In this document: piece after piece, positions 1-64,000 of the stretch
How positions within the stretch are numbered: the first letter of the stretch is position 1
Layout of the letters: each line of letters opens with the position of its first letter
From: an uncultured Desulfospira sp.
Lineage (GTDB): Bacteria > Desulfobacterota > Desulfobacteria > Desulfobacterales > Desulfobacteraceae
Direction: 5' to 3'
DNA: 64,000 nucleotides
Assembly: GCA_963663165.1 (NCBI GenBank)
Contig: OY760175.1
Location: 5,536,001-5,600,000 of the forward strand
Notes under the pieces: model-generated
What the model was told of the DNA's origin: nothing
What the model saw: only the letters and a program-made list of their open reading frames with translations
Database searches by the model: none
Position numbers and translations under genes: made by a program

Positions 1-3
1 AAA

Positions 4-498
4 GTGGACAACTACACCACAGTCACCGTTGATACGACCATCCGGGAAGCAGTGGGAAAGCTCATGGATTCCCTGGCCCAGCTGGCAAGCGGCAACTTGA
101 TCCGGGAGGCGGGCCACCGCGCTCTCATTGTGTTTGACAGTGACAACAATTATGCCGGGCTGCTGCGCATGAAAGACCTGATCCGGGAGGTAAGACCCGC
201 GTATCTGTCTGTTCCCGAATCCTCCAAGGCAGACAGTGTGCGGTTTTCCCACGTATTCACCGGGGGGTGGGACGGCCTTTTTTCCATCCAGATGAAGGCC
301 CTGGCCGATAAAAAAATCGGTGAGCTCACCCTGGATTCCCCACCCATGATCGATGAAAACGCGAACCTCATGGAGGTGGCGGACCTGCTGTTCAAAACCC
401 AGAGAACCCGCCTGATCGTTACATCGGGCAAAAAAATCGTGGGTATTCTCAGGGAGCAGGACCTTTTCTTTGAAATCGTAAGCATCGTCACCAGATGA
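4..498 (+). CDS. CBS-domain protein (may be 5'-partial)
   Basis: Two CBS-like motifs (TVTVDTTIREAV...YAGLLRMKDL; MIDENANLMEVA...IVGILREQDL); overlaps the start of the transporter gene. Confidence 0.8.
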   Translation: MDNYTTVTVDTTIREAVGKLMDSLAQLASGNLIREAGHRALIVFDSDNNYAGLLRMKDLIREVRPAYLSVPESSKADSVRFSHVFTGGWDGLFSIQMKALADKKIGELTLDSPPMIDENANLMEVADLLFKTQRTRLIVTSGKKIVGILREQDLFFEIVSIVTR

Positions 499-2009
499 CC
501 GGATTGGAGGAACTCATGAATCACGAACTGCATATTGCAAGCGCGGAAGAAGAAGCGGTAGCGGGAAAAGGCCAGAAATTTACCCTTAAATGGATTGCCA
601 TTGCCATTGCCGCAGGTGTTCTGGTCTGGCTGCTCCCCACCCCGGCAGACCTGGGGGCGCGGGGCCACGCCTTTCTGGCCCTTTTAACGACGGTTGTTCT
701 GTTGTGGACGTCCGAGGCCATTCCCATCGGCGTCACCTCAATCGGGGTGGGCTGCGGGCTGATCATTTTTAAGATTCAGTCCTCTAAAGCCGCGTGGGAA
801 CCTTATGCCAACAGAACCGTTGTCTTTGTTTTCTTTATCATCATGCTCGGGGTCATGCTCGGGCAGACCACCATCCCCAACCGGTTGATGGCATATATTC
901 TCAAAGTCGGCGGCAGAAATGTCAAACGCCTCAGTTTTACGCTGTGCATGGGAGCCACCTTTCTTGCAGCGTGGACCCATGATGCCACCATCACCATTAT
1001 CCTGCTCTATGCCATGATGCCCATGTTCCTGAAAATGGGGCTGACCCCTGAGAAGAGCAACAGCTTTACCAAGCATTTCATGTTTATGATCCCCCTGGGT
1101 GCGGCCTGTGGCGGCGGTGCAACCTTCCTGGGCTCGGGCCGTTCCCCGGCCTCGGCGGAACTGCTCTTCAAGATTACCGGTTACAACATCGGCTTCATGG
1201 AATACATGTTATACCAGTTTGTACCATCCCTGTTCCTGGGGCTGGCCACCTGGCTTGCGGTCTGGATCATCTATCCGCCGAAGGTCAAGGAGCTGCCCAT
1301 GGAGCTGGCCATTGAAAAAATGCCGCCCATGGGAAAAAAAGAAAAACAGCTCGCCTGGATTCTTGCCGGCACCTTTGTCCTCTGGTTTTTGACAGACATT
1401 ACAAAAATCCACGTCTCAGCCATTGGCGGCCTGTTTATTGTCGTATGCATGGTCTTTAACGTCGTGGACTGGAAGCGTTGTCTGGAGGAGTATCCCTGGA
1501 ACCCCATCATGGTGTTCGGCGCGGGATTCTCCCTGGGCGTGGCCATGCTCGACACCGGTGCCGGAAAATGGATTGCGACCCAGATTTTCCCGATCTTCAC
1601 GGGCTCTCCCTGGCCTGTGGTGGCGGCCGGTGCTTCCGCACTGAGTGCCCTGATTACCAGCTTCATGGCCAATGCGGCAGCCACGGCATTATTGGTGCCG
1701 GTGGTGGTGCCCATGGCAGACCTGGCCGGAACGCCTGCGGCGCCCATTGCCATGTCTGTTCCGCTGGCCACGACCTTTGTACTGCTGGTCATTGGCTGTC
1801 CTCCCACCCTGATTGCCTACGGCTTCGGGTATTTTTCCCAGTGGGAGGCGTTCAAGGTCCTGGTTTTCCGGTCCATCCTGGGCATTCTTGTCCTTTGCCT
1901 GTGCATGTCCCTGTGGTATCCGCTGGTCGGCATGCCGGGCAATATTGACAGTATGAAGACCCCGGCAAAACTGACCGTGTCGGGATATGAACTCATCCAA
2001 AGCAAGTAG
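495..2009 (+). CDS. DASS/SLC13-family anion:sodium symporter
   Basis: 504 aa, many TM helices; WTSEAIPIGVT, GGGATFLGSGRS, SFMANAAATALLVP and GCPPTLIAY motifs typical of DASS. Confidence 0.85.
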   Translation: MTGLEELMNHELHIASAEEEAVAGKGQKFTLKWIAIAIAAGVLVWLLPTPADLGARGHAFLALLTTVVLLWTSEAIPIGVTSIGVGCGLIIFKIQSSKAAWEPYANRTVVFVFFIIMLGVMLGQTTIPNRLMAYILKVGGRNVKRLSFTLCMGATFLAAWTHDATITIILLYAMMPMFLKMGLTPEKSNSFTKHFMFMIPLGAACGGGATFLGSGRSPASAELLFKITGYNIGFMEYMLYQFVPSLFLGLATWLAVWIIYPPKVKELPMELAIEKMPPMGKKEKQLAWILAGTFVLWFLTDITKIHVSAIGGLFIVVCMVFNVVDWKRCLEEYPWNPIMVFGAGFSLGVAMLDTGAGKWIATQIFPIFTGSPWPVVAAGASALSALITSFMANAAATALLVPVVVPMADLAGTPAAPIAMSVPLATTFVLLVIGCPPTLIAYGFGYFSQWEAFKVLVFRSILGILVLCLCMSLWYPLVGMPGNIDSMKTPAKLTVSGYELIQSK

Positions 2010-2066
2010 CGTATGAATAACGGCCCCGGCCCGTACAGGCATTTGTCCGGGCAGGGCCTTAACCAG

Positions 2067-2114
2067 GCCTGGAACCGTTATTGCGTGCGGCAACGGTTCC
2101 AGGCTTATTTTTTT
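2067..2114 (+). terminator. Rho-independent terminator after the transporter
   Basis: 13-bp stem GCCTGGAACCGTT/AACGGTTCCAGGC followed by TTATTTTTTT. Confidence 0.65.
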
Positions 2115-2285
2115 GTCCCCATTTATCTTTTCAGCTGGCTGCCCCCCCCCCATGTCCCAACCGTGTCGATTCAGGTTTTAATTGAAATTTACAAGGGCGG
2201 TGATTTCCCGATCAAACATGAATTAAGGTTGCTTTAATTAATTAGGTGGCATATAGCTAGCCAGCTAACCAAATACAGAGGGGCT

Positions 2286-2795
2286 ATGTTTTATTTGCTT
2301 GATCAACCAACGGAAAAAGAATTCCAGGACCTGGCCGGACGGTACACCCAGATGGCACCGCAGCCGGTTAAGACCATGCTCAACCTTTTGAAAACCGGCA
2401 GCGATCTGCTCACGGGGTTTGAAAAATTGCTAAGCGGCTATAATTTGTCCCAAGGCCGGTTTCTGGTGTTGATGGTCATGAACCGGAAACCCAGAGAACG
2501 GACAACCCCGTCTATATTATCACAGAAGATCGGGGTAACCCGCGCTACCATGACCCGCCTCATTGACGGGCTGGAGCGGGATGGTTTCCTGATGCGGCAC
2601 GCCCATTTGACCGACCGCCGCAAACAGCATTTGTCCCTCACCCTAAAGGGACAGCGGGTTCTGGAAAAATTGCTGCCCGACTACTGGTCCAGAATTGACC
2701 GGCTGATGAAAGGATTAGATGAGGCTGAACAGCAGACCCTGATAACCCTTCTGGATAAAGTAACCCAAGGTATTCCTGCCTTAACCAAAAAATAA
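2286..2795 (+). CDS. MarR-family transcriptional regulator
   Basis: LSQGRFLVL...TPSILSQKIGVTRATMTRLIDGLERDG...DRRKQHLSLTLKG wHTH signature. Confidence 0.9.
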   Translation: MFYLLDQPTEKEFQDLAGRYTQMAPQPVKTMLNLLKTGSDLLTGFEKLLSGYNLSQGRFLVLMVMNRKPRERTTPSILSQKIGVTRATMTRLIDGLERDGFLMRHAHLTDRRKQHLSLTLKGQRVLEKLLPDYWSRIDRLMKGLDEAEQQTLITLLDKVTQGIPALTKK

Positions 2796-2853
2796 ATCAT
2801 AACACGTTTAAGCGAAAACCGATCAAACCAAAACCGTTCATGAGGAGTTCCAC

Positions 2854-3951
2854 TTGCCCATACAAAAAATTATAATGATGGTAATGGCCGTTTTTTTTGC
2901 CATTGGCGCCATAGACCACCTGCTGGACAATCGCCTGGGATTTGGAAAAGAATTTGAGCGGGCCTTTTCGTTAATGGGAACAATTGCCCTTAATATTCTG
3001 GGCCTGATATCCATCTCTCCGGTCATAGCCCGCATGTTAAAACCGGTTGTTGTTCCTTTATACCAGTCTTTCGGCGCTGACGCGGCCATGTTTGCACCGA
3101 CGTTTTTGTCCGTGGATTCCGGCGGGTACTCAATCGCCACACAACTTGCCGCGGATCCCCAGGTCGGTCTGTTTGCCGGTGCCGTCATTGCCGCTTTGTT
3201 TGGGGCAAACATGTCTTTTACCATTCCCGTGGCCATCAGTATCATTGAAAAAGAGGATCATAAATTTTTCAGTGTGGGCGTCATGTCCGGTTTTATTGTC
3301 ATTCCCTTTGGCGGGTTCATCGGCGGTCTTGCCTGCGGCCTTCCCGCCGGCGTGATTTTGATTAATCTGATGCCCGTGACGGTTGTGGCCGTTGCGGTGA
3401 TTATCGGGCTTATTTTTTTCCCTGAAAAAATGATAAAAATGTTCACCATCTTTGCCAAATTTATCCATATCATCATCATTTTCGGCCTGACGGCTGCGGT
3501 GATTGAGCAGATGACCGGTTTTGCCGTCATCAAGGGAATGAACCCGTTAGCGGCATCCATGAAAATTTTAGGGAACATAACGATCATCCTGGCCGGCACC
3601 ATGTCGTTTATTTATGGATTCATGAAAGTTTTTAAAACGCCTTTGGATAAAATCGCTGAATTGACCGGGATAACGGATTTATCTGTTTTGTCCATGCTGT
3701 TGTCCTTGGCCACCCTGATTCCGGGATTTGTCTATTTGAAAGATATGAACGACAAAGGCAAAATAATTTTTGGCGCCTTTGCGGCCACCACAGCCAATAT
3801 TTTCGGGGCTCACCTTGGGTTTATTTCAGCGGTAAGCCCTGAAATGGTCGCCCCCATGATTACCGCCAAAGTTGCTGCAGGCGTCGTCGCCCTGCCCATT
3901 GCCGCATTGCTTTACAAACGGATATTCCTCTCTAAAAAGGAAGGGCTGTAA
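2854..3951 (+). CDS. eutH: Ethanolamine utilization membrane protein EutH-like
   Basis: 365 aa hydrophobic; GAIDHLLDNRLGFGKEFE, D-GGY, FTIPVA, FGAHLGF motifs. Confidence 0.8.
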   Translation: MPIQKIIMMVMAVFFAIGAIDHLLDNRLGFGKEFERAFSLMGTIALNILGLISISPVIARMLKPVVVPLYQSFGADAAMFAPTFLSVDSGGYSIATQLAADPQVGLFAGAVIAALFGANMSFTIPVAISIIEKEDHKFFSVGVMSGFIVIPFGGFIGGLACGLPAGVILINLMPVTVVAVAVIIGLIFFPEKMIKMFTIFAKFIHIIIIFGLTAAVIEQMTGFAVIKGMNPLAASMKILGNITIILAGTMSFIYGFMKVFKTPLDKIAELTGITDLSVLSMLLSLATLIPGFVYLKDMNDKGKIIFGAFAATTANIFGAHLGFISAVSPEMVAPMITAKVAAGVVALPIAALLYKRIFLSKKEGL

Positions 3952-4065
3952 GTGGGGGGTTAAACTCAGCCGGGGAAAGGTCCTGTTTTCTTTACAAAAA
4001 TGGGGCCGCTAAGAGCGGTTTTTGTATACTATAGAAAATTTTAACATATTAAAAATAAGTGGTTG

Positions 4066-4099
4066 TAATGATCTGCCTGGTTCGACCTGCAGCGGATTG
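4066..4099 (-). repeat. Left arm (spacer/L'') of the terminal attC, cut at R'' by the recombinase-IS91 unit
   Basis: Plus strand GGTTCGACCTGCAGCGGATTG resembles the array attC arm GGTCGGCCTGCAGCGTTTTG; joined to TTCTGC at 6425 it restores an R'' box just after the brnA stop; no clear right arm. Confidence 0.6.
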
Positions 4100-4209
4100 T
4101 TGAACGAAGCCGCTACCGCGGCGGAAAAAGTCAAAGTTGTGTATACTCCGTTGGGGTTTTCCTGTGCAGGGCATCCCGAATATCAATTTAATTTAAGGAG
4201 GAGTATACC

Positions 4210-5113
4210 ATGAACGAATCCGAAGTAAACCGTTTTAACAAGCTCTATGAACGCCATTTGAAAACCCTGAAACTTCAGGGAAAGTCTGAAAAAACCATTG
4301 ATGCCTACTCCCGGGCCATTCGCCGGGTAAGAGACTATTTTGACTGTTGCCCTGACAAACTTAAACCAGAACAACTCGAAAATTATTTTGCTGACCTGGT
4401 CGAGTCCCATTCGTGGAGCACGGTTAAAATTGATCGTCTGGGACTTCAGCATTTCTGGAAATTCGTTTTAAAAAAGGAATGGAATTGGTTGAATATTGTC
4501 AAGCCGCCCAAAGTTAAAACCATCCCGGATATTTTGACTCCCGGCGAGGTGGAACATCTGATCGGCGCAACGCGTAAACTGCGCTACCGGGTTTTCCTGC
4601 TGACAAACTATTCAATGGGCCTGCGTCTGGCAGAGACACTGTCCTTGCAAGTGGGGGATATTGATTCGGTACGAAAACTTGTCCATATCCGGAGGGGAAA
4701 AGGCCATAAAGACCGGTTGGTCCCATTACCGGACCGTACCCTGATCGGACTGCGGGAACTATGGAAAAGACATCAACACCCCAGCCTTCTTTTCCCCAAT
4801 GCTAAAGGCTCACTGGAAACCATTCAAAAGGCCAAATCCCATATGGACCGGGGTGGTGTCCAAAATGCCATGAAGGCTGTGGTGGCCGATTGCGGCATAA
4901 AAAAAAGTCTCCATACACTCTTTGCGCCACAGCTTTGCAACTCACCTGCTTGAAAACGGCTTAAGCCTTCGCCACATCCAGGCCCTTCTCGGCCATGCCC
5001 GGCCTGAAACAACCGCCCGTTACGCCCATCTCACTGAGATCACGGAAAAGGACTGCAGGACAACCATTAACGAACTGGTCAACACCATTCATGTAGATTT
5101 TTGGAAGGTGTAA
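4210..5113 (+). CDS. Tyrosine recombinase split by a +1 frameshift at an A8 run (~4899-4906)
   Basis: SAM-like N-terminus ([11 protein letters not shown]), [30 protein letters not shown]...LLGH...TTARY lies in the next frame (4922..5113). Confidence 0.85.
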
Positions 5114-5115
5114 TT

Positions 5116-6159
5116 ATGCGACTTTCTCATATCATTGAAGAGTATTATGATGCATTCCAGACCCGTTACGGGGACAAGGCGTTGCCGGGGCAGATTAATG
5201 CCTTAAACGCCATGCTCAGTTGCCGCACACCAGATGCCGGACAGATTTATACGGCCTGCCCGGACTGCAATCATCTACAACAGCACCCTCTCTCCTGCGG
5301 TAACCGGCATTGCCCCCATTGCCAGAACCATGAAACAAGTCAATGGATCGACCGGCAACAAAATAAACTGCTGCCGGTCCAGTATTTCATGGTGACTTTT
5401 ACCTTGCCCTGTCAGTTCAGAGATGTGGCATATCTGAATCAACGGGCAGTTTATTCTCTGATGTTTTCATGTGTATCCGGCACTTTGAAAGATTTTGGGC
5501 TCAACCCCCGGCACCTTGGTGCTCAGATCGGTATGACCATGGTCCTTCACACCAATAGCAGAAAATTGGATTTTCATCCGCATATTCACGTAATTGTTCC
5601 AGGTGGCGGTGTTGATCCATCCAGACGGCAATGGAAAAAGAAAAAAGGCAAGTATTTGTTTAACCAGAAAGCCCTGGCCAAGGTTTTCCGGGCACGTTTC
5701 CTGGATGGATTGAACAAAAAAAATTTGCCGATTCCCAAAGGTGCTCGTCCCAAATGGGTTGTTGATTGTGAGAGGGTTGGAGCAGGTCTCTCTGCCCTGA
5801 AGTATCTGTCCAGGTATTTATACAGGGGAGTGATCAGCGAGCGTAATATTATTGCCAACCAGAACGGTCAGGTTACCTTCAGGTATATTGACGGCAAAAC
5901 CAAAAAAGTATGTACGCGAACCCTTAACGGCGAAGATTTCCTGCGCCTGATCCTGCTTCATGTATTGCCCCGGGGATTTCGCAGGGCAAGGGATTACGGT
6001 TTTCTTCATGGGAATGCCAAAAAACTGCTCTTTCTGGTACAGATGATTCTCCACGTACGGATTACGGCAATAGTGCGTCGGCCAAGGCCTGTGTTTAAAT
6101 GCCCCCATTGCGGGCAGCCTATGAAAATCCTGGGAATAAAACCTGCCGGTGCGGGATAG
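5116..6159 (+). CDS. IS91-family rolling-circle (Y2/HUH) transposase
   Basis: Zn-binding SCGNRHCPHC, VTFTLP, HUH motif FHPHIHVIVPGGG, YLSRYL, HVLPRGFRRARDYG. Confidence 0.92.
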   Translation: MRLSHIIEEYYDAFQTRYGDKALPGQINALNAMLSCRTPDAGQIYTACPDCNHLQQHPLSCGNRHCPHCQNHETSQWIDRQQNKLLPVQYFMVTFTLPCQFRDVAYLNQRAVYSLMFSCVSGTLKDFGLNPRHLGAQIGMTMVLHTNSRKLDFHPHIHVIVPGGGVDPSRRQWKKKKGKYLFNQKALAKVFRARFLDGLNKKNLPIPKGARPKWVVDCERVGAGLSALKYLSRYLYRGVISERNIIANQNGQVTFRYIDGKTKKVCTRTLNGEDFLRLILLHVLPRGFRRARDYGFLHGNAKKLLFLVQMILHVRITAIVRRPRPVFKCPHCGQPMKILGIKPAGAG

Positions 6160-6369
6160 GAAAAACAAAAGGTAGAAACCAAATCTCAATTTAACTGGAG
6201 GAGAGCAACGCTATGAAATAATCCGGCTTTTTTTAGAAAGCCCTGAAAAGGGCTATGCTACAGGTGCGCCTTATCTCCGATGGCCGAAAACCAAACTACT
6301 TCCAGCCGCTTAATCTCCAAAAAGATATTTTCATATATAGGGAAAGCCCGGTTCATTTTGGCCGGGCTT

Positions 6370-6430
6370 GTTCAACAATCGGATAAGATCGTGGTTTGTT
6401 CCTCACACGATCTATCCTTATTCGTTCTGC
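6370..6430 (+). repeat. Short attC-like hairpin at the element's right end, opposite in orientation to the array attCs
   Basis: GTTCAAC-AATCG-GATAAGATCGTG...CACGATCTATC-CTTATTC-GTTCTGC, with one unpaired base in the left L box. Confidence 0.65.
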
Positions 6431-6433
6431 TCA

Positions 6434-6700
6434 TTAGTACCGCATTTCCGAGTCGATACGTTCAGAAAGAAAAACCTTTAAAAGAGACTGATACGGAACA
6501 TCCTTTTTGTTTGCCAATACTTTCAAATCCTCAATCATGGATTCAGGCAACCGGATAGAAATTTTCCGAGTTGAAGGTTTTAGTTTCGAAAACACAACAT
6601 TCTCTGCATCAGACCAATCCATATAATCAGAAGAATCATTTTCTTGCCAAAATTTGCGTTCTTCGGCTTCACTGCTAAATTCAGGTATTTTCTTTTTCAT
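6434..6700 (-). CDS. BrnA/CopG-type antitoxin (cassette)
   Basis: IPEFSSEAEERKFW...ISIRLP...KDVPYQSLLK. Confidence 0.8.
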   Translation of the reverse strand: MKKKIPEFSSEAEERKFWQENDSSDYMDWSDAENVVFSKLKPSTRKISIRLPESMIEDLKVLANKKDVPYQSLLKVFLSERIDSEMRY

Positions 6701-6903
6701 CTTAGATACCTTTCCATTTCCGCATCGGTCATATCCCGAGCGGATATGATTCTTATTTTATCGTTTCGAATGGTGAAAACAGCAAAAAATAAACGATTCA
6801 TCTCAGTTCGACCAAGCACGTAATAGCGGTCTTCAATAATAGAATGGTGCTTATCATATTTGATTATAAGCGGTCTGTTGAAGAAAATTTGTTCACATTC
6901 CAA
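6697..6903 (-). pseudogene. BrnT-family toxin, 5' end deleted and fused to intron sequence
   Basis: ECEQIFFNRP...EDRYYVLGRT...IRIISARDM; sequence above ~6904 is group II intron, not toxin. Confidence 0.75.
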
Positions 6904-7362
6904 TACGGTTTCACCTGCCGAATGATCCCGGCGAAGATACGGGGTTTCCACGTTCCACACTATTGCCAATTAGTGGATGACTTAGGCCTGCCCTCTGCAC
7001 CGGCGGCGCAACATCTCACGCGGCAGTTAGGAAACCTGCATCCTGACCGCTCACCTTTTGGTCCAAGCTTACCAGCCTCTTTAGCTTGTTCTCCCTGACG
7101 GTACTTACGGAACATTCAACTACTTTGACCATATCATCCAAACCCTTGCCCTCACCCGGATTGAGGCTTCCAGGAGGGTATCTGCCTCACGGCTTCCACC
7201 CCTTCCACAGTTGCGGAATTCGGTACGTTGTCGGTTGGGCTTCACACCGTTGCCGGATGCACCGACCACCGCATGCCACCTAGGGTACCGGCAGGAGAAT
7301 GCCGGGTTTGGTCAGGACCGACTGGCCCGCCAAACAGCCAATAATGCGACTTCGTGTCGCAC
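6904..7362 (-). mobile_element. Group II intron 5' fragment (copy A)
   Basis: GTGCGACACGAAGTCGC 5' end at 7362; nearly identical to ~38953-39411. Confidence 0.85.
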
Positions 7363-7488
7363 CCCGAACGATAAGCTCAGCCGACCGGGGGCAAGTCGCC
7401 GAGCGCGTTGTAAAAGCCAAATCCTTTCATAAACCAAGGTCTTTGAAAAGTCGATAGACCCCGGGGTCGGCTGGAGCGGTTGTTAGCC
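7363..7488 (-). repeat. attC site (type A)
   Basis: GGCTAAC-AACC-GCTCCAGCCGACC...GGTCGGCTGAGC-TTATC-GTTCGGG imperfect palindrome. Confidence 0.85.
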
Positions 7489-7892
7489 ATTTGTTGTGTT
7501 CAATTATTCTTCGTATTCTATTTTTTTGGCGTTATATCTTTTAGATCCTGTTCTTTTTTATCATCCAAAACGACATGCACTATCTCACCATCAAGTTCAC
7601 CAAAATTTATAGCTTTCATATCGACTTGCCTTATACGTCGATTGTGCTGTGTGTGGTAATTCAATGTCAAGTCTTTAAGGTTCCAGGCAGTGCTGACGCA
7701 TGAATAAAAAAAGGTTGGCTTTAGTCGATCTAACCACTCCCTTTGGGGGGAGATCCAGCCTTTTTTAATTCAAAAAGGCAGTCCTTCAGACACTGACTAT
7801 GGCCGAAACGAAAGACGGTCCTTCGGTCCGAACATAGCGTTCCCACCTCTCTGCTTGGGAGAGTGTTTTCGATTACCCGTCCGTCGTTGCCG

Positions 7893-9419
7893 TCATACTA
7901 ATCGGAGTTGAAAGGGAGTGGACAGACGATCTTCCAGCCACATGTAATCCAGCCACGGGCCGGACATGGTATCCCGGACTAAACGAATCAGGCCCCGTGC
8001 GCCGGTATCTTCAATAATCCTGGCAAGCCGCTGCGAGTATCTGGCCAAAACGTTAAACATATGGCCCAGGCGCATCAAGGCATGATACCCCTTCATGACG
8101 TTCCAATCATACGAAAAACAGTGCTCGTACTCATATCCATGATGTTTCTCAACGAGAATACCGGTTTCAATACACCAACGGGAACGGGCGGCTATGTTGC
8201 ATCGTTCGTGAAGATTAAATCTGTCCAAAGGTTCGCTGGACAACCACACATGACGACTATTTTTCTTTTCCGGTTGACCGCTTTCCCGGCTAACCTCTTT
8301 CCAGCTCTCTTTGCATTCAACAACGTGCAGGATTTGACTTTTCTTGCCGTTCGGACCAAACCGGTAGTCAATGGCGTTGATCCACCGAAAAACCTGTTTC
8401 CTATTGCCCCATGTGTGTTGGTGGCAGTTTTCTGTATCGAGTGCGGCAAGCGTTTCAAATTCATTCATTACGCTGGGTAGAGCGTCATCTTTCAGTACAA
8501 TCATGAACTGCCATTTGTTTGTTCGGCAAATTTCTGCCACGGGGCCCTTGGCATAAAGCCCATCCAAAAGCACCATAATTTTTAGGGCGGGAAATGCCGC
8601 CTTCAGGCAAGAGGCTAACCGGTAAAACGCCTTGAGTTCGCAGTCCTGCTTATCATTAGCGGTATCTCCTTCGGTGTAGCTCAGGATTTCGCTTATCAGC
8701 GGAATGCTCATGCCATCGGAAAACGCAAGATTAGCTTCCAGAACATAGACATGATACTGTTTCCTGGTGCCATCCTCTTTCTTGATGTTACGTTCCAGGC
8801 ACTCTTCATCCCAAAGCCAGTCGCGTTTGAATTTACCGGTACCATCTATGGCAATCGGATAACAGCCATTGACCAGGTACCGTCGAAATTTCTTTTTCCG
8901 GATCAGATCTCTGACCAGATCGAGATGAAGCTTCTTGATTTGATTGATATCAATCTTAGACAATAGGCGTTTTAACGTATCATGATGGGGAAGCGTTTCA
9001 AGCTCCGGGAAAAAATATTGAAGATTCTTCCAGAACATCGGCCGGCTCATTTCTTTGTTGGCCTCACGGCAAGAAGCCATCTGAAACACAAAGGTCAGTA
9101 TCCCATAGATCATGAGTGTGGATATTTGGTGTTTTATCTTCTTAGGGTTTCGAGGGTCTTCAATCTTGGCCATACGTTTGAGCAGAATTGGCAGCTTAGC
9201 GCGAAAAATACTCATTTTCTCAGCCACGGCCTCATTGCGGATGCGCCCCTCCTGTTCTACACTTTCATATCGGCATTTGCAGTTAGAAATTGTGCCATGA
9301 GAGGGCGGCTGAAATCCCCTGGCCTCTTCATCCCGACGTAATTTTCTCTGCTCCTTTTTAAACTGCTTTCTTTTGGCCTTTATCTCCTCACGATTGGGGC
9401 GTCGGCTAGGCTTGCTCAT
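7893..9419 (-). CDS. DDE transposase (ISAs1/IS4-like, ISNCY-type)
   Basis: IEDPRNP, IAIDGT, LLDGLY, ARSRWCIE motifs. Confidence 0.85.
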   Translation of the reverse strand: MSKPSRRPNREEIKAKRKQFKKEQRKLRRDEEARGFQPPSHGTISNCKCRYESVEQEGRIRNEAVAEKMSIFRAKLPILLKRMAKIEDPRNPKKIKHQISTLMIYGILTFVFQMASCREANKEMSRPMFWKNLQYFFPELETLPHHDTLKRLLSKIDINQIKKLHLDLVRDLIRKKKFRRYLVNGCYPIAIDGTGKFKRDWLWDEECLERNIKKEDGTRKQYHVYVLEANLAFSDGMSIPLISEILSYTEGDTANDKQDCELKAFYRLASCLKAAFPALKIMVLLDGLYAKGPVAEICRTNKWQFMIVLKDDALPSVMNEFETLAALDTENCHQHTWGNRKQVFRWINAIDYRFGPNGKKSQILHVVECKESWKEVSRESGQPEKKNSRHVWLSSEPLDRFNLHERCNIAARSRWCIETGILVEKHHGYEYEHCFSYDWNVMKGYHALMRLGHMFNVLARYSQRLARIIEDTGARGLIRLVRDTMSGPWLDYMWLEDRLSTPFQLRLV

Positions 9420-10291
9420 CCGATCTGCCTCAAAACCTGACGGAAATTATTCACCAGCGGATAAACGAAGATTTTTTTGGGACTGGTCCTGTAACTTCTA
9501 CCCTGCCGGACAAGCCCCTTTCCGCTGGTCATGCCAAGGTGTCTAAAATTGGCCGCCCGATAGCACGTCCCATCGAAGTGTTGTGGGTCGACAAAGGTCT
9601 CCAGCAAAGCCGGCCGATACCCCCAGCTCCGCTCCCAGTCTTGCACCAGATCTCTGACAATTTTACCCAATACGTGACTTGCCAGATACCGGACCTTGAC
9701 CCACGGAAAAATCAGGAAGCGTCCATTGTTTACAACAAATCCCAAGTTTCTTAAGCGTTCGTTGGTGCTCCAGCCGATCCATCGATCCCTCGGGGTCAGC
9801 GCCTTGGCCGCCCCTGAGAACAGCATACATCCCAATATGCGCTCTTGAGCTTGTATCAAATAACGCAGATGACATCCGAACGGCCGCTTGTAGCCAAGAT
9901 AATGGTAACGGTGCAGGTATTCATTAACCAGTGAGCGTTCTTCCGTGTCTTGTGCGACCCTGACAACGATCGGCCCGATATCCGAAAGCGTGCCCGCTAC
10001 CTTATCTTGGGGCTGGGTCCTGTCGTCCGCTACCGGCAGTTTCTGTTGAGAGCCCTTTATGGGACCGAGTTTCTCTTTTTCAGGCAACCGTATGAGACCT
10101 TGGGACTCCAGTCGCAGAAGCAATTTCCGGCAGGCATCCACCTTGTTCCTACCAGAAGCGGTATACCAGCCCAAATGTTCGCATATTGTATGAGCCAGTT
10201 CAGTCTGACTCAAATTCGAAAAGGTCTCTACTGTCTCGCAAATCTGTATAAGCTCTTCGTCTTTAATTTTCCGGCCACATTGGACAATCAC
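9416..10291 (-). CDS. DUF4338-domain IS accessory protein
   Basis: YHYLGY, RDRWIGW, VNNGRFLIFPWV, LLETFVD, GTCYRAAN. Confidence 0.85.
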   Translation of the reverse strand: MIVQCGRKIKDEELIQICETVETFSNLSQTELAHTICEHLGWYTASGRNKVDACRKLLLRLESQGLIRLPEKEKLGPIKGSQQKLPVADDRTQPQDKVAGTLSDIGPIVVRVAQDTEERSLVNEYLHRYHYLGYKRPFGCHLRYLIQAQERILGCMLFSGAAKALTPRDRWIGWSTNERLRNLGFVVNNGRFLIFPWVKVRYLASHVLGKIVRDLVQDWERSWGYRPALLETFVDPQHFDGTCYRAANFRHLGMTSGKGLVRQGRSYRTSPKKIFVYPLVNNFRQVLRQIG

Positions 10292-11825
10292 GACATCCTC
10301 CTCTTCAAATGTAGTGTCTCGATTGGGGGGGCGCTCATTCGTACCCTATGCTACATTATCAAAAGGCCGAAATTTTGTCTATTTAAATTTTGCGACAAAA
10401 TAATTTTGGATATCGAGCTGCGTCATTGATATCATTGACTATAAATTTTCATGCGTCAGCACTGGGTTCCAGGCGCTGGTCCAGATAGTTGATGAACGCA
10501 TCAAGTCAGTGTCGCCAGCGTGGCCCGCGCCTTCTGCTCCATCGGGGCCCAGTGGGAGATTAAAATTATCCAATATCCTGAAAGCCTCATAAAGAGTTTC
10601 ATCGGCTGTTTCGGTTTTTCTTGCTGTTTGTGTCCAGGCAACAGCTCTGACAAAACGCGAAGGTGGCGTGTTGTCACCTGGCAAGCCTATCATACCCGAA
10701 CCTGCTCCGGTTGGTGAAAACTTGACTCCTTCTAATTCCTTAGGTTCTACGGAAAACATAGATATGTTTACATAATTGCTTAAATTGGTCATGTGCCAAT
10801 CGTAGTTTGGGGCATTTGTAATAACTCCAAGAGGGGCATCATGAATCTTTAATTTTCCTTCAGTATATTCAATGACAATCGATTCTCCGGTTTTGTCAGT
10901 AACCATCCAATGGCCTTGAACAATTATACCAATAGCTTTTTCAACAACGCCTACTACAGTTACATTGGGCAAGCCATCACGCACTTCCTGCACGCTTGCA
11001 AATTCACCTAAAATATAGTTTGCAAGCTCCTGGCTTGAAATACTGTTTTGGGCATTCTCTTTTTTGTATTCGGGGTACACGGCATATCCGGGGTGGTAAA
11101 ACATACCCAGCGCCAAACCTTTTTCATTCATTCCATCCGAGATGAAATCTTTTCCAACCATGTCGAGCGCAACAATACCATAATTTGTGGTATAAGTTTT
11201 TCCATTGTTTCCATCCGGCGTTAAGCCGACATACTTGTACCCTCTCGGAATGATGGCGACTCTTGTATGTAGGTCGAAAGCTCCCCATTCCATAGTTCTG
11301 CCATAAACAACACCTCCGTCTTTAGCGGTTAATCGAATGCCTGTACAGGCAGTAGCAGGGAGTGAGAAAGCGTTAATCAACAGCGCTGATACCAACAGCA
11401 CCTGCCAGAATGTTAAATTGATCCGATTCATCTTCATATTGTCTCCTTATTAAATGAAATTTACAGTTATTTCATAGCATATGTCCTTGAGCATTTGTCC
11501 GGAAATACTGTTCTTTTTTCCGGGGTCAAAAGAATATTCATCCTTCTGAAATATGCCTTCGGATGTGTATGCTGTGTTGCATGTTCACAACCTTTGCGAT
11601 ACGCATCTACAGTCTTTTAACAGCGTAAAGCTGCTGATGGGCGCACCAGCTATTGCCGTCATTTGCTTTCCCATCCTCAAAGATTCTCCAAACTCTCTCA
11701 CCCGGATGGCCACCCAAAATCCCCCACTTATGGCCACCTCAAAATCCCCCACCTGAGCGTTTAAAAAATCAGGCGTAATCGCTGATAATCAGGAAATTCA
11801 GGAAAAACGGCGACAGAACGTTTAA

Positions 11826-13205
11826 GGGCCTCAGAAAAATTAATATCCACAATTCCATAGTCTGAATTCTGATTTCTATAGACAACATGGAATCGATAGT
11901 TTATGGTCAACATGGAAGATTACATAAAAAATACAGGAGGACCATGTTTGATCATTCTAAGCACAATTTACCCAAAACTATATCGGAATTAACGCCACCA
12001 CTAAAGGATTTTCTGAATACCACTCGAAGCAAATTAAAAGGCCATGAACGGCGCCAATTCATGGCACGCGTTGTCTCCCTTATGGGGCACGGCGGACAAC
12101 TAAAGGCTGAAAGAGAACTGGGTTGGGATCGGAAAACAATAATCAAAGGGCGACGGGAAATAGAAAGCGGAGTTACCTGTGTTGATAATTTTTCCGGACG
12201 AGGCCGGAAATCGTGTTTAGAACATTTTCCGAATTTAAAAGAGGACATAACTCGTATTGTAAACCCTATATGTCAGACTGATCCTACATTCCGTACCCAG
12301 AATTTATATTCCCCAATATCTGCGAATGAAGTATTCCGTCGATTAGTTGACGACATGGGATATGACCCTGAGAATATGCCAACAGTACGGACTCTATCCA
12401 CCATAATGAATAAATTGGGTTTTAAACTGAAGAAGGTCGCCAAAGCCAAGGTAAAAAAAAATTCCTGAAACAGACATCATTTTTGAATATGTGCATAGGA
12501 CAAACCAACTAGCCGATGAAACAGATGGCGTTTTACGTATCTCAATGGACGCAAAAGCCACTATTAAAATAGGGCCTTATTCCCGAGGCGGATATAGTCG
12601 TTGCAATCTTAAAGCGGCGGACCATGATTTTAAACCCGATTCCCTTTTGAAACTTTTCGGTATCAACATACCTGCTCTGGATGAAAATTATATGTACTTC
12701 ACTGAAAGCAACATCACCTCTGATTTCATGATTGATGCGCTGGAATCACTCTGGCCTTCTTTGAACGCAAGATTCGCCCCACATACACTGGTGATCAATC
12801 TTGATAATGGGCCGGAAAATAGTAGCCGAAGGAGCCAATTCATTAGTCGCCTCGTGGACTTTGCCAAATCAGCATTTGTAAATATTAGTTTGGTGTACTA
12901 TCCCCCGTACCACAGTAAATACAACCCAATAGAGCGAGTTTGGGGTGTTTTGGAAAATCATTGGAAAGGCGAATTGCTGAACAAAATTGAAAAGGTTCTC
13001 GGTCTATGTCGAACAATGACATGGAAAGGAGAAAATCCTGTCGTCAAATTAATCAAAGGTGTTTACCCGACAGGGGTACGTTTGGTCAAGTCCGCCGTGA
13101 ATAATATAGAAAACAAAATTATTCGGATTCCAGGGATTGAAAAATGGGCTGTTGATATTCCATGCTATGAGGAATGAATTGTGGGTTTTAATTTTACCAC
13201 ATCCC
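11826..13205 (+). mobile_element. ISAzo13-family IS, copy 1
   Basis: GGG...CCC ends, 3-bp TSD TAA; three copies in the window. Confidence 0.85.
11944..13177 (+). CDS. ISAzo13-family transposase, two frames joined at an A9 run
   Basis: ISMDAKATIKIG, NLDNGPEN, YYPPYHSKYNPIER; orfA ends 12468 and the +1 frame reads KKIPETD. Confidence 0.8.
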
Positions 13206-13245
13206 TAAATTCCCATGTATTACCCGATCAATCTAATCATGGGAG

Positions 13246-15897
13246 TTGGAAAGGATGAACGTTTTGAAACCAGAAAAACAGGCAGCAATCAGCACATTAC
13301 TCAACAAGAATGTAAGCCAGCGAGAAATCAGCAGGAAAACTGGTATTGACCGGAAGACAGTACGCCGATACATACGTCAAAACGCTCCCGGATCAATCCA
13401 AATTCCCCCACCGGAGGCCACATCAAAATCCCCCACCCCGGCCACCGATCAGATTGGAAAGCCCCCACCCCGGCCACCGGCTGATTCAGTGGATTCAGGC
13501 CCCATACCGTTTCACGCAAGATCCGCCTGTGAGCCTCACCGGAAATGGATTGAAGACCAGGTTCGACTGGGCAGAAACGCCATGGCTATCTATCAGGATC
13601 TGGTGGAGCAGTTCAGTTTTGAACATAAGTACAACAGCGTTAAACGCTTTGTCCGCAAGTTAAAGCGCAAAGACCCCAAGCAGTTTGACCGACTGGAGTT
13701 TAGGCCTGGAGAAGAAGCCCAGGTGGATTATGGCCAAGGCGCCTTAACCAAGGGGCCAAATGGCAAATACAAACGTCCCCGGTTATTTGTGATGACTTTG
13801 AAATATTCAGGGCGCTCCTTTCGCAAGGTAGTTTGGAAATCCAGTCAAGAAACCTGGGCCAAGCTTCATGAAGAGGCGTTCCGCTATTTCGGTGGTTGCC
13901 CTGAATACGTGGTTTTAGACAATTTAAAAGAGGGTGTTATCAAGCCGGATATCTATGAGCCTGAGTTGAACCCGGTTTATGCAGCTGTACTGGCTCACTA
14001 CGGTGTAGTAGCAGACCCGGCCAGGGTACGAGATCCCGACCGCAAGGGCACGGTGGAGAATGCCGTTCAGCATACCCAGAATACAGCCCTGAAAGGAAAG
14101 CAGTTTGACACCATTGAAGCCCAGAATGAATGGTTGATGCACTGGGAAGAAAGATGGGCATCAACCCGGATACACGGCCGGAAGAAACGGCAGGTGGAGG
14201 AGATGTTCCAGGAGGAAAAGCCCCATTTGTCCCTCCCGCCGTTGAAAGGGTTTGAATATTTTCGCCAGGAGACCCGCACAGTGTATGATGACGGAACTAT
14301 CCAGGTAGACTCATGCTATTATTCCGCCTTGCCGGCGCCGTTGCACCAGGAGGTCATTGTCCGGATTTATGAAACACAGATTGACATCATCAATCCCCGG
14401 ACCATGGAAAAAATCCGCACCCATATCAAAGGCGACCGGCCCGGAGCGGTTAAGATGGAGGAGGAAGACCGGATCTTCAATCCATCCCGGCAAACAACCA
14501 GCCTTTTGAATAAAGCCGAAAGTATCGGTCCTGCGACGAGACAGCTATGCGAACTGATTTTCAAGGAAAAGGGCCGCCCCGGACAGCGCCGGATGCAGGG
14601 CATTGTCAATCTTGCCCGGAAACATGAGGCCGGCAGTATTGAGGCGGCGGCCAAAACAGCCATAGAGAAGGGATTGCGCAGTTACAAATCCTTTTGCCGG
14701 CTGGTTGAACACCAGAAATCATTTACAGATACCAGGCCACAAGAGGGTATCAGCCAGGAGCATGAACTGATCCGGCCGTCAAATGATTACGGTCAGTTTT
14801 TCGACACGTATGCTGCCGGTAACCAACCCGTTATCTCAAAACAGGACCTGCCAAATGTATGGCAAAGTGCCGACTGGTTGAAGGTGATGGCCGTTTTCGG
14901 CCTTGAGCCCCAAAAGAACAAAAAAGACGAAATCTGGATTCAATCCCCTTTTACCGGAGAACAGAACGCCTCTTTGCATGTGCATCTGGGGCAGAATGTC
15001 TACAAGGACTTCAGCAGCGGCAAAGGCGGTGGAATCCTCAATTTCTGCCAGGATCTGCTGGCCCGCAAAGGGCGGGTGATGAACTGCTACCAAGTGGCGG
15101 AATGGATGATCAGCGAAGGCATTTCAAGCCTGAACAAACCCGTGGCCGTTGAGCCCAAACCAACTCCAGAAAAGAATCAGGCCAACCCGCCGGTGAGTAT
15201 TGATCTGCAACCGTTTCTGGAAATCGTTCATCCGGAACTTGAAAACCGGGGGATTTCCAATAAGGCCTGCCGATACCTGGGATGCGGATATCTGCCCAAG
15301 AGAGCCACAGGCAAAAGTTCTCCATTAAACGGAAGAGTGGTCTTTCAGGTGCGAGGGATCAGTCCGGAACTAACCCCTGTCATTCTAAGCCATGTCGGCC
15401 GTGCATTGACAGACCATCAGGCTGACCTGGATGGCAGATACTGGGGCTTTCCTTTCTCCAAAAAGCTGGAAATCTACAACCAGGACAAACTGCTGCTGGA
15501 CCCAAACGCCAGGGATCAGGTGGAACGATATGGCTTGACCCTTGTGGAGGGCTTTTTTGATGTGGCAGCCCTGGTGTCCGCTGACTGCTTGAATGCAGGT
15601 GCTCTCATGGGCGCACATATGGCAGTGGAACAGGTTCTCCAACTCAGGTTTCTGGCATCACATATGGATATAAACAAGGTCAACCTTTTCCTGGACCGGG
15701 ATGAGGCTGGAAGTAAAGGGACCCGGGCTGCGGCATCACTACTTACGCACCATGGGTTTACTGTAAATGTGTTTGACTGGAACCACCGGTTCATCCGGCC
15801 CGGATGTCCACCTGCAGGGATCAAGCCCGATATAAAAGATCCGGCCGACATGTCTGAAACCCAGCTCAAATACTTAAGAAAACAAGGGATGATTTAA
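13246..15897 (+). CDS. istA: IS21 transposase IstA fused to a DnaG-like (Zn-finger-like + TOPRIM) domain
   Basis: PGEEAQVDYG, VLDNLKEGV, KGTVENAV; C-terminus has SPFTGEQNASLHV...DFSSGKGGGIL, LVEGFFDV, LFLDRDEAG, KDPAD. Confidence 0.85.
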   Translation: MERMNVLKPEKQAAISTLLNKNVSQREISRKTGIDRKTVRRYIRQNAPGSIQIPPPEATSKSPTPATDQIGKPPPRPPADSVDSGPIPFHARSACEPHRKWIEDQVRLGRNAMAIYQDLVEQFSFEHKYNSVKRFVRKLKRKDPKQFDRLEFRPGEEAQVDYGQGALTKGPNGKYKRPRLFVMTLKYSGRSFRKVVWKSSQETWAKLHEEAFRYFGGCPEYVVLDNLKEGVIKPDIYEPELNPVYAAVLAHYGVVADPARVRDPDRKGTVENAVQHTQNTALKGKQFDTIEAQNEWLMHWEERWASTRIHGRKKRQVEEMFQEEKPHLSLPPLKGFEYFRQETRTVYDDGTIQVDSCYYSALPAPLHQEVIVRIYETQIDIINPRTMEKIRTHIKGDRPGAVKMEEEDRIFNPSRQTTSLLNKAESIGPATRQLCELIFKEKGRPGQRRMQGIVNLARKHEAGSIEAAAKTAIEKGLRSYKSFCRLVEHQKSFTDTRPQEGISQEHELIRPSNDYGQFFDTYAAGNQPVISKQDLPNVWQSADWLKVMAVFGLEPQKNKKDEIWIQSPFTGEQNASLHVHLGQNVYKDFSSGKGGGILNFCQDLLARKGRVMNCYQVAEWMISEGISSLNKPVAVEPKPTPEKNQANPPVSIDLQPFLEIVHPELENRGISNKACRYLGCGYLPKRATGKSSPLNGRVVFQVRGISPELTPVILSHVGRALTDHQADLDGRYWGFPFSKKLEIYNQDKLLLDPNARDQVERYGLTLVEGFFDVAALVSADCLNAGALMGAHMAVEQVLQLRFLASHMDINKVNLFLDRDEAGSKGTRAAASLLTHHGFTVNVFDWNHRFIRPGCPPAGIKPDIKDPADMSETQLKYLRKQGMI

Positions 15898-16098
15898 GGG
15901 ATGGCCAGCTTTTAAAAGTGTAACGCCTATCCCCTATATTCATAACGAAATAATGTAACGACCAGATACCCCGCTGCCACACCCTGCTAAAAAATTATAA
16001 AAATCATACCCCGCATGCCGACCCCGCCGGTAGACCCCGCCGCTGACTTATTCAAAATTTGCTACATATAATCTCCGTGATTCGAATCTTGGAGAAAA

Positions 16099-16449
16099 AT
16101 GATGGCAAAGAATTCTCGTGGAAAACGCCCTTGCTCTATTTGCCGAAAATGGTTTGCTCCTGATGTAAGACAAAAAGGCCGACAGAGAACATGCAGTCCG
16201 GTTTGCCAAAATGAGCTTCATCGAAGGCAATGTGAAAACTGGAACAGGAAAAACAAAGCGGTCTCCATAAATAATTACCTGGCAAAGAAAATTGAAAAGG
16301 CTCAAAACCTTCAAACATCCGGGAAATTGCCTGTTTTGCCGCTGGAAGTTATTGAAACAGAATACGGTATCAAGCCGGCAATTATCGTCGAATATCTGGT
16401 TGCCCAGGTTATCTGTCATACCAAAGAAAAAATTCGAGAATTCCCATAA
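16099..16449 (+). CDS. Small CxxC Zn-finger hypothetical protein
   Basis: CSICRKWF...QRTCSPVC; GGAG RBS. Confidence 0.65.
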   Translation: MMAKNSRGKRPCSICRKWFAPDVRQKGRQRTCSPVCQNELHRRQCENWNRKNKAVSINNYLAKKIEKAQNLQTSGKLPVLPLEVIETEYGIKPAIIVEYLVAQVICHTKEKIREFP

Positions 16450-16460
16450 ACACCTCTGAC

Positions 16461-16625
16461 TAATCGAATATTGATTTCAAGAGACAAGGTTATGTTAACC
16501 TCTTGTAATATTAAGATATACAAACAGAGTAATCGAATTTTGATTCTAAGAGACATCATGCGCATAAGTTGTTGATAATATATATAGATACAAACAGAGT
16601 AATCAGTATTCCAGTTCAAGAGGCA
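16461..16625. repeat. Three degenerate direct repeats, period 69-70 bp
   Basis: TAATC-N~12-AAGAG(A/G)CA at 16461, 16530 and 16600; ATACAAACAGAGTAATC exact twice. Confidence 0.7.
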
Positions 16626-17034
16626 ACTGACAGCCGACCCTGGCCGGTGATATAAAAAGGCATCTGAAATTCTAAAAATAAGGAGATGTCTCATGGCAAA
16701 CAGGTTTTCATCCCGGGAATTATTTGAACTGAGGAACAATATCCCTGTGGATATGCTGATCAGGGATCATTTTGTTATCGCCGGTGATCAAGGTCACCAC
16801 CTTTGCCGGCAACGAACCGTCCCCACCTGTGATATATTGACTTGTCAGGGCTTTTCGCAGGTGTAATATTTGAGGGAAGATACCATTCTCATTTGTATCG
16901 ATAATTTGCAACACAATCAGCTAAAACAAGATATATTAATGGAATAGCGCCATAGCAATCAATTTGGTTGCAGTAAAGCACCTGCGGTTGGAAGAACACG
17001 CTCACCAACAGGCGTCAATCCCGATTTTGGAAGT

Positions 17035-17074
17035 AAAAAAGCCGGGTTTTATACGAGGACGTATAAAACCCGGC
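17035..17074 (-). terminator. Terminator after istB (also at ~43693-43732)
   Basis: GCCGGGTTTTATACG/CGTATAAAACCCGGC stem followed by T6 on the minus strand. Confidence 0.7.
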
Positions 17075-17090
17075 AGATGTGAAGAGATGG

Positions 17091-17879
17091 TTATTGGGGT
17101 ATGGACTGGGGATTAGTAGTGTTCGTTGTGTTGGGACCTTCCGTTCGATAACTGAGTCCGTCCCGGATATTAATGATGTGAACATTGTGCATCAATCGAT
17201 CGATAATGGCATGAGTTACAACCGGATCTCCCAGAGTCGTCCCCCAATCCTCAAGACTGATTGAAGATGTGGCAATAAAGGCGGTATCGTCCTGGCAGAC
17301 GCTGATCAAATCCAGCAGCAGGCTGGGATATTCCGGCTTTGTGCGGATACCGCCCACATTATCTATGATCAGAAGATCAAAACGGCTTAAGCCGGCGACC
17401 ACCTCATCGGTGGATTCGTCAGCCAATGACGTATACAGCATGGCCAGAAGTTTTTGCAGGGAAAAAAATCGAACCTTATAACCCGCACGGCAGGCCTGGT
17501 CGCCAAGGGCTGAGGCAATATGAGTTTTGCCCGTGCCGGTTTTCCCAAAAATAAGCAGCGGCTGCTTTCGATCCACAAAGGATAGCTCCATCAGATCTTT
17601 GAGGTGCTCTACATTCAGGCTTGGCTGGAAGTTAAAATCAAAGTTATCAAAGGTCATGTTTCTGGGGAAATCCGCTGTTTTTAGCCGCTTTTCAAGGGAT
17701 CGGTGCTTTCTTGCCTTCATCTGTACGTCCACGATGTCGGCCAGGAACGCCAAATGACCGGATTGATTTTTCTGCGCCTTGGCAAGGGCCTGCTCCAGAT
17801 ATTGGGCCATATCCTTGAGATAAAGCTTGCGCAGTTTCTTTTTAACCTGGTCGCTTAAGTTTTCATTCATCCTTGCCAT
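17091..17879 (-). CDS. istB: IstB ATPase
   Basis: TFDNFDFNFQP, GKTGTGKTHIA, LLIIDN, IIDRLMH. Confidence 0.9.
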   Translation of the reverse strand: MARMNENLSDQVKKKLRKLYLKDMAQYLEQALAKAQKNQSGHLAFLADIVDVQMKARKHRSLEKRLKTADFPRNMTFDNFDFNFQPSLNVEHLKDLMELSFVDRKQPLLIFGKTGTGKTHIASALGDQACRAGYKVRFFSLQKLLAMLYTSLADESTDEVVAGLSRFDLLIIDNVGGIRTKPEYPSLLLDLISVCQDDTAFIATSSISLEDWGTTLGDPVVTHAIIDRLMHNVHIINIRDGLSYRTEGPNTTNTTNPQSIPQ

Positions 17880-19365
17880 CCATTGTTTTTCTGTTAATCA
17901 GGTGGTCATACCTTTGTGGGTTATCCTGCTCCACTGAACAGGATTTCAAATAGCTCCGGGTGTTGTTGGGCAGACCTTTTCCGGCTTTTGTTTTGTTTGA
18001 AGCTTTAATGTTTTTCCCCTGGATGATACGCAGGACGGCATCAGCACTAAATGAGTCAAACCGCGTGGCATGAGCTAATGCCCCTGAGACCACATCCGCA
18101 CCATAGCGGTCGGCATATTTGAGGATACGGCCCATATGGTACCCGGCAGCGCTTTTCCGGGTTTCTTTCAATCCGTTATAATAGACCTGCGCCACCTCAC
18201 CCAATCTCAAAAAGGCATCTTTGAGCAATTGACTCTGGCCTGTCATCTTCCTGTACAGGGCTTCATGTTCAGGCAACACCTGCCTGTCTTCTTGAGTGTA
18301 AACATGCCGGCAATCCATCGTTTCATCACACCATATTTCAATGTGATCACGGAACAAACGGACCTGGACATAACGGCCTATCAGTTCAGGATTGGCAGAG
18401 TATCGTTTTTTGTCGATGGTGACACAAAAATCAACGTTAACAAGTCGACGTACTTCCTTAAAAAATTGATCCGTTTTATTCCATGGCACAGGCTTTAACA
18501 GACTTTTTTCCCTTGCCAGGCGATCCACAGGCCTTTCCCGGGTGGTACCGTGGATACGGACATTGGCTGTGTTCGCCCGCCAGGCATCGGCCTTGTTATT
18601 GAGATCCTCAAGATCAATAAATTCTTTGCCTCTAAGGAAATTGTCTTCAATATACCGGAACGGCCGCTCTACCTTGCCGTGTCGTTCCTTTTTGCCGGGT
18701 AGAAGGATGACGATCTCAAAGTCATACTCCTGGGCAAACCGTTTAAATACCGGATTGATCCAAACGGTTCCGGGGCCCGTGTGCCTGCCCACCGTGGTCA
18801 TATTGTCATAGGTGATTTTGTGGGGAACCGCCCCGATCTCGTCAAACGCCTCTTCATGCAACCGGATCACTGATTCTATAGTTTCATCAAAAAAGTGACG
18901 TATAAATATCCAACGACTGAAGCACAATACAAAAGATCCGGTATGCACCACCACGCGTTGTCCACCCATGTACACACTATGAGGACTCCAGTCCATCTGC
19001 CCCTCATCTCCAGGGGCATGATCAATTGGAGGCCTGGGCACCTTCAAGCCTTTGGGCCGGATTATTCTGATATACTCCTTGAGGATGGAGTATCCGCCCG
19101 TGTACCCCAACAACGTGATCTCTTCCAACACCCGAACCCCGCTGAGATGTTTTTCTTTTACAAGGTAACCGATTTTGGCCTTGTAAGGATCAAGTTTGCT
19201 TTTGCGGGGACTGGTTTGAGGCGCATTAATAACATTGTTGCAGCCCAATGCCCTGCGCACTGCCTTGCGGCTGTGCCCGGTCTGTTTTGCTGTCTGACGG
19301 ATGGATGCTGTGCGCCCAAAGACTTTACGAATACGTTCCTGTTCCTTTTCACTCAACCGGCTCAT
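17863..19365 (-). CDS. istA: IstA transposase
   Basis: PGDEGQMDW, YDNM, HGKVERPFRYI, HGTTRERP. Confidence 0.9.
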   Translation of the reverse strand: MSRLSEKEQERIRKVFGRTASIRQTAKQTGHSRKAVRRALGCNNVINAPQTSPRKSKLDPYKAKIGYLVKEKHLSGVRVLEEITLLGYTGGYSILKEYIRIIRPKGLKVPRPPIDHAPGDEGQMDWSPHSVYMGGQRVVVHTGSFVLCFSRWIFIRHFFDETIESVIRLHEEAFDEIGAVPHKITYDNMTTVGRHTGPGTVWINPVFKRFAQEYDFEIVILLPGKKERHGKVERPFRYIEDNFLRGKEFIDLEDLNNKADAWRANTANVRIHGTTRERPVDRLAREKSLLKPVPWNKTDQFFKEVRRLVNVDFCVTIDKKRYSANPELIGRYVQVRLFRDHIEIWCDETMDCRHVYTQEDRQVLPEHEALYRKMTGQSQLLKDAFLRLGEVAQVYYNGLKETRKSAAGYHMGRILKYADRYGADVVSGALAHATRFDSFSADAVLRIIQGKNIKASNKTKAGKGLPNNTRSYLKSCSVEQDNPQRYDHLINRKTMDGKDE

Positions 19366-20185
19366 GGTGCCCTCCTATCAACTCATTGAGCCGTTTCATC
19401 CGGGCACCGGCCCGCCCTATAAAGTCTTTAAGGGCGCAGACCTTGGAACCATTGATCGTGCCGCTGCCAATGCAGTTGTTCAGCTTGGACATTTTTGAAA
19501 GAATGGCATCAATAATCAAATAATAATTTTCCTTGTCCCGGCTTACGGACTCCAGCGCTTGCCTGGGAGATTCAAGCAGGTGGCGCCTGGCTCCGGGATC
19601 ACTGGTCTTGCACCACAGGTCCACCAGACGGTTCACCTCCCGGGTTTTAAGGTTGTGTTTTTGAATACAAAGAGAAAAATCGGCCTGGGTTGCAGGCTGC
19701 AACCGCGCCAGTGACGGACCGACCCCGGCAGGGAGCAGCCCAAGTTTGATATCGTGGACAATTTCCGGGGTCAGGCTGCGGATCATGGAAAGCCGTCGGC
19801 AAACCCAGCTTTTATGCCGCTCAAGGAGTATCGCCGCTTCAACCTGATTGAGCCCTTCTATTTCTACAAGTTCCCAGACCACCAGGGCCTCCATGATCGT
19901 GGAAAACCCATCCGGGCGGTTCAGAAGGTAGAGCAATGCCTTGGCTTCTGCAGCACTTTTTTTCAACACAGCCACTTTAAGCGTCTTCATGCCAAGAAGG
20001 CCTGCACAGCGATGCCGCTTGAAACCGTCTATTAAAATATGGCAACCTCCTTGCTCAACCGCAACAACAGCCGTTAATTGGCCATGCTTGACTAATGAAG
20101 CCGCCATCTTTTCCTGGGCACCGGCGTGGACCGGCCGCAGGAATCCCAGACGTAAATCCAATTGGTCCGGACGCAGGTTAATCAT
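19349..20185 (-). CDS. ParB/Srx-like N-terminal domain + HTH protein
   Basis: SLVKHGQL...LIDGFKR; NQVEAAILLERHKSWVCRRL. Confidence 0.75.
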   Translation of the reverse strand: MINLRPDQLDLRLGFLRPVHAGAQEKMAASLVKHGQLTAVVAVEQGGCHILIDGFKRHRCAGLLGMKTLKVAVLKKSAAEAKALLYLLNRPDGFSTIMEALVVWELVEIEGLNQVEAAILLERHKSWVCRRLSMIRSLTPEIVHDIKLGLLPAGVGPSLARLQPATQADFSLCIQKHNLKTREVNRLVDLWCKTSDPGARRHLLESPRQALESVSRDKENYYLIIDAILSKMSKLNNCIGSGTINGSKVCALKDFIGRAGARMKRLNELIGGHHEPVE

Positions 20186-20600
20186 TTGGACCTCCGGCTA
20201 TATTGAGGCTTTTTTGAAAAATCTCCCCGATTGAGATAAGGCCACTGCCGCCGGTGGGTTGCTTAGGCGCCTTGGACGTCGGTGCTGCAACATTTTTTTT
20301 GGGAAGGGAAAGCACTTGAAACAGTCGGCCGTCAAAGGCTATGAGATCTTTATCAATGAGCCCGTTCCTGGCCTGGATATATTCGTCCAGGCGGATGGCC
20401 GTCAATGAACAGATTTTATCATAGCCGTAATAAGACATTCCCTGACGATCTGCCACCATCACCAGAAAAAGGTACAGCACAAGCTCCTGGTGGTTCAGGC
20501 TGCCCCAATACCCCTGGCGGATAAACCGGTGGCTTATCCATGCGAAACTGCCGTTAATTTTTCTAATTCGATGGTCCTTCAACGGTTCCTTGGTAATCAT
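20178..20600 (-). CDS. wHTH/replication-initiator-like hypothetical protein (homolog of 33148..33588)
   Basis: RIRKINGSFAWISHRF...LYLFLVMVADRQGMSYYGYDKIC; start at MITKEP inferred from the GGAGG RBS. Confidence 0.7.
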   Translation of the reverse strand: MITKEPLKDHRIRKINGSFAWISHRFIRQGYWGSLNHQELVLYLFLVMVADRQGMSYYGYDKICSLTAIRLDEYIQARNGLIDKDLIAFDGRLFQVLSLPKKNVAAPTSKAPKQPTGGSGLISIGEIFQKSLNIAGGPND

Positions 20601-21033
20601 TTTTACCCTCCTTGGAAATATAATGATGAAAATTGTCGCCTGAATACCGTCTGCCATATCCCCGCCGGGGGAATTGATCTACAATCAGACCTTTTCTTCC
20701 GCAAAAACAGCAGCATGGATGGGAAGACGGAGGCGTTACCCGAAGACTATCATTGGATTTGGAGGGTGTTGAAGTGTCATCATCCACGGTTTTTTGAGAA
20801 TTTCTTAATCTCCGCTCTTTTTCCTGCCGACGATGGGCTAACTTACCTTTTTCAGTTTGTCGATATTTCTTCTGGGCGTTACGGTGAGCTTCTCTTTGAG
20901 CAGTTTCCCGACAGGATTCACAGCAATAAATCTGTCCACGCCAGCAACTGTGGCAGATATAAAAAATGCTGCCGCATCGTTTACACTGGATTTCTTTTAA
21001 TAAAACGATCTCCACATTTTCCGTTCTTGCCAT
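20563..21033 (-). CDS. Cys-rich Zn-finger protein (homolog of 32769..33155)
   Basis: CKRC...ICHSCWRGQIYCCESC...YRQTEKGK...CCFCG...QFPRRGYG; the in-frame ORF runs on past the homology. Confidence 0.7.
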   Translation of the reverse strand: MARTENVEIVLLKEIQCKRCGSIFYICHSCWRGQIYCCESCRETAQREAHRNAQKKYRQTEKGKLAHRRQEKERRLRNSQKTVDDDTSTPSKSNDSLRVTPPSSHPCCCFCGRKGLIVDQFPRRGYGRRYSGDNFHHYISKEGKNDYQGTVEGPSN

Positions 21034-21592
21034 AAAACGGAAGCCGTGATTATATGAAGATGTTGGGTAGCTTCCGTATTTTATATGGATGTCTGCTTTT
21101 TGAAGGCTCGAAGCGGCCTACTTCGAGCCTTCCTTATTTTTCAAATCCATCCAAGAAACAAAACCAAATTCAAAGAAAAAAAGGAAGAAAATATATTTTT
21201 AAAATATGGGATGAAGAAGAGACAAAGTAAAAAGGATGGAGGCTTTGTTACCGGCTAAAGGGGTGGCCTGCTTCATCGCCATAGGTGGGGACGGTTACGA
21301 CCGGCGGTAACAATCATTTACAGATTCCATCCAAGATCAGGGATGGCTACTTTCGTTTTCTATGCCCTTTGTGCAATGAATTTCAAACCGCTGTAAATCC
21401 AGCCACGAACCTGGCCAGGTGCTTCAGATGCGAAAAGAATTTTAATACCATCGACCTTGTCATGAAAATCAAGGGTTATGGCTTCCGGGATAGTGTTTTG
21501 TTTTTGAAACAAATAAATACGGCCCCCCAGGTTCAGACCGCAAAATTGACGGCTCTTGCTGCTATGGTCGGCAGACCCATGCCGGCAGGGCA

Positions 21593-22156
21593 GTGAATAT
21601 GGAACGGTTGCTTGAGCTTGAAACCCTGATTGGTCGCAACCAGGAATGTTTTTACAAAATCGGCCGGGCCTTGAAGGAAATTCGAGATAACCGTTTGTAC
21701 AAACAGGCTTTGTTTGAGTCATTTGAAACATATACCAGGCAGCGATGGGATATGGGCAAGGCTTATGCCTACCGCCTGATCAGAGCCTATGAAGTGATCT
21801 ACAATTTGTCGCCAATTGGCGACAAGCTACCTGCCAACGAATCCCAGGTCCGTCCCCTGACTCAAATGGACTCCATAGAACAACGCCGTATCTGGAGGGA
21901 GATTATAAACAGCGGCATGGAACTGACCGCACAAAATATCAAAAAATTTATTGAGGCCCGGAAAACGGCTCCGGCAAGTAGACCGGATCTGACAAATAAA
22001 ATTTCAAATGAATACATGGCTGTTGTAAAGGCAATGCTTGAGCAGGTCCGTGTGGCACAACATGATCATTGGCAGCAGACCTCCCGCCAAGCCGCATTGT
22101 TGTGGCACCGGGTCATATACGAAAAGATCATATCAAAGGGGGCAGATAATGGATGA
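21593..22156 (+). CDS. Hypothetical DNA-binding accessory protein
   Basis: IGRALKEIRDNRLY...FETYTRQRW...PANESQVRPL; coupled to its neighbours. Confidence 0.7.
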   Translation: MNMERLLELETLIGRNQECFYKIGRALKEIRDNRLYKQALFESFETYTRQRWDMGKAYAYRLIRAYEVIYNLSPIGDKLPANESQVRPLTQMDSIEQRRIWREIINSGMELTAQNIKKFIEARKTAPASRPDLTNKISNEYMAVVKAMLEQVRVAQHDHWQQTSRQAALLWHRVIYEKIISKGADNG

Positions 22157-23813
22157 CCTAAGCATTGACGACCGCTTCCACTTACTGCTGCACAAAAAAA
22201 TCATGAACAAAACTGGATCTGCCAAGAGAAGATCCAAAAAATATTACAAGGACCAGTACAAAAAAAACGGGATTATCCCGCCTCCCCTTTTACTGGTTGA
22301 AAAAGGAATTATGGATGGCCGCAAGTGCAGCGGGCGGCCCAGAGTCATAGACGAACAAACCCAAAGGCGGTTTATTGAAATGGTCAAGGCGTCATGCGAC
22401 CCCTCATCCCAGGGGTTCATTTTTATCACCCGGAGAGCCAGGACCATTAAAAATTACCACTGCTGGCTTGAGGAAGAGCTGGGGAAAAAAATCAGTCTCC
22501 CTGCACTTTGGCGATGCGCCAAAAGGGAGAATCTCAAATTTTACCTGGAAAAAGAGGACGATCAGGAGCCGTCACCGGCACGTTATACCTTCAAATCGGT
22601 TACGGTGTTTACCTTGATCCAGGTTGACGGTTGCAAGTTCCAATATTTAAGAATCAGAGATGAACATGGCAACTGGCAGAAACCACGGGTAATTGAAATA
22701 TTCGATACCGGCTCCAGGAAACTGTTTATTATGGAATTCTATTTTACCGAAAGCAATCTGAATTCTGTGGATCTTTTTACCCGTTTTTTGTTGTGCACAC
22801 CTTTTCCTTTGATAACAATCGGTATCAGGCCTGATCGGGCAAAGGGATTTTTAAATCTCAAGCGTCCCATTAATGCGATTAACCTTGCGCATTCTACGCC
22901 GGGCGGTTTTTATTTGGCACCGGATTTTTCAAGGGCGCATTCCCCCAAAGATAAGGCGCATCTGGAATCTTCACACCGAAGCCTGCATAATTTTGAAATA
23001 CGAATTATCAAAGCGTTTGAGAGCAGGATTGTGAAAACCGTTACCGAATATGACTTCAAGCGGGGAAGAAAGGAAAAAGTTACTGTAACCCTTCTTGATA
23101 TCACCCTTGATGAATTGAGGAACAGCACTGTGCTCAGCCAATACCGCAACGAACACAATCATACACAACATTATTTTACCGAAGACGGCGTAGTCAGTGC
23201 CTGGGTGCCGGCACAAAAGTTTGATGATTTTTTATCAAATCAGACAGACACCCTGAATTTTACCCCGGAGCAGGTTCAGGAATATATGAAATACGGTTAC
23301 AGGAAAATCAAAGCCACGGTATCCAAAAATAGAACCATCCGCCATGACAAAAGGGATTATTATGTGACCAGTGGTGCAGACCGGTTCAGCAGGCATAAAA
23401 GTACACCGGTAAAAATATCCAGATACAGGGACAAACTTTTTATCTTTGAGCCCAGTGAAGACGGCATCCTGATAGGCGAAGCCATTGCAAAAAAGCCGTT
23501 TGACAGCCCGCCGTCTCCAGCGACCGCTCCTGTACCCGACGAACTCGACACCATTATCGCTCTTTTGGAAAAGCACAATATGGCCGTTGACCGGCCTATT
23601 TTAATCGAAGTTTACCATAAAGGCCTCACCTTGTCCCTGGCGGAGCAAGTGCTTCACCATAATCAATCAAGGTACGCAGATTACATGAAAAAAATGAACC
23701 AGCCTGAGGAACGTAAAAATCAAGCCTTATTTAATGCTTTTATGCTTGATTGCCAAAAATCGTTAAATACGAATCAGGTGGCCACTTATGCATCCCACGG
23801 AGATATGCCATGA
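22149..23813 (+). CDS. Divergent DDE integrase-core transposase
   Basis: IQVDGC, IFDTGS, IRPD, KAHLESSH spacing resembles Mu/IS21 DDE; followed by an AAA gene. Confidence 0.65.
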   Translation: MDDLSIDDRFHLLLHKKIMNKTGSAKRRSKKYYKDQYKKNGIIPPPLLLVEKGIMDGRKCSGRPRVIDEQTQRRFIEMVKASCDPSSQGFIFITRRARTIKNYHCWLEEELGKKISLPALWRCAKRENLKFYLEKEDDQEPSPARYTFKSVTVFTLIQVDGCKFQYLRIRDEHGNWQKPRVIEIFDTGSRKLFIMEFYFTESNLNSVDLFTRFLLCTPFPLITIGIRPDRAKGFLNLKRPINAINLAHSTPGGFYLAPDFSRAHSPKDKAHLESSHRSLHNFEIRIIKAFESRIVKTVTEYDFKRGRKEKVTVTLLDITLDELRNSTVLSQYRNEHNHTQHYFTEDGVVSAWVPAQKFDDFLSNQTDTLNFTPEQVQEYMKYGYRKIKATVSKNRTIRHDKRDYYVTSGADRFSRHKSTPVKISRYRDKLFIFEPSEDGILIGEAIAKKPFDSPPSPATAPVPDELDTIIALLEKHNMAVDRPILIEVYHKGLTLSLAEQVLHHNQSRYADYMKKMNQPEERKNQALFNAFMLDCQKSLNTNQVATYASHGDMP

Positions 23814-24457
23814 AAGAGGATTTTATCAGTGATAAACGAAGGGTCTCATACCTGTCTGCTACTTATAACAGGATATACAGGGGTCAAAGCGTACTCATTG
23901 AAGGGGATTTTGGCGCAGGCAAAACTCGTTTTTTAAGACTGCTGCGGCCTAAAAAGCTCCATGCCGTATGGGTCGAGTCTCTGTTCAACATCCATGAAAC
24001 CCTGGCATCCATACTTAAAGAACTGAATTATGAGACCTCCGCCACTTACCGCCGGACTCCCCAGTACCTGAAAACGATCTGCAACCTATCCAATTGTTTT
24101 ATCATCATAGATGAAGCCAACGACCTGGACTCCCGGGTTTGGCCATATCTCAAACGAATTATTGATGCCGGTGTCCCCATCGTATTTGCAGGGCTCCCCA
24201 AGGTCAGAACCTATTTGAGCCGGAATCATCCCGATATACTCAGCCGGCTCAAAACTCTGATTTTATATCCCATAGAGGTCGAGGACTTCATTGAAAAATA
24301 CAAAGATATCCAGCATGAAGCAGTTGAACAGATATATATGGCCGTCAAAGGCGACATGAGAAAATTTAAAGAAATCTGTACAGACTGTCAGGACAGGGCA
24401 AAGGAGTTGAACCACAACTTTGTTGATATCAATCTTGCCCTGGAATTTATATCCTGA
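23810..24457 (+). CDS. AAA+ ATPase (transposition helper); last codons displaced to 28667-28684
   Basis: GDFGAGKT Walker A, IIIDEA Walker B; the stop codon is supplied by the inserted element's TGA. Confidence 0.8.
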   Translation: MKEDFISDKRRVSYLSATYNRIYRGQSVLIEGDFGAGKTRFLRLLRPKKLHAVWVESLFNIHETLASILKELNYETSATYRRTPQYLKTICNLSNCFIIIDEANDLDSRVWPYLKRIIDAGVPIVFAGLPKVRTYLSRNHPDILSRLKTLILYPIEVEDFIEKYKDIQHEAVEQIYMAVKGDMRKFKEICTDCQDRAKELNHNFVDINLALEFIS

Positions 24458-24592
24458 GAATGGTCACAAAAAATCATGGAAAAATTGAAGATAATTTGCA
24501 AGATATGTCAGGTTTGAGGCAGAAGTTCCCCTGTTTATCTCGCAAATAATCGTGAAACTCCTGCCTCCCCACCCAATAACAGGGCAGGAGAT

Positions 24593-25180
24593 ATGCTATC
24601 AGAAGTTCTGAAAAACGAAAGTTTTTTTTGGGATCTATACAAAATAGATCTGGCAACAGCCGAACGTTATAGACAGATGAAGTGCCCCCACTGCCAGGGA
24701 CCGTTGTATTATGCCAATTATCCGCGCAAACCCAGGGGGGAGCCTGAAGGGTTGTCTGAAGAATGTTTTTTACAATTCAGTTTATGTTGCGGAAGGGAAG
24801 GCTGTCGACGTCGTTTGATCCCGCCAACCTGCCGTTTCCTTGGTAAAAACATTTACTGGTATGCGGCCATTCTGACGATTGTGTCCGACTGGCAGAACCA
24901 ATCTGTAGGTATCACGATGTCCAGGTTTGCTGAAACAATCGGTATCTCCCGCAACACCCTTAGCCGCTGGGTCAGCTTATTCAAAGAAATATTTCCAACA
25001 AGCTCTCAATGGAAGAAAATCCGGGGCCGAGTACCTGCAAGCGTAAAAAATGATCGTCTTCCAGCAAGTTTGGTCAACTTCTATCTGCATCAACAGGCGT
25101 CCATCAAAAAAACGTTGATCTCCTGTTTGTCATTCTTGTCTCAAGGCAGTGAAATATCACAAAAAATAAGGGCCGGGTAA
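24593..25180 (+). CDS. Zn-ribbon/HTH accessory protein
   Basis: CPHC...ANYPRKPRG...SLCC...CRRR; ISRNTLSRW. Confidence 0.7.
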   Translation: MLSEVLKNESFFWDLYKIDLATAERYRQMKCPHCQGPLYYANYPRKPRGEPEGLSEECFLQFSLCCGREGCRRRLIPPTCRFLGKNIYWYAAILTIVSDWQNQSVGITMSRFAETIGISRNTLSRWVSLFKEIFPTSSQWKKIRGRVPASVKNDRLPASLVNFYLHQQASIKKTLISCLSFLSQGSEISQKIRAG

Positions 25181-25295
25181 TCTCACGCAGAAGATGGGCG
25201 TGGCCTTGGGCGCTCAACTGTTCTATCAAAGGGGCCGGGATTTTTATCAGCATTTCGCTGAAAATTTTAACTCAAAATTGAAAGGACCCCGGCCT

Positions 25296-26741
25296 ATGAA
25301 CAGTAAAAACCAAAGTCCGGTTGATAACTGGGCTTTGTTTCGCTTCTCAGTCGTTGGCGGTTTGCTGGCAAATCCGCCGGCCAAAGGTGAGCTGCGCAAG
25401 GAACTGGAAAAGCTTTCCTATCAGATTTACACCCATCCCATCACGAACGAATCAACGGTATTTCATTTTTCAACTATTGAAAGCTGGTATTACAAGGCAA
25501 AAAATGCCCAGGACCCCATTATTGCTTTAGGGCGGAAAGTTCGTTCTGACTATGGCGGTTCAATTGTATTCACACCTGAACTGATCCGGATGCTGGGCAG
25601 ACAATACCGGACTTATCCGAACTGGAGCTACAAACTGCACGCAGATAATTTCGCAGCAGAACTCCAGGAAAAGGAGGCTTCAGTATCGGTACCATCCTAT
25701 GCCAGTGTCCGGCGGCGGATGATCGAAAGGGGGTGGACCAGGAAGCCCTCAGCAAAGAAAAAACAGACAGCGGGTATGAAAATTGCCGCAAAGCGGTTCG
25801 AAAGCCATGAAATCCGAGGATACGAAGCAGAATATGTTCACAGCCTGTGGCATCTGGATTTTCATGAAGGCAGTCTGCGGGTGGTGGATAACAACGGTAA
25901 CTGGTATACGCCCAAAGCCTTATGTATTCTTGACGACCATTCCCGCCTGTGCTGCCACATCCAATGGTATTCAGGAGAAACCACCCAGGATTTGATTCAT
26001 GGATTGACCCAGGCATTTTTCAAAAGGGGGCTTCCCAGGGCACTGATGACGGACAACGGATCTGCCATGACCTCCCATGAGTTTTGCAACGGTCTTAAAA
26101 AAACAGGGATACTTCATGAAACGACACTGCCCTACAGCCCTTATCAAAACGGTAAGCAGGAAGCCTTTTGGGGAACCCTTGAAGGCAGATTGATGGCCAT
26201 GCTGACCCGGGTGGACCCTCTGACACTGGAATATCTCAATCACAGCAGTCAGGCCTGGGTCGAGATGGAATATAACAAAACCAGGCATAGTGACATCGGC
26301 ACATCTCCTGTTCAACGCATGCTTGAAGGCAAAGATGTTTCCCGGCCGGCACCGGATGAAGAGCAACTGAGGTTCGCCTTTACAGTCTGCGAATCCAGAA
26401 ATCAGCGAAAATCTGACGGTACCGTGTCCATCAACGGGGTAAGATTTGAGATCCCTTCCCGGTTTCACCATATCCCTCGGTTACATGTCTGCTTTGCCAA
26501 TTGGGATAAATCCATGGCCTGGCTCATGGACCAGAGAACCGGCAAACAGATTGCGCAGATCTACCCCCAGGACAAAATCAAAAATGCTTCAGGAAAACGA
26601 AAGATCAAGTCGAGACCTGAGCATACCATTCTACCGGATGAAACATTGAAAGAATCCGAGCCTGCATTATTAAGAAAACTGATGGCCGAGTATGCCCAAA
26701 GCGGCATGCCTCCAGCCTATCTTCCCAAAGGAGAATCATGA
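25296..26741 (+). CDS. DDE transposase (rve core, Mu-like C-terminus)
   Basis: LWHLDFH, LDDHSRL, TDNGSAM, PYQNGKQE. Confidence 0.88.
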   Translation: MNSKNQSPVDNWALFRFSVVGGLLANPPAKGELRKELEKLSYQIYTHPITNESTVFHFSTIESWYYKAKNAQDPIIALGRKVRSDYGGSIVFTPELIRMLGRQYRTYPNWSYKLHADNFAAELQEKEASVSVPSYASVRRRMIERGWTRKPSAKKKQTAGMKIAAKRFESHEIRGYEAEYVHSLWHLDFHEGSLRVVDNNGNWYTPKALCILDDHSRLCCHIQWYSGETTQDLIHGLTQAFFKRGLPRALMTDNGSAMTSHEFCNGLKKTGILHETTLPYSPYQNGKQEAFWGTLEGRLMAMLTRVDPLTLEYLNHSSQAWVEMEYNKTRHSDIGTSPVQRMLEGKDVSRPAPDEEQLRFAFTVCESRNQRKSDGTVSINGVRFEIPSRFHHIPRLHVCFANWDKSMAWLMDQRTGKQIAQIYPQDKIKNASGKRKIKSRPEHTILPDETLKESEPALLRKLMAEYAQSGMPPAYLPKGES

Positions 26742-27565
26742 ACAACAAACAGCTTCTGGCTTATTACGGCCTTAAATGGAACCCTTTTTTTCCTAATATC
26801 CCCGTGGAAGCCTTATGGCATCCGCCATTGATGAACAGTTTTATTTTTCGTCTTGAGAATATGACCCTGAACGGGGGCTTTGCTTTGATCAGCGGGGACC
26901 CCGGCCTTGGCAAATCCAAGGCGTTGCAGATGATTGCCCAAAAGTTCGGTAAACTTGACGAGGTAGTTGTCGGGGTAATGGAACGTCCCCAAAGCAGTGT
27001 CGGAGACTTTTACCGGGAAATGGGAGTTTTGTTTGGTGTCAATTTGAGCCCTGCCAACCGGTACGGCGGGTTCAAGGATCTTCGGGAGCGCTGGAAAAGT
27101 CATGTAAAAACCACCTTGTTCCGGCCCATCCTGCTCATAGATGAGGCCCAGGAGATGCTGACCGGATGCTTAAATGAACTGCGTTTGTTGAACAGCGCGG
27201 ACTTTGACTCCCAAAACCTGTTGACCACCGTGATTTGCGGCGATGACCGGCTCCCGGAACGGTTCAGATCAAGATCCCTGGTATCGCTGGGAAGCCGGAT
27301 GCAGTTCCGGCTGACGCTGCTTCCCTATGTCCGGGATGACCTGCTGGATTACATGGATCACAGCCTGAACCAGGCCGGCGCCCCGCACTTAATGACGAAA
27401 ACTCTGATCAGGACCCTTGCAGACCATTGCGCCGGCAACCTGCGGGTTCTTAACAATATGGCCGCAGACCTGCTGACTGCGGGGATTGAAAAAGAACTCA
27501 ATCAATTGGACGAAAAGCTTTTTATGGAAGTCTATTCCAGACAGCCGCCCAATAAAAAATCATAG
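26738..27565 (+). CDS. ExeA-like AAA ATPase
   Basis: YGLKWNPF, GDPGLGKS, LLIDEAQ, GNLR. Confidence 0.85.
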   Translation: MNNKQLLAYYGLKWNPFFPNIPVEALWHPPLMNSFIFRLENMTLNGGFALISGDPGLGKSKALQMIAQKFGKLDEVVVGVMERPQSSVGDFYREMGVLFGVNLSPANRYGGFKDLRERWKSHVKTTLFRPILLIDEAQEMLTGCLNELRLLNSADFDSQNLLTTVICGDDRLPERFRSRSLVSLGSRMQFRLTLLPYVRDDLLDYMDHSLNQAGAPHLMTKTLIRTLADHCAGNLRVLNNMAADLLTAGIEKELNQLDEKLFMEVYSRQPPNKKS

Positions 27566-27574
27566 GAGAACAAT

Positions 27575-27757
27575 ATGGGTATTTATGATGATCCGGACAT
27601 GAAACTGGAAGAAATCACACAGGAATTGGAACATTTTATCCTGGATATGGTCCTTGCCGGACTTGAAAGCTTGAATATGGAATATCGGGCCTTCAGGCGA
27701 TTCCAGAAACAAAGGCTCACGGAAAAGAACCGTCATAAAGAACACGAGCCGTTTTGA
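27575..27757 (+). CDS. Small hypothetical protein
   Basis: AGGAG RBS; lies inside the transposon operon. Confidence 0.5.
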   Translation: MGIYDDPDMKLEEITQELEHFILDMVLAGLESLNMEYRAFRRFQKQRLTEKNRHKEHEPF

Positions 27758-27794
27758 ACGTACGCCCGGACTCCAAAGGTCCGGGCCTGCCTCA

Positions 27795-28583
27795 ATGGAA
27801 AAAATACTTTGGAAAATCGGCAATTATTTTAAGCACCGCTTCAGCCTGGCAGTTCTTGATGAAATTAAGGGCCGGTGGCCCGTTCTCCCCTCTTGTAAAA
27901 ACATCCCTTATCTTAAAGCTGAAAATGCCGGAGGAAGGCACATCCTGATCAGACCTGATCCTGTTATTCAGCCTTATTATTTTCTTGCCGACGATTTAAA
28001 CATTGACCTGCTTATCCGGCATCATCAATCCATATCAAACCGCTTTAAACCAGGCAGGATGGTTATAGAAACATCTCCCGGCAATTATCAAATTTGGATT
28101 CACAGTGACCGTCCGTTAAGCCTTCCCGAAAAAAAGTATTGGTTGGAAAACATGCACAGTGATCCCGGCGCCGACCCGAAAAACAGGTGGGGCAGATGCC
28201 CCGGGTTCAGGAACAGAAAAGCAAAACACAGAACGCCTTCAGGACAATACCCTTTGGCAAAGCTATTATGGGTGGACTGGAAATGCCAGGCTATTGTCCC
28301 TGAAATAGAATTATCCTCCCAACCTCAAGAAGTCTTTTCCCATCAACCCCGGGGGGGAGTGTGCCATAACGGTAATATTTCCCGCTCCCTCTATGATAAG
28401 GGTGACGAATCTGCCACTGATTTTGCATATGCTCTGGCCCTCTATAGAAGAGGTTTCTCACGAATGGAAATTTACAATCGCATTATCAATGAAAGGCAGG
28501 ATTGGATTAATCATGCGGGTGAACGAAAAAAAACACAGTATCTGATCAGGACATTACAGAAAGCTGAAAAAATTATCAGTTAA
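27795..28583 (+). CDS. RepB-type (AEP) DNA primase-like protein
   Basis: FLADDL, VIETSPGNYQIW, GRCPGFRNRK, DESATDFAYA...YLIRTL. Confidence 0.75.
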   Translation: MEKILWKIGNYFKHRFSLAVLDEIKGRWPVLPSCKNIPYLKAENAGGRHILIRPDPVIQPYYFLADDLNIDLLIRHHQSISNRFKPGRMVIETSPGNYQIWIHSDRPLSLPEKKYWLENMHSDPGADPKNRWGRCPGFRNRKAKHRTPSGQYPLAKLLWVDWKCQAIVPEIELSSQPQEVFSHQPRGGVCHNGNISRSLYDKGDESATDFAYALALYRRGFSRMEIYNRIINERQDWINHAGERKKTQYLIRTLQKAEKIIS

Positions 28584-28995
28584 AATCGGGCTCTCTTGGC
28601 CTCCGGGAAAGCCCTTATTTACCATGAAACGTTGTCCATGAATTATCGTGATTGCTCTCAATATCCGACCTTCCTCCCCAGTAATCCTTATCACAATTTA
28701 TCTGCACTAACAGGCCACCTTGTGTTAGCACCAAGGGCGGCCTTGTTGTATCTGTTCATTATATAATGGTGCCGATGCCTGCTTGATCTATTGTTAATGT
28801 CTTGAAACCACAGACCATTTTTGAGTTCTTTTTGGACCGTTACATTATTTTGCAATTATTCTTTTGATGACGATTTCACTCAACACTTTTAAATCACAAT
28901 AAAAACATTGATTTTTATCGGTAGCATCAAGCCTCAACACCGTTACAGTATTTGAAGCTCGTCAAAGGGATGAAAAAAGAAAAAAAGGAGGCATC

Positions 28996-29775
28996 ATGAG
29001 TATGACGACCACGGAACTTGAAAAGCACTTAAAAGAACTCAGGCTGGGCGGTATGCAGGCTACCCTGGAAAGCCGGGCATTACAGGCCAATCAGTCCAAT
29101 GCAAGCCTTGTCGAAGGGCTGTCATGGCTGGTTCAGGATGAACTGGATCATCGTTCTTCAAATCTTAAACAACGCAGATTCAAGGCATCCGGCCTGGATG
29201 AACTCCAGACGCTGACGGATTTTGACTGGGGGTTCAATCCAAAACTTCCTAAAAAGGAAATTTATGAACTGGTGACCGCCAAGTTCATAAAAAATGGAGA
29301 GCATGCCCTTTTAATCGGTGCGCCGGGTACTGGAAAGAGCCGGATTGCCAAAACTATTGCCCATGCATCTGTTCAATTGTTCCAGAAAACCTTGTACCGG
29401 GAGGCCCATGTGTTTTTTGAAGACATGTTCGAAGCAGAACAAACCCATAATCAGAAAAAGATCTTCAAACTGTTTACACAGGCGGATCTTTTGGTTATTG
29501 ATGATTTGTTCCTTCGTAAAAGAATGCCCAACGATGCGGCCGATTACCTGCTGGATATCATCATCAACCGATATTCAAAAAGGAAGAGTACGGTAATAAC
29601 GTCAAACAGACCCCTTGAAGACTGGGGCTTGCTGCTCAAAGACAATGCCGCATCATCGGCCATATTGGATCGGCTGCTCCACCATGGTCACCTGCTGAAG
29701 TTCGAAGGGAAAAGCTACCGTCTCAAGGAAGCCGCTAAACGGCTCTCTGCGCCACAAAATAAGAACGAGGGATGA
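28996..29775 (+). CDS. istB: IstB ATPase of the outer IS21 element
   Basis: LTDFDWGFNP, GAPGTGKS, LLVIDDL, TSNRP, ILDRLLHH. Confidence 0.92.
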   Translation: MSMTTTELEKHLKELRLGGMQATLESRALQANQSNASLVEGLSWLVQDELDHRSSNLKQRRFKASGLDELQTLTDFDWGFNPKLPKKEIYELVTAKFIKNGEHALLIGAPGTGKSRIAKTIAHASVQLFQKTLYREAHVFFEDMFEAEQTHNQKKIFKLFTQADLLVIDDLFLRKRMPNDAADYLLDIIINRYSKRKSTVITSNRPLEDWGLLLKDNAASSAILDRLLHHGHLLKFEGKSYRLKEAAKRLSAPQNKNEG

Positions 29776-30519
29776 AAAAAGGAAAAAATCGCAGATTTTA
29801 AGAGCATAACTTAGATCTCAATATTCTGTCGCTGGGGGATTTTGACCCGGCCACAGGTGGGGGATTTTAAAGTGGCCATCCGGGCTCACAAAGAAACACC
29901 TGCCCGGGTGTGTCTGTAGTCACACCCGCCGGACGTCAGCTCCCTTTCGGGCCGGGTAATGTCGATAGTCAATAGATCCATCTCAATCCGTATCCACTTC
30001 GTTACAAAATGGCATTTGCTTCTTCCTGCATCTTACTCCCGCACCTCCATCAATGTGCCTTGCGGTTTCACCTGCCGAATGATCCCGGCGAAGATACGGG
30101 GTTTCCACGTTCCACACTATTGCCGATTAGTGGATGACTTAGGCCTGCCCTCTGCACCGGCGGCGCAACATCTCACGCGGCAGTTAGGAAACCTGCAGCC
30201 TGACCGCTCACCTTTTGGTCCAAGCTTACCAGCCTCTTTAGCTTGTTCTCCCTGACGGTACTTACGGAACATTCAATTAATTTGACCATATCATCCAAAC
30301 CCTTGCCCTCACCCGGATTGAGGCTTCCAGGAGGGTATCCGCCTCACGGCTTCCACCCCTTCCGCAGCTGCGGAATTCGGTACGTTGTCGGTTGGGCTTC
30401 ACACCGTTGCCGGATGCACCGGTAACTGCATGCCACCTAGGGTACCGGCAGGAGAATGCCGGGTTTGGTCAGGACCGACTGGCCCGCCAAACAGCCAATA
30501 ATGCGACCTCGTGTCGCAC

Positions 30520-30648
30520 GCCAACAGGGAGCTCAGCCGCCCGGAGATTAGAACCGAGGACTTCCCAAAAATTAAATCCTTTTCGAAAACCAAGGGCTTT
30601 CAAAAAAGCCGATAGCTCTCCGGGTCGGCCTGCAGCGTTTTGTTCGGC
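30520..30648 (-). repeat. attC site (type B)
   Basis: GCCGAAC-AAAAC-GCTGCAGG...CTGAGC-TCCCT-GTTGGC. Confidence 0.85.
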
Positions 30649-31001
30649 AAAATTTACTCTCCATTCTTTATTATTGGGACGTTACTCCGTTCTGCAGCCT
30701 CCAATAAGGCTTTGTCAAGTGTGGCAATAGGTAAACCCTTTCTCATAGCAAGGTCCAAATATGATGCATCGTAGCTCGAAAGTTGGTGTTTTCGGGCTAA
30801 TGCGAATATTTCTTTAAGCATCCTTTCAGGAGACTCTTGGTCAACGATAATTGGAAGTTCAGCAAGTAAGGCCATAAAACGTGTGCTGCCTGCTTCATTA
30901 ATTCGTTTTTTCCTCTCGCCCACCAACAACACATTAGTTACCTCTAATGCCCAAATTGAAGGAACAAACGCAGTGTTATACTCAAGTTTATCTAATATTA
31001 T

Positions 31002-32540
31002 CCCTACAACGTGACTTATATTTAATATTATTGTTTTAGGTAACATAATCTGCTACACTCCGCAATATAACTTTTATATAGGAGGTAGAGTATGTTGCCT
31101 GAAATCCGAAAAGATGAGTACCTTTATCCTATCCCCAAATTTGATATCTGTGAAGGGGATGTAAAAAATTTTTTCAATGAACTTAAAGGGTTTCATGAAA
31201 TTTTCCACGACTGTTTTCATCGTTCTGAGTCAAGGGAACATTTTTTCAGGTATATGGCTGGGCAATTTAGTGACCTGGAAAGAAAATCAATTGAACCCAT
31301 TGCTCTGGCCGTTGAAGATGGCAATGTTAGGGCAATGCAGCGTTTTATTAGCGATGCTGAATGGAATGACGCCAATATTATGGCCAAGTATCGTAATCTC
31401 ATAAATGAAGATATGGGGACACCTGATGGCGTTCTTATTTTTGATGAAAGCGGTTTTGTTAAAAAAGGCAATGAATCCATCGGTGTTGCCAGACAATATT
31501 GCGGGAATGTCGGCAAGGTTGAAAACAGCCAAGTGGGTGTTTTTGCAGCCTATGCTTCCCCAAAGGGCTACGGATTGATTGATAAACGACTGTTTATACC
31601 TGAACTATGGTTTAAAGACGATCACAAACAGGGAAGAAAAAAGTGCAAACTGCCTGAGTCTGTTTCGTTTAAGACAAAACCGCAATTGGCTTCCGAAATG
31701 TTGAACGAACTCGCAGAAGAAGCCATCGTGCCGTTTAAGTATGTTACCGCGGATTCATTGTATGGCAACAGTGATGATTTTATTGAAGCTGTTGAGCAAC
31801 ATCCGGATTTGACCTATTTTGTAGAAGTTCCTTGTAATACTCAATGCTGGTTTAACAGACCTATTACCGTTGAAAAAACTTACAAATACAAAGGAGAGCA
31901 GCGTACAAAAATAGTTGTTGAAAAATCCTCCAAAAAGCCGGTCGATGTCAAAACTATCGCAAAAAATATAAATGATTTTTTCTGGTACCGCCGGAAAGTA
32001 TCTGAAGGTACCAAAGGACCTATTGAATATGAATTTACCAAAAGACGAGTGGTACTTTCCAAAGGAAACACGCCTACAAAATCGGTGTGGCTGATCATGA
32101 GGCGAACCCTTGGGAAATCCCCGGATTATAAATTTTTCCTTAGCAATGCCGGGGTTAGTGCCAGATTAAAGCTTTTTGTATGGCTTAGTGGTATTCGTTG
32201 GGCAATTGAACAGTGTTTTGAGGAAACCAAGACTGAACTCGGCATGGATCATTATGAGGTCCGTAAATACCCAGGCTGGAATCATCATATAATAACGTGC
32301 ATGCTTGCACATTTTTTCTTGTGGCACCTGAAAATCAGGATGGGAAAAAAAAGCTCCATCCATTACAGTGTCGCAGCTTAGAATACTAATGGAGGTGGTT
32401 TTGCCATTGAGACCTTGTCGTTTTCATACCGTTATGCAATCGGTTTTGTATTACCAAAGGCGCAATCACGCTGCATATCTATCGCATCGAAAAAGGAGGC
32501 TTCTTGATAGAAAGAATACGCACTAAGTTACGTTGTAGGG
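31002..32540 (+). mobile_element. IS701-family IS, copy 1
   Basis: TIR CCCTACAACGTGACTTA (16/17); 4-bp TSD TTAT. Confidence 0.92.
31092..32381 (+). CDS. IS701-family transposase
   Basis: IFDESGFVKKG, GVARQYCG, TADSLYG, RWAIEQCFEETKTELGMDHYEVR. Confidence 0.92.
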   Translation: MLPEIRKDEYLYPIPKFDICEGDVKNFFNELKGFHEIFHDCFHRSESREHFFRYMAGQFSDLERKSIEPIALAVEDGNVRAMQRFISDAEWNDANIMAKYRNLINEDMGTPDGVLIFDESGFVKKGNESIGVARQYCGNVGKVENSQVGVFAAYASPKGYGLIDKRLFIPELWFKDDHKQGRKKCKLPESVSFKTKPQLASEMLNELAEEAIVPFKYVTADSLYGNSDDFIEAVEQHPDLTYFVEVPCNTQCWFNRPITVEKTYKYKGEQRTKIVVEKSSKKPVDVKTIAKNINDFFWYRRKVSEGTKGPIEYEFTKRRVVLSKGNTPTKSVWLIMRRTLGKSPDYKFFLSNAGVSARLKLFVWLSGIRWAIEQCFEETKTELGMDHYEVRKYPGWNHHIITCMLAHFFLWHLKIRMGKKSSIHYSVAA

Positions 32541-32768
32541 TTATGTAGCGTGTTTGATTATGTTGTGAGTTTTATTCATTTTTATTCAAAAAGATTTTTC
32601 AAATCTTTCATTTTATTCGTATAATTCCAAATCATATGCATAGAAAAAGCCCGGAGTAGCCCCTCCGGGCTTTGATTGTGAACTCCCGTCGATAGCCGGA
32701 GAAGCCCACACACACAGTTATATTTCTATATCATTTTCCGGTTATCTGCAATACCGGAAAAATCTAAA

Positions 32769-33155
32769 ATGCTTTTAATTCCAAATACATGCCGATGGTG
32801 CCATTTCGTATTTTTTGTTTGCAGGTTCTGCTGGAGAGGGCAGGCCTATTGTTGCAGGGACTGCCGTAAGGCCGGAATCCTCAGAAACAAAAGAGAAGCA
32901 CAGCGACGATACCGCCAGACCGAGAAGGGGAAAAGACGGCATCGGGAAGCCGAGAACCGGCGTCGGCATCGAAAAAAAATTCAAGAGACAAAAAACATGG
33001 ATGATACAGCTTCCACAGTGCTGCCTGCTTGGTGTAGGACAATAATATTGTGGATTTTGTTTCAGATTCAGGGCCTTCCAATCAAACCATATTGTCAGTT
33101 CTGCGGCTCTTCAGGTCAAGTCGTCACACAATTTCCCCGGCGGGGATATGGATAA
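32769..33155 (+). CDS. Cys-rich Zn-finger protein
   Basis: CRWC...VCRFCWRGQAYCCRDC...YRQTEKGK...CQFCG...QFPRRGYG. Confidence 0.7.
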   Translation: MLLIPNTCRWCHFVFFVCRFCWRGQAYCCRDCRKAGILRNKREAQRRYRQTEKGKRRHREAENRRRHRKKIQETKNMDDTASTVLPAWCRTIILWILFQIQGLPIKPYCQFCGSSGQVVTQFPRRGYG

Positions 33156-33588
33156 ACGTAAAAACTGGAGGCGCGGCATGGTAAAAAAAGAAATCCTGAA
33201 CCCTTCAAGGGTGCGTTGTATCAAAGGAGGATTTAGTTTTATCCCCCATCGGTTTCTTACGGGTGGATTTTTGCGAGCATTAAGCCGGGACGAGTTGTTA
33301 TTGTATTTTTTCCTGGTTCTGGCCGGTGACCGCAACGGATTAAGTTTTTACAGTTATGATAAAATATGCACCCTGCTAAAAATGCAACTGGACCAGTACA
33401 TTGAAGCTCGGGATGGATTGATGGAAAATGATCTGATTGCCTTTGACGGCACCATTTACCAGGTGCTTTCCTTACCGGCCAACCTTATACAATCTGCTGT
33501 ACAAAAAAAATCTTCCCTGAACAGCCGTCAACCTGAATCAGTTGGAAAAATTTTGAGCAAACTGGTTATGGAGGCCGATCATGGTTGA
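33148..33588 (+). CDS. wHTH/replication-initiator-like hypothetical protein
   Basis: RVRCIKGGFSFIPHRF...LYFFLVLAGDRNGLSFYSYDKIC. Confidence 0.7.
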   Translation: MDKRKNWRRGMVKKEILNPSRVRCIKGGFSFIPHRFLTGGFLRALSRDELLLYFFLVLAGDRNGLSFYSYDKICTLLKMQLDQYIEARDGLMENDLIAFDGTIYQVLSLPANLIQSAVQKKSSLNSRQPESVGKILSKLVMEADHG

Positions 33589-34498
33589 GCAGACACCCAA
33601 AAGTCCGCCCGGTTATGATCTGGATCAGATCCGCCGGGATTATCTGGACCATATGCTTAAAATCAAGGAAAGCTCTCCTTCTCAAACCTGTTGCAGGACC
33701 AAAATTATCAAAGCGTTTGACAGTTATCTGCAAACATCGGGAGTCTCACTGGTCAATATAAACATAGGGCATGTTGATGATTTTCTGGCAAGGTTCAATG
33801 CCCCATATGCAAAGAGTACCCAGGGGGTATACCGTTCCTGTTTTCGAGGCTTTTTGCACTACCTGTATAATGAACGGCATTTGATCCAACAGAATTTAGC
33901 CCCGCTTGTGACCGGTCCGCCAATGTTTGCTCAAGTCAAGCCTCCTAAATTTTTAAGACCCGGTGAAGTCCGTCAGTTATTTGATCATTTGCCCTGTGCA
34001 ACATCCAAAGAGCTTCGTGTCTATGCACAGGTTCACCTGGCTTATTATCTTGGATTGCGCCCCATTGAAATCAGCCGCCTTACTCTGGACGATATCTGTT
34101 TTGCCAAAGGACTGCTAAACCTGGAAAACACAAAAAATGCAAAGCCCCTTCAATTGCCCATTCCCGATGAAGTTATCAAAGCAATCACCGCTTATATCGT
34201 TGGAGGCAGGCCTAAAAGTCAGTCTCGCTCTCTTTTTTTAACCAGCCATTGCCCACCTTACAGAGCTGTAAGTGCCTGGCTCACCAGGCACGATTTAACA
34301 AAGGCGTTGCGGGCTGCCGGTCTTCCCGGTACAGGATATTGGCTGCGCCACACCTTTGCACAAAACATGCTGGAAGCAGGTGCCGGCATTTTTGAAATCA
34401 AAGAAATGATGGGGCATTCCATCATTGATTCCACAAAAGTATATCTAAGTATCCACAAGGAATTGATGCGCCGGGTGTTGTTCGATGAAACCGTTTAA
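33581..34498 (+). CDS. RIT tyrosine recombinase A
   Basis: LGLRPIE, LRHTFA, MGH...TKVY. Confidence 0.88.
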   Translation: MVEQTPKSPPGYDLDQIRRDYLDHMLKIKESSPSQTCCRTKIIKAFDSYLQTSGVSLVNINIGHVDDFLARFNAPYAKSTQGVYRSCFRGFLHYLYNERHLIQQNLAPLVTGPPMFAQVKPPKFLRPGEVRQLFDHLPCATSKELRVYAQVHLAYYLGLRPIEISRLTLDDICFAKGLLNLENTKNAKPLQLPIPDEVIKAITAYIVGGRPKSQSRSLFLTSHCPPYRAVSAWLTRHDLTKALRAAGLPGTGYWLRHTFAQNMLEAGAGIFEIKEMMGHSIIDSTKVYLSIHKELMRRVLFDETV

Positions 34499-35459
34499 AA
34501 GCTTTTTGGCCACAGAGATGGAAAACTTTATTGTTTACCGGCAAGGACTGGGATACAGTTGCCATATGCTCCGGTGGGCCTTGCTTACCTTTGACGATTT
34601 TTTAATGAGGCAGCCGGATCTCTCAGACATTTGGATGCCCCATTTTTATATCACCTTTAAAAATGAGATTGGCCTTGAGCCCTCCGGCGTAGCCAGCATT
34701 CTAAATGTAGTTCGAGGCTTTTTTGATTATCTGAAACGGCAGCGGATAAATCTTGATAACCCTTTGAAAGATGTGACCGCTCCGGCCCGGCGCACCTTCA
34801 TCCCCTTTATATTCTCACCGGAGCAGGTAGAAATGTTACTGGGGGTGGTATGCGGACGGATCCGGCAAACCCCTATGCGGTTCCTTAAAGATTACAGTGA
34901 ATATCTGGTGATCCTTCTGCTTGCCCGCTGTGGGCTGAGGATGAATGAACCCTTGCGCCTGAGATTGAAAAATTACCGGCCGGATGAAAAGACGATTTAC
35001 ATAGAGAAAACCAAGTTCAAAAAGGACCGTCTTATCCCTATTCCAAAATCAACTGCCATGCAGATTGACAACTATCTTTTAACCAGGGCCGCTTTAATTG
35101 AAAACGATATGAATCCCTACCTGTTCATGGGGATAGGGGAAAACGGCTTGAACGATAACCGTATTCGCTCTGTTTTTCACGATGCTGTGCGTCAAATCGG
35201 GATCCGCCGCCCAAGGAAAATTATCGGCGACACGACCTTTGGGAAGCCCACTCCGCACTGTTTACGGCACTCTTTTGCCATTAACACCTTGAAGGCAGCC
35301 ATTGCCCGGAAACAATCACCCCGGAATGTGCTGCCGGTGCTTGCCGGCTATATGGGTCATGTTGAGTATAAATACACCATGGAATATTTGAAAGCAGTTG
35401 ATGCTGAAAGCCGCGACAGCCTGTTCAAATTTACCACCGGCAGAAGGGATGAATCATGA
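34485..35459 (+). CDS. RIT tyrosine recombinase B
   Basis: CGLRMNE, TKFKKDR, HCLRHSFA, LAGYMGH...TMEY. Confidence 0.9.
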   Translation: MKPFKSFLATEMENFIVYRQGLGYSCHMLRWALLTFDDFLMRQPDLSDIWMPHFYITFKNEIGLEPSGVASILNVVRGFFDYLKRQRINLDNPLKDVTAPARRTFIPFIFSPEQVEMLLGVVCGRIRQTPMRFLKDYSEYLVILLLARCGLRMNEPLRLRLKNYRPDEKTIYIEKTKFKKDRLIPIPKSTAMQIDNYLLTRAALIENDMNPYLFMGIGENGLNDNRIRSVFHDAVRQIGIRRPRKIIGDTTFGKPTPHCLRHSFAINTLKAAIARKQSPRNVLPVLAGYMGHVEYKYTMEYLKAVDAESRDSLFKFTTGRRDES

Positions 35460-36475
35460 ACCTGACCCGTTGCGTTGTTCAATTTTTTGACCAATACCTG
35501 CCTTATGTCAAAGGGTGCCGCCCCAATACGATCAAAAGTTACCGGGATACCATGCGCTTTTTTTTACCGTTTGCTGCCGAATACCACAGCGTAAAGGTCA
35601 GTTCGCTCAATCTGGAACATATCACGGTAGAATTAATTTTGCAGTTTCTCAATGAGCTTGAATCCAAACGGTCCAACACGGCTAAAACCCGGAACCAGCG
35701 CCTGGCCGTTTTAAAGTCTTTTGCCAAAATGATCCGTTTTATTTATCCCGAGCAACAAAAACTGACCAATGCGATCCTTGATATTCCCCGGAAACGAAGC
35801 CAACACAAGTTGATCGGATTTTTGTATCCCCAGGAGATCAATCAAATCCTTAATGCGGTCCAACTTAAAAGAAAGGACGGGTTCCGAGATTATACCCTTC
35901 TGTATCTATTATATGATACCGGTGCCAGGGCAACGGAAATCGCTACCCTTGAGATGGATTATTTTGATTATGAAAATCAAACTCTGGCGATTCTTGGGAA
36001 GGGTAACCGATATCGACAAGTTCAGTTGCTTGGGAAAACAGTAGAGCTTATGCATCAGTATATTGAAGAACATCGCAATACGCCAATCCATCCGTTTAAA
36101 AAAAGGCTGTTCATCAACCAAAGAGGAACAAGCTTGACCCGCCACGGTATCAACCGGATCTGTAAAAACTACCTTGAACAGGCTTTACCGGCAAAGCGGA
36201 CAGCGACCATGCACCCCGTCCATAGCTTCCGTCATTCGTGTGCCGTTCGAATGCTCTCAGAGGATCGGCCTTTATCTGAAATTAAGAATCGCTTGGGGCA
36301 TTCTAATGTCAAATCCACAATGGTTTACTTAAAGCTTGATCTAGGCCAGAAGCGACATTTACAAGAGAACTTCATCCAGTTCACCAAACAGCACCTGAAA
36401 TCTGATCCGAAAATTGAGGAGTTGATCCAGTGGGAAAACAAGCAAAACGTTCTTGAGTGGCTGGATAGTCTATAG
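35456..36475 (+). CDS. RIT tyrosine recombinase C
   Basis: NTIKSYRD, TRNQRLA, TGARATE, HSFRHS, LGH...TMVY. Confidence 0.9.
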   Translation: MNLTRCVVQFFDQYLPYVKGCRPNTIKSYRDTMRFFLPFAAEYHSVKVSSLNLEHITVELILQFLNELESKRSNTAKTRNQRLAVLKSFAKMIRFIYPEQQKLTNAILDIPRKRSQHKLIGFLYPQEINQILNAVQLKRKDGFRDYTLLYLLYDTGARATEIATLEMDYFDYENQTLAILGKGNRYRQVQLLGKTVELMHQYIEEHRNTPIHPFKKRLFINQRGTSLTRHGINRICKNYLEQALPAKRTATMHPVHSFRHSCAVRMLSEDRPLSEIKNRLGHSNVKSTMVYLKLDLGQKRHLQENFIQFTKQHLKSDPKIEELIQWENKQNVLEWLDSL

Positions 36476-36746
36476 ATCCTTACAGACTTCATCACCAGCA
36501 CTCCTCAGGGCAAACTGTAGCTGTTTATTATGTTTAGTGATTTGTTGCAAATTTGTCATACCCTTGATAACCAACTGTTTATTTGAACGATTTTGACTTA
36601 CGGCATTACGGCGCCCAAACCACGGTCAATCAAGGCTTCAGGACCGCTCGCAACATAACTCCAATAAAATCAGAATACTGACTGCTTTCATCTTTAAAAC
36701 ACCAAGTCATAACAACAGAATTGTCAACAACAAAATCATTACCCAT

Positions 36747-36986
36747 TTATGCTCTTCCTTCGTCTATCATATCTCTAATTGAAAGGCCTTTAAGAGCATG
36801 TTTTTCACGAAATCTACGTAATTCAGCTATTACCTTTTTAGGCTCAGTCTTTTTTGAATGCATTGGTGGTTGTAGAACAGCCACTGGAATCCCGTGTTTT
36901 GTAATAGTAATTCGTTCTCCCTTAGATACTCTATCAAGTAGTTTTGGAAGATGTGTCTTGGCCTCATATGCACCAATTATTTCCAT
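36747..36986 (-). CDS. Phd/YefM antitoxin (cassette)
   Basis: IGAYEAKTHLPKLLDRV...ITITKHGIPVA. Confidence 0.9.
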   Translation of the reverse strand: MEIIGAYEAKTHLPKLLDRVSKGERITITKHGIPVAVLQPPMHSKKTEPKKVIAELRRFREKHALKGLSIRDMIDEGRA

Positions 36987-37004
36987 TATGCTCCTCCTTA
37001 AAAA

Positions 37005-37052
37005 TTTAGACTAGTTTAAAACTAGTCTAAATCAGAGTGGTGAATTTGTCAA
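37005..37052 (-). promoter_or_regulatory. sigma70 promoter with overlapping operator palindrome
   Basis: TTGACA-17-TAGACT; perfect inverted repeat TTTAGACTAGTTT-A-AAACTAGTCTAAA over the -10 box. Confidence 0.75.
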
Positions 37053-37100
37053 GCCGGAGCTCATCTATCAATTTTGCATTATTGGGGATACGGTGCAATG

Positions 37101-39411
37101 ATCGGGTAGGTCGGGGGCTTTACAGCCCCTTTCCCCCCTCAGAACCGTACGTGACAGTTTCCCGTCATACGGCTCAAGCATTTCTAAGGCTGAGCCTTGC
37201 GGGGCCGCCCGGCTGTTTTCTCTTGCCAATGCTGAAATTTACAGTTATTTCATTACATATTTTCTCGGCCGCTGTGACAGGGATCACCTTTGGTTTCACC
37301 CGTCTTGCCCGGAAGTATTGTTGATGTTCCGGGTCAAAAGGATTTGCATCGCTTTTGATTTTGATGTGCCGTTGGATATGTATGCTGTGCGCTTTGATGA
37401 GTTCGGATGTTCTCGGGTTGCCGTTTTTATCTTTGACCACCGTTGAGAACCGCCCCGGTTTTGAGCCCTTTGACCAGTACGTCTTTTTCAACCATTGGAT
37501 GCTTTTATTCCGGTGACGTCGTTTCACCCATTGCCACGCTTCATTCCATATGTACCCGTCAACATAGCTGAAAGTTTTTGCTGAGACAACATGTTTGTGA
37601 TAGTTCGCCCAACCCCTTATTTTCATGTTAAGATCATGAATCAGAGCCTCGGCTTTCGATCCCCGGTGCTTCCTGAACGTCTCGTGGATTTTATCCATGA
37701 AGGCCTGCACATTTTTCCTGGATGGTTTAATGAGCAGTTTGCCGTCATACTTACGAACGTTTTGGCCCAGAAAATCGAATCCCCGGTCAATTCGGGTAAT
37801 CAGGGTCTTTTCTTCAGACAGGGATAGATCCCGTTCCGAGAGAAATCTGATTATGGCCGGTTTGACCTTGTCTTCAAGAAGTTCCCGGGTTGCACCGGTA
37901 ATAATGAAATCATCAGCATACCGGATGACGTTGATTTTGGAACTGATGTCCTTACCGTTGCGTCTGTCCCTGACAGGGGCAACAGATCCGGCAGTCCCTT
38001 CAATGCCGTCCAGAACCATGTTGGCCAGTGTGGGAGAGGCAATGCCGCCTTGCGGTGTTCCCCGGCCTGTTGGAAAGAATTTACCGTCCTCCATAAACCC
38101 GGAAGCCAGCCATTTGGTAAGGATCATCTTATCCATAGGGATATGGTCGATCATCCAGTCATGGCTGATTTCATCAAAGCAGGCTTTAATATCCGCTTCA
38201 AGTATCCAGACCGGCGAGGTTTTCTTGGCCAGTGTATTAAAGCATTGGGATATGGCGTCCGCACATCGCCTGTATGACCTGAATCCGTATGAATTGTGGT
38301 CGGCCAGTGTTTCTGCTATCGGCTCCAATGCCAGTTTATACAATGCCTGAACAGCCCTGTCGATCATTGTGGGAATACTTAACGGACGTTTCTTGCCGTT
38401 CTTTTTGGGAATATAGATCCGCCTGAGCGGTGATGGCTGGTATCCTCTCCGTTTGAGGTTGCCTGCTGCCTGGAATTTCTGCCTGGCGGTTTTCCAGGTG
38501 ACGTTGTCGACACCCGGAGTGCGTTTCCCTTTATTGGAGGTCACGCGTTTTACAGCTAACAGCTTTGCCTGGTAAGAGTGGGTCAGAAGCCACTGGAGGG
38601 CCTTGGCCCGTCTGTATCTTCCTTCTTTCACAGCCTTTGCGATACGCATTTGCAGTCTTTTAACAGCTTCATAAATGGCTTTCCAATGAATGGACTTCCA
38701 ATTCCTGAAACTGCCGATGGGCGCACCAGCTGTTGCCGTCATTTGCCTTCCCATCTTCAAAGATTCTCCAGACTATCTCGCAAAGAAACACCTGCCCGGG
38801 TGTGCCTGTAGTCACACCCGCCGGACGTCAGCTCCCTTTCGGGCCGGATAATGTTGAAGGTCAGTAGATCCATCTCAATCCGTATCCACCTCATTACAAG
38901 ACGGCATTCGCTTCTTCCTGCATCTTATTCCCGCACCCCCATCAGTGTGCCTTGCGGTTTCACCTGCCGAATGTTCCCGGCGAAGATACGGGGTTTCCAC
39001 GTTCCGCATTATTGCCAATTAGTGGATGACTTAGGTCCGCCCTCTGCACCGGCGGCGCAACATCTCACGCGGCAGTTGAGAAACCTGCATCCTGACCGCT
39101 CACCTTTTGGTCCCAGCTTACCAGCCTCTTTAGCTTGTTCTCCCTGACGGTACTTACGGAACATTCAACTACTTTGACCATATCATCCAAACCCTTGCCC
39201 TCACCCGGAATGAGGCTTCCAGGAGGGTATCCGCCTCACGGCTTCCACCCCTTCCGCAGTTGCGGAATTCGGTACGTTGTCGGTTGGGCTTCACACCGTT
39301 GCCGGATGCACCGACCACCGCATGCCACCTAGGGTACCGGCAGGAGAATGCCGGGTTTGGTCAGGACCGACTGGCCCGCCAAACAGCCAATAATGCGACT
39401 TCGTGTCGCAC
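37101..39411 (-). mobile_element. Full-length group II intron (copy C)
   Basis: 5' GTGCG; D5 GAGCCGTATGACGGGAAACTGTCACGTACGGTTC; D6 ending CCTACCCGAT; RT ORF inside. Confidence 0.93.
37174..38760 (-). CDS. ltrA: Group II intron reverse transcriptase/maturase, no HNH domain
   Basis: RLQMRIAKA, TPGVD, GTPQGG, RYADDF, GFDFLG, IRGWANY. Confidence 0.95.
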   Translation of the reverse strand: MKMGRQMTATAGAPIGSFRNWKSIHWKAIYEAVKRLQMRIAKAVKEGRYRRAKALQWLLTHSYQAKLLAVKRVTSNKGKRTPGVDNVTWKTARQKFQAAGNLKRRGYQPSPLRRIYIPKKNGKKRPLSIPTMIDRAVQALYKLALEPIAETLADHNSYGFRSYRRCADAISQCFNTLAKKTSPVWILEADIKACFDEISHDWMIDHIPMDKMILTKWLASGFMEDGKFFPTGRGTPQGGIASPTLANMVLDGIEGTAGSVAPVRDRRNGKDISSKINVIRYADDFIITGATRELLEDKVKPAIIRFLSERDLSLSEEKTLITRIDRGFDFLGQNVRKYDGKLLIKPSRKNVQAFMDKIHETFRKHRGSKAEALIHDLNMKIRGWANYHKHVVSAKTFSYVDGYIWNEAWQWVKRRHRNKSIQWLKKTYWSKGSKPGRFSTVVKDKNGNPRTSELIKAHSIHIQRHIKIKSDANPFDPEHQQYFRARRVKPKVIPVTAAEKICNEITVNFSIGKRKQPGGPARLSLRNA

Positions 39412-39539
39412 CCTAACGGGGAGCTCAGCCGCCCGGAGACTATAACCGAGGACTTCCCCAAAATTAAATTCTTTTCAGAAACCGAGGTTTTTCGAAAAGC
39501 CGCTATCTCTCCGGGTCGGCCTGCAGCGTTTTGTTAGCC
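39412..39539 (-). repeat. attC site (type B)
   Basis: GGCTAAC-AAAAC-GCTGCAGG...CTGAGC-TCCCC-GTTAGG. Confidence 0.88.
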
Positions 39540-39541
39540 TT

Positions 39542-39856
39542 TTATAAATTAAGTGCAAATTCAATAGCTTTTCCAACCTGCCCCATTTTTCTTTTGGACA
39601 GCGAAGTAATTAATGCGCCAATTTTCCCTTTTGAAACAGTTTGTATATGATCACAGTTTACAGCACAGTCATTTTTCATAAAATTTTCAATTTTAGAAAG
39701 AAATACTTCTGATGGAATGTCTCTTATCGTACTCGTAATAGGGGCTACAGTAACTTCGCCAAGATACTCTATTATTGAGTCACGGGTTAGAATTAAGACA
39801 GGTCTCTTTTTGTCCGGTTTCGCAAATTTATACCAACGTATTTCACCACGCTTCAT
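39542..39856 (-). CDS. MazF/PemK toxin (cassette)
   Basis: MKRGEIRW...KKRPVLIL...VAPITS...CDHIQTVSK. Confidence 0.9.
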   Translation of the reverse strand: MKRGEIRWYKFAKPDKKRPVLILTRDSIIEYLGEVTVAPITSTIRDIPSEVFLSKIENFMKNDCAVNCDHIQTVSKGKIGALITSLSKRKMGQVGKAIEFALNL

Positions 39857-40086
39857 TAGTCGCACCAAGCCTGCTCGTCTTCCCATTCAATGAATTCATC
39901 AGGTGTTACAGGATGACGTAGATATCCCTCTTTATGTTTAAGCTCCAACTGCTCAAGTTTATAATTTTTGATAGCATCGCGTAAGGCCTTTCTTGTAAAA
40001 GCTGAGCGGTTGGTGCTAAGCGCTTTAGATATCTGATCGACAGTTGCAACGAGATCTTCGTCAAGTGTCATTTGTATGGTTTTCAT
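39856..40086 (-). CDS. RHH/CopG antitoxin
   Basis: MKTIQMTLDEDLV...NRSAFTRKAL; own promoter TTGACG-17-TATTAT at 40149-40121. Confidence 0.85.
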   Translation of the reverse strand: MKTIQMTLDEDLVATVDQISKALSTNRSAFTRKALRDAIKNYKLEQLELKHKEGYLRHPVTPDEFIEWEDEQAWCD

Positions 40087-40175
40087 AATCGCTCCATATT
40101 TTATGTTGATCTTTATAGCTATAATAACCCACACAAGAACAGGCGTCAAGAAATCAGGATGAGTTTGGTTCTGCA

Positions 40176-40306
40176 CGCTAACGGGGAGCTGAGGGGCCAG
40201 GCTTTTTAAACCCAAAAACTCCCGATAAAAAGATAAATTTTCCTGAACCAGGCACTCCCGAAAGGCCGAGTAGTAAGCCTGGTCCCTCTCCAGCGTTTTG
40301 TTCGGC
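40176..40306 (-). repeat. attC site (type C)
   Basis: GCCGAAC-AAAAC-GCTGGAGAGGGACCAGG...CCTGGCCCCTCAGC-TCCCC-GTTAGCG. Confidence 0.88.
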
Positions 40307-40312
40307 CTCGTT

Positions 40313-40756
40313 TCACTCCTCCCATGTAGGGTATTGTTGTGGTGCTGGACCAATACTTTCTATCAGCTGGGGATATTCAATTTCTTTATCTGGTGATTTT
40401 GGCTTTTTTCTTGATTTAGTAATTTTAAAAATCCAATCATCACCAAAATCAAAATGGTAAAATAACTTTAACCCTTTGGGCAAAGGATAGATCTCATTGA
40501 GTGTCATTTGATGATAATTATCAGTTGCTTTTTCGTAATCAAAATCCCAAGCATCTTCTGGAAATAAGGGTTTTCTGTTTCTGAAATGTCTTCCTGTAAA
40601 AAACTCAAATAGGTGATCATTTTCAAATTTGACTGATTTTTGGATAATCAAATGTAAATCATAAAGAGTTGATTCTTCGTCTATTTCAATCATGCGAACA
40701 CAGTCTTCCTCAAGATATCTTCCCCACTCACATTCAATTTTAAGTGTCCAAATCAT
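40313..40756 (-). CDS. pRiA4b ORF-3-like protein (cassette)
   Basis: TLYDLHLIIQ...DHLFEF...YHFDFGDDW...YP...G-AP-QY. Confidence 0.8.
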   Translation of the reverse strand: MIWTLKIECEWGRYLEEDCVRMIEIDEESTLYDLHLIIQKSVKFENDHLFEFFTGRHFRNRKPLFPEDAWDFDYEKATDNYHQMTLNEIYPLPKGLKLFYHFDFGDDWIFKITKSRKKPKSPDKEIEYPQLIESIGPAPQQYPTWEE

Positions 40757-40788
40757 CTTTTCTGCCTTTAAAGGTATTGTTAAATGGG

Positions 40789-41783
40789 ATCGGGTAGCCG
40801 GGGGTAGTTATCTACCCCAGGCCCCCTCAGAACCGTACGTGACAGTTTCCCGTCATACGGCTCAAGCATTTCTAAGGCTAAGCCTTGCGGGGCCGCCCGG
40901 TTGTTTTAGCAATAATGAAATTTACAGTTATTTCATAGCATATATCCTTGAGCATCTGCCCGGAAAGTATTTTTCTTTTTCCGGGTCAAAAGAGAACATC
41001 CTTTTGAAAGATGCCTCTGGCGTGTATGCTGTGTGCTACTTTAACAACCTTTGCGATACGCATCTACAGTCTTTTAACAGAATAAATCTGCAGATGGGCG
41101 CACCAGCTATTGCCGTCATTTGCTTTCCCATCTTCAAAGATTCTCCAGACTCTCTCGCAAAGAAACACCTGCCCGGGTGTGCCTGTAGCCACACCCGCCG
41201 GAGGTCAGCTCCCTTTCGGGCCGGATAATGTTGGGATGTTCTCCTCAATCCGTATCCACCTCATTACAAGATGGCCTTCGCTTTTTCCTGCATCTTACTC
41301 CCGCACCTCCATCAGTGTGCCTTACGGTTTCACCTGCCGAATACTCCCGGCGAAGATACGGGGTTTCCACGTTCCACACTATTGCCAATTAGTGGATGAC
41401 TTAGGCCTGCCCTCTGCACCGGCGGCGCAACATCTCCGTGCAGGCAGTTAGGAAACCGGCAGCCTGACCGCTCACCTTTTGGTCCAAGCTTACCAGCCTC
41501 TTTAGCTTGTTCTCCCTGACGGTACTTACGGAACATTCAATTAATTTGACCATATCATCCAAACCCTTGCCCTCACCCGGATTGAGGCTTCCAGGAGGGT
41601 ATCTGCCTCACAGCTTCCACCCCTTCCGCAGTTGCGGAATTCGGTACGTTGTCGGTTGGGCTTCACACCGTTGCCGGATGCACCGACAACCGCATGCCAC
41701 CTAGGGTACCGGCAGGAGAATGCCGGGTTTGGTCAGGACCGACTGGCCCGCCAAACAGCCAATAATGCGACTTCGTGTCGCAC
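40789..41783 (-). ncRNA. ORF-less group II intron (copy D, ~995 nt) with intact ends
   Basis: 5' GTGCG; D5 identical to copy C; different but pairing D6 ending CTACCCGAT; RT ORF deleted. Confidence 0.88.
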
Positions 41784-41912
41784 CTTAACGGGGAGCTGAG
41801 GGGCCAGGCTTTTAAAACCCTAAAAGCTCCGATAAAAGTTAAAATTTTATGAACCAGGGACGTCCGAAAGGCCGCGCAGTAAGCCTGGTCCCTCTCCAGC
41901 GTTTTGTTCTGC
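41784..41912 (-). repeat. attC site (type C)
   Basis: GCAGAAC...GTTAAG; same arms as the site at 40176. Confidence 0.88.
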
Positions 41913-41916
41913 AATA

Positions 41917-42147
41917 TCATTTACATTTCTTGTAAACAAACTCTGGATCTAAGTCAGCTCCTGACTCCCATTCAATGGTATCAAAAACTACCCGAACACG
42001 ATTGAATGCACTTTGATTTTTAAGGCTTTGAAAAATTCCAAAATCCAAAAGTGGCTTCATATCCAGAATTCCATGCTCTCCGTTATCAAAAATGATTGAA
42101 AGTATATAATTTTCTTTCGGAGTTACTTCTTTGACGGCCGGATACAT
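41917..42147 (-). CDS. DUF2442 protein (TA partner)
   Basis: YILSIIFDNGE...TIEWESGADLDPEFVY. Confidence 0.8.
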   Translation of the reverse strand: MYPAVKEVTPKENYILSIIFDNGEHGILDMKPLLDFGIFQSLKNQSAFNRVRVVFDTIEWESGADLDPEFVYKKCK

Positions 42148-42157
42148 ATTTTGCCTC

Positions 42158-42424
42158 CTATTGAAGAGGTTGGATGTTAAACGGCTTTTCACCATTCATA
42201 AGTAGTGTCCAATTAGCCATTAGTTCTTCTTGATGAAGTTCTGCCCACGCAATGACAAGCCTTGATTGCTTTTTGGGCAATTGACCTTGGGTTATTTCGC
42301 AAGTTTGAATATCGACTGTAGCCCTATGTTCCCCATAGTATACATGAAAATGCGGGGGTGGATGTTCACTTGGGGCATAATACATTCGTATGATGATGCC
42401 GTAGAACATTGAAATTGTGGGCAT
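42158..42424 (-). CDS. DUF4160 protein (TA partner)
   Basis: MPTISMFYGIIIRMY...EHPPPHFHV...WAELHQEELMANW. Confidence 0.85.
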   Translation of the reverse strand: MPTISMFYGIIIRMYYAPSEHPPPHFHVYYGEHRATVDIQTCEITQGQLPKKQSRLVIAWAELHQEELMANWTLLMNGEKPFNIQPLQ

Positions 42425-42542
42425 AAATTCTCCTCGGTAATCAGGGGTATTTCATGTTTTTGGCGCTTTCATTTTTTCAGCATAGCCATAATATATGTAT
42501 ATCATCATTGTACCCGTTTACCAATTCGGTTTTGTTTTGAAA

Positions 42543-42672
42543 GCAGAACGGGGAGCTGAGGGGCCAGGCTTTTAAACTACAAAAGCTCCCATAAAAGTTT
42601 AAATTTTCCTGAACCAGGGACACCCAAAAGGCCGCTCTGTAAGCCTGGTCCCTCTCCAGCGTTTTGTTGTGC
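42543..42672 (-). repeat. attC site (type C)
   Basis: GCACAAC...GTTCTGC. Confidence 0.88.
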
Positions 42673-43748
42673 AATATTTTTTGCTACTATTTTGGAAATA
42701 ATGCTTAGGGCCTCAGAAAAATTAATATCCACAATTCCATAGTCTGAATTCTGATTTCTATAGACAACATGGAATCGATAGTTTATGGTCAACATGGAAG
42801 ATTACATAAAAATACAGGAGGACCATGTTTGATCATTCTAAGCACAATTTACCCAAAACTATATCGGAATTAACGCCACCACTAAAGGATTTTCTGAATA
42901 CCACTCGAAGCAAATTAAAAGGCCATGAACGGCGCCAATTCATGGCACGCGTTGTCTCCCTTATGGGGCACGGCGGACAACTAAAGGCTGAAAGAGAACT
43001 GGGTTGGGATCGGAAAACAATAATCAAAGGGCGACGGGAAATAGAAAGCGGAGTTACCTGTGTTGATAATTTTTCCGGACGAGGCCGGAAATCGTGTTTA
43101 GAACATTTTCCGAATTTAAAAGAGGACATAACTCGTATTGTAAACCCTATATGTCAGACTGATCCTACATTCCGTACCCAGAATTTATATTCCCCAATAT
43201 CTGCGAATGAAGTATTCCGTCGATTAGTTGACGACATGGGATATGACCCTGAGAATATGCCAACAGTACGGACTCTATCCACCATAATGAATAAATTGGG
43301 TTTTAAACTGAAGAAGGTCGCCAAAGCCAAGGTAAAAAAAAATTCCTGAAACAGACATCATTTTTGAATATGTGCATAGGACAAACCAACTAGCCGATGA
43401 AACAGATGGCGTTTTACGTATCTCAATGGATGTTATCGCCGGTGATCAAGGTCACCACCTTTGCCGGCAACGAACCGTCCCCACCTGTGATATATTGACT
43501 TGTCAGGGCTTTTCGCAGGTGTAATATTTGAGGGAAGATACCATTCTCATTTGTATCGATAATTTGCAACACAATCAGCTAAAACAAGATATATTAATGG
43601 AATAGCGCCATAGCAATCAATTTGGTTGCAGTAAAGCACCTGCGGTTGGAAGAACACGCTCACCAACAGGCGTCAATCCCGATTTTGGAAGTAAAAAAGC
43701 CGGGTTTTATACGAGGACGTATAAAACCCGGCAGATGTGAAGAGATGG

Positions 43749-44537
43749 TTATTGGGGTATGGACTGGGGATTAGTAGTGTTCGTTGTGTTGGGACCTTCC
43801 GTTCGATAACTGAGTCCGTCCCGGATATTAATGATGTGAACATTGTGCATCAATCGATCGATAATGGCATGAGTTACAACCGGATCTCCCAGAGTCGTCC
43901 CCCAATCCTCAAGACTGATTGAAGATGTGGCAATAAAGGCGGTATCGTCCTGGCAGACGCTGATCAAATCCAGCAGCAGGCTGGGATATTCCGGCTTTGT
44001 GCGGATACCGCCCACATTATCTATGATCAGAAGATCAAAACGGCTTAAGCCGGCGACCACCTCATCGGTGGATTCGTCAGCCAATGACGTATACAGCATG
44101 GCCAGAAGTTTTTGCAGGGAAAAAAATCGAACCTTATAACCCGCACGGCAGGCCTGGTCGCCAAGGGCTGAGGCAATATGAGTTTTGCCCGTGCCGGTTT
44201 TCCCAAAAATAAGCAGCGGCTGCTTTCGATCCACAAAGGATAGCTCCATCAGATCTTTGAGGTGCTCTACATTCAGGCTTGGCTGGAAGTTAAAATCAAA
44301 GTTATCAAAGGTCATGTTTCTGGGGAAATCCGCTGTTTTTAGCCGCTTTTCAAGGGATCGGTGCTTTCTTGCCTTCATCTGTACGTCCACGATGTCGGCC
44401 AGGAACGCCAAATGACCGGATTGATTTTTCTGCGCCTTGGCAAGGGCCTGCTCCAGATATTGGGCCATATCCTTGAGATAAAGCTTGCGCAGTTTCTTTT
44501 TAACCTGGTCGCTTAAGTTTTCATTCATCCTTGCCAT
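43749..44537 (-). CDS. istB: IstB ATPase
   Basis: Protein identical to 17091..17879. Confidence 0.9.
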   Translation of the reverse strand: MARMNENLSDQVKKKLRKLYLKDMAQYLEQALAKAQKNQSGHLAFLADIVDVQMKARKHRSLEKRLKTADFPRNMTFDNFDFNFQPSLNVEHLKDLMELSFVDRKQPLLIFGKTGTGKTHIASALGDQACRAGYKVRFFSLQKLLAMLYTSLADESTDEVVAGLSRFDLLIIDNVGGIRTKPEYPSLLLDLISVCQDDTAFIATSSISLEDWGTTLGDPVVTHAIIDRLMHNVHIINIRDGLSYRTEGPNTTNTTNPQSIPQ

Positions 44538-46023
44538 CCATTGTTTTTCTGTTAATCAGGTGGTCATACCTTTGTGGGTTATCCTGCTCCACTGAACAGG
44601 ATTTCAAATAGCTCCGGGTGTTGTTGGGCAGACCTTTTCCGGCTTTTGTTTTGTTTGAAGCTTTAATGTTTTTCCCCTGGATGATACGCAGGACGGCATC
44701 AGCACTAAATGAGTCAAACCGCGTGGCATGAGCTAATGCCCCTGAGACCACATCCGCACCATAGCGGTCGGCATATTTGAGGATACGGCCCATATGGTAC
44801 CCGGCAGCGCTTTTCCGGGTTTCTTTCAATCCGTTATAATAGACCTGCGCCACCTCACCCAATCTCAAAAAGGCATCTTTGAGCAATTGACTCTGGCCTG
44901 TCATCTTCCTGTACAGGGCTTCATGTTCAGGCAACACCTGCCTGTCTTCTTGAGTGTAAACATGCCGGCAATCCATCGTTTCATCACACCATATTTCAAT
45001 GTGATCACGGAACAAACGGACCTGGACATAACGGCCTATCAGTTCAGGATTGGCAGAGTATCGTTTTTTGTCGATGGTGACACAAAAATCAACGTTAACA
45101 AGTCGACGTACTTCCTTAAAAAATTGATCCGTTTTATTCCATGGCACAGGCTTTAACAGACTTTTTTCCCTTGCCAGGCGATCCACAGGCCTTTCCCGGG
45201 TGGTACCGTGGATACGGACATTGGCTGTGTTCGCCCGCCAGGCATCGGCCTTGTTATTGAGATCCTCAAGATCAATAAATTCTTTGCCTCTAAGGAAATT
45301 GTCTTCAATATACCGGAACGGCCGCTCTACCTTGCCGTGTCGTTCCTTTTTGCCGGGTAGAAGGATGACGATCTCAAAGTCATACTCCTGGGCAAACCGT
45401 TTAAATACCGGATTGATCCAAACGGTTCCGGGGCCCGTGTGCCTGCCCACCGTGGTCATATTGTCATAGGTGATTTTGTGGGGAACCGCCCCGATCTCGT
45501 CAAACGCCTCTTCATGCAACCGGATCACTGATTCTATAGTTTCATCAAAAAAGTGACGTATAAATATCCAACGACTGAAGCACAATACAAAAGATCCGGT
45601 ATGCACCACCACGCGTTGTCCACCCATGTACACACTATGAGGACTCCAGTCCATCTGCCCCTCATCTCCAGGGGCATGATCAATTGGAGGCCTGGGCACC
45701 TTCAAGCCTTTGGGCCGGATTATTCTGATATACTCCTTGAGGATGGAGTATCCGCCCGTGTACCCCAACAACGTGATCTCTTCCAACACCCGAACCCCGC
45801 TGAGATGTTTTTCTTTTACAAGGTAACCGATTTTGGCCTTGTAAGGATCAAGTTTGCTTTTGCGGGGACTGGTTTGAGGCGCATTAATAACATTGTTGCA
45901 GCCCAATGCCCTGCGCACTGCCTTGCGGCTGTGCCCGGTCTGTTTTGCTGTCTGACGGATGGATGCTGTGCGCCCAAAGACTTTACGAATACGTTCCTGT
46001 TCCTTTTCACTCAACCGGCTCAT
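44521..46023 (-). CDS. istA: IstA transposase
   Basis: Protein identical to 17863..19365. Confidence 0.9.
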   Translation of the reverse strand: MSRLSEKEQERIRKVFGRTASIRQTAKQTGHSRKAVRRALGCNNVINAPQTSPRKSKLDPYKAKIGYLVKEKHLSGVRVLEEITLLGYTGGYSILKEYIRIIRPKGLKVPRPPIDHAPGDEGQMDWSPHSVYMGGQRVVVHTGSFVLCFSRWIFIRHFFDETIESVIRLHEEAFDEIGAVPHKITYDNMTTVGRHTGPGTVWINPVFKRFAQEYDFEIVILLPGKKERHGKVERPFRYIEDNFLRGKEFIDLEDLNNKADAWRANTANVRIHGTTRERPVDRLAREKSLLKPVPWNKTDQFFKEVRRLVNVDFCVTIDKKRYSANPELIGRYVQVRLFRDHIEIWCDETMDCRHVYTQEDRQVLPEHEALYRKMTGQSQLLKDAFLRLGEVAQVYYNGLKETRKSAAGYHMGRILKYADRYGADVVSGALAHATRFDSFSADAVLRIIQGKNIKASNKTKAGKGLPNNTRSYLKSCSVEQDNPQRYDHLINRKTMDGKDE

Positions 46024-46843
46024 GGTGCCCTCCTATCAACTCATTGAGCCGTTTCATCCGGGCACCGGCCCGCCCTATAAAGTCTTTAAGGGCGCAGACC
46101 TTGGAACCATTGATCGTGCCGCTGCCAATGCAGTTGTTCAGCTTGGACATTTTTGAAAGAATGGCATCAATAATCAAATAATAATTTTCCTTGTCCCGGC
46201 TTACGGACTCCAGCGCTTGCCTGGGAGATTCAAGCAGGTGGCGCCTGGCTCCGGGATCACTGGTCTTGCACCACAGGTCCACCAGACGGTTCACCTCCCG
46301 GGTTTTAAGGTTGTGTTTTTGAATACAAAGAGAAAAATCGGCCTGGGTTGCAGGCTGCAACCGCGCCAGTGACGGACCGACCCCGGCAGGGAGCAGCCCA
46401 AGTTTGATATCGTGGACAATTTCCGGGGTCAGGCTGCGGATCATGGAAAGCCGTCGGCAAACCCAGCTTTTATGCCGCTCAAGGAGTATCGCCGCTTCAA
46501 CCTGATTGAGCCCTTCTATTTCTACAAGTTCCCAGACCACCAGGGCCTCCATGATCGTGGAAAACCCATCCGGGCGGTTCAGAAGGTAGAGCAATGCCTT
46601 GGCTTCTGCAGCACTTTTTTTCAACACAGCCACTTTAAGCGTCTTCATGCCAAGAAGGCCTGCACAGCGATGCCGCTTGAAACCGTCTATTAAAATATGG
46701 CAACCTCCTTGCTCAACCGCAACAACAGCCGTTAATTGGCCATGCTTGACTAATGAAGCCGCCATCTTTTCCTGGGCACCGGCGTGGACCGGCCGCAGGA
46801 ATCCCAGACGTAAATCCAATTGGTCCGGACGCAGGTTAATCAT
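46007..46843 (-). CDS. ParB-like + HTH protein
   Basis: Protein identical to 19349..20185. Confidence 0.75.
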   Translation of the reverse strand: MINLRPDQLDLRLGFLRPVHAGAQEKMAASLVKHGQLTAVVAVEQGGCHILIDGFKRHRCAGLLGMKTLKVAVLKKSAAEAKALLYLLNRPDGFSTIMEALVVWELVEIEGLNQVEAAILLERHKSWVCRRLSMIRSLTPEIVHDIKLGLLPAGVGPSLARLQPATQADFSLCIQKHNLKTREVNRLVDLWCKTSDPGARRHLLESPRQALESVSRDKENYYLIIDAILSKMSKLNNCIGSGTINGSKVCALKDFIGRAGARMKRLNELIGGHHEPVE

Positions 46844-47258
46844 TTGGACCTCCGGCTATATTGAGGCTTTTTTGAAAAATCTCCCCGATTGAGATAAGGC
46901 CACTGCCGCCGGTGGGTTGCTTAGGCGCCTTGGACGTCGGTGCTGCAACATTTTTTTTGGGAAGGGAAAGCACTTGAAACAGTCGGCCGTCAAAGGCTAT
47001 GAGATCTTTATCAATGAGCCCGTTCCTGGCCTGGATATATTCGTCCAGGCGGATGGCCGTCAATGAACAGATTTTATCATAGCCGTAATAAGACATTCCC
47101 TGACGATCTGCCACCATCACCAGAAAAAGGTACAGCACAAGCTCCTGGTGGTTCAGGCTGCCCCAATACCCCTGGCGGATAAACCGGTGGCTTATCCATG
47201 CGAAACTGCCGTTAATTTTTCTAATTCGATGGTCCTTCAACGGTTCCTTGGTAATCAT
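46836..47258 (-). CDS. wHTH-like hypothetical protein
   Basis: Protein identical to 20178..20600. Confidence 0.7.
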   Translation of the reverse strand: MITKEPLKDHRIRKINGSFAWISHRFIRQGYWGSLNHQELVLYLFLVMVADRQGMSYYGYDKICSLTAIRLDEYIQARNGLIDKDLIAFDGRLFQVLSLPKKNVAAPTSKAPKQPTGGSGLISIGEIFQKSLNIAGGPND

Positions 47259-47691
47259 TTTTACCCTCCTTGGAAATATAATGATGAAAATTGTCGCCTG
47301 AATACCGTCTGCCATATCCCCGCCGGGGGAATTGATCTACAATCAGACCTTTTCTTCCGCAAAAACAGCAGCATGGATGGGAAGACGGAGGCGTTACCCG
47401 AAGACTATCATTGGATTTGGAGGGTGTTGAAGTGTCATCATCCACGGTTTTTTGAGAATTTCTTAATCTCCGCTCTTTTTCCTGCCGACGATGGGCTAAC
47501 TTACCTTTTTCAGTTTGTCGATATTTCTTCTGGGCGTTACGGTGAGCTTCTCTTTGAGCAGTTTCCCGACAGGATTCACAGCAATAAATCTGTCCACGCC
47601 AGCAACTGTGGCAGATATAAAAAATGCTGCCGCATCGTTTACACTGGATTTCTTTTAATAAAACGATCTCCACATTTTCCGTTCTTGCCAT
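47221..47691 (-). CDS. Cys-rich Zn-finger protein
   Basis: Protein identical to 20563..21033. Confidence 0.7.
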   Translation of the reverse strand: MARTENVEIVLLKEIQCKRCGSIFYICHSCWRGQIYCCESCRETAQREAHRNAQKKYRQTEKGKLAHRRQEKERRLRNSQKTVDDDTSTPSKSNDSLRVTPPSSHPCCCFCGRKGLIVDQFPRRGYGRRYSGDNFHHYISKEGKNDYQGTVEGPSN

Positions 47692-49439
47692 AAAACGGAA
47701 GCCGTGATTATATGAAGATGTTGGGTAGCTTCCGTATTTTATATGGATGTCTGCTTTTTGAAGGCTCGAAGCGGCCTACTTCGAGCCTTCCTTATTTTTC
47801 AAATCCATCCAAGAAACAAAACCAAATTCAAAGAAAAAAAGGAAGAAAATATATTTTTAAAATATGGGATGAAGAAGAGACAAAGTAAAAAGGATGGAGG
47901 CTTTGTTACCGGCTAAAGGGGTGGCCTGCTTCATCGCCATAGGTGGGGACGGTTACGACCGGCGGTAACACAATGGACGCAAAAGCCACTATTAAAATAG
48001 GGCCTTATTCCCGAGGCGGATATAGTCGTTGCAATCTTAAAGCGGCGGACCATGATTTTAAACCCGATTCCCTTTTGAAACTTTTCGGTATCAACATACC
48101 TGCTCTGGATGAAAATTATATGTACTTCACTGAAAGCAACATCACCTCTGATTTCATGATTGATGCGCTGGAATCACTCTGGCCTTCTTTGAACGCAAGA
48201 TTCGCCCCACATACACTGGTGATCAATCTTGATAATGGGCCGGAAAATAGTAGCCGAAGGAGCCAATTCATTAGTCGCCTCGTGGACTTTGCCAAATCAG
48301 CATTTGTAAATATTAGTTTGGTGTACTATCCCCCGTACCACAGTAAATACAACCCAATAGAGCGAGTTTGGGGTGTTTTGGAAAATCATTGGAAAGGCGA
48401 ATTGCTGAACAAAATTGAAAAGGTTCTCGGTCTATGTCGAACAATGACATGGAAAGGAGAAAATCCTGTCGTCAAATTAATCAAAGGTGTTTACCCGACA
48501 GGGGTACGTTTGGTCAAGTCCGCCGTGAATAATATAGAAAACAAAATTATTCGGATTCCAGGGATTGAAAAATGGGCTGTTGATATTCCATGCTATGAGG
48601 AATGAATTGTGGGTTTTAATTTTACCACATCCCTTAAAATATAATTAGTTCTTACTAATATTCTTAATTTCCAAAATTTACGGCAAACTCTTTCAAGTCT
48701 TTTCCATCAACTACACCATCTAAATCCAAGTCTCCTTTTTTCCCAATAGCACCTACAACCAACTCATCTGTACCAGCTTTCCCATCATTATCTTTTACTG
48801 TTAAAAGTACATCATAGAACCCTGGAGCCAAATCACTTACAGTTGGAGATATGTCTGTAGCTATTCTGTCATAGGACGAATCAGCTCTGTGTTTCAATTC
48901 CCATTCGTAAGAAACAATCACTCCGTCTTCATCCTGTGACAAAGATGCATCAAGAAAGACTTCATCGAAAACAATCTGATCATCTCCTGCATTTGCTAAA
49001 GGAGGATTTGTATCTGCGGATTCAAATTCGATTTCATGAATAATCATACCATCGTAAGAAGTTGAATAATTGTAGTGAGTTCCACCAGTTATGATGATTG
49101 TAATTTTATCTGTTATTCCTTCATCAAGTTCCATTCTAATCCAGGGAGGTTGCGGCGTTGTAAACCCCCATGTTACCGTTTTGGAATTTAAAGAAAGAGA
49201 ATGAGTGGCTCTGTATCCTTCAAAACCCGGATAATATACTCCGCCAAAAGCCTCATAGACACCTGTATCAGAATCATAATAGTAATCATCGACCTCGAAG
49301 TAACCATTATAGTGCACATTGGTACTTATCAGGTTGCCGGCTAAATATTTTTCTATCTTAATTTCAATAGCAGTATAATTGTCATTGCCTAACCTGGATG
49401 ATAGAACATTAGCAGAAACAATATCCTGAGGTGAATTAA

Positions 49440-50978
49440 CCCTACAACGTGACTTATATTTAATATTATTGTTTTAGGTAACATAATCTGCTACACTCCG
49501 CAATATAACTTTTATATAGGAGGTAGAGTATGTTGCCTGAAATCCGAAAAGATGAGTACCTTTATCCTATCCCCAAATTTGATATCTGTGAAGGGGATGT
49601 AAAAAATTTTTTCAATGAACTTAAAGGGTTTCATGAAATTTTCCACGACTGTTTTCATCGTTCTGAGTCAAGGGAACATTTTTTCAGGTATATGGCTGGG
49701 CAATTTAGTGACCTGGAAAGAAAATCAATTGAACCCATTGCTCTGGCCGTTGAAGATGGCAATGTTAGGGCAATGCAGCGTTTTATTAGCGATGCTGAAT
49801 GGAATGACGCCAATATTATGGCCAAGTATCGTAATCTCATAAATGAAGATATGGGGACACCTGATGGCGTTCTTATTTTTGATGAAAGCGGTTTTGTTAA
49901 AAAAGGCAATGAATCCATCGGTGTTGCCAGACAATATTGCGGGAATGTCGGCAAGGTTGAAAACAGCCAAGTGGGTGTTTTTGCAGCCTATGCTTCCCCA
50001 AAGGGCTACGGATTGATTGATAAACGACTGTTTATACCTGAACTATGGTTTAAAGACGATCACAAACAGGGAAGAAAAAAGTGCAAACTGCCTGAGTCTG
50101 TTTCGTTTAAGACAAAACCGCAATTGGCTTCCGAAATGTTGAACGAACTCGCAGAAGAAGCCATCGTGCCGTTTAAGTATGTTACCGCGGATTCATTGTA
50201 TGGCAACAGTGATGATTTTATTGAAGCTGTTGAGCAACATCCGGATTTGACCTATTTTGTAGAAGTTCCTTGTAATACTCAATGCTGGTTTAACAGACCT
50301 ATTACCGTTGAAAAAACTTACAAATACAAAGGAGAGCAGCGTACAAAAATAGTTGTTGAAAAATCCTCCAAAAAGCCGGTCGATGTCAAAACTATCGCAA
50401 AAAATATAAATGATTTTTTCTGGTACCGCCGGAAAGTATCTGAAGGTACCAAAGGACCTATTGAATATGAATTTACCAAAAGACGAGTGGTACTTTCCAA
50501 AGGAAACACGCCTACAAAATCGGTGTGGCTGATCATGAGGCGAACCCTTGGGAAATCCCCGGATTATAAATTTTTCCTTAGCAATGCCGGGGTTAGTGCC
50601 AGATTAAAGCTTTTTGTATGGCTTAGTGGTATTCGTTGGGCAATTGAACAGTGTTTTGAGGAAACCAAGACTGAACTCGGCATGGATCATTATGAGGTCC
50701 GTAAATACCCAGGCTGGAATCATCATATAATAACGTGCATGCTTGCACATTTTTTCTTGTGGCACCTGAAAATCAGGATGGGAAAAAAAAGCTCCATCCA
50801 TTACAGTGTCGCAGCTTAGAATACTAATGGAGGTGGTTTTGCCATTGAGACCTTGTCGTTTTCATACCGTTATGCAATCGGTTTTGTATTACCAAAGGCG
50901 CAATCACGCTGCATATCTATCGCATCGAAAAAGGAGGCTTCTTGATAGAAAGAATACGCACTAAGTTACGTTGTAGGG
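49440..50978 (+). mobile_element. IS701-family IS, copy 2
   Basis: Same TIRs as copy 1; 4-bp TSD TTAA. Confidence 0.92.
49530..50819 (+). CDS. IS701-family transposase
   Basis: Protein identical to 31092..32381. Confidence 0.92.
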   Translation: MLPEIRKDEYLYPIPKFDICEGDVKNFFNELKGFHEIFHDCFHRSESREHFFRYMAGQFSDLERKSIEPIALAVEDGNVRAMQRFISDAEWNDANIMAKYRNLINEDMGTPDGVLIFDESGFVKKGNESIGVARQYCGNVGKVENSQVGVFAAYASPKGYGLIDKRLFIPELWFKDDHKQGRKKCKLPESVSFKTKPQLASEMLNELAEEAIVPFKYVTADSLYGNSDDFIEAVEQHPDLTYFVEVPCNTQCWFNRPITVEKTYKYKGEQRTKIVVEKSSKKPVDVKTIAKNINDFFWYRRKVSEGTKGPIEYEFTKRRVVLSKGNTPTKSVWLIMRRTLGKSPDYKFFLSNAGVSARLKLFVWLSGIRWAIEQCFEETKTELGMDHYEVRKYPGWNHHIITCMLAHFFLWHLKIRMGKKSSIHYSVAA

Positions 50979-51385
50979 TTAAATTCAATAACGATGCTTT
51001 GTTCTTTTGAATCAGTCGCAATCCCATTATAATTTATTTCTCCACCTCCGGAACTGAACTCATAACCATCTTTCATGAGGCCATCGACAGTATCCAAATG
51101 AACAGTATTGTTCAATTCATCTGAGTAGGAGTATCCATGATTATAATCAGTTTCTGCCCAGTTAAAATCACCATTTAACTCAGTTAGAGCCCACAAATCC
51201 GTGGAAACTATCTCTGCTCTAACTGTTAGGCTGGATACAAGCAAAAATAACAATCCGATAAAAGCGTTCTTACAAAATCTAAACATAGCTCCTGTTCTCC
51301 TTTCCCTTTAAACTATAACATAAGCAGAATTTTGTAATTTGCCTGGTGGTCTGCTTTATTAGAGATTATTCATCCCCGTTTTAAA

Positions 51386-51512
51386 GCACAACGACAAGCT
51401 CAGCCGACCGGGGCAAATTGCCGAGCGCGTTGTAAAAGCCAAATCCTTTCAAAAATCAAGGTCTTTCAAAAGTCGCTAGGCCCCCCGGGTCGGCTGGAGC
51501 GGCTTGTTAGGT
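51386..51512 (-). repeat. attC site (type A)
   Basis: ACCTAAC-AAGCC-GCTCCAGCCGACC...GGTCGGCTGAGC-TTGTC-GTTGTGC. Confidence 0.88.
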
Positions 51513-52319
51513 GTTTTTATTTTGACTGGCCTTTGTGTTTCTTTTTTCAATTCCATCTAATTTATTTTGAGGCAGTGTTCCATATAAGCTTTCAACCTGT
51601 TTAGGATGAGATATCATTTGCTCTGCTATTAAATTAACCAATCCAAATAATTTTAAAGCGATTTCTTTATTGTCATTCAAGTCAATTTCCCCTGGATGAA
51701 CAGATTCGTTGCCAATAACTCTTACGATATCCAAAGATTTTTGCACAAGGGGATTTAGACCTTTGCTAACTAAACTTGCGATGTCTTTGTCAATATTTTT
51801 GCCGCTTTCCCCCAATTCTTTACACAAGTATTGAATGCTAAGCCTGAGTAACGCTGCCGCTCCTTTTGGTGAAGATTCAACAATTTCTCTTGCTTCATCA
51901 AATAGTTGTTGAATATGTTCTGGAAGATCTCCATTGGGCTTTATATCTATTTTTGAAGTTGGATATACAATTCGATCATAAACCCAAATAGAGATTTCTT
52001 TGCAATTATAACATCTTGCCAAATTACAGTTTTGAAGAATTGGTGCTGTGTAAGGTGTCTTGTCGGAATTTTCAAAAAAAGGCTTCCCTAACATCATTTT
52101 TTCGCACCATTGAACAAGATTATCCCTTAAATCTTTTTCCATATCTGGTTTGGTTTTAAAAAATTCAAGAGACTCTTCATTGGGGATACTTGGAGTCCGA
52201 TGGTCTTGTCCGTATGGTTTAACAAAGATGCTGTACCAGGTTTGGGTTGTGTAAGCACCACAATGTGGGCATGAAAAAGCAGTTTTTGAAATTACGGGGG
52301 TTGTATCTTCATTTGACAT
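51507..52319 (-). CDS. DUF4145 (HEPN-like) protein (cassette)
   Basis: FSCPHC; SPKGAAALLRLSIQ...LDIVRVIGNESVHPGEID; stop codon lies in R''. Confidence 0.8.
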   Translation of the reverse strand: MSNEDTTPVISKTAFSCPHCGAYTTQTWYSIFVKPYGQDHRTPSIPNEESLEFFKTKPDMEKDLRDNLVQWCEKMMLGKPFFENSDKTPYTAPILQNCNLARCYNCKEISIWVYDRIVYPTSKIDIKPNGDLPEHIQQLFDEAREIVESSPKGAAALLRLSIQYLCKELGESGKNIDKDIASLVSKGLNPLVQKSLDIVRVIGNESVHPGEIDLNDNKEIALKLFGLVNLIAEQMISHPKQVESLYGTLPQNKLDGIEKRNTKASQNKNT

Positions 52320-52616
52320 CCTTACATTCCTTTTTTACCACCTAACGGGGAGCTGAGGGGCCGGGCTTTAAAACCACAAAAACTCCAATTATGTAGCGTG
52401 TTTGATTATGTTGTGAGTTTTATTCATTTTTATTCAAAAAGATTTTTCAAATCTTTCATTTTATTCGTATAATTCCAAATCATATGCATAGAAAAAGCCC
52501 GGAGTAGCCCCTCCGGGCTTTGATTGTGAACTCCCGTCGATAGCCGGAGAAGCCCACACACACAGTTATATTTCTATATCATTTTCCGGTTATCTGCAAT
52601 ACCGGAAAAATCTAAA

Positions 52617-53003
52617 ATGCTTTTAATTCCAAATACATGCCGATGGTGCCATTTCGTATTTTTTGTTTGCAGGTTCTGCTGGAGAGGGCAGGCCTATTGT
52701 TGCAGGGACTGCCGTAAGGCCGGAATCCTCAGAAACAAAAGAGAAGCACAGCGACGATACCGCCAGACCGAGAAGGGGAAAAGACGGCATCGGGAAGCCG
52801 AGAACCGGCGTCGGCATCGAAAAAAAATTCAAGAGACAAAAAACATGGATGATACAGCTTCCACAGTGCTGCCTGCTTGGTGTAGGACAATAATATTGTG
52901 GATTTTGTTTCAGATTCAGGGCCTTCCAATCAAACCATATTGTCAGTTCTGCGGCTCTTCAGGTCAAGTCGTCACACAATTTCCCCGGCGGGGATATGGA
53001 TAA
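52617..53003 (+). CDS. Cys-rich Zn-finger protein
   Basis: Protein identical to 32769..33155. Confidence 0.7.
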   Translation: MLLIPNTCRWCHFVFFVCRFCWRGQAYCCRDCRKAGILRNKREAQRRYRQTEKGKRRHREAENRRRHRKKIQETKNMDDTASTVLPAWCRTIILWILFQIQGLPIKPYCQFCGSSGQVVTQFPRRGYG

Positions 53004-53436
53004 ACGTAAAAACTGGAGGCGCGGCATGGTAAAAAAAGAAATCCTGAACCCTTCAAGGGTGCGTTGTATCAAAGGAGGATTTAGTTTTATCCCCCATCGG
53101 TTTCTTACGGGTGGATTTTTGCGAGCATTAAGCCGGGACGAGTTGTTATTGTATTTTTTCCTGGTTCTGGCCGGTGACCGCAACGGATTAAGTTTTTACA
53201 GTTATGATAAAATATGCACCCTGCTAAAAATGCAACTGGACCAGTACATTGAAGCTCGGGATGGATTGATGGAAAATGATCTGATTGCCTTTGACGGCAC
53301 CATTTACCAGGTGCTTTCCTTACCGGCCAACCTTATACAATCTGCTGTACAAAAAAAATCTTCCCTGAACAGCCGTCAACCTGAATCAGTTGGAAAAATT
53401 TTGAGCAAACTGGTTATGGAGGCCGATCATGGTTGA
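52996..53436 (+). CDS. wHTH-like hypothetical protein
   Basis: Protein identical to 33148..33588. Confidence 0.7.
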   Translation: MDKRKNWRRGMVKKEILNPSRVRCIKGGFSFIPHRFLTGGFLRALSRDELLLYFFLVLAGDRNGLSFYSYDKICTLLKMQLDQYIEARDGLMENDLIAFDGTIYQVLSLPANLIQSAVQKKSSLNSRQPESVGKILSKLVMEADHG

Positions 53437-54346
53437 GCAGACACCCAAAAGTCCGCCCGGTTATGATCTGGATCAGATCCGCCGGGATTATCTGGACCAT
53501 ATGCTTAAAATCAAGGAAAGCTCTCCTTCTCAAACCTGTTGCAGGACCAAAATTATCAAAGCGTTTGACAGTTATCTGCAAACATCGGGAGTCTCACTGG
53601 TCAATATAAACATAGGGCATGTTGATGATTTTCTGGCAAGGTTCAATGCCCCATATGCAAAGAGTACCCAGGGGGTATACCGTTCCTGTTTTCGAGGCTT
53701 TTTGCACTACCTGTATAATGAACGGCATTTGATCCAACAGAATTTAGCCCCGCTTGTGACCGGTCCGCCAATGTTTGCTCAAGTCAAGCCTCCTAAATTT
53801 TTAAGACCCGGTGAAGTCCGTCAGTTATTTGATCATTTGCCCTGTGCAACATCCAAAGAGCTTCGTGTCTATGCACAGGTTCACCTGGCTTATTATCTTG
53901 GATTGCGCCCCATTGAAATCAGCCGCCTTACTCTGGACGATATCTGTTTTGCCAAAGGACTGCTAAACCTGGAAAACACAAAAAATGCAAAGCCCCTTCA
54001 ATTGCCCATTCCCGATGAAGTTATCAAAGCAATCACCGCTTATATCGTTGGAGGCAGGCCTAAAAGTCAGTCTCGCTCTCTTTTTTTAACCAGCCATTGC
54101 CCACCTTACAGAGCTGTAAGTGCCTGGCTCACCAGGCACGATTTAACAAAGGCGTTGCGGGCTGCCGGTCTTCCCGGTACAGGATATTGGCTGCGCCACA
54201 CCTTTGCACAAAACATGCTGGAAGCAGGTGCCGGCATTTTTGAAATCAAAGAAATGATGGGGCATTCCATCATTGATTCCACAAAAGTATATCTAAGTAT
54301 CCACAAGGAATTGATGCGCCGGGTGTTGTTCGATGAAACCGTTTAA
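53429..54346 (+). CDS. RIT tyrosine recombinase A
   Basis: Protein identical to copy 1. Confidence 0.88.
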   Translation: MVEQTPKSPPGYDLDQIRRDYLDHMLKIKESSPSQTCCRTKIIKAFDSYLQTSGVSLVNINIGHVDDFLARFNAPYAKSTQGVYRSCFRGFLHYLYNERHLIQQNLAPLVTGPPMFAQVKPPKFLRPGEVRQLFDHLPCATSKELRVYAQVHLAYYLGLRPIEISRLTLDDICFAKGLLNLENTKNAKPLQLPIPDEVIKAITAYIVGGRPKSQSRSLFLTSHCPPYRAVSAWLTRHDLTKALRAAGLPGTGYWLRHTFAQNMLEAGAGIFEIKEMMGHSIIDSTKVYLSIHKELMRRVLFDETV

Positions 54347-55307
54347 AAGCTTTTTGGCCACAGAGATGGAAAACTTTATTGTTTACCGGCAAGGACTGGG
54401 ATACAGTTGCCATATGCTCCGGTGGGCCTTGCTTACCTTTGACGATTTTTTAATGAGGCAGCCGGATCTCTCAGACATTTGGATGCCCCATTTTTATATC
54501 ACCTTTAAAAATGAGATTGGCCTTGAGCCCTCCGGCGTAGCCAGCATTCTAAATGTAGTTCGAGGCTTTTTTGATTATCTGAAACGGCAGCGGATAAATC
54601 TTGATAACCCTTTGAAAGATGTGACCGCTCCGGCCCGGCGCACCTTCATCCCCTTTATATTCTCACCGGAGCAGGTAGAAATGTTACTGGGGGTGGTATG
54701 CGGACGGATCCGGCAAACCCCTATGCGGTTCCTTAAAGATTACAGTGAATATCTGGTGATCCTTCTGCTTGCCCGCTGTGGGCTGAGGATGAATGAACCC
54801 TTGCGCCTGAGATTGAAAAATTACCGGCCGGATGAAAAGACGATTTACATAGAGAAAACCAAGTTCAAAAAGGACCGTCTTATCCCTATTCCAAAATCAA
54901 CTGCCATGCAGATTGACAACTATCTTTCAACCAGGGCCGCTTTAATTGAAAACGATATGAATCCCTACCTGTTCATGGGGATAGGGGAAAACGGCTTGAA
55001 CGATAACCGTATTCGCTCTGTTTTTCACGATGCTGTGCGTCAAATCGGGATCCGCCGCCCAAGGAAAATTATCGGCGACACGACCTTTGGGAAGCCCACT
55101 CCGCACTGTTTACGGCACTCTTTTGCCATTAACACCTTGAAGGCAGCCATTGCCCGGAAACAATCACCCCGGAATGTGCTGCCGGTGCTTGCCGGCTATA
55201 TGGGTCATGTTGAGTATAAATACACCATGGAATATTTGAAAGCAGTTGATGCTGAAAGCCGCGACAGCCTGTTCAAATTTACCACCGGCAGAAGGGATGA
55301 ATCATGA
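54333..55307 (+). CDS. RIT tyrosine recombinase B
   Basis: One substitution versus copy 1 (NYLST vs NYLLT). Confidence 0.9.
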   Translation: MKPFKSFLATEMENFIVYRQGLGYSCHMLRWALLTFDDFLMRQPDLSDIWMPHFYITFKNEIGLEPSGVASILNVVRGFFDYLKRQRINLDNPLKDVTAPARRTFIPFIFSPEQVEMLLGVVCGRIRQTPMRFLKDYSEYLVILLLARCGLRMNEPLRLRLKNYRPDEKTIYIEKTKFKKDRLIPIPKSTAMQIDNYLSTRAALIENDMNPYLFMGIGENGLNDNRIRSVFHDAVRQIGIRRPRKIIGDTTFGKPTPHCLRHSFAINTLKAAIARKQSPRNVLPVLAGYMGHVEYKYTMEYLKAVDAESRDSLFKFTTGRRDES

Positions 55308-56323
55308 ACCTGACCCGTTGCGTTGTTCAATTTTTTGACCAATACCTGCCTTATGTCAAAGGGTGCCGCCCCAATACGATCAAAAGTTACCGGGATACCA
55401 TGCGCTTTTTTTTACCGTTTGCTGCCGAATACCACAGCGTAAAGGTCAGTTCGCTCAATCTGGAACATATCACGGTAGAATTAATTTTGCAGTTTCTCAA
55501 TGAGCTTGAATCCAAACGGTCCAACACGGCTAAAACCCGGAACCAGCGCCTGGCCGTTTTAAAGTCTTTTGCCAAAATGATCCGTTTTATTTATCCCGAG
55601 CAACAAAAACTGACCAATGCGATCCTTGATATTCCCCGGAAACGAAGCCAACACAAGTTGATCGGATTTTTGTATCCCCAGGAGATCAATCAAATCCTTA
55701 ATGCGGTCCAACTTAAAAGAAAGGACGGGTTCCGAGATTATACCCTTCTGTATCTATTATATGATACCGGTGCCAGGGCAACGGAAATCGCTACCCTTGA
55801 GATGGATTATTTTGATTATGAAAATCAAACTCTGGCGATTCTTGGGAAGGGTAACCGATATCGACAAGTTCAGTTGCTTGGGAAAACAGTAGAGCTTATG
55901 CATCAGTATATTGAAGAACATCGCAATACGCCAATCCATCCGTTTAAAAAAAGGCTGTTCATCAACCAAAGAGGAACAAGCTTGACCCGCCACGGTATCA
56001 ACCGGATCTGTAAAAACTACCTTGAACAGGCTTTACCGGCAAAGCGGACAGCGACCATGCACCCCGTCCATAGCTTCCGTCATTCGTGTGCCGTTCGAAT
56101 GCTCTCAGAGGATCGGCCTTTATCTGAAATTAAGAATCGCTTGGGGCATTCTAATGTCAAATCCACAATGGTTTACTTAAAGCTTGATCTAGGCCAGAAG
56201 CGACATTTACAAGAGAACTTCATCCAGTTCACCAAACAGCACCTGAAATCTGATCCGAAAATTGAGGAGTTGATCCAGTGGGAAAACAAGCAAAACGTTC
56301 TTGAGTGGCTGGATAGTCTATAG
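55304..56323 (+). CDS. RIT tyrosine recombinase C
   Basis: Protein identical to copy 1. Confidence 0.9.
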   Translation: MNLTRCVVQFFDQYLPYVKGCRPNTIKSYRDTMRFFLPFAAEYHSVKVSSLNLEHITVELILQFLNELESKRSNTAKTRNQRLAVLKSFAKMIRFIYPEQQKLTNAILDIPRKRSQHKLIGFLYPQEINQILNAVQLKRKDGFRDYTLLYLLYDTGARATEIATLEMDYFDYENQTLAILGKGNRYRQVQLLGKTVELMHQYIEEHRNTPIHPFKKRLFINQRGTSLTRHGINRICKNYLEQALPAKRTATMHPVHSFRHSCAVRMLSEDRPLSEIKNRLGHSNVKSTMVYLKLDLGQKRHLQENFIQFTKQHLKSDPKIEELIQWENKQNVLEWLDSL

Positions 56324-56629
56324 ATCCTTACAGACTTCATCACCAGCACTCCTCAGGGCAAACTGTAGCTGTTTATTATGTTTAGTGATTTGTTGCAAAT
56401 TTGTCATACCCTTGATAACCAACTGTTTATTTGAACGATTTTGACTTACGGCATTACGGCGCCCAAACCACGGTCAATCAAGGCTTCAGGACCGCTCGCA
56501 ACATAACTCCAATAAAAAGTTAATTTTTCATGCACCAAGAGCTTTCAAAAAGACGGCGCAGGTAGCCCGGTCGCCTCGAGCGTTTTGTTGGGCTTTTATT
56601 TGATGGGCTTTTATTTGAATCAAATCAGA

Positions 56630-57181
56630 TTAAAGCCCTTCACCTAATGGCGCAGATGATATGTTCAAATGGATATTTTCATTATCTAATTTGAGATCGT
56701 GTGCCATGATATATTTTCGAATATCGGGAAAGAAATCCTTTTGCCTGTTTTGTAAATTCTCAAAAAGATGAAGCATTGCAGCAACATCATGGGCATCATA
56801 ATCGCCTGGCAGCATAGCCTCTACCCATTGTTCTTGGATTTCATTTTGTTTTTCCTTAGGCAAATAAGCCATATTCCATATCATCATAGATAAATCTATT
56901 ATTCCACGAACCCTAATTTCATTTCCCCAATACATTTTAATATATGGTTCCGCTATTTTCAAAATCACTGCTGACATTTTGATTTGATCAGGATTATCAA
57001 TAATACTCATCTTTGTTGGATCCAAATCTAATCCTTTAAGCAAATCATGTACCTTCTTATTTAAATTCTGGTACTTTGTTTGGGTTGTTTTATGCTTTTT
57101 AATATTTTGAGTTTTAAACCCCAAAGCTTTTCTCTTGTTTTTTCTGGATTGGTTTTTACGTACTTGTTTTCCCATTACCAT
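56630..57181 (-). CDS. Hypothetical protein (cassette)
   Basis: Single ORF filling the space between two attC sites; start trimmed to lie downstream of the attC. Confidence 0.7.
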   Translation of the reverse strand: MVMGKQVRKNQSRKNKRKALGFKTQNIKKHKTTQTKYQNLNKKVHDLLKGLDLDPTKMSIIDNPDQIKMSAVILKIAEPYIKMYWGNEIRVRGIIDLSMMIWNMAYLPKEKQNEIQEQWVEAMLPGDYDAHDVAAMLHLFENLQNRQKDFFPDIRKYIMAHDLKLDNENIHLNISSAPLGEGL

Positions 57182-57205
57182 ACTTTCTTTTCGGTATTTT
57201 GTGGA

Positions 57206-57333
57206 GCCCAACGACAAGCTCAGCCGACCGGGGGCAAGTTGCCGAGTTCGTTGTAAAAGCCAAGTCCTTTCATAAATCAAGGTCTTTCAAAAGTCGCTAA
57301 GCCCCCCGGGTCGGCTGGAGCGGCTTGTTCGCC
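57206..57333 (-). repeat. attC site (type A)
   Basis: GGCGAAC...GTTGGGC. Confidence 0.88.
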
Positions 57334-57340
57334 AATTAAC

Positions 57341-57799
57341 TTAGTGATTATCAAAGTCATTATATTTTGCTTTCAGCCGTATAGCAGCACAAATTTCAAG
57401 CAAGGCTTGCCGAGTAGGATCGGGCTCTTCAATAAATTGGACATCCATATTTTTGATCCTCTGTCTCGCCTTATCGAATGCCTGTTTGAAATCTGGCTGT
57501 GTTAGTAAGTCTTTTCGTGAACCTTTTTTTTGATAAGATGCTTTTATGTTACCAGTCTGCTCACGGGCTAAAAGAAAAGCAAATGTAGCTTGGTTATGGT
57601 TATTTCGAGTGTGATACTGAAGTCTTTTACGCAATTTGTTTGATCTGCCAACGTATAGAGCGGTTTCATTTTCCGAAAAAAGATATATTCCAGACGCGGG
57701 CATATCTTTCGGCAAAGCCTTCATGCAGCATTTAGGGGCGTCGCATAACATCGAATATTTATTTTCAACATCCTTAATTGCTTCGGAAAATTCATTCAT
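57341..57799 (-). CDS. GIY-YIG nuclease-family protein (cassette)
   Basis: SGIYLF...LYVGRS..LRKRL; LLE; KYN. Confidence 0.75.
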   Translation of the reverse strand: MNEFSEAIKDVENKYSMLCDAPKCCMKALPKDMPASGIYLFSENETALYVGRSNKLRKRLQYHTRNNHNQATFAFLLAREQTGNIKASYQKKGSRKDLLTQPDFKQAFDKARQRIKNMDVQFIEEPDPTRQALLEICAAIRLKAKYNDFDNH

Positions 57800-57813
57800 T
57801 CAACATTTTCTCC

Positions 57814-57940
57814 GGCGAACGGGGAGCTCAGCCGACCGGGGCATATAACCGAGCAGGTTGTCGAAGCCAAGTTCTTTCGAAAACCAAGAGCTTTCGAAAA
57901 GCCGCTAGCCCCCCGGGTCGGCTGCAGCGTTTTGTTATCA
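57814..57940 (-). repeat. attC site (A/B hybrid)
   Basis: TGATAAC-AAAAC-GCTGCAGCCGACC...GTTCGCC. Confidence 0.88.
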
Positions 57941-57950
57941 TAATTTTTGA

Positions 57951-58241
57951 TCAAACATGAAGGGCTTCAAGTACCGCTTTAGGGTTTTTGGAGGCGATAC
58001 GTAACAAGGCTTTTGCAGGGCCTTCTGGTTTCCTCCTCCCTTGTTCCCAATTTTGAAGAGTTCTTACGCTTACTCCTATCATCATGGCAAATTCAGACTG
58101 TGAAACGCTTAAAGTCTTCCGAACCATTTTAATTTCAGGAGCTTCAATCTCAAAAACTCGGCTTGGTTTCTTTTTTCCGGTTTTTATATCGCCAGCTTCT
58201 TTTATGCTTGAAAGCAACATATCAAAATCTTCTTTTTTCAT
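57951..58241 (-). CDS. HigA-like Xre HTH antitoxin
   Basis: SQSEFAMMIGVSVRTLQNWEQGRRKPEGPAKALL. Confidence 0.88.
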   Translation of the reverse strand: MKKEDFDMLLSSIKEAGDIKTGKKKPSRVFEIEAPEIKMVRKTLSVSQSEFAMMIGVSVRTLQNWEQGRRKPEGPAKALLRIASKNPKAVLEALHV

Positions 58242-58570
58242 AATAAATTCTCCTTTAATGCTTTTTTCAAGATTTTGACTTGTTCGAGGGTTAAATCTTC
58301 TTGTTCGTTTTTCTTGTACATGAACAGCATGTAGATCGTTTCGGGTTGATCAAAATAGTAAATAACCCGTAAAGCCCCTCTTTTGCCTGCACCAGGTAAT
58401 TTCCAACGAATTTTACGAATTCCTCCACTTCCTTTAATAATTGCCCCTGCACCTGGATTTAACATTAAAGCAGATTGCAATACTCGATAACTCGAGTCGG
58501 GTAGAAGCTTCAGAACTTGCTTGGTAAATATTGATGTTTCAATGAATTCCATAACACAACAATACGCCAT
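58238..58570 (-). CDS. RelE/HigB-type toxin (start probably MEFIETS)
   Basis: FIETSIF...GSGGIRKIRW...GKRGALRVIY...YKKNEQEDL; promoter TTGACT-17-TATTGT upstream. Confidence 0.88.
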   Translation of the reverse strand: MAYCCVMEFIETSIFTKQVLKLLPDSSYRVLQSALMLNPGAGAIIKGSGGIRKIRWKLPGAGKRGALRVIYYFDQPETIYMLFMYKKNEQEDLTLEQVKILKKALKENLL

Positions 58571-58605
58571 TGACGTATTTAAGTCAAGATGGAGATGGTT
58601 TTAAA

Positions 58606-58732
58606 TGATAACGACAAGCTCAGCCGACCGGGGCAAATTGCCGAGCGCGTTGTAAAAGCCCAATCCTTTCAAAAATCAAGGTCTTTCAAAAGTCGCTAGG
58701 CCCCCCGGGTCGGCTGGAGCGGCTTGTTAGCT
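58606..58732 (-). repeat. attC site (type A)
   Basis: AGCTAAC...GTTATCA; nearly identical to the site at 51386. Confidence 0.88.
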
Positions 58733-58735
58733 GAA

Positions 58736-59107
58736 TCATAGCTTTTTTACGTTTATGGTTTTATCGCATATCACTCCAATTAGTGATGTTATTAATCCCA
58801 GAACAAGACTACCGCCAATTGCGTATAGCGGAATAAAAATAAATATAAGGCCAGCTGTAGATGAACCAGTTTTAGTTGCCCACCAATCAAAAAACCATGC
58901 GAAATGACTAAAAAAGACTATGATGGTCGCACCTGTAGCGAATCCAATACCCCCCAATTTATTGGCATAGCTTTTGCTTTTAAAGCTACTCTTCAATACT
59001 ATATATCCAAGAACAAGAGGGACCATATTCCAAAAAGCAAAAGGGTTAATTGGTATTCCCTCCAAAATATATACAGAAACACAAAGAATGATGAAAACTA
59101 TTGTCAA
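58736..59107 (-). CDS. Small membrane protein (cassette)
   Basis: About four hydrophobic segments, GSSTAGLIFIFIP; bounded by attC sites. Confidence 0.65.
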   Translation of the reverse strand: MTIVFIILCVSVYILEGIPINPFAFWNMVPLVLGYIVLKSSFKSKSYANKLGGIGFATGATIIVFFSHFAWFFDWWATKTGSSTAGLIFIFIPLYAIGGSLVLGLITSLIGVICDKTINVKKL

Positions 59108-59162
59108 TAAATTTCCTTTTTTCCCATTGTATGTTTAATGATATCCATGGTCGATTTTAACA

Positions 59163-59292
59163 CGCTAACGGGGAGCTCAGCCGCCCGGGGACGAAAACCG
59201 AGAAATTCCCAAAAATTAAATTCATTTCATAAACCAGACACTTTTCAAAAGCCGCTAGCACCCCCGGGTCGGCCTGAAGCGTTTTGTTGGGT
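59163..59292 (-). repeat. attC site (type B)
   Basis: ACCCAAC...GTTAGCG. Confidence 0.85.
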
Positions 59293-59619
59293 GATATCTG
59301 TTGCCGTTCTTTGAAGCGCATCAGTTACCCATGTATTAAGGCTTTTACCATTCTTTCGTGCTTGAATAACAAGGGTCTTATGTAGTTCTGGGCCAACTCG
59401 AACTAAAAATTTCCCAGAATATGGCTTTTCAGGAGCCTCGCCCCGCTCAGCACAAAATTCCAAGTAGTCTTCTACTGAATCTGTAAATGCTTTTCTAAGC
59501 TCCTCAACAGATTCTCCTTCAAAGGTAATTACATCTCTCAAATTGATGATTTCTCCATGAAAAATGTTGGCTTCATCATCAAACTCAACCTTTGCAAAAT
59601 ATCCTTTATATTCCATCAT
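59245..59619 (-). CDS. hicB: HicB antitoxin (reads into the attC)
   Basis: MEYKGY...SVEDYLEFC...PEKPYSGKFLVRV...SLN. Confidence 0.9.
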   Translation of the reverse strand: MMEYKGYFAKVEFDDEANIFHGEIINLRDVITFEGESVEELRKAFTDSVEDYLEFCAERGEAPEKPYSGKFLVRVGPELHKTLVIQARKNGKSLNTWVTDALQRTATDITQQNASGRPGGASGF

Positions 59620-59876
59620 GGTCTTACTCCTGCCTCTTGAAGAAATCTTCGTACAGATTTGACTGCCCCTTTCCCAGTGACTCTTTCCGGGTGAGGTCTG
59701 TGAAAAACGGCACGGACATCATTTAGCGCAATTCTAACTCGTGAACCCCTACCTTCAGAAATATCAGCACCGAGTGCGGAGAATAGCGATTCAATATTTG
59801 ACCACGCTATATCTGATCTTTCTGGTTTTTCGAATATTCTTTCAAGAGTTTGTTGTTGCTTTTTATTCATGCTCAA
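59616..59876 (-). CDS. hicA: HicA toxin
   Basis: IAWSNIESL...EGRGSRV...FHRPHP. Confidence 0.88.
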   Translation of the reverse strand: MSMNKKQQQTLERIFEKPERSDIAWSNIESLFSALGADISEGRGSRVRIALNDVRAVFHRPHPERVTGKGAVKSVRRFLQEAGVRP

Positions 59877-59942
59877 ATGATATTACACTTTGATACTATT
59901 TTAAAGGCTTTAAATGAATATTTTGAGGATGGATGTTACGAC

Positions 59943-60071
59943 ACCCAACGATAAGCTCAGCCGACCGGGGGTAAGTTGCCGAGCGCGTTGTAAAAGTCAA
60001 ATCCTTTCATTAATCAAGGACTTTCGAAAAGTCGCTAAGCCCCCCGGGTCGGCTGGAGCGGCTTGTTCTTT
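59943..60071 (-). repeat. attC site (type A), first visible in the array
   Basis: AAAGAAC-AAGCC-GCTCCAGCC...GTTGGGT. Confidence 0.85.
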
Positions 60072-60133
60072 TCCATTACGTTGGGGAACATAGGAGCCTT
60101 GCCCCTTTTTCTCCGACATTGCCCAATGAGGTC

Positions 60134-61501
60134 TTAGTAGGCCTCAAGGGGCAAATCCAAATAGAGAATTTTGTTATTAGAGGCGTTGCATTTCATGCTC
60201 CAATGATACTGAAATCCATCCTCCGTTGTCATTCGGTCTATCTCTATAGTGTCGGAACTTGCATAGTCATCGGTCATGATGATCTCATCAGGCCATAACC
60301 AAACGGTCACATCTGCGACTGTGGTTGTTTCCTCTAAATCCGAATCGTCGAATTTAAATTTATATATCAACTTGCGCACCCACTTCTCCTGCAGGTCTTC
60401 CCCTTCTTCCGTTAAAATTTTATTGTAAACTATCTGGATTTCTTTTTCGGCAATATTGCCGTTTAGGTCTGTTACGACCACATTTAATAAATTGGTTCCC
60501 AGGTCGAGGGTAATTTCATCAATTTTCCATTCCCATCCCCATTCTTCTGTTGCAACTCCCTGAAGACCATTAGAATTAGCCCAGATTACTTGGTCGATTC
60601 CTATGGCTGTAGGGGTCATTTCTTGTGTTAAGGGATCGACTTCGTCTTCTAGTGAATCAACCGCTTCAGTGGTTGATGCTGTTGTGACTGAATAATCGCT
60701 CTGTGACAATCCCAGGCTATTCGAAGATGTGGATTCCAGAGTGTCTAAACTATCCGTTGTAACCACAGAAACGGTTTGCTGTAAAACTTCAGCAGGCTCA
60801 ACATAGGACGAGCAATCAGTGATTCCAAAATTGCCTGTAAAGGTAATCAAATCATTATCCGACAGCTCCCCGTTATCAAATTTTGTTATAAAGGCGGACA
60901 AATCCAGTCCGTCAATATCTCCGTCAGAATCGAAATCACCGGCACAAAATCCCCAAAAGGCTTTAACCCCGTATGTATCAGAATTGTTGTAATCAAAAAC
61001 GATCCACCCTGTATTTTCACTCCAGGCTTTGCCGGAAAGGATACCCGAATTCGGATCAACGGTCACACCATAATCCACCGACTCACAATCGTCTGTATTC
61101 TCACAGGAGAAGCTTATCCATCCAATGTTTTCACCCCAGGCGTATCCTGATAAAGTTCCGTTTCCGTTATGGACAACGCCGCCATAAGCAGGATTCATTC
61201 TTATCCATCCGACATTCTCCCCCCAGGCATCCCCTGTTAAGTTTGTGGCGGAGAGGGTTATTCCTTCTCCGTAAGACGGATTAAAGTCAATCCACCCGAC
61301 ATTTTCGCCCCAGGCGTATCGATGCCCGTTATCATTAACATCAATATTCCTTGCTGTTCCGGGGGAAACAAACGAAATCAACAGCATAGCGGACAGGAGA
61401 ATTATATGAATTTTCATTTGGCTCATGGGTTTTCTCCGATTTTTGTTAATGGTCAAAGTGTTGCTGTTATCAGCTATTATTTTTCCTTTTAATTCCGACA
61501 A
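60134..61501 (-). CDS. Secreted repeat protein with a dockerin-like motif (start likely ~61426)
   Basis: Signal peptide; four AW(G/S)EN-GWI repeats; GDFDSDGDIDGLDL. Confidence 0.7.
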   Translation of the reverse strand: MSELKGKIIADNSNTLTINKNRRKPMSQMKIHIILLSAMLLISFVSPGTARNIDVNDNGHRYAWGENVGWIDFNPSYGEGITLSATNLTGDAWGENVGWIRMNPAYGGVVHNGNGTLSGYAWGENIGWISFSCENTDDCESVDYGVTVDPNSGILSGKAWSENTGWIVFDYNNSDTYGVKAFWGFCAGDFDSDGDIDGLDLSAFITKFDNGELSDNDLITFTGNFGITDCSSYVEPAEVLQQTVSVVTTDSLDTLESTSSNSLGLSQSDYSVTTASTTEAVDSLEDEVDPLTQEMTPTAIGIDQVIWANSNGLQGVATEEWGWEWKIDEITLDLGTNLLNVVVTDLNGNIAEKEIQIVYNKILTEEGEDLQEKWVRKLIYKFKFDDSDLEETTTVADVTVWLWPDEIIMTDDYASSDTIEIDRMTTEDGFQYHWSMKCNASNNKILYLDLPLEAY

Positions 61502-62189
61502 GGCTTATAAGACCTGCGCAAAGTAGGCAAAATCCCCCAGGCAGTGGGGTCGAAAGATAGCCTGAACATACGGCGATTCCATAGAAATAAACATCAGTTT
61601 GAACATATCCCTGGTATCCCACTCCAAAAGCAAAGGTCCAGGCCGAATCGGTTACATAACCAGACGGTGTCCCCGACCAATATTGATGGCTCGTTAAGTT
61701 TATGAAAGATCCTTTATTTATTAATCCTGATCCATCTTGAGGCGTTGCGTCAGGCCCCATATAAGACAAGTTCCCAAGGGCCGTATGAAACAAGTATCCC
61801 ATCTCACTTGAGGTGATATTGTATCCGCAGGTTGTTGTCCCGTCATAACCATTTTCAAAGGGACCGTCCACGGTTTCGGGCAGTCGCCACTCCCCGGTCC
61901 AGGTCATGGAGAAACCCTGAAAAAACATAATGTTAAGTTCACCGGGTTCGTTTAAACTTTCGGCCCAACTGACCTGGTCCTCATAATTGGTTCGTTCATG
62001 GGTATAATCCAGCCAAGTAATCTGCTGGACATCATCATAAATTAAATTATATGCGCCGGTATTTGAACTTCCATCATTGTAATAGGCCATGCCGATCTGG
62101 ATCAAACTTGCCTGACACAGGCCAACGGCACCTGTAAGGATTAAAACAATCATGACCCCTGTTAGGATATTTTTTTTCATTTTGATCAT
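61470..62189 (-). CDS. Secreted protein with a PEP-CTERM/VPLPA-like tail
   Basis: Signal peptide; WRLP, YWSGT; TPLPGG + TM helix + KRK. Confidence 0.7.
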   Translation of the reverse strand: MIKMKKNILTGVMIVLILTGAVGLCQASLIQIGMAYYNDGSSNTGAYNLIYDDVQQITWLDYTHERTNYEDQVSWAESLNEPGELNIMFFQGFSMTWTGEWRLPETVDGPFENGYDGTTTCGYNITSSEMGYLFHTALGNLSYMGPDATPQDGSGLINKGSFINLTSHQYWSGTPSGYVTDSAWTFAFGVGYQGYVQTDVYFYGIAVCSGYLSTPLPGGFCLLCAGLISLVGIKRKNNS

Positions 62190-62216
62190 GCTCCCGAATT
62201 AAAGGTGAAACTGATT

Positions 62217-62969
62217 TTAATTGCGCACCGGCCAGATGTTCCTGGTTAATGTCTTGGCATTATAAACCTCTTGGCCGTTTCCCAAATTTATAGACCATGC
62301 GTTTTGATCGCTACCTGCTTTTGTTGTACTCGACCAGTAAGAAGAAGACTGAATTTGATTAAATGGTCCTCTTACTTCACTCCATTGTGAAGTCCCTCCA
62401 GTGTCCGGAATACAGGGATTGATATAAGCAATACAAATCAGACTCCCTAGTTCCGTCAGATTGGGAAGACGCCAGGAACCGGCTGCCGATCCGTCCGTCA
62501 GGGTTGTGCCGTTTTCTGAAAGGTCGTTGCATAAAGCCAGGGCTTCAGACCATGTTTTGGCTTCGCTGAAATGGAAGGCATTTTTTAGCCAAATCAATCC
62601 GGTCAAATTATCGGTTACAGTTCCATCGTTGTTATCTGTAAATCGAGGGACTGGCCATGATTTTCCTCTTTGTAAATGCCCGTCATCGTATCTGTCAGCA
62701 AACATTTGAAATTGCCCAGTCTTGGGGACAGGTGCTCCGGCGCAGTTTGACAGGTAAAGCTCATTTGCAAGAGATCCTACATTATTTTTTATCAGTTCAT
62801 TTTGAGTATATATATCACTTAGTGTTCTCATGGTTGAATTCGGTGACTCTGAGGGATTTAAATCGCCAGCAAAGAGTGGCCCAGGTAAAATAAAAACCAA
62901 CAGCAAGAAGCATAAAAATGTTTTGGAGTGTATCATGACATCTCCTTTATGATGAATGAGTTGAAGCAT
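62217..62969 (-). CDS. Lcl C-terminal (DUF1566) protein
   Basis: RFTDNNDGTVTDNLTGLIW, WRLPNLTEL, YWSST, WPVR. Confidence 0.85.
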   Translation of the reverse strand: MLQLIHHKGDVMIHSKTFLCFLLLVFILPGPLFAGDLNPSESPNSTMRTLSDIYTQNELIKNNVGSLANELYLSNCAGAPVPKTGQFQMFADRYDDGHLQRGKSWPVPRFTDNNDGTVTDNLTGLIWLKNAFHFSEAKTWSEALALCNDLSENGTTLTDGSAAGSWRLPNLTELGSLICIAYINPCIPDTGGTSQWSEVRGPFNQIQSSSYWSSTTKAGSDQNAWSINLGNGQEVYNAKTLTRNIWPVRN

Positions 62970-63216
62970 TATTGGTGCCCTCCCCGAACAGGCCAGACAT
63001 AGGCACCGTCATTGGTAGGAACTTTTCTGAAACCATTTATACTCCCTTCAGCCATTTCTACGGCCCAGGCCATATCCGTATTGTTTATGTATGTTGAGTT
63101 TGTCCAATACCAGTCGGATTGAACATTATTGAAGATATTGCCTTCAGCCCATTGCCCGGCCCCGGATTGGTTCGAAATGCACGGGTTTGAGTAATTTAGG
63201 TTTAGAAGGCTTTTTA
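62969..63216 (-). pseudogene. 3' part of a DUF1566 gene interrupted by ISAzo13
   Basis: FNNVQSDWYWTNST...AW...VWPVRGG; upstream frame is IS sequence. Confidence 0.75.
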
Positions 63217-64000
63217 GGGCCTCAGAAAAATTAATATCCACAATTCCATAGTCTGAATTCTGATTTCTATAGACAACATGGAATCGATAGTTTATGGTCA
63301 ACATGGAAGATTACATAAAAATACAGGAGGACCATGTTTGATCATTCTAAGCACAATTTACCCAAAACTATATCGGAATTAACGCCACCACTAAAGGATT
63401 TTCTGAATACCACTCGAAGCAAATTAAAAGGCCATGAACGGCGCCAATTCATGGCACGCGTTGTCTCCCTTATGGGGCACGGCGGACAACTAAAGGCTGA
63501 AAGAGAACTGGGTTGGGATCGGAAAACAATAATCAAAGGGCGACGGGAAATAGAAAGCGGAGTTACCTGTGTTGATAATTTTTCCGGACGAGGCCGGAAA
63601 TCGTGTTTAGAACATTTTCCGAATTTAAAAGAGGACATAACTCGTATTGTAAACCCTATATGTCAGACTGATCCTACATTCCGTACCCAGAATTTATATT
63701 CCCCAATATCTGCGAATGAAGTATTCCGTCGATTAGTTGACGACATGGGATATGACCCTGAGAATATGCCAACAGTACGGACTCTATCCACCATAATGAA
63801 TAAATTGGGTTTTAAACTGAAGAAGGTCGCCAAAGCCAAGGTAAAAAAAAATTCCTGAAACAGACATCATTTTTGAATATGTGCATAGGACAAACCAACT
63901 AGCCGATGAAACAGATGGCGTTTTACGTATCTCAATGGACGCAAAAGCCACTATTAAAATAGGGCCTTATTCCCGAGGCGGATATAGTCGTTGCAATCTT
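63217..64000 (+). mobile_element. ISAzo13-family IS, copy 3 (runs off the window)
   Basis: Matches copies 1 and 2; orfA 63334..63858. Confidence 0.88.

What the first reader, a model, noticed from the sequence alone, without database searches (positions are those of the whole stretch)
4066..6434. Recombinase + rolling-circle transposase unit built like an integron cassette and inserted inverted into an attC R'' box
Seen: the unit starts G|TTGAAC (4099) and ends in a 61-bp attC-like hairpin whose R'' (GTTCAAC, 6370) is the exact complement of that start, which is the hallmark of a cassette that once circularised. Removing 4100-6424 restores ...CCTGCAGCGGATT-GTTCTGC-TCATTA, an array-type attC arm directly after the brnA stop, with no target duplication. 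Known: some IS91-family members carry a tyrosine recombinase; HUH transposases make ssDNA circles; attC recombines as a folded single strand. Inference: this is a self-mobilising cassette mimic in which rolling-circle ssDNA folds its own attC and recombines at a G|TT of resident attC sites, using its own recombinase or a host IntI. The recombinase lacks the IntI-specific insertion, so either route would be unusual.
Basis: partly seen in the sequence, partly recalled or inferred. Interest (0 to 1): 0.88.

Follow-up and report, generated by a model that had tools for sequence, protein, structure and literature searches.

The report
attC-homing IS91 element with recombinase
This 2.3-kb stretch is one copy of a widespread jumping gene (a rolling-circle transposase plus its own recombinase) that lands backwards at one exact spot in the hairpin sites of integron gene-cassette arrays and whose joined ends imitate such a site.

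Summary
Window 4100-6424 carries a Xer-like tyrosine recombinase gene and an IS91 (HUH-Y2) transposase gene. It is bounded by GTT on both sides and splits the R'' box of the last attC of a cassette array. It lies antisense to the cassettes and leaves no target duplication.

It is not a one-off. All 80 related loci examined are from other genomes, mostly Desulfobacterota. They show the same ends: left GTTGAACGAAGCC, right a 12-bp bulged hairpin followed by TTCGTT. Pairing between the left end and an inner GTTCAAC box is kept by a compensatory change. The target consensus is TT-GTT-AKG. By home-made scans, 21 of 44 sites score as attC hairpins, always in one orientation. A 45%-identical relative sits at the same base of the aadA1 attC in an E. 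coli plasmid integron, and plasmid R100 shows the empty site.

Cassette boundaries in this genome lie at the other attC box, so canonical IntI insertion does not explain the position. Which enzyme inserts the element remains inferred.

New here: 40 of 45 scorable relatives need a -1 frameshift at an A8/A9 run to make the full recombinase. The window copy is one base short.

This scan's notes record the same element class on other DNA 22 times. I found no description in the papers searched.

The parts
3954..4099 (-). Left (larger) part of the terminal, degenerate attC of the cassette array. The plus strand here is the attC bottom strand. It follows directly after the eutH stop.
   Evidence: The covariance model R1, built from 13 window attCs, hits G000:5539954-5540105, which is window 3954-4105. 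The arm GGTTCGACCTGCAGCGGATTG matches the array arm consensus. The same-genus genome G001 has an intact attC at this place after eutH.
4099..4101 (+). Left junction GTT (crossover somewhere within it)
   Evidence: GTT precedes GAACGAAGCC in nearly all relatives. It is ATT in L023 and L075.
4100..6424 (+).
4109..4122 (+). Left-end mini hairpin GCCGC-TACC-GCGGC, conserved in the family
   Evidence: The sequence is conserved, but no covariation was seen.
4210..4953 (+). Tyrosine recombinase gene, 0-frame ORF of 247 aa. It has the SAM-like N-terminal domain and most of the catalytic domain, but no box II His or Tyr.
   Evidence: Pfam PF13495 and PF00589.
4899..4906 (+). A8 run, the family's frameshift site. 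In this copy it is one base short, so the downstream frame is +1 rather than -1.
   Evidence: The run length is confirmed by contigs of three public runs.
4907..5113 (+). Recombinase C-terminal part in the other frame ([18 protein letters not shown]...GH...RYAH, with the catalytic Tyr)
   Evidence: PF00589 profile positions 132-169. Frames.
5116..6159 (+). IS91-family HUH-Y2 transposase, 347 aa, apparently intact (HPHIHV; YLSRYLY; Zn-binding N-terminus)
   Evidence: NF033538 at 389 bits against a cut-off of 125. Pfam PF04986 and PF14319. Translation.
6364..6376 (+). Conserved inner box GGGCTTGTTCAAC. Its last 7 nt (6370-6376) are complementary to the left end GTTGAAC, forming an R''-like box.
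   Evidence: 37 of 41 distinct elements are fully complementary, including 10 with the double change GTCCAAC/GTTGGAC.
6381..6417 (+). Terminal imperfect hairpin (L-box-like), a 12-bp stem with one extra A on the 5' arm
   Evidence: 98.6% of cells are paired, 5 of 12 pairs show compensatory changes, and 0 of 500 shuffles reach the observed values.
6424..6430 (+). Right junction GTT plus CTGC. This is the complement of the array attC R'' box GCAGAAC.
6434..6969 (-). brnA-brnT toxin-antitoxin cassette whose attC is the one interrupted
   Evidence: Pfam PF12441 and PF04365.

Best explanation
Window 4100-6424 is one copy of a widespread two-gene IS91-family insertion sequence. The copy is probably crippled in recombinase expression.

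The element encodes a Xer-like tyrosine recombinase and an HUH-Y2 rolling-circle transposase. In most relatives the full-length recombinase is made only after a -1 frameshift at an A AAA AAG run.

The element homes, in one orientation, to the GTT of a 5'-TTGTT(A/G)-3' site. That site is typically the R'' box at the foot of an integron attC hairpin. The element therefore ends up antisense to the cassettes, just downstream of a cassette ORF, without target duplication.

Its own ends, once joined, form an attC-like site:
- a 7-bp R box (left end paired with an inner box);
- an unpaired spacer;
- a bulged 12-bp L-box hairpin.

Most likely mechanism (inferred):
1. The HUH transposase nicks at the hairpin end downstream of its gene, the oriIS side in IS91 terms.
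2. It peels off and circularises the strand antisense to the genes.
3. The junction folds into the attC-like hairpin.
4. The element's own recombinase carries out an IntI/XerCD-like single-strand exchange at AA|C with the target. Replication completes the insertion.

Host IntI is not the agent.

Shown: the element's identity, its exact ends, the fold with covariation, the target rule, the orientation rule, and an empty versus occupied site.

Inferred: the single-stranded circle, which strand moves, and which enzyme joins it to the target.
For: Identity:
- Transposase: NF033538 at 389 bits, plus Pfam Y2_Tnp and Zn_Tnp_IS91.
- Recombinase: best matches are XerA, XerD, XerC and IntI models, all below their cut-offs. 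It is 32% identical to the host IntI, with a 31-aa gap at the IntI-specific segment.

Ends:
- Identical or near-identical copies within seven other genomes stop being alike at the same bases.
- The 15-mer end motifs recur across the 80 loci, down to about 50% transposase identity.
- They also occur in Photobacterium and E. coli plasmids at 45% identity.

Fold:
- Hairpin: 98.6% of cells paired, 5 of 12 pairs compensatory, 0 of 500 shuffles as good, and 22-51% paired in slid controls.
- R box: 27 distinct elements have GTTCAAC/GTTGAAC, 10 have GTCCAAC/GTTGGAC and 2 are mismatched.

Target:
- Logo TT-GTT-A-K-G from 56 left and 64 right unique flanks.
- A long AAC...GTT hairpin at the junction in 15 of 44 sites, against 6 of 300 random GTT sites of this genome.
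- The attC model R1 ends exactly at the left junction in 10 loci. The union of the two scans is 21 of the 44 scanned sites.
- All 27 R1 hits in 19 loci are on the transposase strand.
- A minus-strand ORF ends within 80 nt of the right junction in 40 of 56 sites.

Empty site:
- R100 reads ...GAACGAATTGTTAGACATTATTTGCC.
- The E. coli IncC plasmid reads ...GAATTG|TTGAAC...element...CCTTATTTG|TTAGAC.

Not IntI:
- In this genome, cassette crossovers lie at the plus-strand 5' box.
- The introduction of PMC5027507 says IntI cleaves the AAC of R' on the bottom strand. It also says top-strand (R'') recombination inverts a cassette and is normally avoided.

Recombinase importance:
- The gene is kept in all full copies.
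- 40 of 45 scorable distinct elements share the -1 site, a transposase-style dosage control.

Geometry:
- Passages of PMC5737581 and PMC13393415 place oriIS downstream and terIS upstream of the IS91/ISCR transposase gene. This matches the hairpin end here.
Against: - No circle junction or excised site was seen in the four runs laid. These were contigs only, so the result is uninformative.
- Canonical IS91 transposes with the HUH enzyme alone, into GTTC/CTTG, which resembles GTT(N). HUH transposases such as IS608 TnpA also use bulged hairpins and base-paired guide sequences (recalled knowledge). So the fold and the covariation do not discriminate between the two enzymes.
- About half of the sites (23 of 44) are not recognisably attC. 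Several lie inside ORFs. A plain sequence target, TTGTT, could therefore explain the attC bias.
- All 5 multi-copy host genomes searched carry IntI, so independence from IntI is not shown.
- Variant triplets fit best a cut after GTT rather than G|TT. These are a right-end GAT shared by L029 and L055 at different sites, and a left-end ATT in L023 and L075. The exact cassette-style crossover is therefore unproven.
- This particular copy needs a +1 or -2 shift for its recombinase, and the genome holds only one full copy and one remnant. It may be inactive.
Confidence: 0.5

Rival explanations
1. Plain IS91-type rolling-circle transposition carried out by the HUH-Y2 transposase alone.
- The terminal hairpin is its oriIS.
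- The left-end/inner-box pairing serves to recognise the termination site, as a guide sequence does.
- GTT(N) next to the hairpin end is this clade's version of the IS91 GTTC/CTTG target.
- attC R'' boxes are hit simply because they read TTGTTRRRY.
- The recombinase is accessory, for example in regulation, multimer resolution or end binding.
For: - IS91 family membership.
- The window's own right flank reads GTTC.
- PMC5737581 (passage) says one-ended transposition needs only oriIS and CTTG/GTTC.
- oriIS lies downstream of the gene (PMC5737581 and PMC13393415 passages).
- Many non-attC targets still carry TTGTT.
- Partial tandem copies always retain the right (ori) end: L028, L031, L059, L070.
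Against: - It does not explain why a recombinase with a conserved, dosage-limiting frameshift is kept in every active lineage.
- It does not explain why the junction reproduces the full R box-spacer-L box layout of a tyrosine-recombinase hairpin substrate.
- The targets are GTTA/G/C/T, not GTTC/CTTG.
Confidence: 0.33
2. The unit is a genuine integron cassette moved by the host integron integrase. Its attC-like end is a real attC. The inverted R'' position results from IntI recombining the top strand of the resident attC.
For: - The unit has cassette-like ends with R''/R' complementarity.
- IntI is present in this genome and in 5 of 5 multi-copy host genomes searched.
- PMC9229058 (passage) describes ISShvi3 next to an attC as 'a new gene cassette structure'.
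- PMC12772301 (passages) raises passive shuffling of ISCR28, which has attC sites at its end.
Against: - The orientation is the wrong one consistently, not occasionally: 27 of 27 R1 hits, 40 of 56 neighbouring ORFs, and the aadA1 case.
- IntI strongly avoids the top strand (PMC5027507 introduction).
- Copies also sit in non-attC sites and inside ORFs.
- Multi-copy bursts of identical copies occur, for example four 100% identical copies in one genome. This looks like an insertion sequence rather than a cassette.
- None was seen in the canonical cassette position in the loci examined.
Confidence: 0.07
3. A dead relic. The structure is real, but this copy no longer moves, and its position at the array end is a fossil of one old event.
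For: - The recombinase slip site is one base short. This is confirmed in three runs' contigs.
- The genome holds only one full copy and one truncated copy, with no other ends.
Against: - This is compatible with the best explanation for the family, not a rival to it.
- The transposase ORF and both ends are intact.
- Transcriptional slippage on an A8 run could still give some full-length protein (inference).
Confidence: 0.5

Closest known systems
IS91 family insertion sequences (IS91, IS801, IS1294; ISCR relatives). In particular the two-gene members with an upstream tyrosine recombinase, such as ISShvi3. That ISfinder lists such members (ISShvi3, ISAzo26, ISSod25, ISWz1...) is recalled and not from a call. 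PMC9229058 names ISShvi3 as IS91-like.
   Same: - HUH-Y2 transposase with a Zn-binding N-terminus.
- Two unlike ends with secondary structure.
- The functional hairpin end lies downstream of the transposase gene.
- No terminal inverted repeats and no target duplication.
- A short T-rich target abuts that end. The window's own is GTTC.
   Different: - The target is TTGTT(N), preferentially the R'' box of attC hairpins, in one orientation.
- The joined ends form an R box/spacer/L box hairpin like an attC.
- A Xer-like recombinase is made through a conserved -1 frameshift.
- I found none of these three points in the papers searched. ISfinder/TnPedia and subscription journals could not be read.
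Integron gene cassettes and their attC sites
   Same: - 7-bp RYYYAAC/GTTRRRY boxes.
- An unpaired spacer of 5-7 nt.
- An imperfect L stem with an extrahelical base on the R''/L'' arm of the strand carrying the genes' complement.
- Crossover within the conserved GTT/AAC.
- No duplication.
- The first bases of the unit complement its own R''.
   Different: - Two genes, 2.3 kb, self-encoded enzymes.
- It sits at R'' and inverted, whereas cassettes join at R' in the array orientation.
- It also occurs outside attC sites.
- It forms multi-copy families.
Other attC-targeting mobile elements: the IS1111-attC group (IS110 family) and group IIC-attC introns
   Same: - Orientation-specific homing to integron attC sites.
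- Group IIC-attC introns are likewise antisense to the cassettes (PMC9229058 passage).
- That they insert after TTGTT is recalled, not tested.
   Different: - Unrelated enzymes: a DEDD transposase guided by an RNA, or a ribozyme with reverse transcriptase.
- Neither carries an attC-like site of its own.
CTX-phi type integration (an HUH Rep makes single strands; host XerCD integrates a folded single-stranded hairpin)
   Same: The proposed division of labour is the same. An HUH enzyme supplies the single strand, a Xer-type tyrosine recombinase exchanges one strand of a folded hairpin, and replication resolves it. PMC5027507 names XerCD as the only tyrosine recombinases besides IntI that use single-stranded substrates.
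   Different: This is an analogy only. Here both enzymes are element-encoded, the element is an insertion sequence, and nothing has been tested.

Membership tests
IS91 family | HUH-Y2 transposase with a Zn-binding N-terminal domain | tested here: met
   NF033538 at 389 bits (cut-off 125). PF04986 E=1.5e-46 and PF14319 E=1.6e-30. The motifs HPHIHV and YLSRYLY are visible.
IS91 family | No terminal inverted repeats and no target-site duplication | tested here: met
   - The restored site equals the array attC arm.
- The R100 empty site holds a single GTT, against GTT on both sides of the E. coli plasmid copy.
- Unequal triplets in L023, L075, L029 and L055 argue against a 3-bp duplication.
IS91 family | Structured oriIS end downstream of the transposase gene; terIS upstream | tested here: met
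   A conserved covarying hairpin lies 222-258 nt after the stop codon. The geometry is as in the passages of PMC5737581 and PMC13393415. Function as an origin was not tested.
IS91 family | Target tetranucleotide GTTC or CTTG abutting the oriIS end | tested here: inconclusive
   The window has GTTC and L002 has GTTG. Across the family the site is GTT plus A (36), G (13), C (11) or T (4) of 64. This is a related but different specificity.
Integron gene cassette / attC | R''/R' boxes RYYYAAC / GTTRRRY that pair | tested here: met
   GTTCAAC (6370-6376) pairs with G|TTGAAC (4099-4105). 37 of 41 distinct elements are fully complementary, with one compensatory variant class.
Integron gene cassette / attC | Imperfect L box with extrahelical base(s) and an unpaired central spacer | tested here: met
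   A 12-bp stem with one extra A on the 5' arm of the gene strand, which is the 3' arm of the opposite strand. The spacers are 4-6 and 6 nt.
Integron gene cassette / attC | Inserted at R' of the preceding site, in the same orientation as the array | tested here: not met
   The junction is in R'' and antisense. The same holds in the relatives and in the aadA1 attC.
Integron gene cassette / attC | Mobilised by an integron integrase | not testable with these tools
   IntI is present in the host. The geometry argues against it (PMC5027507).
Integron integrase (IntI) - for the element's recombinase | IntI-specific additional segment between patches II and III, with a score above the family cut-off | tested here: not met
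   TIGR02249 at 141 bits in two stretches against a cut-off of 265. There is a 31-residue gap against the host IntI at that segment.

The most novel reading that the evidence does not exclude
An autonomous 'anti-cassette'. The HUH transposase peels off a single-stranded circle, and the circle's joined ends fold into a private attC mimic. The element's own frameshift-limited Xer-like recombinase then performs an IntI-style single-strand exchange, but with the R'' (top-strand) AAC of resident attC sites. The element thus parasitises integron arrays in the one orientation from which IntI cannot cut it out as a cassette. This would be a third tyrosine-recombinase system working on folded single strands (after IntI and XerCD/CTX), and a hybrid of two transposition chemistries in one insertion sequence.
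Probability: 0.4. Interest if true: 0.85.

Novelty: new variant of a known kind. Interest (0 to 1): 0.72.

Why it matters
Integron arrays are the main gene-capture system of many bacteria, including resistance plasmids. Only two kinds of mobile element are known to home to their attC sites. A third, widespread kind would add several things.

- It carries two different DNA-breaking enzymes and a mimic of the attC site itself. That offers a tractable system for asking how folded single strands are recognised by recombinases other than IntI and XerCD.
- It could explain what the long-unexplained recombinase of two-gene IS91 elements is for.
- It matters for array annotation. Its end can be called as an attC and so create false 'cassettes'.
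- It matters for array dynamics. It splits an attC, places outward-facing genes antisense to the cassettes, and can seed rearrangements. Here one copy is fused to a group II intron fragment at the far end of the main integron.
- One relative already sits in the aadA1 attC of a class 1 integron on an E. coli IncC plasmid.

Tried and rejected
- **Energy scan with controls from the same loci.** A first energy-only attC scan gave a weak contrast: 14 of 47 sites fell below the control 5th percentile. The controls were taken from the same loci and themselves contain attC arrays. I replaced it with an outer-helix count and random GTT sites of this genome as controls. Both scans demand an exact AAC...GTT closure and miss obvious attCs (window, L019, L039, L067, L084). 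The figure of 21 of 44 is therefore a lower bound from home-made criteria.
- **Public runs.** No RNA holder was listed. All 21 runs are kept as contigs. Laying four of them gave no circle junction and no empty site. One weak joint (4315 to 6319, side 21, one contig) was disregarded. This result is uninformative for or against circles and expression.
- **IntI absence test.** All 5 multi-copy host genomes have IntI, so the test could not separate the hypotheses.
- **Replication-strand bias.** The origin lies near 3.98 Mb. Both copies in this genome lie where the plus strand (the attC bottom strand) is the lagging-strand template.
- **3-bp (GTT) target duplication.** Rejected because of the unequal triplets in L023, L075, L029 and L055 and the single GTT in the R100 empty site.
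Rejected: all multi-copy families run on to TTCGTT.
- **My own first guess that the arrays read on the plus strand,** with the unit in canonical cassette orientation. Rejected.
- **Distant YR+IS91 pairs** (Sinorhizobium and Caballeronia plasmids, 35-38% identity). They keep the left-end mini hairpin, but I could not recognise the attC-like right end. I did not define their ends.
- **Literature.** Seven searches found no description of the target rule, the attC-like junction or the frameshift. ISfinder/TnPedia, subscription journals and bioRxiv supplements were not available.
Full report
**1. What is at the coordinates**

Window 4100-6424 holds two plus-strand genes.

- The first is a tyrosine recombinase. 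Pfam gives Phage_int_SAM_4 plus Phage_integrase. It is split into a 247-aa ORF (4210-4953) and a C-terminal piece in another frame (to 5113).
- The second is an intact 347-aa IS91-family HUH-Y2 transposase at 5116-6159. NF033538 scores 389 bits against a cut-off of 125. PF04986 and PF14319 also match. The motifs HPHIHV and YLSRYLY are visible.
- To the left lies eutH (2854-3951). To the right, on the minus strand, lie brnA and brnT.

**2. The surroundings are an integron-type cassette array, and its polarity can be settled**

The window carries at least 13 long (about 125-nt) attC repeats. RNAalifold finds a 20-pair stem, 6 pairs of which show compensatory changes. A covariance model built from them (R1) finds 55 sites in the genome, in three arrays. 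One array ends next to a true integron integrase, which scores 456 bits on TIGR02249 against a cut-off of 265.

Four observations agree on polarity:

- intI lies to the right of the same-oriented repeats.
- Cassette ORFs are almost all on the minus strand and fill the spacers.
- The unpaired extra bases lie on the 3' arm of the plus strand.
- Two copies of one cassette in different places are 100% identical from the AA|C of their left repeat to the AA|C of the next repeat. The next repeat's body is only about 85% alike.

From the introduction of PMC5027507: IntI cleaves between A and C of the AAC in R' on the bottom strand. The extrahelical bases lie on the L'' arm. Recombination at the R'' AAC of the top strand inverts a cassette.

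So here the plus strand is the attC bottom strand, the cassettes read on the minus strand, and IntI crossovers are at the plus-strand 5' box.

The unit's junction is at the other box. On the minus strand the order is: brnA stop, then GCAGAA|C (R''), then the unit, then the rest of the attC (R1 hit at window 3954-4105).

I first thought otherwise.

In the same-genus genome G001, eutH is followed by an intact attC ending ...GCGTTTTGTTGGCC. This is the conserved outer end of the array. The window's interrupted attC is the array's last one.

**3. A second copy**

L002 lies 13 kb from intI, at the far end of the main integron's array. It is 97% identical to window 5316-6429 and is in the same orientation. 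It diverges right after ...CTTATTCGTT, 10 nt from the stop of a minus-strand gene. Its 5' part is deleted and fused to a group II intron fragment. No other ends occur in the genome.

**4. The family**

One scan of 185,579 species' genomes with the transposase returned 80 loci. Most are Desulfobacterota MAGs. Others are Gammaproteobacteria, Omnitrophota, Spirochaetes, Lentisphaerota and Calditrichota.

- Within seven genomes, multiple copies at 96-100% identity stop being alike at the same bases, giving elements of about 2.23-2.31 kb.
- Across the loci the ends are nearly invariant. The left end is N|GTTGAACGAAGCCGC plus a mini hairpin. The right end is GGGCTTGTTCAAC, 4-6 nt, GGATAAGATCGTGG, a loop, CACGATCTATCC, then TTATTCGTT|N.
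- Several short contigs begin or end exactly at these bases.
- On 49 distinct right ends, the 12-pair hairpin is paired in 98.6% of cells. Five pairs show changes on both sides (21 cells). No shuffle of 500 reaches these values, and slid controls pair in 22-51%.
- The inner 7-mer and the left-end 7-mer are fully complementary in 37 of 41 distinct elements: 27 GTTCAAC/GTTGAAC and 10 GTCCAAC/GTTGGAC. Two have ATT at the left and two are mismatched.
- The 10 double changes may descend from one event. They show that pairing is kept, not how often it was re-selected.

**5. The target rule**

- From 56 unique left and 64 unique right flanks, the consensus is T(-11)..A(-8)..G(-5)..TT | GTT | A, G/T, G. 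This reads as the complement of an attC R'' box with its following AA.
- A home-made scan looked for an AAC...GTT-closed outer helix of at least 14 pairs. It is positive for 15 of 44 sites, against 6 of 300 random GTT sites of this genome outside the arrays.
- R1, trained only on this genome's attCs, ends exactly at the left junction in 10 loci.
- Within the 44 scanned sites, the union of the two scans is 21 of 44. L072 is an R1-positive outside that set. Both scans miss visibly attC-like sites, so this is a lower bound.
- All 27 R1 hits, in 19 loci, are on the transposase strand.
- In 40 of 56 unique right flanks, a minus-strand ORF of at least 60 aa ends within 80 nt of the junction. In 10 a plus-strand ORF starts there. 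In 6 neither occurs.
- The remainder includes clear non-attC sites that still read TTGTT. Examples are four copies in one Desulfobacula MAG and three of four in a Desulfatiglandales MAG. Some lie inside ORFs.

**6. An occupied and an empty site in a textbook attC**

tblastn against 72,556 plasmids found relatives at 45-47% identity in Photobacterium, Salinivibrio and E. coli, each with an adjacent integrase gene.

In E. coli IncC plasmid NZ_LT985243.1 the element lies between aadA1 and qacEdelta1 of a class 1 integron, antisense to the cassettes. Its junctions are ...GGCTTGAACGAATTG|TTGAACGAAGCC... and ...CCTATCCTTATTTG|TTAGACATTATTTGCC.

Plasmid R100 shows the same attC uninterrupted...GGCTTGAACGAATTGTTAGACATTATTTGCC, with a single GTT. 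Only 1 of 72,556 records holds the whole element. 3,193 records match in all, nearly all through the flanks.

This is the R'' box (GTCTAA|C on the gene strand) of the aadA1 attC. The Photobacterium plasmid copy has the same ends.

**7. Where exactly is the cut?**

GTT flanks both sides, so G|TT, GTT| and |GTT all restore the same empty site.

A 3-bp duplication is unlikely. R100 has one GTT, and four elements have unequal triplets: left ATT in L023 and L075, and right GAT in L029 and L055. L029 and L055 share GAT at two different sites. That is most simply an element-borne change, so it favours a cut after GTT. This rests on two cases, and I leave the cut position open.

**8. The recombinase**

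A naturally unbroken relative (L023, 301 aa) scores best on the XerA, XerD, XerC and IntI models, all below their cut-offs. It aligns to the host IntI at 32% identity, with a 31-residue gap where IntI has its specific segment. It is a Xer-like enzyme, not an IntI.

A new observation concerns its reading frame. Of 53 distinct elements, 45 could be scored.

- In 40 of them the upstream frame reads ...ECGIKKK and the box II part ([16 protein letters not shown]...) lies in the -1 frame. The switch is at ATT/ATA AAA AAA AAG, the classic A AAA AAG heptamer.
- Two are in frame (A7).
- Two need +1: the window and L054.

Without the shift, a protein of about 251 aa lacking the catalytic His and Tyr is made. 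This is the arrangement by which the IS1 and IS3 families limit transposase production (established knowledge).

The window's run (4899-4906) is one base shorter than in its nearest pattern-mates. Contigs of three public runs agree with it, while a roughly 90% relative in a fourth run has the extra A. This copy probably makes little or no full-length recombinase.

The gammaproteobacterial plasmid copies have an unbroken gene.

**9. How it most likely works**

Shown: the identity, ends, fold, target and orientation, and that cassette crossovers in this genome use the other box.

From papers: oriIS lies downstream and terIS upstream of IS91/ISCR transposase genes, and one-ended transposition needs oriIS plus CTTG/GTTC (passages of PMC5737581 and PMC13393415).

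An HUH enzyme stays on the 5' end it creates. So the strand that leaves would start at the hairpin end and be antisense to the genes. On that strand the joined ends read GTTCAA|C, a 7-nt spacer, the stem, the stem with one extra T, a 5-nt spacer, GTTGAAC. The AAC is in the 5' box and the extra base is on the 3' arm. By the rules quoted from PMC5027507, this is the layout of a recombinogenic attC bottom strand.

I therefore favour the following route: the HUH enzyme makes the single-stranded circle, and the element's recombinase exchanges one strand at AAC with the target. I put this at about 0.45-0.5.

The main rival, at about 0.33, is that the HUH enzyme does everything and the pairing serves end recognition. 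The sequence evidence cannot separate the two. IntI as the agent is unlikely (about 0.07) because the 'wrong' orientation is the rule, and because non-attC sites and bursts of identical copies occur.

**10. Comparison with what is known, and novelty**

Membership in the IS91 family is met on the enzyme, the absence of duplication and the end geometry. The tetranucleotide rule is only approximated. As a cassette it fails the position and orientation test.

Hints in print:
- attC sites called at the end of ISCR28 (PMC12772301, passages).

Seven searches found no description of the homing rule, the attC-like junction or the frameshift. ISfinder/TnPedia and subscription journals could not be consulted.

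This scan's own notebook lists 22 earlier findings of the same element class in at least 19 other genomes. Those are unchecked AI notes. They agree with what I tested here, and I saw them only after my analysis of the family.

**Verdict**

The finding is a real feature, well observed. It is a new variant of a known kind. This copy is probably inactive.

Noticed in passing
window 7148-7306, 30305-30463, 39197-39355, 41569-41727 (D1-D4); 37101-37177, 40789-40865 (D5/6), all minus strand: There are four group II intron 5' parts and two D5/6 domains (Rfam RF02012 and RF00029). Each intron starts GTGCGAC six nt after the G|TT of an attC R' box. They are on the same strand as the cassette ORFs. Published IIC-attC introns are antisense to cassettes (PMC9229058 passage). 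The copy next to brnT is cut short and overlaps the annotated brnT start.
   Followed up: partly
window 4899-4906 and the same place in L016-L092: A conserved -1 frameshift site (A AAA AAG) lies inside the recombinase gene of 40 of 45 scorable relatives. The 0-frame product of about 251 aa lacks the catalytic residues. Whether the slippage is ribosomal or transcriptional is unknown.
   Followed up: partly
window about 33935-36331 and 53783-56179; eight places in the genome: Three adjacent tyrosine-recombinase genes recur as a unit at eight genomic places, two of them inside this array region. They look like 'recombinase in trio' elements. This was not examined.
   Followed up: no
L115 (NZ_LT985243.1 8747-14772), L116 (R100): A 45%-identical relative of the element interrupts the aadA1 attC of a class 1 integron on an E. 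coli IncC plasmid, between aadA1 and qacEdelta1. It is the only one of 72,556 plasmid records with that element. A 254-bp piece of its right end is 95% identical to a Shewanella sp. ANA-3 plasmid.
   Followed up: partly
L028 1853-1872, L031 5305-5312, L059 5289-5326, L070 5301-5463: Short tandem repeats of the element's right end only (19, 7, 37 and 162 nt). Each ends in TTCGTT and follows directly after a full copy. L071 has a 12-nt repeat at the left junction. These may be aborted or reiterated initiation at the hairpin end.
   Followed up: no
window 6418-6600 in runs X1 and X6: Contigs at 10-15 times the depth of the element carry a brnA region about 96% alike. It is preceded by a different hairpin end (...CACGGTTACTAATCC-TTATTCGTT). 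A diverged member may sit at the homologous site in a related, more abundant organism.
   Followed up: no
window 4000-4082; G000 4910504-4910590, 2027717-2027807, 3828214-3828266: The middle of the degenerate terminal attC holds an 85-nt module with a terminator-like hairpin (GGCCGCTAAGAGCGG plus a T run). It recurs at three other places in the genome outside the arrays.
   Followed up: no
G000 5594608-5595292 vs 5602927-5603612; 5593816-5594732 vs 1917798-1918717: Identical cassettes are present twice, within one array and between arrays 3.7 Mb apart. This shows recent cassette copying. The three arrays share one attC family, but only one has an intI.
   Followed up: partly
L117, L118 (Sinorhizobium and Caballeronia plasmids): Recombinase+IS91 pairs at 35-38% transposase identity keep the left-end GAACGAA-CCGC...GCGG mini hairpin. 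I could not recognise an attC-like right end in them. The attC mimic may be limited to one clade of the two-gene elements.
   Followed up: no

What the first reader, a model, noticed from the sequence alone, without database searches (positions are those of the whole stretch)
6904..41783. Group II intron family that homes just downstream of attC in the sense orientation
Seen: all four copies begin 3-4 nt after the R' GTT (GTTCGGG|, GTTGGC|, GTTAGG|, GTTAAG|GTGCG), on the cassette strand, behind all three attC subtypes, with different exon sequences. Known: described IIC-attC introns insert antisense, into the bottom strand near R''. Inference: targeting follows the attC hairpin rather than fixed EBS-IBS pairing, leaves the attC intact, and makes the intron the 5' passenger of the next cassette. 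The RT N-terminus does not look class C to me, but I cannot assign the class or exclude prior reports.
Basis: partly seen in the sequence, partly recalled or inferred. Interest (0 to 1): 0.75.

Follow-up and report, generated by a model that had tools for sequence, protein, structure and literature searches.

The report
Sense-strand intron riding integron cassettes
A self-splicing mobile intron has copied itself behind many gene-cassette recombination sites of this bacterium, facing the same way as the genes; it finds the spot mainly by ordinary RNA-DNA base pairing, not by the DNA hairpin, and one intron of this kind is already in print.

Summary
Observation confirmed. Four intron 5' ends sit 3-4 nt after the attC GTT, in cassette sense, but only one copy is complete with its RT (37101-39411). 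One is ORF-less, one is split by an 18-kb insert and lacks DV-DVI, and one is cut at 457 nt. Genome-wide, 15 of 16 5' ends follow attC; the other is a tandem copy. The intron is IIB1/CL1 and endonuclease-less (52% identical to EcI5), not class C. The hairpin-instead-of-EBS idea is not supported. Covariation across 79 homologs locates EBS1 (NNNAAC, a mimic of R'', pairing GTTNNN), EBS2 (GGGAG pairing the attC spacer CTCCC), EBS2a and EBS3. Relatives retune EBS2 to their host's spacer, a sister lineage sits at hairpin-less attI, and another also uses non-attC look-alikes. In two empty-allele comparisons the '+4' junction is +3 with an extra G. The passenger idea is supported. Prior art: one CL1/IIB1 intron behind attC (UHB.I2, PMC7923331). 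This scan also found the clade on other DNA and elsewhere in this genome. Extras: attI retargeting, an ORF-less sub-family, and junction bases that no longer match the cassette's own R'' (1 of 7 vs 24 of 28). Mechanism inferred from sequence only.

The parts
37101..39411 (-). Full-length group IIB1 intron (2311 nt), GTGCG...CCCGAT; DV with AGC triad, DVI with bulged A
37174..38760 (-). Intron-encoded RT/maturase, 528 aa from TTG; RVT_N + RVT_1 + GIIM, YADD, no endonuclease domain; CL1 lineage
   Evidence: 6ME0 E=1e-165, IIC RTs about 1e-33; EcI5 RT 52% over 487 aa
39075..39080 (-). EBS1 (CUCAAC in this copy; CCUAAC in the other three window copies), pairs with GTT-NNN at -6..-1
   Evidence: covariation scan (z about 18); coordinates
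39140..39146 (-). EBS2 (GGGAG, 39140-39144) pairing CTCCC at -12..-8, and EBS2a (C, 39146) pairing G-13
   Evidence: z about 19; EcI5 control in the same columns; PMC8643678 passages
39044..39044 (-). EBS3 (G), pairs with the pyrimidine at +1
   Evidence: MI 1.09 in 47 homologs; 15 of 15 genomic 3' exons start with C or T
39412..39539 (-). attC (family B) of the RHH/MazF cassette, upstream of the full intron
40789..41783 (-). ORF-less copy (995 nt) with intact D1, DV and DVI; same internal-deletion junction as six other genomic copies checked
41784..41912 (-). attC (family A) upstream of the ORF-less copy
29885..30519 (-). 5' part of an ORF-less copy, interrupted by an 18-kb insert (about 11700-29884) that carries IS21-type transposase genes
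11453..11699 (-). 3' remnant of the 30519 copy; DV-DVI missing, runs into the ribosome-binding site of the choloylglycine-hydrolase-family gene (10439-11437)
30520..30648 (-). attC (family B) upstream of the split copy
6906..7362 (-). Copy truncated after 457 nt at the array end
7363..7488 (-). attC with GAGCTTATC spacer (EBS2 pairing only 3/5); probably placed here by cassette loss

Best explanation
An endonuclease-less IIB1/CL1 group II intron that retrohomes into the top strand of attC at GTT+3 by reading a linear sequence. EBS1 (NNNAAC) copies R'' and pairs with GTT plus, loosely, three more bases; EBS3 (G) reads the pyrimidine of GTTRRRY; EBS2/EBS2a (C-A-GGGAG) read G-CTCCC in the L'-R' spacer of the host's main attC families; the RT probably reads T(G/C)A at -16..-14. 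The insertion lies 3' of the G|TT crossover, in the untranslated leader of the next cassette, so it can be spliced out of cassette transcripts and moves with that cassette. ORF-less copies are probably mobilised in trans. Shown from sequence: class, boundaries, EBS positions, complementarity, passenger cases. Inferred: protein contacts, splicing, trans mobilisation, use of single-stranded DNA.
For: Scan of 79 non-redundant homologous D1s against their own exons gives two peaks only: nt 332-337 and 268-272. EcI5 shows EBS2a/EBS2 in the same columns, matching the published A-14 pairing. EBS2 5/5 with EBS2a matched in 11 of 13 readable genomic copies. EBS2 changes with the host spacer: ACAAG/ACGAG with CTTGT in G002, AAGTAG/AAGTAC with CTACTT/GTACTT in L005/L143. 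The pairing rule leaves 42 sites in 6.74 Mb, 23 of them attC; adding T(C/G)A leaves 35, 30 of them attC. L005 and L143 sit at attI with intI 470-500 bp upstream and no attC-like hairpin. A related family in G087 has 6 of 10 copies at non-attC sites that share (C/G)AG-N6-GTT.
Against: In this intron's own family no copy sits at a non-integron site: 0 of 19 pairing-competent non-attC sites are used, although 17 of those lie in open frames over 200 codons, 12 antisense. EBS1 positions -1..-3 are often mismatched (3-6 of 6). EBS2 pairing is weaker in GTT-reading introns than in others (3.90 of 5, n=56, vs 4.45, n=63; rows not independent). Occupancy of attCs with poor IBS2 (4 of 17, two listed only because occupied) is not clearly below that of perfect ones (11 of 33). 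No strand bias relative to GC-skew replichores. No experiment.
Confidence: 0.72

Rival explanations
1. Pairing is required but the extruded attC stem-loop helps: it exposes the unpaired spacer (IBS2) as a toehold or is bound by the RT, so that weak pairing is tolerated only at attC.
For: All 15 primary genomic copies are at attC, including four with poor or unknown IBS2; empty non-attC matches; weaker EBS2 pairing in the clade; many G004 copies behind diverse attCs with poor IBS2. PMC7923331 speculates on a top-strand hairpin role.
Against: attI and non-attC insertions in sister lineages; cassette reshuffling swaps IBS2 after insertion; in a folded top strand GTT is tied up with R''.
Confidence: 0.2
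2. One reading: the hairpin alone sets the site, as in IIC introns, with no meaningful EBS2 and little EBS1.
For: Variable last three exon bases; constant distance from GTT.
Against: EBS1, EBS2, EBS2a and EBS3 are present and complementary; EBS2 shows compensatory change between hosts; register follows EBS1 phase across relatives, NNNAAC at +3, NNAACG at +2, TAACGN at +1.
Confidence: 0.04
3. Insertion is broad (any GTT-NNN-Y with fair IBS2) and the attC bias is produced by selection plus spread on cassettes.
For: 17 of 19 alternative sites lie in long open frames; passenger cases exist.
Against: EBS2 is tuned to the attC spacer itself; copies lead many different cassettes with different 3' exons. 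Selection is likely a contributor, not the cause.
Confidence: 0.04

Closest known systems
UHB.I2 (Sonbol and Siam 2021, PMC7923331; read abstract, background, results, discussion and supplement 1 text)
   Same: IIB1 RNA, CL1 RT without endonuclease, same orientation as the cassettes, directly after an attC; its printed D1 shows an AAC-containing d3 loop and its RT N-terminus resembles this one (by eye).
   Different: A single copy in a metagenome contig; authors found no exon conservation, no EBS3 bulge, and speculated on the hairpin. Here: 16 copies, all four pairings mapped, clade-wide survey. UHB.I2 was not placed on my tree.
EcI5 (E. coli pO157) and T. elongatus TeI3/TeI4 introns, CL1/IIB1 (PMC8643678, PMC2882425, passages)
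   Same: RT 52% identical to EcI5; EBS1/EBS2/EBS2a/EBS3 recognition; ORF-less derivatives from one deletion spread alongside ORF-containing copies; EBS variants among copies; tandem insertions.
   Different: Those RTs carry an endonuclease domain and do not target integrons; here IBS2a is at -13 (reported for chloroplast IIB1) instead of -14.
Group IIC-attC introns (S.ma.I2 type; as described in PMC7923331 and PMC4424553 passages)
   Same: Specialised on attC sites of cassette arrays; endonuclease-less.
   Different: IIC-attC insert antisense into the bottom strand at R'' (TTGT/T), lack EBS2 and depend on a stem-loop. This intron is sense, at R' +3, has EBS2 and an AGC triad.

Membership tests
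Group IIB1 / CL1 intron | RT closest to CL1 proteins | tested here: met
   6ME0 E=1.4e-165 vs 1e-36 or weaker for others; EcI5 RT 52%. No full multi-class tree with named references was built.
Group IIB1 / CL1 intron | EBS1-IBS1, EBS2-IBS2 and EBS3-IBS3 pairings | tested here: met
Group IIB1 / CL1 intron | EBS2a-IBS2a Watson-Crick pair | tested here: met
   C two positions before EBS2 with G-13 in 11 of 13 readable genomic copies plus the 7362 copy; column MI 0.49 at -14 across 74 homologs
Group IIB1 / CL1 intron | DV with AGC triad, DVI with bulged A, GUGYG...AY ends | tested here: met
Group IIB1 / CL1 intron | Splicing and retrohoming activity | not testable with these tools
   Contigs laid showed no joint that skips the intron; no raw RNA reads of this organism
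Group IIC-attC intron | Class C RT, CGC triad, no EBS2 | tested here: not met
Group IIC-attC intron | Antisense insertion in the bottom strand at R'' | tested here: not met
   15 of 15 primary copies are sense, at R' +3
Group IIC-attC intron | Dependence on a DNA stem-loop | tested here: inconclusive
   Sister lineages at attI and non-attC sites argue against; own family only at integron sites; needs an assay
Integron cassette array / CALIN | attC sites with R''-L''-L'-R', cassette 5' core complementary to own R'', IntI in genome | tested here: met
   24 of 28 empty cassettes match R''; one IntI over cut-off at G000 4194663-4195604, none in the window
UHB.I2-type CL1 attC introns | Same clade as UHB.I2 | not tested
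   Compared by eye only; sequence not held as a locus or protein

The most novel reading that the evidence does not exclude
A widespread CL1 intron lineage is an integron specialist with a fixed R''-mimic in EBS1 and a tunable EBS2 that has switched between attC spacers and attI. An attI-tuned member would regain an empty target after every cassette capture and so tag new cassettes one after another. Where copies are many, they recombine with one another, rewrite the R' core bases of cassettes and reshuffle arrays without IntI.
Probability: 0.3. Interest if true: 0.7.

Novelty: new variant of a known kind. Interest (0 to 1): 0.45.

Why it matters
It shows a second, mechanistically different route by which group II introns exploit integrons: ordinary base pairing with the attC right arm, in sense orientation, which leaves recombination and cassette expression largely intact and gives the intron a ride. 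It answers the open speculation in PMC7923331 about how UHB.I2-type introns choose attC, and gives a natural series of EBS variants for a direct test of sequence versus hairpin recognition. If intron copies also rewrite cassette cores and reshuffle arrays, they add a force to integron evolution.

Tried and rejected
EBS2 first guessed at GUGAGC next to the d3 stem: rejected, the covariation peak is at GGGAG. EBS1 register UUUCUC/UUUCCU: rejected for NNNAAC. 'Slide to the next pyrimidine' for +4 sites: disfavoured by two empty alleles showing +3 plus an extra G; only two informative cases. Replication-strand bias: 6 copies on one orientation, 9-10 on the other by GC skew, with dnaA hits not at the skew minimum; no support. 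Pooled test of junction-base/R'' mismatch across genomes with automatic attC calls: 7 of 16 vs 22 of 33, p=0.21; significant only in G000 with curated sites. MFE folding of 150-nt upstream regions separates attI from attC but not cleanly the non-attC look-alikes. The attC heuristic misses sites with broken R'' (33 of 72 clade rows vs 0 of 75 others at score 8; clade list chosen by me, duplicates included). Pattern search for more attI-type insertions in 401 genomes of the order: 1 match, not an intron. Four runs laid as contigs showed no intron-skipping joint; RNA runs had shares of 0.10 or less. Promoter scan not above shuffles. G001:C6 is 99% identical to the window and was not counted as independent.

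Full report
Observation. The window holds a disrupted minus-strand cassette array (toxin-antitoxin, DUF2442, hydrolase and other cassettes) with 14 attC-type sites and no integron integrase; the genome's one IntI lies 1.35 Mb away. Four intron 5' ends follow attC GTT at 41783, 39411, 30519 and 7362. Only 39411-37101 is complete with a 528-aa RT. 41783-40789 is an ORF-less 995-nt form. The 30519 copy is the same ORF-less form split by an 18-kb insert, continues at 11699-11453 and lacks DV-DVI. The 7362 copy stops at 457 nt. In the whole genome 15 of 16 5' ends follow an attC GT(T/C) in sense; the 16th is the downstream member of a tandem. All 15 3' ends found are followed by C or T.

Class. The RT has RVT_N, RVT_1 and GIIM domains and no endonuclease. 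Its best solved relative is the T. elongatus intron RT (E=1e-165; class C RTs about 1e-33), and it is 52% identical to the EcI5 RT, which PMC8643678 calls IIB1/CL1 (passages). DV has the AGC triad and DVI a bulged A. It is not a IIC-attC intron.

How the target is read. I collected relatives from genome and metagenome contigs (79 loci each, the best of about 600 matches per scan) and from related genomes. Of 158 distinct D1s, 149 were usable and 79 non-redundant. Scoring every 5-nt D1 window against each intron's own exon, with exon permutation as control for the top 400 windows, gave two peaks: intron nt 332-337 against exon -6..-1 (z about 18) and nt 268-272 against about -13..-9 (z about 19). 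The first base of the 3' exon covaries with one column, nt 368 (MI 1.09, 47 introns with a 3' end found), and EcI5 shows its published EBS2a/EBS2 in the same columns. In this family that gives EBS1 = NNNAAC, EBS2a/EBS2 = C-A-GGGAG, EBS3 = G, so the target is G-CTCCC-N-GTT-NNN|Y: the end of L', the spacer and R'. Window targets pair as follows: 41783 EBS2 5/5, EBS1 5/6; 39411 5/5 and 4.5/6 (6/6 with the sibling EBS1 CCUAAC); 30519 5/5 and 4.5/6; 7362 3/5 and 5/6. EBS2 is perfect in 11 of 13 readable genomic copies. The rule leaves 42 sites genome-wide, 23 of them attC; with T(C/G)A in front, 30 of 35 are attC. EBS1's first three bases vary among copies and only partly track the exon.

Relatives. 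On a tree of 65 of 101 RTs, 22 of 28 introns with AAC in EBS1 fall in one clade of 24 (SH-aLRT 99), mostly sulfate-reducer records; six lie in two other groups; four changes against 21 for shuffled labels; one origin is not shown. The insertion register follows the phase of AAC in EBS1: +3, +2 or +1. EBS2 follows the host: ACAAG/ACGAG with CTTGT spacers in G002; AAGTAG and AAGTAC with CTACTT and GTACTT in L005 and L143. Those two are attI sites with a divergent intI about 470-500 bp upstream and no attC-like stem; the same attI type is empty beside intI in other genomes. A related family in G087 has 4 of 10 copies at attC and 6 at non-attC sites (two are one duplicated target), all six with (C/G)AG-N6-GTT (non-attC judged by heuristic score and by eye). 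Outside G000 and its near-identical contig, I count 20 of 21 copies of the family itself at attC or attC remnants and one at an attI-like site (partly by eye).

What remains for the hairpin. None of the 19 pairing-competent non-attC sites in G000 is occupied, but 17 lie in long open frames, 12 antisense. EBS2 pairing is weaker in GTT readers than in other introns (3.90 vs 4.45; 28 loci left out as tandem, duplicate, truncated or misaligned), and attCs with poor IBS2 are not clearly avoided (4 of 17 vs 11 of 33). Because IBS2 lies upstream of the G|TT crossover, any later cassette move replaces it. This is seen directly: the 457-nt copy sits behind a perfect CTCCC attC in G001:C6 and behind the CTTAT attC in the window, with three cassettes absent between. 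Introns with unmatched EBS2 also occur as first cassette at attI in G002 and G004.

Junction oddities. Two occupied sites with empty alleles show insertion at GTT+3 with one extra G, which suggests a G-extended intron or an added base. In G000 the three bases between GTT and the intron match the cassette's own R'' in 1 of 7 occupied cassettes against 24 of 28 empty ones (p=0.0008; two of the seven are doubtful pairs), while the first 3'-exon base matches in 6 of 7. The pooled test over all genomes was not significant. The same site carries D1s only 94% identical in G000 and G001:C6. Recombination or conversion between copies is the simplest reading; co-conversion during homing is the alternative. 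Seven ORF-less copies checked share one deletion junction and three longer copies share another, which suggests mobilisation in trans as reported for T. elongatus (PMC2882425 passages).

Literature. Seven full-text searches found one direct precedent, UHB.I2: CL1/IIB1, endonuclease-less, sense, immediately after attC, with a speculated hairpin role (PMC7923331, parts 1-4 of 7 and supplement 1 text read; figures not visible, second supplement not read). That paper also cites a IIC intron in an attC top strand. PMC4424553, PMC3001079 and PMC8919778 (passages) add nothing on sense insertion. I found no description of the EBS mapping or of attI retargeting in these searches; most subscription papers, including the primary IIC-attC studies, are not in the library. 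Earlier notes of this scan report the same clade on other DNA and in this genome.

Verdict. A real, well-populated case of a once-reported kind. The mechanism is conventional base pairing tuned to integron sites, not the proposed hairpin rule. Interest 0.45.

Noticed in passing
L005 and L143/L315 (intron 5' ends at 2340 and 1501 of L005, L143): Sister lineage (about 72% RT identity for L005) inserted at attI, with EBS2 complementary to the attI sequence and a compensatory change between the two genomes.
   Followed up: partly
window 11700-29884: An 18-kb element with GGATGGCCAC-type inverted ends and several IS21-type and rve transposase genes splits the 30519 intron copy; it is shorter in the near-identical contig G001:C6.
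   Followed up: partly
G000:C1:4187800-4191100 and G002:C1:3329500-3334000: Tandem introns at one attC (two in G000, three in G002), consistent with repeated insertion at a retained target; the downstream G000 copy lacks its first three bases.
   Followed up: partly
L008, L013, L021, L029, L040, L053, L079, L244: Clade members start with non-canonical 5' ends (TCGCG, CTGCG, GCGCG, TTGCG, ATGCG).
   Followed up: no
L136, L138, L139, L161, L259; G000:C1:1884280: attC R'' boxes broken by an element ending in a GTGCCGTGCCCGGCAC-type palindrome, probably IS91-like; these defeat simple attC scoring.
   Followed up: no
window 4210-6159: Truncated tyrosine recombinase followed by an IS91-type (Y2) transposase at the array end; a 96.7% identical stretch abuts another broken intron copy at G000 4180216.
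   Followed up: partly
window 7893-10291: DruA-domain ORF plus DDE transposase inserted between the hydrolase cassette gene and its attC.
   Followed up: no
window 32541-36669 and 52389-56517: Two near-identical three-recombinase (RIT-type) elements; one splits the PIN toxin gene of the cassette behind the full intron, together with an IS4-type element at 30997-32543.
   Followed up: no
window 10439-11453: The dead intron remnant runs straight into the ribosome-binding site of the choloylglycine-hydrolase-family gene, so the cassette's original leader appears lost.
   Followed up: no
L030, L042, L049, L051, L061, L062, L064, L076, L078: Gammaproteobacterial CL1 introns with a different 5' architecture around a conserved TAGCCTAGGGATAGTGC motif; left out of the EBS analysis.
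   Followed up: no
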